Shown here: positions 1 through 64,000 of the stretch, in pieces
Position numbering within the stretch: the first letter of the stretch is position 1
How the letters are laid out: each line of letters begins with the position of its first letter
Assembly (NCBI GenBank): GCA_904063045.1
Contig: CAJFCJ010000019.1
Span: forward strand, 1,875,700 to 1,939,699
Reading direction: 5' to 3'
Length of the DNA: 64,000 nucleotides
Source of the DNA: Dimorphilus gyrociliatus
Lineage: Eukaryota > Animalia > Annelida
Made by a program: the position numbers and the translations under genes
The notes under the pieces: model-generated
The model's input: only the letters and a program-made list of their open reading frames with translations
Databases searched by the model: none
Told to the model about the DNA's origin: nothing

Positions 1-2331
1 AATGAAAAAGTAAATGACCTAGTTCTATCAATCTTATTTGAGAAAATTGGGATTAATATTGAGGAAGTGACTCTGCAGAAAACTGAAATAGATATAGCGT
101 TGTTATTGAAAACATTGTCTTCGAGTAGTCCCAATCTTAAGAATATTTATATTAAAGATAGAACTTTGTTAACTTGTTTGTATAAAGATGGCATTCTCTT
201 AGATAGTTTATTAACTCTACTTAGATTGACCAAACTCTCAAATTTCCATATGGGAAAGACGTGTTTTCAAATAATTAGACACTGCAACAAATCTTCTACA
301 TCCGCAAAACGAAAGGTGAAAGATTTAGAAATTTCCCATTCTCGCAATAATGGAATAATTATTATTCGAGCTACTTTTGGTTCAGTCTATATGGCAAGCC
401 TTACTGATAATTGCTCCAATTTTTCATCTTATATAAACTGGGACGTCATTAAGTTTATAAAAAAATGTCCTTATATGAAAACATTAACGTTTAAGAATAA
501 AATTCTCAGAGAACGCTTTTGTCCTCAATTGTTTGAAGTTCTACAAAATAAAATAAAAATGGAGGTTTTAAGAACAGTTTGTCTAGTAAATACTATAATA
601 GAGACGCCAAATGAGGAATTTCTGAGCAATTGTTATAGGTATCTTAGACCACCGAAGTATGAGATGAATGAACAGAAACGCAATAAAGAATCTTCTCAAT
701 TGAATAGTTTTGATGTAACAGTTATGAGGAATGATGAGCTACTATTTGTATTAAATATAGATCAGGATTGCCGGAAAGGTATAAATATTCCTACATGGAA
801 ATACAATAAGGTGGAGAATATGAGTCATGTTGTAAATGGATGGAGGAGAGATATGATAAAAATGAGAAATTTCAATTTGAAATCATATACAAAGATAAAG
901 AATATTTCATTTAGTTTGGACGATGATCTCGTATGTTCATTGTTTCAGGATATTCAATCGCTTAACCTAGCTGACTGTTTCATTAATGAGAAAACTGTTC
1001 AATCTCATATATTAGAAAAACTTCCAAAGATTTCAAACTTAATATCTTTAGATCTAAGCACACTGAATTGGTCTCATAGTCTAACAAAACTCATTGTTCA
1101 AGTCTTAAGTAATTCCCCATTTCTTACATCCCTTAAATTAAACGACTGTGGACTAATAGAACGTAAAGCCACACTCTTGGGAGAAAGCTTGGTTCATTGT
1201 TCAAACTTAGAATTACTATCTCTTCAATATAACAATGAGATGAACTGCGGATTAGAGAAAATATTTAAAGGGCTAGAAAATCACACAGACCGTATGAAGC
1301 ATCTTAATCTAGGAGCTTGTGACTTATCTAGGGATCTAACATCTTTATTAGGTGAATTTATGCAAAAGTGTTGCAATTGTGAATCAATATCCATCGAAGG
1401 AAATCAAACTACAGGAAGTGGATTTCATGATTTATGTAATGGATTAATATATTGCAAGAATATAAAAAGCCTTAATTTCAGTAAATGCTCTCTAAACAAT
1501 GCGCAAGCAATAAGCTTGGGAAAATGCTTAAAAAATCTATCTAATATTGAGAATTTATGTCTTTCCGAAAATAAAAACATGGAATCGGGATTTGGTGATA
1601 TTTGTAATGGTTTAGAAACATCGTCAAATTGTCTAAAACATCTTAATCTCGACTGGTGTAATTTGAGCAGCACTAAAGCCGAAAAATTAGGAAAGAGTTT
1701 AGAGCACTGCTGCTTCTTGGAAACCTTATCTCTTCGTGAAAGCGAAAATATGGGTGATGGATTTACTGAAATTTGTCTTGGGTTGACCAAATCTTCTGAA
1801 TGTCTTAAGAGTATCGATTTAAGTTGGTGTAATTTAAGTGAAAATCAGGCAAAGAAATTAGCTAAATGTTTACAAAAATGCTCACGTTTTGAATCGCTAT
1901 TGGCTGAGGGGAATTCCAAAATGGATTTACAACTTTATGCCGTATTCTCTAGTTTAAAAACATCTTCTGAATCTTTTAAATATCTAAATCTCAACTGGTG
2001 TGATATGACAGAAAATCAAGCAAAGCGTCTAGGAGAGTGTTTATTAAATTTCTCAAGTTTAGAATCACTTTCCCTTAAATTCAATAAATCCATGGGTATA
2101 GGATTTAGTAACATATGTGATGGATTAAAATCCTCATCTAACTCTATCAAAACACTTCAATTTGACGAATGCAATTTAAACACTTATCAGGCAAAGTGCT
2201 TGGGTGAATGCTTACGTTCTTGTTCAAATATTGAGTCCTTATCACTATATCAAAACCCTGATATAGGTTCTGGATTAGATATTATAAAACATAGTATAAA
2301 AGATGATATCTATGTGAATTTACAAGTGTAA
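1..2331 (+). CDS. Leucine-rich-repeat protein of ribonuclease-inhibitor/NLR-type LRR class, 5'-truncated by the window edge
   Basis: The frame is open from base 1 (NEKVNDLVLS...) to TAA at 2329-2331, so the GTG start in the track is not the real start. The C-terminal half is alternating ~28-aa LRRs (e.g. LKHLNLDWCNLSSTKAEKLGKSLEHCCFLETLSLRES). No NACHT motif and no intron are visible in the window. Confidence 0.85.
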   Translation, partial: NEKVNDLVLSILFEKIGINIEEVTLQKTEIDIALLLKTLSSSSPNLKNIYIKDRTLLTCLYKDGILLDSLLTLLRLTKLSNFHMGKTCFQIIRHCNKSSTSAKRKVKDLEISHSRNNGIIIIRATFGSVYMASLTDNCSNFSSYINWDVIKFIKKCPYMKTLTFKNKILRERFCPQLFEVLQNKIKMEVLRTVCLVNTIIETPNEEFLSNCYRYLRPPKYEMNEQKRNKESSQLNSFDVTVMRNDELLFVLNIDQDCRKGINIPTWKYNKVENMSHVVNGWRRDMIKMRNFNLKSYTKIKNISFSLDDDLVCSLFQDIQSLNLADCFINEKTVQSHILEKLPKISNLISLDLSTLNWSHSLTKLIVQVLSNSPFLTSLKLNDCGLIERKATLLGESLVHCSNLELLSLQYNNEMNCGLEKIFKGLENHTDRMKHLNLGACDLSRDLTSLLGEFMQKCCNCESISIEGNQTTGSGFHDLCNGLIYCKNIKSLNFSKCSLNNAQAISLGKCLKNLSNIENLCLSENKNMESGFGDICNGLETSSNCLKHLNLDWCNLSSTKAEKLGKSLEHCCFLETLSLRESENMGDGFTEICLGLTKSSECLKSIDLSWCNLSENQAKKLAKCLQKCSRFESLLAEGNSKMDLQLYAVFSSLKTSSESFKYLNLNWCDMTENQAKRLGECLLNFSSLESLSLKFNKSMGIGFSNICDGLKSSSNSIKTLQFDECNLNTYQAKCLGECLRSCSNIESLSLYQNPDIGSGLDIIKHSIKDDIYVNLQV
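1140..2300 (+). repeat. Coding tandem repeat, ~168-171 bp period (two LRRs per unit), about 7 units
   Basis: An equivalent xCxL motif (gactgtggacta, gcttgtgactta, aaatgctctcta, tggtgtaatttg, tggtgtaattta, tggtgtgatatg, gaatgcaattta) recurs near 1144, 1315, 1483, 1654, 1825, 1996 and 2167. Confidence 0.75.
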
Positions 2332-2479
2332 AGGAATATTTGTAAAGTATGCATTTGTAGCTGTAATTTATCATCTTTTCCTTCAATACACAATGCTTAA
2401 AAACCTTTTATGACATTTCAGTTACCCTAAATCGTATATTACTTGCATGTTATCATGATCGTAAATGTCTCGATATGCC

Positions 2480-3010
2480 TTTATTGGCTATCAACCTTTA
2501 ATTTATTGAAGATTTCCGGTTTAACAATTACAAAACAAAATGTAAAAATTTACAATTACAATTTCGCAATGGATAGCCGTTTTTATTCTGTAATTGCTAA
2601 CTTCACTTTTCTACATGCGGAGGAAACATTTATTCATAATTCCGACAACAGATTTTCTAAGAATGTTGCTCTTTCTTTCATGCTAATTAGAGGAGAAAAA
2701 TTTCCCAATATATCAAGAAATATCTTTGATAATGAAGAGAGTAACTATGAAATTAATTCTCAATTTCTCTGTGGATTAGATAGTGTTCACCTTTGCCAAT
2801 TTGATATTACATATAATTACATCAACGCTGAAAATCCTTATGGCTATTGGTAAAAGTTAATTTATCTCCAAATTATCTAGACACCAATTTTACAACATTA
2901 AAATATTTTAAAGAGATTCAATCAGAACCAAACGTTCTTAGAGGATACGTACAAGGTCATCTTGTACTAAGTGGCAATACTTCTATTGATAATACAACTG
3001 TAAAATACTT
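2480..3010 (+). pseudogene. Fragment E: internal piece of a giant mosaic gene most similar to copy A (beta-helix region), frameshifted
   Basis: RNIFDNEESNYEINSQFLCGLDSVHLCQFDITYNYINAENPY matches A's RNIIDNEESTYEIDCHYLCGANDIDHCQLNITYNYINAENPY. After a ~28-bp deletion near 2842, another frame reads LLVKVNLSPNYLDTNFTTLKYF...LRGYVQG, matching A's LLVKVHLSPSYSDAGLTTLKYF...LCGYIKG. There is no start exon and no C-terminal part. Confidence 0.85.
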
Positions 3011-3231
3011 TTACAGTTTCTAACAAAAGTTCCGAAGAATTTAATAATTGCCCTAGCCAGCGTAGCTATAATATATATTTATGTATTCGTGCCAAAAAGG
3101 GAAAAGTATCTCTATAAACTGTTTATTTTCAGTAAAACTTTGTAAATATTATGTAATATAAACTTTTCAACAGTCTCCTAATTGAAATGAACGACATTTT
3201 CATTGACTTATAAAACTTAACAAAATAAACT

Positions 3232-3961
3232 TTAATGTACCATAACATATCCAATAAGTAATGGTAAGAATAATAAAATTAACTTAAGAGTTGATTCTTT
3301 CGTTGCTTTCGAAATGTCTTTTGAACCTATAGAATCAAATAATATTTTACTATTAGTGACATTTTGTAAAACTTTGGAAAACTTTTTATAAATACTTCTG
3401 CTATTATTAGTGAATATCGATTCGTGATAAAAATACTCTGTAGCGTTGCATCGTTTCAAAGAAGTTTTAAATATTTCATAAAAGTTCAAAGAATCAAATT
3501 TTCGCTCTCCAGCAATAACCTTTAGCTCTGCTGCACATTCTATTTGGAATATTAATTATTTTTATTAATTATTAAATATTTGTTTAAATTTAATTACCTT
3601 GGCTACAAATTGCCTTTGTAAAATTGTTTATTTCTAATATATTTAAAACTTTACAGGTCTTGCCGTTTACGCTATCCATACAATCTCTATCATTTTTGTA
3701 TATTTCACAAAATGTTTCAGCCTGAAATCCGTTATGAAACATAGCTGTTAGCGATTGTAGATATAGACTTGAACATTTTATAGCTTCTGTTACACAAAAT
3801 GAATATGTTTGGCTTTCAGACGATGTATAATTTAATGATCTTATATCTCCGTGGCAGAGAGGTACTAAGGACAAAAAAAATAACACATAAACATAACATA
3901 AATGCATACAGTATAATAGAATATACTAACATAAGAAAGATATAGTAAAGAAGAATAACAT
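3232..3961 (-). CDS. Small secreted Cys-rich protein with hydrophobic C-terminus (putative GPI anchor), paralogue G1, ~178 aa
   Basis: Exons 3961-3931, 3864-3598, 3539-3396 and 3326-3232, with GT..AG introns of 66, 58 and 69 bp, all phase 1. Signal peptide MLFFFTISFLLPLCHG; Cys spacing C-x6-C-x21-C-x8-C-x8-C-x15-C; C-terminus LKLILLFLPLLIGYVMVH. Confidence 0.75.
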
Positions 3962-4658
3962 TTTCCAATGGATAGAAATTATCATTTTATCTTTACCATA
4001 TAAATCCTATTCCTTGTCTTTTAAGAAGGAATAATCTCTGAAATAGAACAAAATTACCAAATAGTAACTTAATAGTAGATTTTATTTAAGGAACATTGAA
4101 GGTGTAACATACTTGAACGCTAGATTGATCTTTAATATTTTAAATGGCCTGTTTAAAAGGATATACTCTATATATTGAAAATGTGACTAATGATAGTGAT
4201 TTACAAAGAACATGGTTTTGGAAAGCTGTTATTGCGAAACAGTCTCCTATACTAATCAACTATTCCTTATTAGTAGTTTATTAAGCATATTGATTTTTAG
4301 GCATATATAGGTCACCGCTTTTTTATTTTCTATTTTTCTAGGCAATCATTAGATACTTCACAGCAATGAATATATTATTGACTTTCGTTTCGGTATACCT
4401 TCCATTCTTTAAGTATTGATTTATTGATTAATTAAGTAATCAATTATTATTAATAAGATTAAACGAATATAAAATACATAATGTCATCATGACCTTGAGG
4501 TTGATTATAGTATGTAAAAAAAAGGAGGGGGGGGGAGAATTTTAAGTTAAATGGCAACTATTATTGGGAAATAGAATTTAAGAAAGCATGAATATGAATA
4601 TAAATGCAAGACTTACGTTGTACTTCTCAGAAAGAAAGTTGTTCCTGTATGAAAAAGA

Positions 4659-5412
4659 ATGATTGTTTATCTTTTGGTTTTATTCAGTAAGTTAAATTAG
4701 TTTAATTAAAAAACACATTTTTCATTAATTATTTAATGATAATTCCAAGATTTAACGATCTTATGTTCATCGCGATCATCATTTGAAGTTAAAGACTCTA
4801 ATGTAAAAAGTAATTTACCTTATACTGAATGTGAAACTGCACTTTTAAACTGTTCAGCAAAATACTCTGAAGAGTCTACAATACTTGCAAGCAATTTTAG
4901 CGCTAAAAAGGCATGTCAAATTGGAAATGACTTTTTACATTGTGTTGAGGGAATTCATATAGATAATTGTAAATTTGAAAGTTATGATTCCTCATTTCAA
5001 TCTACAATAGAAATATTTAAACAGCAGTGCAAATCTAGTTTGTATTAAAGCATCTTCTAAATATATATAGAATTGATTTAATTTTAATGTTTCTATTATA
5101 TATTTCAAGATTGTCAACAAATTTTAAGTAGATTAAATGGAGCAGTTAATAATGGATCTTGTTACTTTTATCGTGCATATTTGGACAGATTGATCGAATG
5201 TGGTGTAAAGGAAAAGTATTTGACACATATTCCAAAGAAACATAGATGTAATTATTATGAATAATTATAATAATAATACCAAAAAAATCTTAAATGTTCT
5301 TATTTATTTTACACTTTTAGGTGGCATCAAATTAAATGACGCAAGTCAAATTCAATATGTATTCGCTACTATTACCATACATATTAGTATAATAAAGATA
5401 TCAGTGTTTTAA
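4659..5412 (+). CDS. Small secreted Cys-rich protein with hydrophobic C-terminus (putative GPI anchor), paralogue G2, ~181 aa; absent from the ORF track
   Basis: Exons 4659-4686, 4750-5037, 5110-5247 and 5321-5412 join in frame (546 nt) across phase-1 GT..AG introns. The protein reads MIVYLLVLFNLTILCSS...CETALLNC...C-x8-C-x8-C... and ends YVFATITIHISIIKISVF. Exon layout is the same as G1 and G3. Confidence 0.75.
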
Positions 5413-6056
5413 TTACTATTTATCTGTCTCTATATATGATGATTGATGATTAGGAAGAAGAGAGTTTAATACAATTTAAAAATATCCCTAAAAACGTAAT
5501 TACTTATCGAAAGCTAAATAAGTATATTCAAGGCTATCTGTGAAAACGAAAATAAAACAACAAACCTAAAAATCAAACAATACATGTATATATAAAAAAT
5601 CGGTCAATGGAAACTCATTAATCCTAGTTCAATAGTATGAAAAGAGGTTTCTTTTGATTCGATGACCAAGTCATATACAGTATAAATACAACATTTACAA
5701 GATTTTTTGGTTTGACTCGTATTATGAAACTAGTTAGCAATTCCTTAGTAATTTAGTTTCAATTTTATTTGCTTCTCTCACAATATTACTGTTGCGTTTT
5801 CTCCCTTTTATACTTTCCTCAATATTCATCATGTCATTTTACTGGATGCCTGATACAACTCGTCCACGTCGTTGGCGCCATTTAGTAAACTTTGTGCTTC
5901 TTTTATGAGTCTAATAATTAATTCAATATAAGATGTTATTATTGTCTATGCAACCCTTCAGTTTTTACTCAATAAAAGAATGAAAGACATAAAAAGAAAT
6001 ATAATTTATTAAAATCAGAAAGCTGAAAAACATACTTTGGTGAACTATTAAAATAT

Positions 6057-9000
6057 CTAAAAATATCCTTTTCGCTTTTTGGTTCGAATATATAAGAATA
6101 AAAATGTTAATAACGCAATTAACACCATTAAACTACCACTGGAAATAGCAATAATTAAATAAGTCATTTGAGAATTTCCAGTAAGAATCCCTTTTAAATT
6201 AGACGTTGTATCAACTTTCACTGGATCAGATGTAGTAACGTCATTCACTACTGTAGTTGAGAAATAGTTATCTTTTTCTGTACTAACTTCTACCGGTTCA
6301 GATGTAGTAAGATCTCTGGAAAATATTGTATTAACTTCTTTCAATGTACTTTGCGGTCTTTCAGAAGTGTTCTCATCTTCGTTTTTTGTTGTCGTAACCT
6401 CTAATTCTTCTCCTTGTTGAATATAAACAATAAATGTAGATGTACTTGAACAAGGATCATCAGATTTATCCGATACAATAAGGCGGCTTTCAAATCGTCC
6501 AACAGGAAGAGGATACTTTATTGTTACAATTTCTGACGAATTTTCCATCACTTCAAATATATTCCATTCTCTTTGAATTTTCTCAAGCTTGTACGTCATT
6601 TCTCCTTTTAGACCAGAATCAGAGTCAGTTGCTACTATCCGAGATACAAGAAATCCCATAGGTGTAGTCGAATTTAACAGAATTTTATCACTCAAAACAG
6701 GATATTTAATTACTGCACATTCATTTACATCGTTTACGTTAATATCTACGAAAGCTAAAGAAGATAACTTTGATAATGTATTCTCCGTTGCCCGTACTTC
6801 TACACTATAGCTTCCCGGTTTAAATTCTCCACTAGATCGCAACACTCCTGTTATTTCGTCGATTGTTACTGAAATATTTGAGTAGCCTAAAGTATAGACG
6901 ATTCCCTTAGTAGATCCTATATCTGTGTCATTTGCTTGAATTTGTAATAGATATTCATTGGCCGAAATCAGTTCATCAACAACTACTGTATATTCATTAC
7001 TGAGAAATTGTGGTTTCTCTATATTTGGGAGTGCCTTTTGTGAACAATCATCACCTGCAAGACCTTTCTTACATCTACAGACGTTTGGTGCTATACATAC
7101 ACCATTTCCTGAGCAATTAGATTGACTTTTACAGGATGTTTCAGAGCATTTTAATCCAAACCATAAAGGATCGCATGAGCAATTGTCAAATGAAATACAA
7201 CTACCTCGACCAGAACAAAAATCTAATGATTCACATGAAAATTCAGAACAAGTCACTCCTTTGAATCCCAAATCACACTTGCATTCATTAGCCGAGATAC
7301 ATGTACCATTTATTGAACAGGGCGGATCACATTCTGGTATACTACAGTTTCTTCCACTGAATCCTATGTCGCATATACATTCTGTTTCATTCTTACAAAT
7401 TCCATGACCATTGCAATTCATCAAGTCTGGACAAAATTTCAGAGATTCGCAGAAATCTCCCTCAAATCCATTGTTACATTCGCATTTATTTGGTTCTATG
7501 CACTCTCCATTCAATGAACAGTCTTTCTCACAAATTGGAATAGAACAAGAATCTCCTTTCCATCCATCTCCACAAAAACATTCATCGAATCCAAGACACG
7601 ATCCATGATTTGTGCAATAGTTGACATTCTCACAAGAATATTGTGAACAAGTCGGTCCTGTATATCCTAGTTCACATTTACATTTGTCATGATCAATGCA
7701 CACTCCATGGTCTGAACATCCCTTTTCACATATTGCTACCTCGGAACAATTGTTACTTGTCCAACCTATTTCGCATTCGCAAACACCAGATTTCACACAA
7801 ATTCCTCTCGAAGAACAATTACCTTCACAGACAGCCTCAATCTCACACGTTGATCCTTCAAAACCTTTAAAACAAGAGCAGAATCCTTCAGAACAATTAC
7901 CATGTACACAATCAACACATTCGCCAATCTGACAGTATTCTCCAGACCATCCATCGATACAGACACATGCTTTATCTTGGCAAGTTCCTCTATTTGAGCA
8001 TTGATTTTTACATTGTTTCAACGTCAAAATACCTTGTTTCGCTATAGTAGGATCATCCGACATAACAACGTCGTATATGCATTTTTTCTTGTCATCTTCA
8101 TTCACATCGTCACCTGCACACAACTCTGAAGCAAGATCAATTTTCGATTGGTTGATATGCTGAAGGCTATAGATAGGCTTATGAGAGGAGAGAGTATAAC
8201 TAGAATCCATAACATCATCTTTATGAAAGTTAGATAGATGAAAGGACCATGTGTTTAAAAGACCTCCATTTTGCCGATAGGTGTTTGTCATTCTCCATGA
8301 CTCAACAAAATCAACATGTGATGTAAAGTGTTGACCGTTTGGACCTTTAAAGTCATCAGTGTCATCATCATTCATCAGTCCACATATTCCCGAAGTACGA
8401 TTAAACATTTCTTCACTGGCAGTGATTGATAAACTCAAGTATTGACGTTGCATATTTTCACTGAACGATGTGATAACGGATATAGATGATCCACTATTGT
8501 ATTTAACTGATGCTATCAGAATGGTGGGATCCTTTTTATTAACAAGCGATGATTTAGGTGAAATATCTAAGCGAATTGTATCATTATCGAACTTGTATGA
8601 ATGATTACTTTTGAGGTTACTAAGAAGAATTCCATTCAATCTGAGAGAAGGAAAATCTTTAGCCGTAACATTCAGTTTAGTGGACACAGTGAAAATAGAC
8701 GAATTTCCTAGTTTGATGGCAATCGCTCCTATGAATGATGTTGTTTTATGTGCATAGAATCGGTATTGATATGAAAGAGAAGGTGAAATACAACCCGAAA
8801 ATTGACCAATGCCAAAGTAGTCAAATGTTTTACCATCGAGTGTTTCTAAATGAGGATCACCCCAGACTGCTCTTGGAGTACGTATTTCACACGCACTACC
8901 CATCCATTGTCTAGAGCATCGACATGTTGATTTACAATTGCTGGTTGGTATACAAACACCACGATTGTTACAATTTTTTGAAGGACTACAAACTGGTTTT

Positions 9001-12000
9001 TCACACTCTTTTCCTTCCCTTTGAGGTAGACAAATGCCATTTATACCACATTGATTTCTGCAAATGCATTCGCCAGATGGTGATCTTTTTTCAATTCCAC
9101 CTCCGGAACATTTTGAACATGGACGACACCGGCATTGCCCAAATATCAATCTTGATAGGGTTCCATCAGGACATGCACAAGAACAAGAGGTATGTATGTT
9201 GTAAATATTTTTGGCGGATCCATCGGGACAGCAGAGACAAGCTCCTGATTCAAATTTATAACTGTATTCCCTTTTTCCGTTTTTACATTTACAAGGGCAC
9301 ATACATTGCTTGTTTTTCCTATTATAAAGTCCGTTTTTGATATCATATCCAGATTGACCGCATTTACAAATATCGTACTTTCTTTTATTGTTACGATCAT
9401 AATGCCAACATTGCCTGAAAATTGGTAATGTTTAACATCAGTCACATTCAATGATACAAATTACCTGAATAAAAGGAAATCTTTTTGTACACAATTGATA
9501 CAAAATATCTCTTTGTCATAGGCAGAATAAGCTATGTTTCCTTTAATCATAACTTCATTCAAGGCAACAGTGGCGGTGTTAGCTTCTGTTTTATCGCAAA
9601 TATTTCCATCAGAGTATCCAGTTTTAATTACCATTTCTTTAGTTATTACCATATTCATAGATGATTGATAGTTTCTTCTTGTAGAAAGTTGTTGAACGTA
9701 TATACCTGTTATGTTTTACATTGATGATGTGTATACATAATTATAGATAAAATATTCTTAATAATTGTAATACTAACTTGCAAGCCAGTTATTTACGGAT
9801 TTCCAAGAACCTTTTCTACTGAAATACTTCACGATGTTTGTGAATTTATTATTTTCTTTGTATAACGGCCATTTCATTGAAAAACTTGAGCTAAATGGGA
9901 TATTTACTTTTCCATATCCTATTCCATCCAATGTTGATTGACAACTTTTTCTTTTCTTTTCTGTTGTTGTCTGATGATTGTCTAATTTATTTTTGTCGTA
10001 GAAGATGAGGGAACTATAAGATGAACTTGAAAGTATACATTTATTAGACCGAAATATGAAGTTTCCTCTTGATTCAAGAGATACTGATCCAATTGAGAAC
10101 TCTGACGTAGACATCATACCCAGAAAATTGAAACCTTTAATATCGTATCTAAATAGATATTTGCCTCCATTTTTTGAAAGTAATGGTTCATATTTATATA
10201 TCGGTGTTTCTTTTTGAACAGAAATATCGTAGTTGATGTCAATATCATGATTGATTTTCATGGATGTCTTTAAATATTTAATACCCTTATCTGGAAGAAT
10301 TTTTATATCCAATGTTGCTTGAATTGATGAAGTGTACTTTGATGTAATTGAAATTTTAGCTTTGTTATTCTGTTGAGAAAAGTGGTAAAAAGATAATTCA
10401 CTACTAATTATCGCCCTTTAGTTTCAAATACTTACATCTAGTTTGACAGATGGAGAGTTCTCTTCAATTGATAGTTCCGATTTTTCAGAAATTGTAGTAA
10501 ATGAACTACTCTTTTTTATAATTTGATTATATTTTACAGTTGTTCCATCCATAGCATTTGTCAACGATCCTAAATTGATTAATTCTATTGCTTTCCATCC
10601 ATTCGACAAAGACTTTGTGTTTATTACGTAACCGAGAGAAGTCAACGCTTTTCGACCAATAATAATATTACCAACATCAACAATATCATCACCTTGTGAA
10701 TAATATAGACTTTGATGAATATCGTCGCCTCTACAGTATAATTGAGATGAATAAACTTGTATTTTGTCAAACTCTTCATTTTTAATGTTAGCGGTTGAAC
10801 AATCTATTAAAGTTGATTTTAAAAACACGTCTTTATTATTTGTTTGTTGAGAACTTGTAACTTTTTCGAGAAAACCAGAAGTATTTTTTATAATAATAAT
10901 ATCTTTTTTGTCATATTGATCAAATCCCTTTAGTATGATATAATAAGACCAAACAGATTCACCTTCGTATAGGTATTCTTCTCCCAAACATTTTATGTTA
11001 ATTTTCTTATCAATTGTTTTCATCTGCTGATTAGAATCGAGAAATCTTGATAGTTCATCAGTTGAAGGAGCCAAATTCATGATATTATTATCCTTAATAT
11101 TATCAAATTTACCGATTGTTTTTAAGTGAGCATATTTAAATATATCTAATGGATTTACTTCATGCACAATCAATATTTCGTAATTGGATAATACGTTCAT
11201 ATTATTCAAGATCTTATGATGAACACCAACATTATTTCGACTTATTATAACATTTCCAGCAGTTTTGACAACATCATATCCATCTAATATAAATATTTCG
11301 TGTTCGTCATTGAAATCACCATTCAATCTCTCATCGCTTTCACATTTGTACAATGTAGAAGAATCCGGTATTTGAATCACATTGTCTTTGAATTGAATGT
11401 GATTTAATCTGTCTTCAGAGGTCAACTCTGGACGTGGAAAACCATCTTTACAATTTTGTTCATCCCAAACTCTACAGCCAGTCTGTGTTCCTTTATAACA
11501 CTTTAAAATGTCAATACATTGTTCGCATGCTTCATAAGCAGTATTAGAACAATAACGTTCATTACAATTAAATGATAATATTTCATTGGAACAAAAATTT
11601 GGCTTCACGCTTAGACAGTTCCAATAAAACCAGTCAGGACAGGATCTCTCCGGTTGATTTGGCGTTCCTGGCATACATCTTTGACTAGAATCACACCATC
11701 CACATCCATCTTTTTCTGTGCATTGTTTACAAGATGTATATCGTGGACATTTTGATATTGAACATCTGCTGCCATACCATCCGTCTTTACATTTACAAAA
11801 ATTTGGACCAACACATTCTCCATGGCCATTACAGTTTCCAACATCCTTACATATAAATTCTGAACAATCGCTCCTAGTCCATCCTGCATCGCAAATGCAT
11901 ACTCCCTGAGAACAAAGTCCTCTTTTAAAACAATTGTCAGTACAAGAAAAAGTTTGCGTTTCTTTACAAACAAAAGGCTTTATAATATCATTTTTGATAA

Positions 12001-15000
12001 AATGATCATTGGGTTGTTGAAACTGGCCAGAGTTTGAATCCCATATGTCAGTACTCTTTAAATGATAGTTGAAATCATTGTATGTAAGTATTTGTCTGAT
12101 ATCATTCATTAATCGAGATGTTGTAACAAGATCTGAAAATCTATTTATACAAAATTCAGAGGCACTCTGATAGCTTAATGGTCCAAAATGAAAGTAAAAG
12201 CAAGAATTATCTATATCTTTCCATCCGCTTAAACCACAAAATGAACTGATATGAATATTTTGAGGAATATCATTAAGACTTTCAGAATAATTAAGATTAT
12301 TCAGAGTAGAAACGTGTCTTCCATCATAAACCCTACGATGTATGTTTGATACATCAGTTTTACCCCACCAGTTCCTAGAGCAATCTTTTAAACGATATCC
12401 AGAGTTAGAATTAAGACAAGCAATTTGAAATGCACTTTTATCATCATCTAAAACATTTTCCGTAATTTTAATACTTTGTGCAGATGTAGAAATGATCTTT
12501 GATACTTTCTGGTCGAGCACACTATTGTCATTAAATACACTATGTGTTATTATCAACACTCCATTATTTTTACTTGGAGAGTGAAAAAGTAAATCGTTCG
12601 TAGCTTGATTTCTATATAATGTACTCGTATTCATATAAAAATCTGCATTTATTATCTTTATTAATTGTTGATTGCTTGAGCATTTTTCGATTAAAGTTTT
12701 CGTAAAGAAAACTCCAAGTTTCTCTTTGTTGAAATTGGTAAGTTCAAAAAGCGTAAAACCTTTATTCTCGTGTAAAACACTTTGAATTAGTAATACTTTC
12801 AAATCGTCACTAGGCATATAAACATTTTCTGAAAACTTTAGATTTATTGCAGTCCTTGTAGACTTTTTAATGCTTAAACTTTTCATATAAATTGTTGAGC
12901 GTTTAGTTATGACGTCTATAGATTTCTTATTTGATGAGAATTTTAAATTTTCGAAATGTAAATGACTCTTATGTTGTAAAGTCTGATAATTAATATCTAT
13001 ATCCGTATCTTTACCTTTTGTAAATGAACTATTTACCGTACGATATTCTGTGTCGTCATCCTTATCGCAATATATGAATTCTGGATTTGCAAATTGCAAA
13101 CATCCTTGAAAAATAATGTCTATCTTGATTGAGAATATAATATTTCTTGTTTTATCAACATGAATATCTACAAAGTCCCATTCTGTACTTTCTGAAGGAA
13201 TTTCTTGAACATCTTCTGTTATGCTATTTTTAAGTACTACTTGCATTGATCTTACATCTCCATGTAAATAATATCGAAAGTAACAGAAATTATCGGTAAA
13301 GGAAAGATTTTCGTGAGTTATATTGACCACATGCTCTGAACAACAACTCTTTTGGCTGAACAAGATGGAATGTTTAAAAAAGTTTGGGACTTGTTGCGAC
13401 AACGAAGAGCAGTCTGTCTGTTTTAACTCATTTGTCTTGAAGATTGAATAGTCAGACGTTGGAGATTTTATTTTCCAGCCACATAGATTTTTCTCAAATG
13501 TACATTGAGTTACTGTATAAAAATCCTTATACAATATAGTATAATTCCTTTTATTATAAAGTTACGAACCTGGTCTTTTCATCGAAGAGAAGAGGATCTT
13601 TAAGGGTTCAGAGCTTAGATAACTGTTTATTTGTATTCGCATGTCAGTTTCGTAAATATAGATTTCTCCCTGTCAAGAATTGTAATTATTATACGAATGA
13701 CTATAGAGTTTATATTTACATTGTTCACATTGTACTCTTGCGGTAGGATATAAGATGATCCATTTTTCGGAAAAATTTGTATTACTTCTCTTTGAAGGAT
13801 ACCAGACAAAATATTCACTTTAAAAATAAACCCAGAAGGAATTGTTAAACTTGCAGAGCATCCTTCCTGGAAGAAGTCAAACCAATTTGAATCAAACCAT
13901 AACGATTGACGTTGCAAATCATGAACAGTTCCAATTGTACAGAAAGTAATTGGAGAATGAATTGAATCTTTTAAAATGACTTTGTCTTGACGATTTAAAT
14001 GACTTAATTTAATTGAATTTACATTTTCATTAAAATTACTATTTTCAATAGAAATTCTATTGAATGAACCTATTAAGTCAATTCCAGTTTCCTTTATCGA
14101 TTCTACCAAAATATTAGATATAACTAGGTTGTGAAGTTTATCAAATGCAACGATTTGTAAACCGATTTCAGATGATGTGAAATAAGACTCAGTGACAAAC
14201 ACTTCTTCGTAAGACAATAAGCTTAAAAGAACACCGTCAAAAACAGCATTTTTTATATAACCACTACTGCCTTTCAAACTTATGACTGCAGCATTGAATT
14301 TTGTAGGCAAGCAACTAAAAAGGATAGTTCCAACTGAATTTGCTTGTGAAACATTTTTACATTGAGAAAATTTCGTAGCATTATAACAATCAAGGATCCA
14401 CCCAGTTTCAGAATAGGGTATTCGTACTACTGGTTGTGAATCTGTAGTTAAAAGAGTTTAATACACATGATAGATATTATTCCATTGTATACCTGAATCT
14501 ATTAATTGATGAAAATGTTCACAAACCATCTTATTTACATGAAAAAGCTCTTTAATGTGAGTACTTGTTATATTGAATTTAATAGCTGTTGTTCCATATT
14601 TCTCGGAAATCTCTAAATTACCATTGGAATCTAGGATAAAATTATTATGTTTTTGTTTTAAAGCCCTAAAATAGACAACTTCTTCATTCGAATTTTCAAT
14701 AGAAAAAGATCCATTTACTATTAATTGTTTACCAGCATTAAACGTCATCGATGTACCCTGACGTAATATCACTAAATCTCCATTAATTACTGTCGTATCT
14801 TCAATCAAAATATCACCTCTAAGCTCTTGGTTTCCTTTAATATATCCACATAGGATATTTGACTTAACTTTCTCTTCTTCATCAAAATATTTTAGAGTAG
14901 TTAATCCAGCATCCGAATAACTTGGAGATAAATGAACTTTTACCAATAGACCATTTTCGTTTCTATCATATAGTTTTGTATAAGGATTTTCGGCATTGAT

Positions 15001-17967
15001 ATAATTATAAGTTATATTCAATTGACAATGATCAATATCATTCGCTCCGCAAAGATAATGACAATCAATTTCATAAGTACTCTCCTCATTATCAATAATA
15101 TTCCTTGTTATGAATGGAAAAATTTCTCCTTCAAGCTTAAAAGTAGAATAGACAACATTTTTGGATAATATATTATTGGTGATATGATGATAAGTATCAA
15201 CAGAATAGAGAAGCTTAAAATGTGCTGCTGTACTAAATATTTTACAATTTTCAATGAGATTATTTGTAAAATTAAGATTTGAATTACTAATGAAAACTTG
15301 AAAGGCATTCATTGCAGTACAATTTTCAATAATATTGTTTCTTATAGTAACTTTTCCAATTTGATTTTCTGGGTTTCTTAAATGATCATCTATTTTTATT
15401 AAGTTTTTTATTATTGAACAATTAATAAATTGGTTATGTTCAAAAATTAATCCATAATGAATATTTTCAATATTAATAACAGACCAAAGGCTTATATTTA
15501 GAAATTTGTTATAGCTGAAGAGATGATTATTTAAAGAGATACGTCTATATTCTAAGCCATTCAAAATTTCAATTAAATTATGTTTTGAAGAGGAAATTAT
15601 ATTATCGTCATTTGTAAATGTATTGTTTCTGATAGCCAAATATGAATCTGATTCTTTTCCTTTGTAAGTATTGTAAATATGTAGAAATGTTTTAACAATG
15701 TTAATTATTTTATTATCTTCGATTATAATCTTATATTGTCGTCGCTGCGTAATCATTTTTATAAATAAACGATAATATACTTTAAGGTGAATAAATATAT
15801 TATTTCTGATCTCCACTACATTGATATTATAAATATCCAGAGTTACTTCAGAATAATTATTCTCTATTATTAAATGAGCTCCAGCGTTTACAAACGTCAA
15901 TAAAGTTGTCTGAGTTTGAAAATATTTAATAATTATTACAATTGAAATAAATTGATTATTAATTAACTTGTTTTCTTTTTAATTAAATATTTTCATACTC
16001 TTAAAAATCTATTATTCGTAATTTCAGTTTTTGATGATGCCATGTAAAAATCACCACTGGTTATATATAAAGATTGGTATTTTCTTGCATAAAACGTATT
16101 ATTTTTTATTGAAATTCTATGCTTTGTCCGTTTTAACAGTGTAAAATATAAATTTACATTTGAATCTTCAAAATAACTTGATTGAATGGTTAACACTTTA
16201 CAAACGGCTTGTAAAGTAATTAAGCAGTTTCTAGATGTTACGTTATTTAACTCTAAACTTTGAAAAGATTCAAATGTTAGCCCAGTATGCATATCACAAG
16301 TTGAATAAAAATTAGAAATAACGCTGATTTCTTTAACTAAATTAATGTAGAAAAATGATATAAAAGAATTTAATTAAAAAGTAATAGTAACCTTCTTTAA
16401 AAGAATTAATAATCAAGTTTTCATGTTGTACAAGAGTGCAGTCAATTGTTACATTTCGACTGTCAGATATAAGTGAGACACAGTTCCTTTTTTCGCTATA
16501 AAGAAGTATTTCATTGCCGTCATAAATTTTGCATTCATCTTCTAATTTAAAGCAAAGGCTTTGTATCTCAAGCACTTCATCTTCTCGAGCAATAAATGTC
16601 TTTAAGAAGATTATATAACATCAATTTAGCTTATAAATTATTACAAACTTATTCATACTTTTTTAATCTTCTGTGCAGTTTGGACGCGATAACTGACCGG
16701 ATATGTGACGAGACTGTCATCGCAAATATCACAAACCAAATCTTCTATGTCTTTAAAAGAGTATAACGATGAAGGTGGCTTTGCAATTTGTATCAGATTA
16801 TGTTTATTATCTGTTAACAAGATGGTAGTTTAATAATTTATCATTTATTATTTAATGAAAAAGTAATAAATCTATTACTTTCCGCTCTGAAATCATCAAT
16901 CATAAATTTGTCTTTTGATTGAATATAAACACCGAAGAAATTATTTTCCAGAACAATTGAATTTAGATTATAACTATATGACTTCCTATTATTTATCATA
17001 GAAATAGCGTTAAGAGACGTTGAATTGCTAATCTGTATATTTCTAAAAAAGAAAACAACTGTGGTAAACTGTGTTTTTGTAGTTAAATTGGAGACACAAA
17101 CTTATATTGCACGACGTTAGAATCTTCAATGACAAAGGCTGCCTTTTCACTTACTACATTCGCTATAGACACTTCGTTTGAATTTCTGATCATAACTCCA
17201 TTGTTTAATCCGTCATCACTTGACAAATAATGTCTTACTGTAAGACTCTTAACATTCCCATTTGCTGTTGAGTATATTAATATTAAAGGTGAATTTAAGT
17301 TATCGTAAGTAATATTTACATATAGATCTCTTGCAATTTCTAATATCATTTGTGGTAGTAGAACATTCAATTTCTTGGCAAGTTCTCGATGTAGATGATG
17401 AAAACGATGTCAAACTTGAGGCTTCTAGAGCTTCCTGCAAAAGCTATACAAACAAAATTTTTTAATTTAATCTTTCTACTTTTCCATTGACTTCGACTAG
17501 TATTAAAAGAAATTACTTGTAATACTTTACTACGCGAACTATCGGTGTAGCATAGATGAACATATTCATCATTAACTTTGAATTGTAAGCTAAACACTTC
17601 TGATATATTAAAATATGTTGTTAAAAGATTATTTTACAAATGTTACTTTCTTACTATTATATATAATATCCAAAATAAAATTGTCTTTTTCAGGAATTTC
17701 TACAACATTCATATGTATTTTTTCATTTTCCGATCCATTCATAATGACTGCACCATGTTCTATTATTATTTTATTGAATTGAGAAGAAAATGTAATATGT
17801 GCACCAGCTTGAACAGTTAACGATGATGGTCTTACAGTAGTTATGATTTTATGATATCCAGAAGGAATAATCATAGCTTTTCCATTATATTTTTCATCGT
17901 AATCAAGGCATCTTATCCAAGATATAGTCGTTAATAAAACAATAGTATAAGAGTAAAGTAATAACAT
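6057..17967 (-). CDS. Giant mosaic type-I membrane protein, copy A (~3680 aa): SP, 2x[beta-helix/SRCR-like/CUB-like], MAM, beta-helix, CTL, EGF, PSI, unassigned region, VWD (GDPH), EGF array, 2 cadherin-like domains, stalk, TM
   Basis: The ATG at 17967 opens the signal peptide MLLLYSYTIVLLTTISWIRC. There are 14 GT..AG introns: 17600-17654, 17435-17516, 17265-17319, 17043-17101, 16811-16878, 16600-16658, 16337-16391, 15910-15998, 14442-14492, 13670-13719, 13513-13569, 10370-10435, 9706-9777 and 9415-9464. They total 868 bp and leave an 11,043-nt in-frame CDS. Motifs: MAM (TQCTFEKNLCGW), CTL (CGLSGWKDIDNSCFYF), PSI (YTSCKQCTEKDGCGWC), VWD (WGDPHLETLDG), cadherin (QIQANDTDIG, ATDSDSG), TM (LIIAISSGSLMVLIALLTFLFLYI). 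Confidence 0.85.
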
Positions 17968-19157
17968 ATTAATACTTTTTAAATTCAATTTACAAAGTCT
18001 TTAACAGTCAATCTGCTATGAAAATAAAGCGGATCTGTGGCAATTCTACCTAAAGAAGGAAGAAAATTACAGTTTCTTTTAAAAAGTTGTCTTGGTGTTA
18101 TGTGGTAGATTAAAGCTTTGAATGTATTGAGTATTCAAAAGAAAAAAGATTCAATACAATAACGACTTTATTTAAGAAATGAGGTAAATAGCATATTATT
18201 GATTTGATATTTCGTTCTACTTTCTGACAGAAAATTTAGAAAAGCAAAAATAAAAATACAATGGTTATATAGGGCAAATAAAGATTTTCATCTTAATTTA
18301 TCATCGTAAAATATGATGAAGAATTTATTCAACTACAAATTGCAAAGAATACTGGAAAGGCTTACAATAAAAAAGAGATTTTCGACCAACTCGAAAAGCA
18401 TAATAATGATCAGATATTCATAGAAAAAGACAACAGTTCGATTAACTTTAAAATATCTCTCGATTTGTTTGAGGAAATCAAAATACGAACTTCAACAAAT
18501 CATTCAAAATGTCAATTTTGTTAAATATTGTCAAATATTGGATAGTAAATATAAATGTACTACTCTTCATATATAGAACAACTGCAACTATGTAGTTTTA
18601 GTTTGTTTGAGAGTTGAACAGGAAGTGAATATAGTTAAAAATAGCATAAAAAGAAATATTTAAATAGAGGTTATATTGCCAATAAAATCTAAATTCTGTC
18701 AATCTGCATATAAATTTGTTATATAGAAAGATACAATGTGTGTTTGTGTATGTTTTATTTTTCTTTTAGACTTGTCAGCTTAATTTGATGATTTTGTATT
18801 GTAATTGTTTTACAATTATAGAAAATTGAGATCTAAGTGCAAACTAGATAATTACTAATTATTGTTCATATTTGTAATCCTATAGAGAATGGCAAAATAT
18901 TCATATTATTGAAAAAAAAATTCAATATAATCTCCTTTAAAAGTGAAAAATTAGTAAAATTTTATCATCTGCCAGTCTATTACATTGATATGTAAATAAG
19001 GTTCCAGATTCCTTTCATGGATACTATTAATGCAAAATGTTTCAGAATACTATAACTTTGACATAAATAGAATATATTATTAATATGTATATACATACTG
19101 TATATACAGTGCATCTAATTTGACAATTTTTTACGAGCACTCATAGAGTGTGTCTCT

Positions 19158-19998
19158 ATGGCGAAAATGGAATTTTATTCAATATTTATCCTAGGTAGGT
19201 CAACATAAATATGATTTTGATAACTTTATCTTGAATTTAAACTTTATAGTATTAACATTTTAAAGCTGCAGCAATACTCTCTTTGTCAATCTGCTATGAA
19301 AATAGATTTGAAAATGAAATTGTTTCCTCTCTTCTATCTAAATTAAATGAAAAGAGAGACTCTAAATCATTCTGTCAGACTGGAGTGGAAAGATGTAAAG
19401 ATAATTATCAAAAATCATATAGTACTATGATTTTTCAGGGTTTCAATTCCAAGCAGTTTTGTTCTATAGCAGAAAAGCAAGAATCCTGTTTAGCTTTAGT
19501 TAATAAGCCACCTTGTATGCTTGCTAATATTAATGACTATAGACAATTTGCAAGAGATGTTTGCAATCAAGGTATAACTGTTTTTAAATAATGATAATTA
19601 ATAATTTCCTAATTGTCAAGTTTATTCGAATAGATTGCCAAGATCCTTTAGATTTTCTAAATGGTAAACTGGGAGAAAGTGTTTGCGATTTTAAAATTCC
19701 TTTTAAAACTATTCTACAGCAATGCCAAGCTTATAAACAGTCACTTTTTCCAGAATTGGAAAGTTTACAATGTAACAATTAAGATAATTAATTATAAATA
19801 AACAGAACGTAATATATCTTGAATTCAATTATAGGTCGTAGAAAAACGAATGCTACTCCAAAAAGAATTATAGTCAATACGCCTAGTGCCCTGACTGGTA
19901 AACAACCAAAACCACATGGCAATAACGGTCAAAATTACGCAAGTGGATATGTTTCCTTCGTATTTCCTATTATTTTTGGTCTGAAAAGATTACTATAA
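19158..19998 (+). CDS. Small secreted Cys-rich protein with hydrophobic C-terminus (putative GPI anchor), paralogue G3, ~214 aa
   Basis: Exons 19158-19194, 19266-19571, 19634-19771 and 19835-19998 give 645 nt in frame. Cys spacing C-x6-C-x21-C-x8-C-x8-C-x15-C is identical to G1. Exon 3 is 138 nt as in G2. The protein ends YVSFVFPIIFGLKRLL. Confidence 0.75.
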
Positions 19999-20398
19999 AA
20001 TTATTATAAAATGTATTTTTTTAAGTCAAAATATTAATTATGCTAAAACTATTCTGATATTGTTGTACTTTACGCTATCTTTCAAATAAATTATTGTAAT
20101 GATAAGTACTATCTATAACATATCGATAATTAAGATATTTACGAAGATACTTTCTTAAGTAGGGTACAAGTTGCTCATGGGATTGTCAATTTCATAACTC
20201 ATTTAGCCAATGACAGATCATCCTTCACTCGACAGACATTTTGAGAATTGTTGAAGGTATCTTTAAATCAGTAAATATTAGTTTCAATTAACTTTAATAC
20301 AGTTGAAAATATAGTTGAACATTTGTTCTAATTGTTGGAGAACTTTTTAATTAAAGAGCAAGTGTATAAATTGAAAAGTGACCAAAATTTGAGAAGTC

Positions 20399-22111
20399 AT
20401 GCCAAATATTAGTTTGAAGAGTTTATTAGAACAACTTGCCCAGATGGTTTCTCATCTGCAAACCGAAGTAATAAAAACAAAGTCATATTCACGGCAGAGA
20501 GCAGAGTTCGAATGCGCTGTACTGAAAATTGGGGGAGAATGTTCTAGACACTGCATTTTCGTTAGTGGAAATATTCTTCGAAAGAGTAAAGATTTGGTAA
20601 ATGTTATTCTAGAAAATTTAAACGAAATTGAGAAGGCACTGGAGAAATATGAACCATGGAGGGTAAAACACGTGTTAAACTCATCACAATGTGCTACTAT
20701 GTTATTGAAAGTGAGACAAATTATGGAGGGTATGGATTTATTGGAGGAGTTTGAAAAGGAATTTAATAACAACGGCAACCTAGTTATGATAAGAGACGAG
20801 AAACTTGGAATGACGCAAAGTTTTAAGAAAACTACTGAAAATTTAGATAAAGCTCAAACTGTCATCGAAAACAAGACTAATCATAGTGAAAAAATAAATA
20901 CCGAAGTATATAATCTGGCAAAGCGTTTTCTAGAGAAATCTATAAACAAATCTGTACTTTGTCACGATGCTGAAGCTGTTAAGCAGGTTATTAAGACCTT
21001 TTTATCAATAATGGATAGTAATTTTGAGGAAAAGGCAGATCATAAATTGATGCTAGAACGCCAGTCAGTTATAGAAATTACTGATACTAAATTACAGCTC
21101 ATTGATAAAAAAGCTCAAGAAAGGGAAAATTCTCTAGTCTATGACCTCAACACCAAGATAAATACTTTTTCTGAACGTTTAGATATGGTAGAAATATTAT
21201 GTAAGAAAAAGCAATATAAGCCTGATCAAACTCTAGAACATAGTAGGATAGAACTTTTTAAAAGCCCAAATTATTTTGGAAAATCAAGCGACTGCCTGTC
21301 AATCCCACCGGCTTTTCATCAAGAGGAACCTTCTTCATCAGATTTTTCTGATGATACTGTTGTAAAATTCAAAGTGAGGGAAGAAATTAGCCTTTTCGAA
21401 TATGAATCAATAATTACAGATCCTATGAACCACTTTAATGGATCGGTTGAAAATTATCCTACATTTATGAGAAGACACAAGAGTTTGACATCTAAATTCA
21501 ATCTTACAGAGTTCCAAAAGTTAAACCTCCTAGTTAGGACGCTAAATGAAGATGCTAAAAGGTATATAAGGAATTGTTTAAAATCTTTAAAGGGAGGCTA
21601 TAATCAGGCCGTTAATATGTTGAATCGGTTACACTTACACGAGAACCCAGATCCAGACTATATGATGGAAATTCTTGAAGAACTCCCTGAATACACTGAA
21701 AGAGACGTTGAAACTGGAACTGCAATTGTAAATGCGGTGTCTTTAATCTGGCTATGCTTTCAAAGAAGGGAAGATGACAGTCATATGCTAAAAGCTTTCA
21801 CGGGATATATAACACGTCAAAAACTCAACGATGAACTACGCAAATTTTGGATGAAAGACGAATTTGATAGACGTAAGCTGACTGGTAAAACCGTTTTCTC
21901 TGATTTTCACTCATTTTTACGAATCAACTTAAAATTCGAAGAAAGAGAAACTTTTTGCTCTCTAAATCAGGAACAAGGAGCCACAAGCAATCTGAAGAGA
22001 CAAAATTCGACTCCCCTTTTTGGTAGCCCTCCACCTAAGACCATCTTTCCGTCGCCGCGATCAGGTTGTGGAATCAACATTCGTAATTCATTTGGATCGA
22101 AAGCAATCTAG
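20399..22111 (+). CDS. Single-exon 570-aa protein containing a BEL/Pao-type Gag capsid-like (DUF1759-like) segment; stand-alone, no pol
   Basis: HFNGSVENYPTFMRRHKSLTSKFNLTEFQKLNLLVRTLNEDAKRYI...GYNQAVNMLNRL follows the pattern F-x-G...W/Y-x-x-F...L-S/T-x-x-E/Q-K-L-x-x-L...A...Y-x-x-A-x-x-x-L typical of BEL/Pao Gag (recognised by eye). The N-terminal half looks coiled-coil. No CCHC knuckle, protease, RT, integrase or flanking LTR was seen. Confidence 0.65.
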   Translation: MPNISLKSLLEQLAQMVSHLQTEVIKTKSYSRQRAEFECAVLKIGGECSRHCIFVSGNILRKSKDLVNVILENLNEIEKALEKYEPWRVKHVLNSSQCATMLLKVRQIMEGMDLLEEFEKEFNNNGNLVMIRDEKLGMTQSFKKTTENLDKAQTVIENKTNHSEKINTEVYNLAKRFLEKSINKSVLCHDAEAVKQVIKTFLSIMDSNFEEKADHKLMLERQSVIEITDTKLQLIDKKAQERENSLVYDLNTKINTFSERLDMVEILCKKKQYKPDQTLEHSRIELFKSPNYFGKSSDCLSIPPAFHQEEPSSSDFSDDTVVKFKVREEISLFEYESIITDPMNHFNGSVENYPTFMRRHKSLTSKFNLTEFQKLNLLVRTLNEDAKRYIRNCLKSLKGGYNQAVNMLNRLHLHENPDPDYMMEILEELPEYTERDVETGTAIVNAVSLIWLCFQRREDDSHMLKAFTGYITRQKLNDELRKFWMKDEFDRRKLTGKTVFSDFHSFLRINLKFEERETFCSLNQEQGATSNLKRQNSTPLFGSPPPKTIFPSPRSGCGINIRNSFGSKAI

Positions 22112-22347
22112 AAAACCTTAATAATCTAAAAATTACTGATTAAAATATTATAACCCTAAACAAACAGACTTATGTTAAAGAGATATCAACAATAATAATA
22201 ACAATATTATTTAACGTTATTTAAAGTTTTTGTTTATCTATTGTCTTTGTTCTATCTATTAAGAATTGAATGTCTATTGAAAACTCTGTAAACTATATAT
22301 TATCTATTTTTTTTTTAATCATAAACATATCATCTATTAATTAATGA

Positions 22348-25300
22348 TTATACTGCGTGGCAAGTCTTCTCATTAAACAGGAGATTATTGCGTCTTATAG
22401 CGAAGAAAGATATGACTATACATATAATTATAAGTAATAAAATAGTTAGGCTGAGACTTAAAATTGCATATTTATCAATAGACGATCTTCTGATATCTTC
22501 CATAGCAGTTGTCTTCATATCCTTAGTAGTTTCTGTATGGTCATCTTGTATAGTAATTGAAGATTTTGTAGAAAAATCCGTATTTTCTTTGGACGTTGTT
22601 TCGTATATTGCTGACGTTTTCATTTTGGTAGATTTCTCCGAAAATGTAGAAATGACTGCGAACTTGTTGTTGTATAATATTCGCTGGAAGTGGTCATTCC
22701 AGTGGTAGTTGTGTCGTCATTGTTAAAATTATCTGAAGCTAATCCTGCTGGTAATATATTTATCGTTAAAGTATTTGTACTTGAACAGGGTTCATGAGAT
22801 TTATCGAATGCAACAACATCAATCACGTATTGACCTTCGGGTAAAGGAGAAACGGATACGAAAATTTTCAAAGAATTTTCTTTCATATGGAAAAGTCCTT
22901 TATTCTTTCTTCCTTTAGTAACATTTGAATAATATATCTCGGAAAATGTAGAAATATCATTATCAGATGCAACGATATCATAAAATGAAAGGTTAGCTCC
23001 AAAACTAGCATTCAACAGAACATTTTCAAAATTTTTAGGTCTGTGAACTATTGGACATTCATTTACGTCATCAACTTTTATTTGAATGGTTTCCATCGCC
23101 GATTTTGAAGGTACACCATTATCAATAGCATTCACTACTATCTCATATAGTCCTGGTTGATTATATTAAATTTGAAGAAAAGGTCATTTACGCTCTTAAA
23201 AGCAATCTTAAAGCAATCCTGCAATATCGGCAAAAAAGATTAGAACCTCTTTTCCATTAATATTAATAGGCGTTGATGAACAGTTTATCTGTTTTAAGTT
23301 TGTAGTCAGGGAATGGTCATGAATAAATGATGTCACCCGATTATATATATTGTATTCAGTGCCTATAAAGTGTGAGTTTTTCAATGAAACCTGTTTTACA
23401 CATACTCTAAGCTCGCTTGTAGACGATGATGTTACATTTAAATTATCTATAGATAATGGCTTTTGAACAGGTTCACAATAGACACTGAAAGTACTATATT
23501 TGCTTGTAGACTTTATATTTACGTGCTCTAGATCTTGTTGCATATATTCAAAAAAGATATCGTATCGGTAATGACCATCATCTTCTATAGTCAAACCTGA
23601 TATTTTGCTTGGTTCTGATCCTAAAAAATAACTTATTCCTCCCCACTTTGTCCTACATTTCAACTTCAAAACTAGTTTGCATTTCCGAATTTCCTTTCTA
23701 CAAGTTTCGTAATATTTTGTTGGACAATCTAAATATATGCCGTCACGTGATAAATAAGTGTCCTCATAATAAACATGAGAGGGACGACCAAATATATGAC
23801 AAATAGCACTAGAAACTAATGCCTTGAAGCTAGAATCACTGCATACGTAGTATTCGGTAGAATTGTAAAAAGCTTTAACTAAATCATAGCCGTTACCATC
23901 AGCAATTAAAAAATACTCTTCTTGTATAGAAATATTATTATACTGCAATCCTTTAAGTATTATTCTATCATTTTGAGATCCTTTAAACTCTAATTTACCG
24001 TATACTTCTATTCCCGTGAAAAATAGACTTTATCTTAAAATAAGATGATAAGAATGAAAATAATAGCTTACTTGAATTGAGAATATCAATGAATAAAAGA
24101 GAATTTGACATAGTAAATGATATGTTAAGCTCATTCGTTTGTGTCTCGTATCTGGAGCCTTTAAAATTCAATCGGACGTAAATACAAATTTTACCTGGAG
24201 AGCAGGTGTCTCTAGAAAGCAAGCGTGAACTCTAGGTGTTGATTGTTTTGGTGATCTTATTCTATAATTTTCCAAGAATAATCCGCAACCAGAGTTGTCT
24301 GCAAGAGACTTATTCAATATTAATATTACTATATGACAATTATTTACTTCTGGCTGTAAGATTTGTTATTGTAACTTCATCCAAAATATCAATAGATAAG
24401 CCTCTGTCTATGTTATTTTCAACAGTTATATTGGTTATATTTGTTTTAAGATTTGGATTAATAATTTAAATTGCTGATGTTGAATATTTCACATCTTTTA
24501 CAACAATATTACTGAAAAGAAACTGTAATTAGAAAGGAAAATGACTATATTAACTATTGCATTACTCGAATGAATCAATATTTGAATTGATAATATAAAT
24601 TCCAACTTTATAACCAATTACATGAGAAATAGACACTGCTGAGGAATCAACTGCTGAAATTCCGTTCCTTTCGTAAGGGCCATAACACTTGAAAGATATA
24701 CATGGTCTCCAGCCTATCATTAATATTTTCACTCAATTTCTATTAAACAATTAACTTACTTACTGCGACTGTCAGTCAAATTGCATGAATGAATATCATA
24801 TATATTATCTGTACAGTTCATTGGTGTACAATAACATGAGCGTTTAATAGCTTGGTTTGAAATAGGTAAAATCATGTCCATTGTATCCACATGTGATCTT
24901 TTAAAAAAAATTAACAGTATCTTTTATCCTATTTTCTAAGATAATTAAAAATCTCTATGTACATTACCAAGCGTGACGTAATCGTCATTGAAACAAGGCA
25001 CGGTATTCTTAATGTGAATAATTTTGTAACCGTTATAATCTAAAATTGATTTTTCAGTATTAAATAGAAATTTCATGACTCTGATGATAGTTTACCGGCA
25101 AATTTGAACAGTTCCTTGGGGTAAAATATCATTAAAGTCCATAATTATTGGATTTTCTTTACTTCCCTTAATGTTAACTTTACCACCTCTTACAAATATT
25201 TTACTATATTTGGAAGAGAAGGTTAGACGAACACCAGCTTCGATTGAAAGAGATTTCAGTTCTACAATACCAAAAACACTATGATTTCCCCCCTCCAGTA

Positions 25301-25406
25301 CAACATCTTGACCGCTCAGAATAGAATTGATTTCCAAAACAAAAGTGTCTGTATTTTCATTGAAACTATTTAAAAAGACGAAATAAACTATACAAGAAAC
25401 AATCAT
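22348..25406 (-). pseudogene. Copy D: internally deleted, frameshifted pseudogene of the giant mosaic family (closest to copy B)
   Basis: The N-terminus INSILSGQDVVLE...LKSLSIEAGVRLTFSS matches B's INSLLDGQDLILD...LKSLVIKAGARVTFST, and several intron positions are shared with B. Lesions: a frameshift near 24850, an in-frame TAA at 24466-24468, jumps from the first CUB-like region to TGIEVYGKL and from the second supermodule directly to QPGLYEIVVNAIDNGVP (cadherin), and a further frameshift in the stalk near 22660. A TM is retained. Confidence 0.85.
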
Positions 25407-25659
25407 TTTATTCTTAATGATCTAGTAAAACGAAGAAAATATTTGAAACTGAACTCGAAGAAACGGCGAGCCTATTAACATACTGTATAAACTCCTTATT
25501 TATTATTATTGTCGTTGAGATTTCTTCCTTCTATATTACATTCAAATCTTTAATGTTATCGTAAATCATCTAGATAATTTGTAGGCAGAACATTCTTAGT
25601 AATTTCTCTCTCTCTCTCTCTATAGATAATGAAAGATGAGTTTTTATCGAGTCTTTGAT

Positions 25660-26480
25660 CGATAATTGATGTAAAACTGATGGAAAAATAAATACAAAAT
25701 AACTCTTTTGAATGAAATTTTATTGATGAGTATTGTATAACGTGTAAACATTTTAAGCAGACGATTTAATCAAATAACTAAATATGGCTTATTTGTATCA
25801 TTAATAAGAAGGCATACTGGAAGTATAGAAATAAAAGATAAAAGAGAGGCTGATATCATTAAATGAAATTCCAGTCGATAGTGTTTCCTTGTTTCAGGAT
25901 TGATGTTCTTTGAAAAATGAATAATAATTGCAAGTATTAAAATTCCTGTTAGTACGGAGAAAACAATTAATTATGTAATGGAAGAGAAAACGAAACTATC
26001 TACTAAATTCTTACCTGACAAACAATACAAACTGCTTATTAAAACCTTTAAATTACTCTTTTTAACATAGATTCTCGATTGAATTAATAATATAGTAAGA
26101 AAAAGCAAAAGCATTAATAGACTTGTAGTAGTATAGTTCAGTATATAATAATAAATTAACCATGATTGAGATTTCGCAGAATTGTAATGACCGTTATAAA
26201 AATCTTTCGAAAAATGAGAACAATTCTTCTTTAATCCTGATTTAATTGTATTTTCATTAGATTTATAGATAAACCACGTTTTAAGAAGTCCCGTAATATA
26301 AAATATCATTGTCAAGAGCCACATACCAAAAAGGAAAAATTTCTTAAATATATGATTATTCATTTTGAATGATTAATTCTCACTTCACGTAGTGTAATTA
26401 ATTAATAAGCTTCTGTAGCACAGACTTGATACTAAACAGTCTTGTTTAAGTAGAGAAAATACGCCCACCGTCAGCCGTAA
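25660..26480 (-). pseudogene. Degenerate multi-pass membrane protein, possibly a rhodopsin-class GPCR remnant
   Basis: The 130-aa ORF has three hydrophobic segments, a Cys before the putative TM3 and QSRIYV at a DRY-like position. Reading through TAA at 25971 gives further TM-like stretches (LIVFSVLTGILILAIII; LMISASLLSFISILPVCLLI) with more stops. The family call is weak. Confidence 0.3.
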
Positions 26481-27059
26481 GCCTATGTGAAGATAATAAT
26501 TATCTTTAATTGGTTCAGTACTAGATAATTATTACTCTGCTTTAAAGATAATAAAAATCTGCTAAATATACATTTTTTCCAAAAATTACTAACTAAATCT
26601 CTATAATAAGTAAAGCATAAATAAGATAAATAAGAATTTAGAACGAGAGATATCAAGATATCTCTTTGATAAAAGAATTAAAAATCATTTAAAGTGTTAG
26701 ATTTTATCTATATATTATCTCCTTCTTATTATATTCTTTAAACTTTTAATAAACTTAAAATAAAGTACGAAAAGAGAGAATCTCTTCCTAATTCTATAAA
26801 TAGATATAGTTCCACTCAATTTTTATTTTATTTCACATAGAAGAAGGAAAGTTTTAAAGCTCTCGTATTTTCTTGAAATGTTCAAGCTCTCTTCAAAATA
26901 TTCCTATTTTCTTTTCTTCAAGTTTATTTACATTTTGTATTTTTTTTTATAAAGAAAAAGCACAACACATTACTAGTATATAAGAAACTATTATATAAGC
27001 CCTCACTTATATATATATGTATAGCTCTTTTATCATTGAGAGGGAAGATATTAACAACG

Positions 27060-30000
27060 ATGAGGAATAGTTTTAAATGTTCTCAAACTGTTTTTATTGT
27101 ATTCTATATCATTCTAATAAAAATAAATGGATTTGAGATTAATAGTTTGTTAGATGGGCAAGATTTGATTCTTGATAATATGGATTATGATATAATTGGT
27201 TTTGTTAATCTGAAATCTTTAGTAATAAAAGCTGGAGCTAGAGTGACGTTCTCTACGGAAAACAGTAAAATTCTCATTCGAAATGGTCAAGTGAAAATTG
27301 ATGGAAAACAAGATAATCCTATATATTTTGATATAAATATTACTAATTTGAATAAATCAAATAGTAGGGTACAAATGAGATATGGCACTGGATATTACTT
27401 GGAAATGCTTAATAGTAATAAAGCATTTGTTAAGATATGTCATGATTTGAATATTGAAAAACAGCTTAGCCAAGTAAAAAATTACAATAAGATTATTAAA
27501 TAATTCTTTACTAATCATCCTTCCTATGATTTTTATAGTATACATGCAACTATGCAGGATTTCATATGAAGCATTACGAACCTTTAACTAGACTTTACAA
27601 AAATGATTGTTCGAGTTTAAAATGTCCAGAAGGTTTTAAAGATATTTCATCTTGTACAATTGATGGTAGGAAATCTAGGTAATAAACTAGCTTTTAGACT
27701 AGTTAATTTATCATACTACAGGGAATATTCAACAAGATTATATTGCTTTCTATACTTGTTATGGGGAACCATTGAAAAATGGTATTATTATTCACGACTC
27801 TTCAAATGTTGAAATATCTCATTTAAATAGTAACGGAGCCGCAATTCATATCGTTGATTCTGTTATTGAGACATTAAAGTATTGAATTTCTCTTTTTATA
27901 CATAGTATAATTCCATCTGAATTCATCAAGAAATAATATTTCTCTAGCTATATTCGAGTTAAAGAAATTCAAGAATCTGATCCTGCACTCTTCCTATTCC
28001 ATCCACAAATAGAGAAGAATAAACAAATTAATAATATTAACATCGAGGATAATTTGGCTAATGGCTTAGTTATCGACTCTTCGGAAAGAACTGCTATTCA
28101 TTCTTTATATGCAAGAAGTAATATTTTAAAGTTTAAAAATTTTCTCTAATCTAATCTAATATTATTACAAGATAATAGCAAATCTGGTTCAATAATAAGG
28201 TCAACGAGGTCATATTTAAGAAATCTCAAAGATCCTGTAGATGCATGCTTCATTAAATGTACTAATTGTACCGAAGAAGATATAGAATTCCCTATTGTGT
28301 TGTATACGATAAAAGGATGCGATAAATTTGACAAAAAGGTATTTTTGCTATACAATAAAAAAGATTTACTATATTTTCTTTATTTAACAGACGTTTACTG
28401 CTAAAAATGGGAAAGTTTTTATGATTAAATCGTACAATATAACAAAGCATCCACACCAAATTAAAGATGGATCTAATAGTCAAATCTTGCGATTTGGTGT
28501 TTCTCATAATTCTCATTATGAAAGTAAGAGTAATTCAATTGAAGTATATTTCATCAACAACTACAATACAAATGAGGCAACTTTTCTCCTAATAGATGTA
28601 GTAGAACCAGGTCTGTTACTTTCAATATAATTAAAGTTTCACTAGCTTCAATTACATAAAACATCTATAGGGTCAACGATATCTAAAATAACGAATTCTG
28701 CCTTTGAAGAAAACTATAACGGACTTGAAATAATAAATAATTTCCATTCCTTAGAAATGAATAATATTCAAGCAATCAACAATCTACAAATTGGTATTTC
28801 TATTAGTTTGCTACCAAAATACATAGGCCTAAGTGAAGTTCAAGCAAGAAACAATACAATTGGTATAAAATTAAATGAGAAAGGTGATATAATCAAAATG
28901 GAACGGAATGATATACAGTCTAATTCAAAACTAGGAGTATTCATAATCGATTATAATTCCGAATGTTTAGTTAATTTTTCAGCTAATAAGATATTAGAAC
29001 ATATAACAGGCACTGGCTTATATATTCAATCTTATTGTGATATCTTTATTAATTTTAATGAATTTTTTAATAACAAAGTTTCTATTGATATTAAATCATA
29101 TAATTTGGAGATTAGCGACAATACTTTAAGATCAATATTGAGCTACTGGAATTATTATGTAATTGTTCAAATTAGAGGAACAATTAATATAAATCGGAAT
29201 AGGATTGAAAATTCAACAGGAAGTTTCCTATTCATCAATCGTATATCCAATCCTTCAGTTGACATTCGTAATAATTCTCTTATAAATTGTACATCTTATC
29301 AGACAATTATTCAAGTAAAGTTTGGAAATCATGGAAAAACAAGGATAATTGGTAATGAATTTATTGATAATAAACCGGTAAAAGATATAGATAGTCAAAA
29401 TTTTCACTTTTTCCCCGATTTTGTATCAAGTATCTTGAAAATCTCTTCCACAACCAATCTGCAAATTTATGACAATATTTTTCATAATCCAAAATTTTCG
29501 TATGAATTAATTTTACAATCGCCTCGCTATGATATTGTCAATGTTTCTGGTAATTTTTGGGGGGATTTTAATCCTTGGACCAGAATCATTGGATATCATT
29601 TTGCCTATCATCATCAACCTGTTCTAATAGAAACTCAATTTTCTGATATTCAACGAACTACTCTAAAAGAGGTATCGTTTCCTTGGTTAAATAATGATAA
29701 ATTTCTTATTGGAGATTTGAGTGGAGAAGTTACCATTAAATCAGGGAAATACATTCTTCTCGGACCTGTTAGATTATTAAATGATTGCTCCTTAACAATT
29801 GAAGATAACGTTGAAATTGAAGCTAGACCATACTCTGGAATAGAAGTTTACGGAAGGCTGGATATTAAGGGATCTAATCATGGAAGCATTCAGATAAAAA
29901 TGAATAATTCGATGAAAAATGAGCAAGTTTCTCTAAAAGCAATATCATTAAATGAAGAAGTAGTTGAAATTCAATTCAATTCAACATCATACGGTATATG

Positions 30001-33000
30001 CTATGTTGATAATGACATTACCTTGTACAATGCACTATGCTTAACTATGGGATTTTATAATTATTCATCCATTTCATATAGATATTCCAATAGTGGGGAA
30101 TCAATGATAGTTTTGAATTGTCCTACTGTCTACTACGAAACTTGTACTAAGGAAATTAAACATTGTCAAAAATCTTTAAAATTGAAGTGCAATGTACCAA
30201 ACTGGGGAGGAGTTGCATACTTAATTGGATCTGAGCCAAGTAGGATAGCTGGCTTACGCATTGAAAATGCCGGTTTATTTAACTATGATCTTTACTTTGA
30301 GCAAATGCAACAAATGTTGGAAAATGTTGAAATCATATCAACTAGTAAATATAGCATAATTAGTCCATGGGGTCAAGTTCATGATGAAGTTATTTTAAAA
30401 AATACGAAAATATCAAAGAGATACCTTAGCTATACTAACGAGATTTTGATAAGAGCACCAAGAACAACAATTGAAGATTGTACATTTAATATTGAAGTTG
30501 TAAATCTTCAATACATACGAATGCCATTGTTACCTGATACAAATTTCCTTGGCTTCAGCCTAGCTATATCTCAGGCAAAAACTTATCCAGAGAATATAGT
30601 AAACGTTCAAGGAAAATTAGTATTTCTTATTAAAGACTTTTATAGCAGTAAAAACTATGAAATAGAATTTCGAAGTTCAAAAAGGATTTATTTAAATATT
30701 AAGATATTTACAAACTCGATGCTGAAGATATCTGATGGACAAACTACAATTAATATTGAAAATACCTATAGTGAATATTCTTATTATGAAAAAGCTATTT
30801 TACATCTTTCATTAGTTAAATTTTGTAAAGTAGTTATAACTGAAGATCTTCTACAGAGTAAGTATATTCATAAATTTCAATATTCAGAGATACATGTACT
30901 ATACTGTATATTCAATCTTTTCTTTAAATACAGGCAATGATTTAAGTATACCAAAACCAAATTTTACTGTTAAACATTCATTTTTAAAGGCAAATTTACT
31001 AATAATTGAAGAATATCATCCATCCAATAAATTAAATATCGATTTAATCAATGTTACATTTTCATCTTCTGGACTAACTGTTAAAGTTGTTGAACTACAT
31101 CAATTTATCAGTTTGAATTTGGAAAATTGTACTTTTGAACAAAAAGATATTGCCTTAAGCATTCCATATGTAAATATCTATAATTTATCGTTATCGATGA
31201 AATATTCAAAATTTATAGAAGTCGATAGGTTTCTTGAATTTCATGGCTTTGTAGAGTCTATATCAATGACTATTCTTAATAATTTATTCGATTCTATTCA
31301 AAATGATTATAATTTAATATTTTTGCCAAGACAAAGATATTTAAATGATCCGACTAACTTATTTACAATGGACATTCGAAACAATACATTCTCAAATATT
31401 AAATGCTATTCTAATAAGCATAATATAATAAACATTGATAACTATTATCGGCTGGATATATTTTGGAATACATTCAATTCAATTCAAGGTTGTAAATCAG
31501 TGATTTTTATTCAGAGTAACAAAGGACCTCTACAAATAGTAAGCAATATAATGAAAGATATTCAAAATGTGAACTTTGGTATTCTATTAGAATCGGATTA
31601 TCATATTCAAAAACTAAATAAATCTATTGCAATTCATGAAAATACGTTTCATAATCTTATTACAAAATTCAATGTTGTTAAGATGAATATTTATGAAGGT
31701 TTTATACAATTTCAACAAAATGTTATAAATAACTGTTCTGCACCTGATAGTCTGATTCATTTTACCAATACTGGTAAATTTCAATTAAAGAAAACCTTTT
31801 CAAATAATCAGATTACTTTAAATAACGCAAAATATAGTTTAAAACTTGATGGACAATATATTCCCGAAATCTTTCAAAATGTTTTCAGTAATGACGAAGT
31901 AGACTATGAAATTAGATTGAATATTGTTTGCTATCCGCTGAAAGATGAAAACTGCCAACGTAATGCTACTCATAACTTTTTCAAATCAACTAATCCTTAT
32001 GAGAGAATTTACGACGGCCGTTTGAACGGGTTTCTTTCTACTTTGAAATTATCTCCGTCGTACTTAAATATTGAAATGACAGAAGAAGAAGACTATAATT
32101 GGCCAATGAGGAAAAAATCCGTTTTGCAGGGATTTTATTCAGAATCTTTAGAAATAAATGATAATGTCGATATATTAAGAAATACAGTTATTAACGGTGA
32201 TTTGAAGATAACAATAACGAAGAATATAATAGTTAGCTTTAAAAATTGTTCAATATTAATGATATATGGGGATCTTATTATTGAAAAGAGTCCAGAATTT
32301 CATATTCAATTCTCTAAATTCATTAACGGCAAAATATTCAGACTAAGCGAAGGATATTTAAAAGTCTATGAAAACGATTCATGGTTTTATATAAGTTTTC
32401 CTTCCTTACCAACTAAGCGTTACATTTTTGAAGGAAATCTCATATGTAAGGCCCTTTGCCTGGGAGAATGGTCAGGTAAGCAATAGTCGGACTTATATCG
32501 TGTTTAAAAGTAAATAATATATGAAATTATTGCCCAGACAATTCTGTCAATTACTTAGAGAGACCAGAGAAAGAGTTGATACGATGGCAGTTGGATTGCG
32601 AAACCTCTGACAACTTTGAAAATTGTTCATTAAAGGAGCGGTCAGATAGGAATATTTTTCCAAATATACGTTGTAAGAAGTCGGCTCCCTGGCAAAGTCG
32701 TTTGATCATTTTTGGAGCGAATAGAGTTAGTAGTAACTTGCAGAATAGTAAATTTCATGGAGTTGAACTTTTACTTATAAATAGTAAAACACCAAATTTA
32801 GATAGTTCATCTTTTCTCGCCGTACATTCCGCTATAAGATTTTACGGAGGAGACGAAGATGATCAACTTAAAATCAAATACCTAAATATAACTCATTGTA
32901 CAAAATCCGGTATTGAACTATGGAACTCTTATAAGAGCATAGACATCTCCAATTCAGCATTTCACTATGCTACTAAATCTTTCGTAGTAAAAAATCTAGA

Positions 33001-36000
33001 TCTTAAAGATGTTAATGATATTGTAGGTTTTTCAACACCAATCAATTGTTTTTCACCTATATTCTTCTGTTCATTAAATTCTATTTTCGAATTGAACGAA
33101 AATGATTCTGTACTCTGGTTGGATTACGAATGGTTTCAAGAATATCAAAAATTAGGTTGTTCAGCAACTTTTAAAGCGAATGAAGAGAATATAATTCAAG
33201 TAAATGTGAAAATTAAGTTAAATTTTGGTAAAATATTTAGGCTATTTAACGAAGAAACAGGAGAAGAGATACAATATTTTCCAGTAAGTATATAAAAAAA
33301 GAAACGAATTTCTATAAAAGAATAAGGAATATTTTATCATTTTTTCTCCTTTTCTCTTTATCAAAGAATAAAGTTTTTACGACAGTGAATAAAATAATAA
33401 TTGAAGTATTAGAGGATTTGCATAAGGCATCAAACGATCATTGGATATTACTTTTAAAATCTGTTAAACCAGATCGTAAGTTAATTTTTAAAATTCTTTA
33501 ATTCTTTTTACATCAAATTTCAATAATCTACAGATGACAGTTGTGACTTTGAAACACCTATCTGCAATTGGAAGAATCATTACTTAGCATTTGAAAATAT
33601 CTTCAAACCTTTCTTGGTTGTCTCTTCAACAGATCCTACTTCTGTTTTCGCTTTAAAATCGGATGCTAATTTTTTAGGTATGAATGGTCATTATCTTCTA
33701 CTGAAAGGTAATGGACATAGTTGTTCAAGTTATCCAGTACCGGAAGGATCAGCGGTCTTAGTTAGTAGAATAATAAAGCCTGAAGATGATATTTGTCATG
33801 TCTACTTTCATGCCTACAAAGCAAATGCGCCACATACTATGAACATAAAAGTTGTAGTAAGTATTGATGGAAAATTAAGGAATATAGGTACTTTTGAATT
33901 GACTAGAACATGGACAAGATATAAAGCATCTACAGAATCCATTAAAAATCAAACATTTCAAATAATGATCCATGCAGTTTATAGTAGAAGGTGTGAAACT
34001 ATAACTGGAATTGATCGTATTTCACTAAGATCTTGTCAAAAGATTGTCAAACCTATACAGTTAAATTTTCATGATAATTTGTTTGAAAATTCAATCGAAA
34101 ATTCTATTAATATCTATAATACTCTTAATTCTAATTTTAATATCATTCGTCTAGAAAATTTACGATTTATTCATACGAATCCTAAAATTAATCATCTCAT
34201 CAAGATATCAATATTAAAAAGTAATATCGTCATACGCCGAATGAAAATTCACAACTTACAAAAGGCAACTGCAATTCAAATTCAATTTCATAAATCTCAA
34301 ATATTGGTAAATCCTTCAAAATTGATTTGTAGTAATATTATTTTTGAAGATATATTCGATTCAATTCTAATACAATTAAAAAATGAAGACAAAGAGAATT
34401 TATTAAGCATCTTGGAAAATATTCAAGTGAGAAATTCTCATTCAAGCAGCTATTTAATGATTCTAGAAAACTCTAATATTGAATTTAAAAATAATTTTAT
34501 ATACAACTCTAGAATTAAAAAAGGAATCATTCTAACTAAATCCGAAAGTTCTTTTGTGAATATTTCATCCAATGTATTCCTATTTAACAAACCTTCAAAT
34601 TACTATTATGCAGTCAATTTACATTTGAATTCAACATATTTTGCAGTCTCTAACAATGTTTTCATTAATCCACATTTAACTTATGAAATTTCTACAAATG
34701 TTAAAACATCTGCATCCAAAATGGCAAACTGTATGAACAATTGGTGGGGAACAACAGATATTTCACTAGTAGATAAAAAATTATATGATGGTAGAAAACA
34801 ATCATCAGTAGTAACTTTAACGTTTCAACCTCTTTCTCAGACGCAACCAACTCATTTTATCTCATCGACTAGTTGCTTACCAGGATGGAGATATATTGAT
34901 GGTAATTGTTACTTCCTCTATTCTGGTATTGGCAAAAGAGAGGAAGCACAAAACTGGTGTATCTCCCATTCAGCGTATTTAGTGAAAAAGGAAACTCTTC
35001 ATTCCCAAGAATCAATTCAAAACCTACTATCGTTTACCGAATTGAATGGTAGTCTTGGACTAAATGATATATGGACCAGTGACGATCTAATTAGTAATAG
35101 CGGAATGAATGACTCACTAAAGCCATGGTTATGTTCTAAAACTGGATCAGGACTTTGCATTGACAACTGCAACGGTAAAGGAAGATGCTTTGGATCGAAA
35201 TGCTTATGTGTTCCTGGATGGAAAGGTAAATCTTGCCTCGAGTTCTCCTGTAGAGAAGTGTCGGAATGCTCTAGTAGAGGAGAATGTATCGGCCCTAATA
35301 TTTGCAAATGTAGCCAAGGATGGGAAGGAAAAAACTGTGCAAGATCAAAATGCCCAAGATATCTATCTTGTCAACAGTGTACAAAACACGAAGGATGCGG
35401 TTGGTGTGATTCGAGGCAAAAGTGTATGCCAGGCTCTCCAACTAAACCTTACGGAAACTGCACCAATTGGTTTTACAGAGAGTGTATTAGTTTAGCACCT
35501 AGTAGATGTTCAAAAGAAATCAAGATAATTGATTGTGATAAATATCAATGCTCTACACGCAGATATATATCGAAAGGTTTATGCCAGCAATGTCGAGATT
35601 TGGAAGTTTGTTTTACAAATTCAACTTGTCGTACATGGATTGAAAAAATTTGTATAAATGGCTATCCAAGACCAGACCTACTTGATCCTAACCGATTCAC
35701 TGCAACGGAAATAAAAGATAACGTGGTTCTTGTAAAAAATACAACCAAGATTTATAAATGTATTGGGAGAGAGCAAATAAAAGACATGAACAACAAGATA
35801 TACGAAATATTGATTGTTCCTTCTAAAAAGGTCAAATATCAAATAGGCGTTATCTTATTGAGCAGTCAATCGGGAGGTATTGTTCATCTTATCGTCGATT
35901 CAAGACAATCCTTGGCTAACTATACAATTTACCTTACTAAAATAAGTGATCCGATAAACGTACTTAAGTACGCTCATTTCAAAACTAAAGGAAGATTTCA

Positions 36001-39000
36001 ATATCATAAAAATCCAAGAGCAATAGATTCTTTTCCTCGTCTCGAAAAAGTTCGAAAATTTACAAAATCCAACCAAAACTATGTGGATATGGGTACAAAT
36101 GAATTTTTTAAATGCTCCGGTCAAGGATACTCTTATCGCGATGAAACAGTATGGTCTCATTTTATAATAACCAAATATCAGAATTACAAAGTTGGAGATG
36201 TTTTATACGGCAATAGATCAAGAGGTTTTCTCGAAAGTGTCTTGCGAACCGGTCAGAATCGCGAGGATTTATTCGTAGAGACAGAACTTTCTGATTGTTC
36301 TCGAATGTTGAAACCTAATCAAATAGATTTAGATACCATTATCAACCTAAAATCAGATTTAGAGTGTCAAAGTATGGATGGTATACCTTCTCTCCATTAC
36401 TTGGAGAGGGAGAAAATTGGTAAACCAATACACGAAAATGATATTATTGTTGGTCGATCTTCGTTACCAGTTCTCGGATTCATTATCAATATTACGATAT
36501 TCACAAATGAATGGAATTTTGTGGAAGTTATCAATTTGGAAACTATTTCTAAAGATTTAAAGGTTAATGACGTGAAAATCGAAGAGATTAACTTATTACC
36601 AAGAAATAAACAATATTCAACTATTAACGATAAATTTAATGAAGTACAATCAACGCAATCAAATATCAGAGTAAGCTTTTCTTTTATCTTATTGTATTTT
36701 ATACAAATTTTTGTTGAACAGTTAGAAAACGATACAGGAAATGTGAATATAAATTCTCTAATTTCGATCAGTGCAGAACCTCTATTTGAGCTAAAAATAT
36801 CACCTCAGAAATTTTATCTGGACCATTTTAGAGTGTCTATAATAGGGAAAGTAAACTTTCAGGTTGATACAGATGTTAATGTTGCAAAGTCAGTTAAAAA
36901 CTTTACAATCTTTCAAAGAGATACGCATCTTTTACATTTAGAGAAAGATTTTCGAGTCAAAATAGCAGGCGTCTCCATACCTGGCTCTTTGGTCTTACAT
37001 CGTGTATCTTATGGACCAATCTTTTTTAATTCAGCTAGAAGTGTCCAATCGACATCTTCAACTGTTTTTAATATCAATTTCGATATTGGGGCAACTTTGA
37101 GTAAGGAAACAGATATTATTAGAAGTGGAGAAGGACTTACAGCTAGTATAAAAGATTCTAAAATCAGTGGATCGTGGTTGGGTATTTCTAATATTGAAAG
37201 CTTTCTTGATATTGGATTTTCAATTCGGTGGCCATATTGGCCAGATCAGAAGAATGTAATTTCAAAGGATGATCTTGATACAACAATCAATCACGATTCT
37301 ATCTATAATTGGTTGAAAGGTATAGTCTAGATAATCAGAAAACTAAATCTTATTTAAAACTCTCTTATCAGAGAAGCAAATTGACATAAGAAGAAAAACG
37401 ACGGGAAAATTAATTAAAGATAAGGAATTGTATGTAATTGGAGTTTACGAGCTTCAACAACAATTTTTACAAAGATTCGGATACTGCGATAGCCATAGAT
37501 GTACAGATATTTCAAAACCCAATAGTGCAAGTAATACTAAATAAAGATATGATGTTTTCCTTTTCTCATATATTTGTATTTTGTTGTTTTTTTTTCAACT
37601 TTAAAGCGCTTTATCTAGGACAAACAAAATTTTATGGACAATTTAGCGTTGCCGGTTTATCAAAAAAATTCAATTATCCTTTAAAAGAAAAATTTAATGA
37701 ACTGGAAAGGTAAAAGTCGACTTTGAGCTGAAACCATTTCCTTAAAAGTCTTTTTAAAATATCTAGCCTTTGTTTAAGAAGATCAAGGACTTTTAGGCAT
37801 TTAGAGGGCTGTTGCCTCTGTACCGATAAATACGGTCTTATAAATTATGGAAGACTTGATCCGATTACTGGTGAGTGCATGTGTAGATGCTTTTGCAATG
37901 GTCCAAAAGCTCAAATAAGTTGGAAAACACAATTTCGGCCATGTCAATGCTGTCCTGATGGTTCCGCTATTAAGGATGGAGAGTCTACTTCATCATGCTT
38001 GTGCACATGCGAAGACGGAACTGTATCGACTCTGGGAAGGAACGGATGTATCTGTGAAAAGTGTGTGCCATGTTGGACAGGAGAGATACCAGTGCGTAGA
38101 CCAGATGGAATCTGTCAATGTCCCTCTACTTGCGGAATTAACAGTGTTTGCACGTCACAGAGAAAAGGTGACGATTGTAACCAACCATACTGTTTTCCAG
38201 ATCAAAGTTGTAGCAGTAATGGTAAGTGTACATTGTTCGAAGGTTGCCAAGCTCGATGTGTTTGCAATAGATTTTGGCAAGGACCAACTTGTAATTTTCG
38301 AAATCCTACACGAGGATCTGGAGATCCTCATCTTGAAACTCTTGATGGAAATTCTTATGATTTTTTCGATATTGGTCAATACTGGGGTTGCAGGACTCCA
38401 ACAATTGGATATCAATATAGATTTTTTGGTTTAAATGGAACGTCCTTCATTGGAGGAATGGCTATTCGTCTTGGCAATGTATCCGTACTTACAATCAACA
38501 CTTTACTTAAGAGTAGCTCAGCAGATCTCCCACTTTTAAGACTGGATGGAGATTATTTATCTAACATCACTATGAATAGTACATTTACATTCGATAATGT
38601 AACTATTCGTCTAGATATTTCATTAAAGAAAACCAATGTATATCATGATGATCCAACTATTTTAATTATTTCCATTAAATACTCAACAGGAGCATCGTTA
38701 TCAGTGGTGGTTTCGTACAGTAAGGCACTGAAGAGGCAATATTTAACATCAATTCTTATTGCTACTGCTGACATGATGAATAAAACGTCTGGATTGTGTG
38801 GTTTTATGAATGATAATGAAAATGACGATTTCAAAGGTCCATATGAACAGTTGTATTCTGACGCAAGAGCTTTTGCCAAATCATGGAAAATAAAATTTCC
38901 AACAAGATTAAATGGAGGAACAGCTGGATCCTGGTCGTGGACAGAGTCCAATTTCCATAAAGATGATTCCATGGATCTTTCATATTTTGATCCATCTCAT

Positions 39001-41289
39001 CAGCCAGTATATGCTCTACAAAATTTTTCCAAGGATGATATTGAAAATGCACATAAACTGTGTTCAGGAAAACAGCTTACTAAAATCGAAATAGATCAAT
39101 GTATTTTCGATATTGTATATTCAGGAGATGTTTCAATGGCTTGTCAGTTTGTTTGGAACGTAAAACTATGTCCTAATCAATGCCTAAGTAGAGGCACCTG
39201 CTTAAATGGAACATGTATATGCGTTGATGGATGGTCCGGTGAATATTGTGAACAAGGTGATTGTGGCCTATGTGTAAATGGGAATTGTAGTGAAGGTTTC
39301 TGTATCTGTAATGATGGATTCGAAGGTCCAGCATGTGAAGATGAAGCAGTATGCGAAATGAACTGCTCTTACAACGGTGTTTGCGTTAAATCTGGTGTTT
39401 GCAGATGTAATGAAGGCTGGCTCTCTCCGAATTGCACTGAATTAGCGCAATGTTCTCTTGGTTGTGGAAATCATGGTCTCTGCATAGATGATGAAAAATG
39501 TAAGTGTAATCTTGGATATAATGGAACGAGCTGTTCTACTTTCAGTTGTGAAGTACTTAATCATTGCTCCGATCATGGATTTTGCCTTGACTTTGATACT
39601 TGTCTCTGCTTTAAAGGCTGGACAGGTGAAAGTTGTTCAATTCCTATATGTGACAATCAGTGCTCAGGAAACGGTGAATGTAACATGCCAGGAAATTGTT
39701 CGTGCCAAGTGGGATATTCTGGAAGTGACTGTAGCATGTTGGATAGCTGTCCTCAAGTTCGAAACTGTACGAATAATGGATTGTGCGTTAATGAAACAAT
39801 TTGTGCTTGTGACGAAGGGTTTGACGGGATAGACTGTAGTGTACCTGTATGTACTCCTCCATGCTCCGAAAATGGCACTTGTATAGAGCCAGATAGGTGC
39901 ACTTGCAATATGGGTTATACTGGTAAGACTTGTACGGAATTTTCGTGCGAGTCTCTCCAATACTGTTCAACTCATGGTAATTGTACTTCTTTCGATCAAT
40001 GCGAATGCGATGAAAATTGGACTGGGCCCTTGTGCGATATTCCTTTGTGTAAGGCTGTATCCAGTTGCTCAAAGAATGGTCAATGCATTGATGTAAATAC
40101 TTGTATTTGTGATAGGGGATTTGAAGGAGTGGACTGTAGTTCACGAGTGTCTAAAAATATGGCTCCTCCAAAGTTCTTCACTCAAGATCTTAACATAGAG
40201 GTGAAAGAAGACATTCAAGTGGGAGAATATTTAAAAGAAGTTTATGCCAATGATACTGATCCAGGAGAGGCGGGAACAGTTTCATACTTTTTGCTACCAA
40301 CAAATGCTCCTGTTACAATTGATAGTAGAACGGGTATATTAAAAACATTAGGAAAACTTCAACCCGGTCAATTTCATTTGGAAGTTGTTGCATCAGACAA
40401 TGGCATTCCAGCAAAGTCATCTTCAAAGAGTTTAAAGATGACCGTACTGGACATTAACGAATGTGCTACTATTTATAGCCCTCTAAACAACTTTCAGCTA
40501 ACAATCAATAGTAGTTTACCTTTAAATTCTACCCTATTTGACATCAACGTAACAGATAGTGACCTTGGAATTTTCTCAGAAATATTTGCAGCAATCAACT
40601 TCGAAGGATCAATATTAAAACCTTTTTTAGATATTGCTAATAATTCTTTGACATTAAAAACACTCCTTACGCCCCTTCCACACGGTCAATATAGAGTCAA
40701 ATTAATAGTTTTTGATGTGTCAGATGAACCTTGTTCAAGTACAATAACCTTTACAATAAATATTCTACCCCCGTATGCTGACAACGGAAATTTTGGGGAA
40801 AATCCAGATACTGATGACAACGAGAAGACAATTACCCTTTCTAGTTTAGCAACTTCTACACTTCAGGTTTCAACACAAGAATCTTCTACAAACCCTCAAA
40901 CTAATACTTATTTAAATACACATCTAATGACGTCATTAGGAAAATCTACTGAGTCAGAAAAAACGAATACGTTTTCATCAACCTCTCCATCAAGCGTCAC
41001 TCTAAGTACTCTAAACGACAAATCGTCGAAAACAGAAAGTTCTCAGCAAACGAAACTAAGTAGTGAGCAAACTTCAGTGTCACTTACCGATATATACACG
41101 GAACAAAGGGAAACCTCCAATACTCCAAGTAGAGAGTCAATTACGAAATCTATTTCTATTGCACAAAGAGCACCGATTTCCAAGTACTTACTAACAGGTT
41201 TAGGATTAACAATTGCATCATTATTAACAATTATAGCTGTCTCTATAACAACAATTATCAAAATGAAATATATACATTGGCATAAATAA
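27060..41289 (+). CDS. Giant mosaic type-I membrane protein, copy B (~4452 aa): three Bark-like supermodules, MAM, beta-helix, CTL, EGF, PSI, unassigned region, VWD (GDPH), EGF array, 2 cadherin-like domains, S/T stalk, TM
   Basis: ATG at 27060. There are 14 GT..AG introns: 27474-27538, 27666-27721, 27879-27947, 28118-28171, 28339-28390, 28611-28670, 30858-30933, 32476-32537, 33284-33366, 33476-33533, 36671-36721, 37320-37371, 37531-37606 and 37710-37766. They total 871 bp and leave 13,359 nt, with the frame checked at every junction. Motifs: MAM (DSCDFETPICNW...GIDRISLRSC), CTL (CLPGWRYIDGNCYF), VWD (GSGDPHLETLDG), TM (LLTGLGLTIASLLTIIAVSITTII). Confidence 0.88.
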
Positions 41290-41758
41290 GAAAAACGTAT
41301 GATTCTCTGAAGAGAGAAATAGAGACAAGGAATGTTAATATTCATTAATTGTACTCAATGTTGTATATGTTTTACCAACAGTAAAATAGTGTCGGTTATA
41401 CTGCAAATAAAAATATCAAATTCTTATGTAATAGTACTCAATAGATGAAATTTTATCTTAATATTTCAATATGTAGTATTAAAACAAATGCAGTAAAAAG
41501 AAAAACATATTCATACCACATACACATGTATATATACTACTTACAAAACTACTCATCTAAAAAGATATAAGCTTTTTGATCAGTTGTTCAAAAACTTTAC
41601 AAATAGCTGGTGCTAATGAATTAGCCAAAAGCTATTAGAGATATTTCAAAGAAATTGCCTTACACGACAAACTTCAGAGGTTTATCAGCAGAGGAGATAT
41701 TCTTGGAAGTTGACGTTGTAATTGTTTATCAATTATCAATAGAAAAAACGTTTCAAAG

Positions 41759-44700
41759 ATGCATTTTGCATTTATCTTATTGATTGTAATAAATTTACAA
41801 TCGATATTGACGGAAAACATCTCTCCTGATAATAATAATCAAGATTTGGAGTTGTACTCAAAGACCTACTTTATTGAAGGTGTTGTTAAACCTAAATCAT
41901 TAGCTATAAAGGAGGGTGCAAAGTTAATATTTCAAAGTGATCAAAGTCGAATTGTTATTGAAAATGGTAAAGTTATAATAAATGGTACAAGAAGTCATAA
42001 CGTCTTTGGACTTTATCATAATAACGAAAAGAGTAAAGAATATATAAAAGCCCAATATACTCATAAGTTGAAGAAAAGTATTGAAATATAAATTGTATGA
42101 TAGCATAGACCTTATTTTATTGATATTACTTTTACATTATAGAATTGGATTATATTGAATATATTCCACTAATCAGAAATGAAAGTGTTGATGGATTTAA
42201 CGATAAAACGAATGTTAATTATGTAAAGATATGCAGAGAACAATTACATTCCATTGATACAATAGGAAAGGTTTTATTAATTTTTCTCATCTAAATATTG
42301 TCTATAGATCAATTTAAACCTTTTCTTTTATCGTTATCGTTTTTAAGCTTGCAAGCGAATATTTAGGATACGATAAGGATAGAAAATTCGAAATAATAGA
42401 CGAAAAGGAGAGAGATAGATGCTGTATACTCGAATGTTTATCGCATGGCCTAGATATTCGAGAATGTGTTATTAAATGTATGTAAATTACTTTTTTTGAT
42501 GTTTTTCTAAATTCCTATAGGCCTAGATTAATTGATTTATTTTTTTTAGATGAGAAAATTGATTATCCATTGAAAATTAAAAGTTCAACTTCGAGGTTAC
42601 GATATGGAATTGTTATAAAAAATTCAAAACAAGTATTTATCAACCATTTTGAAGGAGTAAGAATTGGATTGCATATATTTAACTCAAGAATTGAATTAGT
42701 AAAGTAAATAAATTATTAGAATATCTTCTTCTTCTATTTTATCCTTCCTCTTTTAGATCTATAAAACTAGAGGATGTATCGTTCTCCAAAGCGGCACTGC
42801 TTATTGAAAATCAAAGACGAAATGATGAATCCTCTTTATATTTAAGTAACATCCATGTTAAAAATAACTCCAATTTTGGTTTGTACATTGATTTTCCTGG
42901 AAAAGTGCATTTGAGTAAGTTTTCTGCCAGAAAAAACAAATTAGCTGGAATATTTTTGACATCAACCGTAACACTTATTCAACCGAGTGGTGTTATTACA
43001 AAATTAAACGATTTAGACTGTTTAACGTGCGATTCAAATCTTTGGCATTCAATATTTTTTCAACTTAATTATCAAAAGCCAACGAAGAAGGTGATAATTG
43101 ATTACAAATCATTTTTTAATATCATTTATTTATATACCAATCTAGATTCTAAAAGCAAGAAGCGGAGACGTTATTTATGTAGAAATATATAAATCGAATA
43201 ATCCTATTAATATAACAATTAGAGATGGAAAAGATGAAAATTCACCAATTATTCTTCACAATTGCCAATGGACTAGCGATAAGAATATTCGTCTTGAATC
43301 AACTGGTCAATATTTAACAATATTAACCGAACCAATAATTAATTCGAATAAGGTTATAATCTTTCTAAAATCAGTTAAACCTAAATCAACATTTACGGTT
43401 ATAAATCATGGAGAGACGCACAAAAATGACTATGGATTAATTATTTATAATTTAAATTATCCTATATATATAAAAAATTTAGACGTTGATAAGAATAATG
43501 AAAATGGATTATCAATTTATAATCCCATTTTTCATACTATAATAAGGCATAGTAGATTTACCGGAAATGAAAAAGGATTAAGATTAGCCTACGAATGGGG
43601 TTCGCAAACTATTGAAAATAGTACATTCTCATCGAATAAGAACGAAGCTATAGATATTACAAAAGAAGATAGTGAACAACTAAATAGTAATATTAAGATT
43701 AGCAATAATACGTTGAATAATCATAAAACACATACAACAATTCATATTGAAACAAAAGGCGTTTCTAGTGTAAATATTGAAAATAATAAGTTTATTAATG
43801 GAAGAGCTACAGATATCAAATTGAAAAATCATAATGATAAGAAATCGAAAACAGTAAATTTTATTGTAAGAAACAATAGATTTTCTTGTAAGGATGCTAC
43901 TAAGGATTATATTATCAGTTGTAATGGAATATCATCAATAGAGATAATGAAAAATATCGTTGAGAATTCGAAGAAAGGATTTTTAAGAATTATGAATAGA
44001 TTAAACGAAAGCAGTGATATTTATATTAGAGATAACACAGTGAAACATTGTTTAATACCAAAGCATATAATTGATATTGGGAGAAAAGCTGAATTTAATA
44101 ATAGAGATTTAGTTAGAATTAAGAGAAATTCATTTATCGGTAACTATCCAAGAGAAATTGATCATTCGAATAAGCAAACAGCAATTATCGTAATAAATGT
44201 TTACGATATAAGGATAAATGAAAATATATTTGATAATTATAAGTTTGATAGAGAATTAACTCTACCGAATTCATTAGCAAATAGTGAAATTATCATAAAT
44301 AAGAATGTAGACGCTAGAGAGAACTATTGGAGAGATGTAAACGTTTTAAATTGTGTTGACGGTCATTTTTCATCGTATAATTATAGAGGAGTACTACTTT
44401 CTCCAATATATTTAGATAAAAATCTCACAATTCTAAAAGACATTTCATTGGAGACTAATGGAAAAGAGAGATTTGAAGGGGACTTTAATAGCGACATTAT
44501 TATTACCAGTGGAGAGTATAGAATGACTCGCAATTGTCGTATCTTAAAAAGAGCTAAAGTTACCATACAACCTGGTGTTGTAATTAGAGCATCACCGAAT
44601 ACTGGTATAGAAGTTTATGGTCAATTAGAGATTCTAGGAACTCCTTCGTCAAGAGTTATTATAAAATTAGACAGTGCACCCGACAACGACACTGTCAATA

Positions 44701-47700
44701 TACATAGAGACAGTAGAGTAGAAATTATAAAATCTAAAGAGTCGATGTTTGTTTGCTATACGAATGACGAATCTATTGCACCTTTTAAAGCGCTTTGCAA
44801 AGCGGCCGGCTATGGCGTATACGAAAAACATTCATTCAAATTTGTAGATAATAGCGTAAATGGTTGGAAAGTTGAATGTACAAATGACAAATACGATAAT
44901 TGTATTGTAAAGAAAGCCAAATGTACCGATGGATATTTGACGTTGAGATGCGGTAAACAGCAAGAATGGTCTGGTATAAATTATCTTATTAATTCAAAAT
45001 CAAGTATTATACAAGGTTTAACCTTAATTGGTTCTGGCCGATTAGGGCACGATCTATTTTTTGAATTATTCCAACATGAATTAAAAGATATTAGAATTCT
45101 ATCGAAAAGTTCAAAGAATTTATTAATATTGCAATCAAAATTGGAGAATATATTAAAGATTAACGATTTAGAAATATATTCAACGAAAGTTAATGGAAAA
45201 ACGATTATTAATGCTTTAAATGTTCAATTTAATGGATTAAAGCTGTTTAATACAAAGGTTGTTTTGGGTCATTATAGGAAAATTGATTTTCTTCATTATT
45301 TCAATAGAGACGAAGATAGAATAAGTAATATCGAAAAATGCCCAAAAGTTCCTTTCTATATTAAGCGTGGTGAACAATTAATATTAAGAATATTAATACA
45401 CAAGGGTTTATCTTCAAAGTGTAATTTGGAAATGTTAACTCAAAAGAATAATAGATTAATGCTATATATCTTTCCTATAAGATATAATTCAAGAAAATCT
45501 ATTGGATGGATTGAAGATAAGAATAATAAATATCCTATAACCAGTGAACCTTTTAATTATTTGGCATATAATAGAGTAAATGTTATACTAAATTCAGGAG
45601 ATTATATAGCTCATTATATAATCGTTAATACCGAAACTTTGTATATTACACTACCAAGAATTGAAAATAATTTAATGATACAGAATTCATCGTTTAAATC
45701 TAATGGAGAATATGTTAATTATATTGAATTTGATACGAATTTCAATTATAATATCGATATAAAAACAACAAATTTTACGTATGGAAAATATTTAATTTAT
45801 TCAAATCGTAAAATCTTCTCGAATAATAATTTAACATTAAAATATTCAAATATTAAATATTTGCATCATATTTCGCCGAAACCAATTAAAAATATGATTA
45901 TAAAAGATTGCCATTTTAAAGGAACTCATCATCCTTTTCATATTCATTCAAAAGAGATAATTAACTATCCAATTACAATTGAATTTTTAGATAATTATAT
46001 AACTGTTGAAATGGAAAATCCATTCAAGTATGGACAATTGAAATTTCGAAATTCAAATAAGAATAATTGCCTTATTAGAATTATTAATAATAGATTTAAT
46101 GATAAAAGAATATACCAGAGGAAACCATTGAAAAATTACCTTAATTTAAATGTTGATTGTCAAATAAGAATTGAAGAAAATAGATTTATAAACTTTCATT
46201 ATTATCATTCTATTTTACATATAAAAACATTAAATAATCATATAAATTTAATGGATAAAATGAATAGAAGAAAGGATGTTATCATTAAGAAGAATTCATT
46301 TGAAAATATTAATAATATTTCGAATTGTATTGAATTTCATTTGGTTAGAAGTTCACTTGAGATGATTGAAAATAATTTTACATCTTGTTTAACAAGTCAA
46401 AGTATTCTAAATTTGAATATATTCGACGATAATAGAAAATATTATAATCTAAAAGGAAACGCTATCGTTCAATGTTCAACGAAACATCTAATTAATATAG
46501 CCGGTAATATTATTCCAATTATTGAATTGAATAACTTTAATAGCGTTTGTAAATTCTATTTACATTTAAAAACTATATGCCCAATTAGAAAAGAGAAAAG
46601 TTGCATCTATAATATTCCGTATAATTATTGGGGTTCTCGTAAGAATTTATACGAGAGATTTTACGATGGAAATTACGATTCTTTCTTACCCAGACTAGAT
46701 CCGTCACCAATCTATTTAACAGAAAATTTTACCCTTAAAACCCAAATTGAAAATTTAAATGAAAAATATAGAATACACCTTAGCGGATATATACAAGGAG
46801 ATTATCTCTTAAAAAATTCAATAGTACTTACGGGAAATGTTATTATTGAAGATAATCTGGAAATCTCTAGACAACAAGATATTGAGATTATATTTAAAAA
46901 ATGCCATAATCTATTGATAATACGCGGTAGACTTACATTTGGAAAAGTTACTGATTTAGAAAAGAAGTCTACTTTAAAATTTACATGTTTAGATAGAAAA
47001 GATAATTTACCAAATGTTTATTATTATCAAAGTCAATTTCCGGTTGTTTTTGATAATTTAATAATAAAAAATGTAAATTTTATATTTATGGGTACACCTC
47101 CTCCGAAAATTGAAAATTGTATATTCGAAAGGGCACATATCAAATTGATAAGGACTTTTGGAGAAAATGATAATTTCACTGTAAAGAATGCTAAATTTAC
47201 ATCGTCGAATAATGGAAAAAATGATTATATTTCATTAGTACAGAATCGTCATGATACTATTATAGAGAATAGTCATTTTAAAGATGGATATTCAGCTGTT
47301 CGTTGGAGTAGCGATAATAAAGATTCAACTTATAGTAAATTGAATTGGCCTACTTTGTTTCTTTGTATATATGGATCTATTTATGAATTTTCGGAGAATG
47401 ATTACGGTTTATCGCTCGACGTTGAACATTTAGAAAGATATAACGCTGTTGGATGTTCAACTGAATTTATTTCGCCTATAAATCATATTATAAAGATTAT
47501 AATTGAAACTGAATTAGACGATAGATTATCGCTTGTTAAGATATACGATGAATTGGGTAACGTATTAGTAAATGGTAAATTAAGACAAGCTAAAACTATT
47601 ATATACTCTGAAACTAGAAAGATTAAAATTGAACTTAATTCAAAGACAAACTATCATTCTGACTTTAAACTATTCATTCAACCTGTTAAAGAATCTTCCT

Positions 47701-50700
47701 ACCTATGTACATTCGAAGGATCGAATTGCGAATGGAAAATTCCAAATATACTACCAAAATCATATTCATATTTTAATCGAATTCAATCCGCAAACGTAAA
47801 TTTTATAGATGGATTTAAATACGATGCAACCTATCCATCTTCGACCAATGGTCATTATTTTGCAATGAATATTAAAAGTGAAGGGGATATTTTGGCAATT
47901 CCGGAAATTTATGGGAAAATCTTTGATTCAATGCATAATCTATGCTATTTTAAAATGTACGCTTACAGTTCACATCCGAATCAAGTATTACTCATATCCG
48001 TTGATATATTCGACGCTTATGGACCTAATCTGCACCTAAAGACAATAGATTTAACAAACGACTGGAAATTATATAGAATACGCTTGAAAATTGTTAAAAA
48101 TAGAAAATTTCGTTTAATTATCAAAACTTCCAGTGAATTAGAATCAAATATTGTTATCGGAATTGATAATACGGATTACGAAGAGTGTAGGAATGAAAAT
48201 AAGCAAGTTCAAATAACTGATACTACATTTAGTAGTATTAGTGAAGAGTCTATTCAAATTATTAATAAAGAATACGGTAATAGTATTAAGATAATACTGG
48301 AAAAATTGAACTTTAATATTGGATTTAATTCAATTGATATCAATGTCTATAACGCTTTAATACTTATTAGAAATTCAAATTTAACTTCTTTAGATTATCT
48401 TAATCTACAATTTAATTCGGATAAGAGATCAAAAGTTATCTATACTCAAAATGAAGTAATTAGCGATATATCCAAACATTTTATATTCAAATTAGAAAAT
48501 AACGGAAATGGTCAAGTAACGAGTCTAATTGAAAAGAGTATATTCGATATAGTATTGAGATCAACTACATTAATATCAATTAGAAATACTTATCTTTCCC
48601 TTGACAATAACCTATTTGAAATTGTCGTTAACGGGCCATACGAGAAAACTATTATTAATCATCAGTCGCCAAATTATGGATTGAAAATAACGAATTGTAT
48701 CTTTCTTACGCAGAGTAAAATTAAAATCATTTCTTCCAGATCACGAAAGATTCTCTTCAATAATAATATTGTCGAATACGGAACAATTGATATTAAATTA
48801 AGAATGGACGAACATCTCTCTCTGCAACGTAATTGGTGGGGAACGAGAAAGATGAATATTATCACTAAACGAATTATTCATAAGGAAAGTGATAAAAATT
48901 TAAGATTTGCTCTCAAACCAATATTTGAATTTGAACCTAACAGTATGTATCTATCTGTTGGATGTCCTATAAAATGGTTTGAATATAGAGGCTATTGTTT
49001 CTATTACCATCTTTCGCCGGCAAGTTACGAAGTTGCCTATGAATTTTGCGATCGTCAATACTCAACTCTTCTAACAAGAAAGGATTTGATTGAAAATCAA
49101 CAACTATCTTCTTGGATCAAATATAAACACTTTAATGGTTTCCATATCAATGATATATGGACGTTAAACGGACGATATAAATATAAACAAACGGCCTCTT
49201 GGATTTGTAAAAGGAAAAACTCTGGAATATGCCCCTTCAATTGCTTTAAAAGAGGTACTTGTTCGAGAGGTGTTTGCCATTGTCATAGTGGATGGGAGGG
49301 AACATATTGTACAAAGTTTACTTGTAAACAAATTGAAAATTGTTCGAATCACGGAAGTTGTACGGGACCGAACGAATGTAAATGTAATCCAGGTTGGCAC
49401 GGTCCAACTTGTGGACAATCGAAATGCTCTAGATATTCAACATGTTATGATTGTACAAGAAATTCAGGTTGCGGTTGGTGCGATTCAATAGCGAAATGTA
49501 TGCCAGGAAATCCGAAAGAATCGTTTTTCGACTGCAAAAATCATAGTTGGTTCTATAGGAGTTGTTTAACACTCTCAACAGGAGGTTGCTCAAAATTTAT
49601 ACAAAAAATAAATTGCGAAGATTATTGTAGATGGTCGGAAAGTTCATTGTGCAAACAATGCAGAGAATTTGAAACATGTTTCAACTTGGATTCATTAGAT
49701 TGTTCACCATTAAACGAATCACTCTGTCCTGGAGGTATTCCAAAATTTGACTTTTACGGACCATTTAACAAATTAAACTCAATAAAATTGAATGAAAATT
49801 TAATATCTATCGACGATGATAAATTATACAGATGTAATTTAAATGCTAAACAACATTTTAATGGAAACAATTACGAAATACTAATTATACCTAGAATAGT
49901 TGAATACGAAAGAGGTTCTGTAATATATAGTTCAAAAATATCTGGTATAATGCATAAAGTAATTGATTATGAATTAAAATTGAATAATTATACATTGGTA
50001 TATGGAGAATATATATTACCTTACGATCTATTAAATTCTGGACATTATAAATTTGATGGTAACGTTATTAATAAATTTAATAATATCTATTATTCTGGTA
50101 AATTAATAACAAACGATGATATTGATAAATTGAAAATGAACTTAAAGGAGTATATGTACACAAATATAGATCAATATAAATCGTATAAGATAATCGGAAA
50201 GGATTATTTATATAAGGGAGAAAGAATTGTTTATTCTTATTATTTAATAACGAAATATAATAAAGCAAAGATAAACGATATTCTCATTTCGAAAACGTCA
50301 AAAGGATTTTTGGAAGAGATTGAAAATAAAAGAAAATATAAGAATATCGATTTAATTATTGAAACAAAATTTCTTAATGGAATTAATGGAGTTTATATAA
50401 AAAAATTTAATAATATCTCTGAATTAGAATCGAAGCTTACTTGCGATATGAATAATAATAAATATGGATTATATTATTTAAATTATACTGATAATTTAAA
50501 TGAATATGATTTAGTAGTTAATAAGAAAGAATCGCCACTATTATCTATTGTTAAACAATCAAAATCTATTGGTAATAATTGGTATTTAATAGAATTAATT
50601 GATTTGTTTACAATACCTATAAATTTTAATAATCAACAATTTAATTGGAATGATTATAAGATTATTACAGATGAGAATGCAATAACTGATCCTTCAACGT

Positions 50701-53700
50701 TTGCGAAGAGATTAAATAATACGTTTATATTGGACGATTGTATAATAAATTTAAATGGAAAATTAACGGAATTTTTTAATTTTGGTACTGAAATTAGAGT
50801 ACTACCGTATGAATCATTAATTGATCAAGTAAAGTTAAATGTTCAATTAAATTTTAGCTTTAAACTCAATTTAATAGCTATTCCCAATAATCGAATGGAA
50901 ACGACAGTTAAAATTGATAGAGAACGATTCGGTTATCAAATGAGAAAGTATTTTACAATAAATTTCTTAAATGTTGATATATTAGGAGTTATCGATTTGG
51001 TTAATGTCGATTTGGACTTGCTAGAGGGACTAATCGTTGGAAAAGTCATGGGAAATGCATCAATTTCAATAATAAATGAGTGCTTTCTGACTTTTGCCTA
51101 TCGTAGAGGAAACGGTCTAAATATTATTGATAATGAATCAAGCTTTAAATTAATGTTCGCTAATCATTCTGGCGAGTGGAATGATACGATGGATCTTACA
51201 GCCAGTTTAAAAATTAATTTTAACATTAAATGGCCTTATTTAAATTCTAATCAAGATACGCTGAGGGGTAGAAACTCAATTTATAAATGGCAACAAGATG
51301 CACCATTAAATTCAATAGAGAACTGGTTAAAACGCATAGAAGAATCTTCACTATCAAATGATAATTCTAATAGAAAATCTTTAATATCTATCGAAAGAAT
51401 CCAAGAAATTAATTACAAATGTTACGTTAGTAGGATTCGAAAGACTTTTGTTAAAAAGTTTACAATTTCAACGGGTTTAAGTGATATTATTGGAAAATTT
51501 GAATTTTTCAACGAATCCGATCATAGAATTATTCAATTGACGAATTTCGGTAAAACTCTTCAAGATAAAAACGCAGATATTCGAGGAGATAAATGGAAAA
51601 GTCTATGCCCTTTTCACTACGATAAATCCGACTATGGAATGTTTGGGCTAGTTTACGAAAAATATAATATTTGCCTACACACTTGTACTTGTCCAAACGG
51701 AGAATACGGCCAAACTCTAATAGATGGAGAATGTTCGTGTTGTCCTGATGGTACACCCAGGCCATTTGATAATTTAAATTTCGAATGCCCTTGCATCTGC
51801 CCAAATGGCAGAAAATCAACTACTGGACCAAAAGGATGCCGTTGTAAGTCTTGTAAGGTTTGTCCCGATGGTAGGAGACCTCCAATAGGACCTGACGGAA
51901 GTTGTTTATGCGACAACGAATGCGGAATTGACGGTCTTTGTACACTAGGACGTACCGGTTTGCAATGCGATCAACCGTCCTGTCACTCTCTGAACAATTG
52001 TAACGGTCACGGAGTTTGCTTAAATACGAATGATTGCGGATCGTATTGCGCCTGTTTTCCCAATTGGATAGGTCCTAGTTGTGCGATAAGGGAGCATAAG
52101 ACTAGCAGGGGGTCGCCTAGCTTAGAAACTCTTGATGGTAAATCATACGAATTTTTTAGTATTGGACAGTTTTGGGGATGTATTTCGAATGTTATTAGCT
52201 ATCAATTACGATTTTTTGGTTATAAAACAACATCATTTATTGGAGCTATAGCAATAAGATTGGGAAAGTCTGATATATTAACTGTAAATGGTAAGCTGAA
52301 AGCGAAAATTACAGAACCTCCAACGATTAAATTAAATGGTAAAGAGATACTGAGCGAATATACGAATAAATTTAGTAAAAATTTCAAAAACACCGGCTTC
52401 GTATTGGATATAGATATGACAGAAAACGAACATATATTCACAATAATATCAATAACCCATTTTAATGGTTCAGTCTTATCAGTAATTGCAGATTATAGTC
52501 CCAAAATGAACAGACAATATTTAACTGTAAGTCTATTAGCCGGAGTAGATATGATGAACAATACGAAAGGATTATGCGGAGTAATGAATGACAATACGGC
52601 GGATGATTTTATGGGACGCAATGGTACAATTTTTACTTCTGTTGTCGACTTCATAGAATCTTGGAGAATTGCAAAAATGAGCCGAGAGAATGGAGGATTA
52701 GCCAATTCATGGTCGGAAATTGCATCTAATTTCCATTATGAAGATAGAATTGACCCTTTGTACGTTAATTCTAACCATCTGCCCAGATACATTTTAGATA
52801 ATATTGATGATAATCAATATAAGATGGCTGAAAATCTTTGCGAAACAGCTAAATTAATGGGAAAAGAAAAAATGAGTTGTGTATATAATGTTATAATTTC
52901 AGGGGAGGTCAATATTGCAAAGCATTTAACCTATAAATTAAGGGATTGTCGCGAAAATTGCTCCCTTCGAGGAGAATGCTACAATGGAAAATGTATATGC
53001 ATGAATGGGTGGTCAAGTGATGTTTGTAACGAAAGAAAATGCGTTGGCTGTTCAAACGGCATCTGTTCTGTTGGCTTTTGTCGTTGTAATCCAGGTTACG
53101 AGGGTCCAACATGTGATTATAAAGCTGATTGTATACCAGAATGCAAAAATGGAGGGTTATGCGTCAAATCCGGCCTTTGTAAATGTACGGATGGATGGAC
53201 CTCACCTGATTGCTCGGTAAAGGCTCATTGTTCAAAAGAGTGTTTGAATGGTGGTATTTGCGTCGACAACGATATATGTAAATGTCCTCCCGGATACAAT
53301 GGGACAAGCTGCGAGAATTATAGCTGTGAATTAAGAAATTGGTGCTCTGGCCATGGAATGTGTATCGATTATGATAAATGCCTTTGCTTTACTGGATGGA
53401 AAGGATTATCGTGCTCCAAACCCTTATGTCCTAAAGACTGTTCCGGTCGGGGGAAATGTCTGACATCTGGTGAATGCGATTGTAACATTGGATATGAAGG
53501 TTCCGATTGTAGTTTCAGAAAGGCGTGTTCCGTAAAGTCTAATTGCTATAAAAACGGCATATGCAAAAGTGATGATGAATGTCTATGCGATTACGGCTAT
53601 TCTACCGATTGCGAGAAAGAAAGTAGTTGTCAACTGTGTCCCAATGGACTATGTCAATCGAACGGAAATTGTGAATGTTCAAAGAGATATTTCAAAAAGG

Positions 53701-54842
53701 GTTGCTTCGCTAAATTCTGCGAAATCGATGAAGATTGTTACATGTATGGAGGAGCGTGTGTACATAATTGCCATTGCGCCTCGAATTGGATTGGTGAATA
53801 TTGCGAGATTCCATCATGTTCAGGTGTAGGACACTGTTCCGGAAACGGTTTTTGTATAAGACCCGACGATTGCGTATGCAATTTAGGATATGAAGGAGAG
53901 ACTTGTTCAATAAAATCTTTAAATGACTCTGTTACACTCCTTCCGTCTTCCGATAAAAGCTTTTCAAGGATAATTGATGAGCACTTTCCCGAAGGAGAAA
54001 TTATAATGACTGTCGCTATTGAAACGGACAATAAAGCCACCGTTAAAAATAATTTACGTTACTCAATGAACTCTCATTCTCTTCCTTTGGAGATCGATGG
54101 TGAAAAGGGTATTCTGCGTTCAACTGGAAAGTTAACACCTGGTAATTATCAATTAAAAGTCGACGTTTACTACGAAATGGATATTTATAAGTCAACAAGT
54201 TTAAATTTAAATCTAACTATACTCGACGTAAACGAATGTCCAATTATTAAGAGACCAGAGAATGGGGAGAAAATATTTATTGACTCTTTAACAACAATTA
54301 ATACGATAATTTATGAAATTGAAGCTTATGACGGAGATTATGGCATTAATTCGAGATTAATCTATGACCTTGATATTAATGGCAATAATGGAAGTGTAAT
54401 TGGTTTGGAAATTAAGAATTCCTCTGATACTATAATTACAAATAAAAATCCGTTAAACGAAGGTCGTTATGATGTAAACGTTATTGTTCACGATAATTCA
54501 ATCGATTCTTGCTCAAGTCGGGTCAGCTTTGAAGTTATTGTTTTCCCGCCAAATTTAAAGAAAGAATCGTTTGAAAAGGGATTTATTAAAAGGGAAAGAC
54601 CGAAAGATAAAGCAAAACCTTACTATTGGATTAATAAAAAGTTGAGAGAGACTACTCCCTATATAGAAAATGATACAAAGGAAATCCGCACGATAACTAA
54701 TCTTTTAGATCCGAATGGAACGACTTCTCCATGGGATAGCAAAGTTAGATCGTATTCATTATTTACCTTGGTTGCTATATTATCGTGCGCTTACTTTTCA
54801 ATTATCTCCTCTACCGTCCTTATATATTTGAAAATGTTTTAA
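41759..54842 (+). CDS. Giant mosaic type-I membrane protein, copy C (~4253 aa), 6 exons, the last 11,697 bp long
   Basis: ATG at 41759 with signal peptide MHFAFILLIVINLQSILT. Introns 42078-42142, 42271-42347, 42478-42549, 42704-42756 and 43091-43145. The frame is then continuously open from 43146 (ILKARSGD...) to TAA at 54842. The domain order matches A and B; the VWD motif reads GSPS. Confidence 0.9.
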
Positions 54843-55049
54843 AAAGAAATAAATACACTCAATGTAACGGCTTTGGCATATAAAAAGAGAGTAGGAATTT
54901 TTAGAAAGTATTTAACTCAATGTCAAGGTCATTCTTAAATATTCAAAAAAGAAAATTTACGAAGCGTTCCGCTAGCTCTATTCTCTAAAATCAATATTGA
55001 TTTATTCGAATTTCAAGCTATTAAATTTTGTTCTTTCAATTGAAAGCTA

Positions 55050-56835
55050 ATGTACCATTTTCTTCTATTCTTAATATATACTTTTCTTAAAGCATGCTTA
55101 GGGAGTCAAACTAGTGAAGATCAATGTAAAGGATTTAAAAATCCGAGCGATCCGTATTCGAACTGTTCGGAAATTTTTCTACATAAAGAAACGCAATATT
55201 GTATTGCTTACAATAAGATTTGGGATAAAGATTGCAACAATTACACTAAAGAATATCGTCCATTTTCTAATAACAACCTAAGAATGAGACTAATAGAACC
55301 AGATGAAAGAGGATATATTGCAAAATTAATAAGTCAAAAGGCTAAACAGTTTAAAGTTACAAATCTAATTCCAGTTCGATTTTCCGTAATAGATCCGTGT
55401 AAAGAAATTTTGTTTATTATATAGATAATATATAAACAAATGTCGAATTCTTCTAAACAGCGGTAATGAGACTACGGATACAGTTTATAACAATATCTAT
55501 AGGGAAGAGAATATAGAAAATAGTGCGGAACGCACTCTCATTAAAGAATACCGTTTTAGCGAAATTGATAATATATTATTTTTTGGTGATCGCCCCAAAT
55601 CGGATGACGATTATGTATTTCTGTTACCTCCGTCTAGCGAAAGGTTAGAACAAAAATATACTATAAAATATTATTATATTATTCCGTTAGAAGGCCATTT
55701 TAATATTAAAAAGTAAATTTATTAGCGTATGGTCAAGATTAGAGTTTAACCCTTATTGGGGTTATTTCTCAAAGCGGAAAATTGATAGCGTTTCAACTAG
55801 ATTGTGGTATTGGTATTTCTATCCTTTTGGACCTATATATAAAACATGGGAAAGTTGGCAATCTTGGAATATAATTTGCGACAAGGAAAATACTATGACA
55901 AGATATCGATATTGCTTTTATTATGATCTCAAACATCGTCTAAGAGAAATAAGATGCCCCTATTATGCATTTGAAAGGAAATTTCAATATGGACAGTTTT
56001 GTTCAATAAACGGCGGATGGTCTACGTGGGGACAATGGGATACATGTAAGACAAAATTCACAAGACGTAGGCGTCTTTGTGATAATCCTTTTCCGAGAAG
56101 CAACGGCAAATCGTGTTCAGGTATATTCAAATAAGAACTATTTGTCATGCTTTTGAGTTTTTCAATAGGCTCAAGGGTCGAGAGGAAACTTTGCATATAT
56201 GAGGGTGTAGACGGTAAATGGAGTCAGTGGGAACAATTGTCTGATTGTTATTATCCTGATTATCGCTTTTGCAAAGCAAAACTCGGCTTTAGAAAAATTG
56301 TGAGATATTGTTCTGCACCAAAACCCATTGCTCCTGGCAAAAACTGTATTGGCCAAGGAGTAAAGGTACTTTACATTAATGAACGCGTTGTATTGACCTT
56401 AAGCAGTTAATTTTTAGATAGAAGAATGCGCTCCTAGACAGGAAAAATGCCTAAGTGTGACCGATGAGGAGACAGATGGTACAATAGATCCAAGATTTAA
56501 CGATAAAACACCAAAATTAAAAGACGATGAGAGTAAAAATCACCAAGATTTTTCCAATTAGTTTTTTTTCTCTTTTAATTCTTTGTATACTCGTCTTTTT
56601 ATCAGTTAATCAGAAAGAAATTCTAACAGACGAGGATAGGGTGTTTATATTAGTAACCTCCGGGGTATTCATTATTTTGCTATGCCTAGGACTATGTCTA
56701 ATATTCCTTTGTTTACATTGGAAATACCTCTTTAAATGTGAAAGGGAAAAGATTATGAAAAGATTGCGTACAAATACAAGTATGAGGTTTAAAGATTACG
56801 AAGACTATTTAAATGAATTTCTGAACAAAGAATGA
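55050..56835 (+). CDS. Type-I membrane protein with 2-3 thrombospondin type-1 (TSR) repeats
   Basis: Signal peptide MYHFLLFLIYTFLKACLG. TSRs GGWSTWGQWDTC...RRRLCDNPFPRSNGKSCSG and GKWSQWEQLSDC...RYCSAPKPIAPGKNCIG, plus a degenerate WESWQSW repeat. About 6 exons (introns ~55397-55460, 55713-55800, 56121-56168, 56366-56417, 56533-56605). TM VFILVTSGVFIILLCLGLCLIFLCL. The first donor is uncertain. Confidence 0.7.
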
Positions 56836-57052
56836 AAATGAAAACCTGTTTGTATGTTTTCACTTCATTCCGAAAGGTATTATATAATATTTGGAATGTT
56901 TATTTTCTTCTGTACAAGACGATACTCTATATTTACATACATGGCAATGATTTATTGTATAGTAAATACTACATAAGCTCTTTTTCGCTTTAAAATATGA
57001 AAATAGTTAACGAGAAGCTCTTGTCATTTATTAAGCAAATAAAAAAATTACG

Positions 57053-57102
57053 TCACATGATCTTATTATCACGTGATTACACCCAATCACATGACCAAGT
57101 GA
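57053..57102. promoter_or_regulatory. Cluster of E-box/M-box elements upstream of GALK2
   Basis: TCACATGA (57053), TCACGTGA (57069) and TCACATGA (57087), plus CAAGTG, all within 50 bp and about 60-100 bp upstream of the ATG at 57158. Confidence 0.5.
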
Positions 57103-57157
57103 TTAAGTGTTTCTTGTTTTGAACATTCTTTCATTTATTGATTAATAAACGTGGAAA

Positions 57158-58568
57158 ATGGAATTGTCATCTAGCGAAAGCAGTTTTATTAATAGCGATA
57201 GGTATATCGAATATACTAGTTATATTCAAATAATGTCTTTAAATATCATGTTCATTTAGAGTTCAAAAAGTCAAGGAATGCTTCATTAAAAACTTTAATA
57301 AGCAACCAGATTTTGCGGTTAGAGCACCGGGAAGAGTAAATATCATCGGGGAACATATTGACTACTGCGGTTATCCGGTCCTACCAATGGCATTGGAGCA
57401 GGACATATTAATGATGGTAGCGACTAATGAAAAACCCCGAATCCGTATAGCGAATACGGATACCACTTATGTGGAATACGATGAGGAAATCACAGTATGG
57501 AAGAGAATGGAAGCTGTGACAACCTCATCCGCACCACAATGGTTCAAATACTTTGCATGTGGTTATCGTGGTATAATCGAAAGGTGGGCGGCAGGCAGCG
57601 ATAAAGGTATGCTAGTTCTAGTTGAAGGTACCGTCCCACCGAGTTCAGGCCTATCTAGTTCAAGTGCAATGGTTGTGTCTGCCGCCTTAGCTACTCTGAA
57701 ATTACATAATCTAAATCCAAGTAGGAAAGAGATAGCCACAGTTTGTGGGGAATGTGAAAAATACGTTGGGGTTCAAGGGGGTGGAATGGACCAAGCTATT
57801 TCCCTCTTAGCAGAACCCTCGACTTGCAAATTTATCGAATTTAACCCTTTGAGAACAACTGACGTACAATTGACAAGCGACGCTGGCTTTGTTGTAGCCC
57901 ATTGCGGTGTTACAATGAACAAAGCGGCAACTTTCCAGTTTAACATAAGAGTTGTTGAATGCACTTTTGCTAAGTGTATAATTGGAAAACTGGCGGGAAT
58001 AGATAATTGGAAAGATTTAAAGAATTTATCTGAAATACAAACGACGCTTAATTTAACAGAACCCAAAGAAATGCTAAGTTTAGTAGAAAAATATTTGAAT
58101 AAAGGAGAATACACTATTGAAGAAATAGAAAATATAATGGAATGCAGAATGGCGGATGTTCTTCTTAGACCCGCTTTATTGGACGCTGCTAAGCAGACGC
58201 CTACTCTCAAATTGAAGAATAGGGCTTTGCATGTATTCAGCGAAGCGCAGAGGGTGCTGGATTTTAAGGTACTTTGCTCTGCGTCTGGTTCACACTTAAG
58301 TGATTTGGGCAAGCTGATGACGGACAGTCACGCCTCCTGTCGGGATCTTTATGAATGCAGCGTTAAGGAACTCGATGTACTGGTTGATAGATGCTTAGAA
58401 TTGGGTGCCTATGGTGCCAGGTTAACAGGTGCTGGATGGGGAGGTTGTGCCGTGATTCTGATTGACAAAGATAAGCGTGAGACTCTGATGGAAGCTTTAA
58501 TTGAAGAAAAATATAATCCGTGTTTCTCCACTATTCCGTCAGGTGGAGCTTGTGTTCAAGGATTCTGA
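57158..58568 (+). CDS. GALK2: N-acetylgalactosamine kinase / galactokinase 2 (GHMP kinase)
   Basis: Exon 1 57158-57201, intron 57202-57259, then RAPGRVNIIGEHIDYCGYPVLPMALEQD (galactokinase signature), PPSSGLSSSSA (GHMP ATP loop), GGGMDQ, FNIRVVEC and GARLTGAGWGGC. Confidence 0.92.
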
Positions 58569-58711
58569 TTACAATACACTACGTATTCTATAAATAGCTG
58601 TAGGTACTTTCCGTGTAAAGCCTTGACCGGCTGATGGCGCTGTAGTTTTAAAGTAGGTCACATACGGGCGAAAAACAAGCGCCAATAGTCCGATCGTAGT
58701 TTTGACTGAAG

Positions 58712-59641
58712 ATGAACGTAAACTTAATAATCTGCCCGTCAACCGGAGGCGAATATCGATTAAGCGTCGATTTGGGGGAAAATGTCAATGATCTCAGACG
58801 ATCAGTAGCTTCAAAGTTTAGATTAGACGCTGAAAGAATTCGACTGATATATAACGATAGGAATTTAACAACAGGAACGCTTGAAGAAAATGATGTCGGC
58901 GAAAATAGTAAAATAATTCTACTACCGTGCTTAAGGAGTGGACTAGTCGTAAGTATTTACATTATGTTTACGATCTAGACAAAAAAAATTGGTATGAAAG
59001 AGAATGAGACGAGGAAAAAAGCTTTTTTTCGCGCCTCTAATTTGCATAGACGCGTAGCAGGTGCATTTTTTCTATTCCCCTTTAGCCCAAGAGCGTCGAA
59101 TCGACAAGCGTTCAAATAGCGGAAGCTTTAAAAACTTTGTCCGGAAAACAGGTTGTTATAGTTTACGGTTAACGCCTTCTATTCACTATGACGTCACAAA
59201 CAGATTGACGATTTCTTATGCGGTCGAAAACCTTTGAATTTAAGGTTGATTTTAGGAGGTCATTTCGTCTACGTTCAACTGCAATTATCTTCAACTTCAA
59301 AATGCCCTAAGCAACCTTCTCGAATAGAGGACGTTCGCTGTCACGGATCTGGAGTATTTTCCGGAACATTCTCAGGAACAGTTCGGTCTCCAAAATCAAA
59401 GAACGGTGCGTCTCTAGTGGCGGGAATACTCAACGACATCCTCTTCTCTCAACGCAGACGCCGTGACGACCAGATGACAGGCGAGATAAGGCGAGCCGCC
59501 TCTCGTCATTCATCACCAGATAAACAAAGGAGGGTAGAAGACGATCAGACGCGTAGTAAAATGGCCGCATTAAAGGAGGCTCTAGTTGAACGAAGGCGTA
59601 AGAAGAGAAAATTTTCACCTTACGATCGACTCTTAGTATAA
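58712..59641 (+). CDS. MIDN: Midnolin (Ubl, Catch domain, C-terminal helix), ~246 aa
   Basis: Exons 58712-58948, 59086-59151 and 59204-59641. N-terminal Ubl ending LLPCLRSGL; Catch-like IAEALKTLSGKQIDDFLCGRKPLNLRLILGGHFVYVQLQL and GVFSGTFSGT; C-terminal helix TRSKMAALKEALVERRRKKRK. Confidence 0.88.
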
Positions 59642-59799
59642 TACAAAACTTTTGTTCGTTATTAATATAAAGTTTTTAGCGCTGTTAATAGCAAGGTTCG
59701 CGTCAACAAATTTTATCGACACGAACTGTACTCAACGTTCTATCGGTGATACGCGTAAAGTATATGTTACAGGATTTTGTAGATACATATATGTTATAT

Positions 59800-59960
59800 A
59801 CAACAGATATACTGTATATAGTATATGCATTTATATTTATTGTGTATTTTTATACACTTTTCTGTATATGACATATAGAAATAAGATGTGTATTTATATA
59901 TATATATATTTAAGAGTATAAATTTATATATATATATATACAGTATACGATATATATTGA
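59800..59960. repeat. (AT)n-rich low-complexity tract, probably midnolin 3' UTR
   Basis: Runs such as tatatatatatatttaag and atatatatatatacag between the convergent MIDN and ML-domain genes. Confidence 0.6.
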
Positions 59961-60194
59961 TCTCGCGATTGTCAGAACGCTAAAGCGGAATGTTTGTCCT
60001 AGATAACACTGCATCTACCGTTTCTTTTTGCGTGGGCGATAAAAATTATCAAACACTGATTTTTTTTACCGCACCCCTCCTCTCCCAATCCCCCACCCTA
60101 TTCACTTCTTTCACTAAACATCATTGTAGAGGATAAGGGACTTCTTAATAATACTATTGGTGTAGATGACAACCGCCAGATGGCTCTAAAACTC

Positions 60195-61028
60195 TTATAG
60201 TAATTCAAATTCAACTACGCAACAGCCGATCGTCTTGTTACGGTTATCAGTGGTATCGATATAGAACCGATATTCGCCCGTTGGCAACCATGCAGGGACT
60301 GCAAACGCTTTCTTGAAAGATCGTTTACCAGCCTCCATGGGGCATTTGACTAGACGATCACTCTGTTCTGCTAGCTTATCTTCAATGGTGCAAGCATCCC
60401 ATTTTCCTCTAAATAATAAACGCATCTGATTCGTTTTGACTTTTCTATAAAAGCATTCGATATACATGTCTCCGCTATTAATCTCCTCGGCTGAATAAAC
60501 AGAAAGCATGTATATAGTAATAAATATTCAATCTTACTTTCTTTAAAATAAATAACTGAAAGCAAAATACCAAAAGGGTATGGATATGAATATTACTCAT
60601 TTACCTAGAGTGAAATTTATAAAAGTCTTTAGCATTAATTTCCCAAGTTGAACATTCTTAAACATGATTATTCTTCCATACGTCACTCGGTCATCGCCAT
60701 CTGCTAGACAAATAAATAAAAAAACATACGCCTACGCCATATCCCAGCACCGGATCTTACCGCACTTGTTCCAAACATCGCCTATCTGCACATAATTATT
60801 CCTTTTTATGAATCGATCCCATTCCAATTTTGTTCGCACCGGATCGTTATCCTGCCTAAAAGCATCATCGTCGTATTCGTAATCGTCAATAAAACGATTA
60901 TTCGCTTCTAATATAGTTAGATCGGATGAACGCCGGAAAAAGGTAAGATGAATTCCGAAACCCAAGATTGAAACAACGAAAATCACGAAAATTAATATAT
61001 TCGCACACCGCATCTTCACAGGTCTCAT
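60195..61028 (-). CDS. MD-2-related lipid-recognition (ML / NPC2 / GM2-activator-like) domain protein
   Basis: Three exons joined by phase-1 introns (donors gtaaga near 60760 and gtaaaa near 60604). It has an N-terminal hydrophobic segment and an acidic spacer, then VWNKC...KWDAC...KCPMEAGKRSFKKAFAVPAWLPTGEYRFYIDTTD...IGCCVVEF, which is the ML-fold pattern. Confidence 0.75.
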
Positions 61029-61193
61029 AGCTTTTTACAATATAGGCTGAAATAGATTAAAGGTTACATGCTAATCGTGCATATTATGGATAAGAGAAAC
61101 CGGAATTTGAACTAGTATAGGGGAAAAAGTTAATCTGCTGTATTGTAGATTGAACTTAATGCACGACAAACAAATATATAATCCGCATGTTTT

Positions 61194-62330
61194 TCACGTC
61201 TTATGCTTTTTCTCTATTGGTTCGTCATTCGTGTTTTGTAAACAAGAAATATCAGCAATTAATACGTCAGAGCAGACGTTATTTGATTGCTGAGTTTCTT
61301 CGTTGAATTCTCGAGAACCCCCAACAATATACAGTTTATCATTTACACAACAAGCCGAATGTAAGCACCTTCCATGCGATTTATCAATGTCATTTGCTAA
61401 CCGACTCCAAGTTTTACTTGTAATATCAAACATATAAGTGTCTGAAAAGTCCTCGTTTTTCATTCCCCTACCACATAATATAATCATTTTGTCGTTGAAA
61501 ATAGTGGCTGTATGAAAGGACCTCGGTTCGGGTGGGGTGCCGTTTGCCTCAAATTTTAACCATTTCCTAGTCTTTGTGTTAAAAATGCTAATATCATTCC
61601 GACGACTGTCAGAATCCCTACCACCGAAGACAATGAGACAGTCGTTATACGACACCATTGTATGGGCTGCTCGAGGCGTAGGAACTCCTAGATTTAATTG
61701 CATTGGACATGAAAATGAGTTTGATTCGATGTTATATAGAAATAAATCATTGAACCAGCCAAATTGTACACTTTCCCCAGGGACTACAGATTCTTCCTCC
61801 TCCTCAGTTTCATATTCGTCATCATCGGCCATTCCTTGTGGACCGAAACCACCAAATATGCAAATCATTGAACACACTACGGCACAAGTGCATTTATCTC
61901 TCGGTAGGGGTCTCTCTCCTGACGGCTCCAACACTTTCCAATGTTTTCCCTCGATGTTAAATTCGTAAAAGTCATTCATCCAACCGGAACCCTGATTTAA
62001 ACCTCCGAATAAGTACAGTTTATTCTTAACTGATGCCATGCAAGCACCCATTCGACCCGGTGGGATATCTCCAGTAACCGAAAGTGTTGCCCATTTTCCA
62101 TTGTCTTAGATAGAAAACAATTAATATATTTTAGATTATAATCAAGAAATCAAATACTCACAGCAATCATATTCTAATAATTTATTACACTCTAGGTTTT
62201 CACTCTTAGGTGATAATCCTCCAAATATATATAACTTGTTTTCGCTACTCAATGCACAACAATGCCCCTCTCTTGGTCCTTCTGGAATGTCTGATTCTTT
62301 TTTAAAATGTATAATCGTCTCAGTCGACAT
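61194..62330 (-). CDS. Kelch-repeat beta-propeller protein (KLHDC/RABEPK-like)
   Basis: Two exons (intron gtgagt..tctaag, ~62105-62161). Six repeats of PxxRxGHx...YxFGG...W, e.g. PREGHCC..LYIFGG, PRAAHTM..LIVFGG, PRSFHTA. Confidence 0.85.
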
Positions 62331-62410
62331 AATTGTTATATAACTTTTAAAATTATAATAATATAGTTGAAAGAATTAAATATCTCATAGATGAGCGATA
62401 AAGCAGAGTG

Positions 62411-62931
62411 CCCGCCAAATACCATGTGACCGACTTCGCAATGCATGACGGTAGTTATTTACGATAGAATTCTCGATGCGCAATTTAAGAATATTTGCAT
62501 TATCTGTCAATAACACGTAAATAATTAAAGGAATATTCCATATTTATTTTTACCAAAACCGAATAACAAAAGTTATTTACAATTAAAGATAGCAATAATA
62601 CAAACGCAATAGTTTTTTCCCCAATTCGTAATTTTTACTTTACCCGCCAATGATCACGTGACGGGGAATGAAAAAGGCATCATGGTAGTTGAAGATAAAA
62701 CGTTACGTAGACTTTATTTTAGTATTAAGTCTGTGTAGAACATCTAAAACAGCACCCCTAACAATTTTATATATTTATCTGATACCCAATTTATATATAT
62801 ATCTTATTTCCTCTTAGCGATATTCAGCACAAGCTTAACAAATAAAGCAAAAGTTATTAAGTGCAATTCGTATGAGTGAGAACGCCCGCCTAATATCACG
62901 TGACCTAACTGAACAAAGCATCTTGGTAGTT
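62411..62931. promoter_or_regulatory. Three copies of a composite promoter-like module CCCGCC-N6-CAYGTGAC-N12..14-GCAT-N3-GGTAGTT
   Basis: Copies start at 62411, 62643 and 62885 in the divergent intergenic region between the kelch and F-box genes, with near-fixed internal spacing. Confidence 0.6.
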
Positions 62932-63632
62932 GTTTACGACAAATTTTTTTTATTCGCACTCACCAGAAAATTTTCATTGGTAATATAATACAAACGAATA
63001 AAAATTAGAAAGATTTATAAACATCGCGTAAGAAAAATCGAGTAGTGACCTATTTTTTATATTCCGGAAAGAGACGAGCAAAGCCGACCTGTGCCAGCTG
63101 ATTATATGGAGAGACAATGCTCATAGAATGCGAAAGAAAACCGTTTAAAAATATGATCTGGTAAGTTAATTTACTTCTAACCTAACAAAAAGTGATCAAT
63201 ATATGATTGGGCTTGCGATTAGCATGTAAAATCCGTCGTTTAAGCGATTTAAGCAAAATATGTAGCGGAGCGGCTGACATGTAGAGGTGATTGACCTTTG
63301 AGCAACAAAGAATCCATCGAATACGGTAATATAAAGAAGGCATATGGCGTCCGACCACTAATTTAAGCCATATTTTCGTAGCCTAGTATCTTAACTTGAA
63401 CTCTAGCACCAAGCATACTTTATAGCCGACCTGGTTGTAGATACTTGCTAAAACAAAAACAGGACGCAAGACGAAATTCTTGCACATTTTTGCCTGTGTG
63501 GAAGCAGTATACTTCAGGTAAAAACAAAAACTGAAGGCACAGAGCATGTGTATGCTGATGTAATATTATATGAGTCAGATAAAGGCTTACACGAAAGAGC
63601 TCAATAGCATGTTATTTTTGCAGGCGACGGCT

Positions 63633-64000
63633 ATGGTAAGTGAACGAAAAACGGGTCGAAGGCGACGCCAGAGCAGTCCAATCGAAATCGAAGCTATGAC
63701 GACGGTAAGGATAAGACCGACTTGCGAAGACACAACAGAATTCGTAGGAAGGAGGAAGAAGGCTAGCATGGCGAGGTCGATATCGCCTTCGGGTTACTCG
63801 AATAGACGCGATTCGTTGACCGAATCGTTAGCGCTGATGTCCCGAAGTTGTGAAGATCACAGTAGTCTTAAACAAAATATCGAACGATTGAGAGAAACCT
63901 CGATGAGGGACCCGTCTTCGTTCCCTTTAGATAGCCTCGCTCCTGAACTTAAAGTGAAAATTCTTGAGCATTTACCCGTCAGGGAACGTGGTCGTATGGG
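63633..64000 (+). CDS. F-box protein, N-terminal part (runs off the window)
   Basis: An acceptor tttttgcag at 63623 is followed by a frame open from ATG 63633 to the window end. It finishes in PLDSLAPELKVKILEHLPVRERGRM, an F-box motif. The exact start is uncertain (further ATGs at 63768 and 63837). Confidence 0.65.
   Translation, partial: MVSERKTGRRRRQSSPIEIEAMTTVRIRPTCEDTTEFVGRRKKASMARSISPSGYSNRRDSLTESLALMSRSCEDHSSLKQNIERLRETSMRDPSSFPLDSLAPELKVKILEHLPVRERGRM

Follow-up and report, generated by a model that had tools for sequence, protein, structure and literature searches.

Proteins of the Bark/Anakonda kind are recognized by three extracellular repeats of SRCR, CUB and beta-helix units, a C-type lectin after the last beta-helix, a transmembrane helix directly after the lectin, and a long cytoplasmic tail. 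To our knowledge, vertebrates have no counterpart of Anakonda, and the literature that we searched says little about the history of the protein beyond the arthropods. The head of the fly protein engages in homophilic adhesion (PMC11698045), the Bark tail carries a PDZ-type end (PMC5509417), and the crab protein (SpBark) binds microbes and LPS and promotes phagocytosis (PMC6716108). Also relevant here are VWD domains with a GDPH motif, which is cleaved between Asp and Pro; residues outside the motif matter as well (i.e., GDPH is necessary but not sufficient), and a cleaved VWD protein whose first strand lacks a cysteine can in principle dissociate (PMC10880436).

Here, we describe a gene cluster of the annelid Dimorphilus gyrociliatus in which a Bark/Anakonda-type head is joined to a VWD-EGF-cadherin half, a build that we refer to as the long form. 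We conclude that the long form is real and that, far from being confined to this worm, it is an old variant of the Bark/Anakonda kind with a wide distribution. For the build as a whole, as the preliminary description of the locus had anticipated, we found no described family in the literature searched, a search outside of which most subscription journals lie.

Gene models and RNA support

The window, i.e., the whole stretch of 64,000 nucleotides that was analysed, has a GC content of ~30%. The models of genes A, B and C (Table 1) were assembled by hand from three-frame translations; their introns are of the GT-AG type and 50-91 nt long, and the spliced frames are free of stop codons. They bear out the three intact spliced genes and two broken copies that had been proposed, with protein lengths in the proposed size range. 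The RNA check covered B, and the introns of A and C, together with the remaining ones of B, are predictions. Spliced RNA contigs (run X2) skip six predicted B introns exactly, to the base (32476-32537, 33476-33533, 36671-36721, 37320-37371, 37531-37606 and 37710-37766), an in-frame intron of 51 nt among them. The contigs tile B nearly gap-free from position 34551 to the last exon, overlapping one another from the lectin/EGF region onward, with zero differences between RNA and genome over the region covered. In C, head and stalk belong to one gene because a single open exon runs from the first beta-helix to the stop. Hence, the fusion of the N- and C-terminal halves is real, as seen directly in the C exon and, in effect, in the B contigs.

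Two public gene models are corrected by the rebuilt genes. DgyrCDS11742 (3,918 aa) omits ~530 coding residues of B relative to our model, and DgyrCDS11743, to which the open reading frame at 43146-54842 was 100% identical in a protein search, splices out the membrane helix of C and fuses the gene to a downstream thrombospondin-repeat (TSP1) gene that has a separate signal-like start of its own. The other neighbours of the cluster include LRR genes and small four-Cys genes.

Table 1. Genes, domains and broken copies of the cluster (positions in the window).
Feature	Position	Strand	Remarks
Gene A	6057..17967	-	15 exons, 3,675 aa; repeat 2 mostly deleted, without SRCR2; GDPH retained; cytoplasmic tail ~10 aa
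A head: repeat 1, repeat 2 remnant, repeat 3	13604..17904	-	Anakonda-like
A MAM, last beta-helix, truncated C-type lectin, 3 EGF, PSI, Cys-rich unit	11426..13576	-	MAM by alignment only
A middle module (MID)	9291..11425	-	Unclassified
A VWD and C8-like unit	8025..8879	-	GDPH at 8861-8850
A 10 EGF, 2 cadherin repeats, Ser/Thr stalk, transmembrane helix	6090..8024	-	
Gene B	27060..41289	+	15 exons, 4,452 aa; expressed; six introns RNA-confirmed
B three head repeats	27141..33441	+	Beta-helix, degenerate SRCR with 5-6 Cys, CUB-like segment
B MAM, last beta-helix, truncated C-type lectin, 3 EGF, PSI, Cys-rich unit	33469..35677	+	
B middle module	35678..37890	+	Predicted three small beta-barrels and long-stranded beta-sheet, from the model of the coral relative
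B VWD and C8-like unit	38302..39156	+	GDPH at 38320-38331
B 10 EGF, 2 cadherin repeats, Ser/Thr stalk, transmembrane helix	39157..41256	+	Stalk 39% S+T
Gene C	41759..54842	+	6 exons, 4,253 aa; SRCR3 deleted; GDPH replaced by GSPS at 52110-52121
C single open exon	43146..54842	+	11.7 kb, 3,898 codons, first beta-helix to stop; without the 3' introns common to A and B
Copy D (pseudogene)	22351..25403	-	B-like; two large internal deletions, in-exon stop near 24465, frameshift near 22640
Copy E (frameshifted fragment)	~2527..3002	+	A aa 714-881, 47-52% identity; outside 6057-54842

Copy D matches B in three blocks (residues 1 to ~300, from the 5' exons; residues 806-1071; and everything from residue 4161 onward) with an identity of 31-45%, and its frameshift lies in the stalk.

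Domain architecture

A, B and C are type I membrane proteins with one, approximate, domain order: a signal peptide-like start, Anakonda-type repeats, MAM, a lectin-like domain, EGF/PSI units, the middle module, VWD, 10 EGF units, two cadherin repeats, a stalk, a transmembrane helix and a tail. The single shared order of the preliminary description stands in broad terms, but most of repeat 2 is gone from A, both SRCR3 and GDPH are gone from C, and the middle module, ~650 residues between PSI and VWD, had been missed. Pfam searches of the exons gave clear matches for the EGF arrays, PSI, VWD and cadherin, weak ones for the beta-helix, the C-type lectin, RGM_C and MUC4 C8-3, and none for CUB in A, B or C, the CUB-like segments being recognized by alignment and resemblance only. 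MAM was matched in B (E=2e-8) and C (E=4e-6). The structural model of the C head (residues encoded at 43386-45260; mean pLDDT 79) has the fold of a right-handed beta-helix, matched at a best Z of 29.2 with an rmsd of 2.4 over 289 residues, and the unit that follows it matches a fragment of TMPRSS2 containing an SRCR domain (TM 0.52 by target, E 0.015).

The coral relative evolves more slowly and shows the plan clearly (by Pfam: three SRCR, beta-helices, MAM, lectin-like, EGF, PSI, VWD, EGF and two cadherins), the worm copies being worn versions of it. For instance, the SRCRs of A, B and C retain 4-6 cysteines, and the worm lectins keep four of the six cysteines, with the second conserved disulfide and the long loop (EPN/QPD plus WND) that carries the calcium and sugar sites missing in all five intact paralogues. 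Because of these losses, glycan recognition by the lectin is doubtful.

There are 10 EGF units (60 Cys) per copy, a stalk rich in Ser and Thr is present in A and B, and 3-10 residues follow the membrane helix. With two EC repeats near the membrane and no tail, the proteins do not belong to the classical and atypical cadherins, which have at least five tandem EC repeats or a catenin-binding tail. The EGF arrays resemble those of VWDE, teneurin and tenascin, their six-cysteine units being matched by the EGF_TEN and EGF_Teneurin models, and this resemblance is why one coral member is labelled Tenascin-X. The likeness is, however, confined to the array, since the long form has neither the teneurin YD shell nor the FN3 or fibrinogen domains of tenascin.

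Nothing in Pfam or PDB profile scans matched the middle module. In the model of the coral module, three small beta units are predicted with confidence and a sheet whose strands are very long with low confidence, and no solved fold matched convincingly. Nearest to the middle module by language-model features (score 0.79-0.88) were bacterial DUF8402/DUF8403 and fungal DUF7029/7223 proteins, and the same proteins were nearest by predicted shape (TM 0.33-0.50); a DNA scan returned no bacterial relatives, and no sequence-level match to DUF8402/8403 was found. The apparent resemblance to bacterial DUF8402/8403 proteins is a lead only, with scores below proof. As for MID2 as a pore-forming toxin, we reject this for now: the perforin, gasdermin and porin rows from Foldseek did not reach significance (E above 1e-3 and TM ~0.1, with Z no higher than 6.5), and we dismiss them because such matches reflect the long strands only.

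Distribution across animals

A protein search with the N-terminal 2,000 residues of C returned C itself as the single match, which alone would have given false support for novelty; it was the conserved middle region that retrieved relatives. These were Oculina (4,853 aa), Montipora and Branchiostoma, then Nematostella (4,819 aa) and Stylophora (the member labelled Tenascin-X). A profile-free scan of 1.8 billion proteins, with the MAM-to-middle exon of B as query, added the sponge Oscarella pearsei (4,894 aa, a complete transcriptome ORF), the nemertean Tubulanus, the annelid Owenia, the brittle star Amphiura, Saccoglossus and many amphioxus models. The relatives are thus full-length in one sponge, one sea anemone, corals and one nemertean, and Owenia, brittle star and amphioxus contribute partial models with matching module order. 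Several models are partial, and the order is identical wherever the model is long enough. The worm genes belong to this long form, typified by Oculina LOC144628871 and Nematostella LOC5510655, with collinear BLAST and profile matches over the whole length. In the databases, the relatives are named "uncharacterized" or "protein bark beetle-like", or are mislabelled.

Accordingly, the lineage-specific system that the preliminary description had envisaged is rejected as a novelty of this worm, given full-length relatives from sponge to nemertean. By sequence comparison, the long form is an ancient, unnamed animal family that extends from sponge to amphioxus. What is specific to Dimorphilus is the expansion and partial decay of the family (five intact and two broken copies), not its architecture.

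Relationship to Bark/Anakonda

That the N-terminal half is Bark/Anakonda-like, as first proposed, is upheld by a profile of three ecdysozoan Bark proteins, which matches the head repeats of the long form. Three SRCR/CUB/beta-helix repeats are present in B (CUB by alignment) and degenerate in A (repeat 2) and C (SRCR3), and the C-type lectin follows the last beta-helix in all three, albeit truncated. The two builds part after the lectin. In Bark, including the Bark-like proteins of a centipede, a pseudoscorpion and a nematode, the lectin runs straight into the membrane helix, followed by a long PDZ-type tail (the nematode protein has such an end), whereas the long form has the same lectin ending and then continues through EGF, PSI, the middle module, VWD, 10 EGF, cadherins and stalk, that is, ~1,900-2,000 residues before the membrane. 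Further, MAM is inserted in repeat 3 of several long-form members (it was not seen in the sponge), and the worm proteins have nearly no tail. Because they are without a juxtamembrane lectin and a PDZ tail, the worm genes are not Bark by its membership criteria, although they share its head.

The tree of the shared part, built from sequences that did not include Drosophila Bark, recovers a Bark clade (100/100) and leaves the attachment of this clade among the long forms unplaced. No short Bark outside Ecdysozoa was seen among the homologues retrieved, in a search that was not exhaustive. Because the sponge has the long form and short forms were found only in ecdysozoans, truncation in ecdysozoans appears to be the simplest account of these sequences. 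It is possible, and we propose it tentatively, that the long form is the ancestral, self-cleaving and stalked Anakonda, that sponges already had it, and that Bark of the ecdysozoans is what was left once the part between lectin and membrane had been lost. If true, the long form would fill a gap among the components of the earliest epithelial contacts or surface coats of animals, and would bring with it a middle module that, as far as predicted structures go, may be common to bacterial surface proteins.

Expansion and divergence of the worm paralogues

The five intact worm paralogues (A, B, C, DgyrCDS10784 and DgyrCDS14436) form one clade on a long stem (100/100), and a second tree with four of the five recovered one clade again. 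Long branches and AT-rich composition are a caveat to this clade; however, it is supported despite the long branches because the shared intron positions agree (~12 of 14 matched between A and B). C has five 5' introns only, with no insertions at the other intron sites of A and B, a pattern that fits intron loss via recombination with a long cDNA. The birth-and-death expansion within this lineage that had been proposed is thus borne out by the clade and the two broken copies. The expansion stands out because the Dimorphilus genome has 1.63 genes per orthogroup and unusually small families (bioRxiv 10.1101/2020.05.07.078311).

Pairwise identity among A, B and C is 20-28% in the head repeats, 18-21% in MAM, 22-33% in the lectin, 45-52% in EGF3, 38-49% in PSI, 26-31% in MID1, 16-20% in MID2, 42-48% in VWD, 44-57% in the EGF array and 28-36% in the cadherins. 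Of the contrast that the preliminary description had drawn between a diverged N-terminal half and an easily aligned VWD, EGF and cadherin half, VWD and the EGF array conform, but the cadherins do not. The idea of a variable distal sensor on a conserved proximal scaffold is weak as well, since MID2 on the membrane side and the cadherins are about as diverged as the head. The same profile, with beta-rich modules low and cysteine-rich modules high, is found when coral is compared with sponge or nemertean, and we therefore attribute the gradient to module type more than to distance from the membrane; alone, it would be no evidence for a diversifying sensor. The dN/dS ratio is uninformative here because protein identities of 17-57% correspond to saturated synonymous sites.

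Putative cleavage sites

In the alignment, GDPH stands at the VWD start, between strands 1 and 2, in A and B as well as in every aligned relative from outside the worm (sponge, cnidarians, nemertean, Owenia, brittle star and amphioxus), as it does in MUC4, FCGBP, RGM and alpha-tectorin; in C, it has become GSPS. The motif suggests that the stalks of A and B probably cut themselves at this site. The strand before GDPH contains no cysteine in any aligned member, unlike the FCGBP-type tether. MUC4-type proteins are also resembled in the C8-like unit (the weak MUC4 C8-3 and RGM_C matches) and in the EGF units near the membrane and, by analogy, a two-subunit logic as in GDPH-type VWD proteins is likely. 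The long form has no long mucin repeat and no TIL/E modules, and its Anakonda-type head sets it apart from all four proteins. A furin-like basic run lies inside the middle module in most species and is missing in A, B and C. Because this site is lost from all three copies and GDPH from C, cleavage appears to be dispensable in some of them.

Possible functions

Our preferred reading, to which we give about an even chance, is a stalked, cleavable surface-coat, adhesion or scavenger glycoprotein whose head is held non-covalently, a function suggested by domain content and by analogy with better-known proteins. On the cell surface, the protein would form a tall tether, in which the EGF array, cadherins and O-glycosylated stalk could raise the head by tens of nm (at full extension ~70 nm, by textbook lengths of the modules). 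Should VWD self-cleave between the Asp and Pro of GDPH, the lack of a cysteine link in the first strand would leave a head of 2,700-3,500 residues non-covalently held and sheddable, like the two subunits of MUC4, and C would represent a non-cleavable variant. With its repeated beta-helix/SRCR units, the head may bind multivalently, within the surface coat, to neighbouring cells, to matrix or mucus, or to the surfaces of microbes. The tails would be too short for signalling alone. The ligands known from fly or crab are not transferable to the worm head because its SRCR and lectin are degenerate.

The readings as a surface-coat tether and as an immune scavenger overlap in part. Alternatively, the proteins might be diversifying pattern-recognition or scavenger receptors in which a variable head binds microbes and the stalk presents them for uptake, which we regard as somewhat unlikely. 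Consistent with such a role, independent expansions are seen in amphioxus (many models) and in Dimorphilus, in the latter despite its small gene families; LRR and small four-Cys genes lie nearby; and crab Bark binds LPS and aids phagocytosis even though its lectin is without the EPN/QPD/WND motifs (PMC6716108). The predicted beta-helix resembles polysaccharide-binding proteins, although a shared fold does not show function. However, the divergence gradient is largely family-wide, the low identities among paralogues rule out a selection test, and the lectin of the worm is missing two cysteines as well as the whole of the long loop.

We consider it unlikely that the long forms are Anakonda-like organisers of tricellular or septate junctions in non-ecdysozoans, their three repeats touching three cells and the stalk or shed head bridging the gap. 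The triple repeat, last beta-helix and lectin are homologous to those of ecdysozoan Bark, the homologues retrieved (not exhaustively) include no short Bark from non-ecdysozoans, and the calcium motifs of the cadherins are partly retained. Yet ~1,900 extra residues separate head and membrane, the PDZ-type tail of Bark (PMC5509417) is lacking, and the three-fold logic is broken in A, where most of one repeat is missing; fast turnover and pseudogenes are ill-suited to an essential junction gene, and the tree fixes no point of attachment for Bark among the long forms. For the origin of tricellular junction proteins, the long form offers a concrete way to ask, in Nematostella, Oscarella or amphioxus, if the recognition of cell vertices is ancient or if ecdysozoans turned a surface-coat or scavenger protein to this use.

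Finally, it is exceedingly improbable that annotation created the long proteins by joining a Bark-like gene to an adjoining VWD-EGF-cadherin gene: although some database models contain one half only (e.g., P0004 and P0014), separate genes for the halves are refuted for C by its open exon and in effect for B by its overlapping spliced contigs, and the sponge protein is encoded by one complete ORF. With a repeat lost in one copy, and an SRCR and a cleavage site lost in another, the worm cluster represents a natural series of variants of the long form.

Gene C and its public model

Over its 3' portion (43146-54842, plus strand), gene C consists of one 11.7-kb exon, which results from the loss of all the 3' introns common to genes A and B, with five 5' introns kept; cDNA-mediated intron loss fits this pattern. 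The public model of gene C, DgyrCDS11743, joins it to the thrombospondin type 1-like gene downstream, a fusion that, judging from the sequence, is probably wrong.

Middle module and distant relatives

The module between PSI and VWD, in P0005 (a long-form protein), its relatives and gene B, belongs to no Pfam family and is split by a furin-like site in most species. Language-model features and predicted shape suggest, as leads, that its closest look-alikes are hypothetical proteins from bacteria (DUF8402/8403), together with a DUF7223 cluster from fungi. The sponge member P0037 (Oscarella pearsei) carries more cadherin repeats than the two present in other members and gave no match to MAM, and hence MAM may be a later insertion in the long-form proteins. 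The coral member P0013 (Stylophora pistillata) bears the public-database name Tenascin-X, a label owed to its EGF array alone.

Flanking features

Features in and around the cluster
Position	Strand	Feature	Remark
1-2331	+	Long intronless ORF, ribonuclease-inhibitor-like leucine-rich repeats	Cut by window start
3590-3907	-	Four-cysteine ORF, ~100 aa	One of three alike
4743-5048	+	Four-cysteine ORF, ~100 aa	One of three alike
19256-19591	+	Four-cysteine ORF, ~100 aa	One of three alike
20399-22111	+	570-aa ORF, DUF1759 (BEL/Pao gag-like)	Tail to tail with pseudogene D
35678-37890	+	Middle module	P0005 residues 3011-3650 and relatives
55050-56835	+	Separate-looking gene, two thrombospondin type 1-like repeats	Signal-like start, hydrophobic segment
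57387-58568	+	GHMP kinase (galactokinase-like)	
58712-59641	+	Ubiquitin-like protein	
61194-62051	-	Kelch-repeat protein	
63564-64000	+	Probable F-box protein	Start portion

No pol was seen beside the DUF1759 ORF, and Pfam gave no significant match for the leucine-rich repeat ORF and none at all for the three four-cysteine ORFs. These three, on the cluster flanks, look related, each with four spaced cysteines, and at least one has a signal-like start. The last four genes, including the ubiquitin-like protein, which resembles midnolin, are ordinary neighbours.
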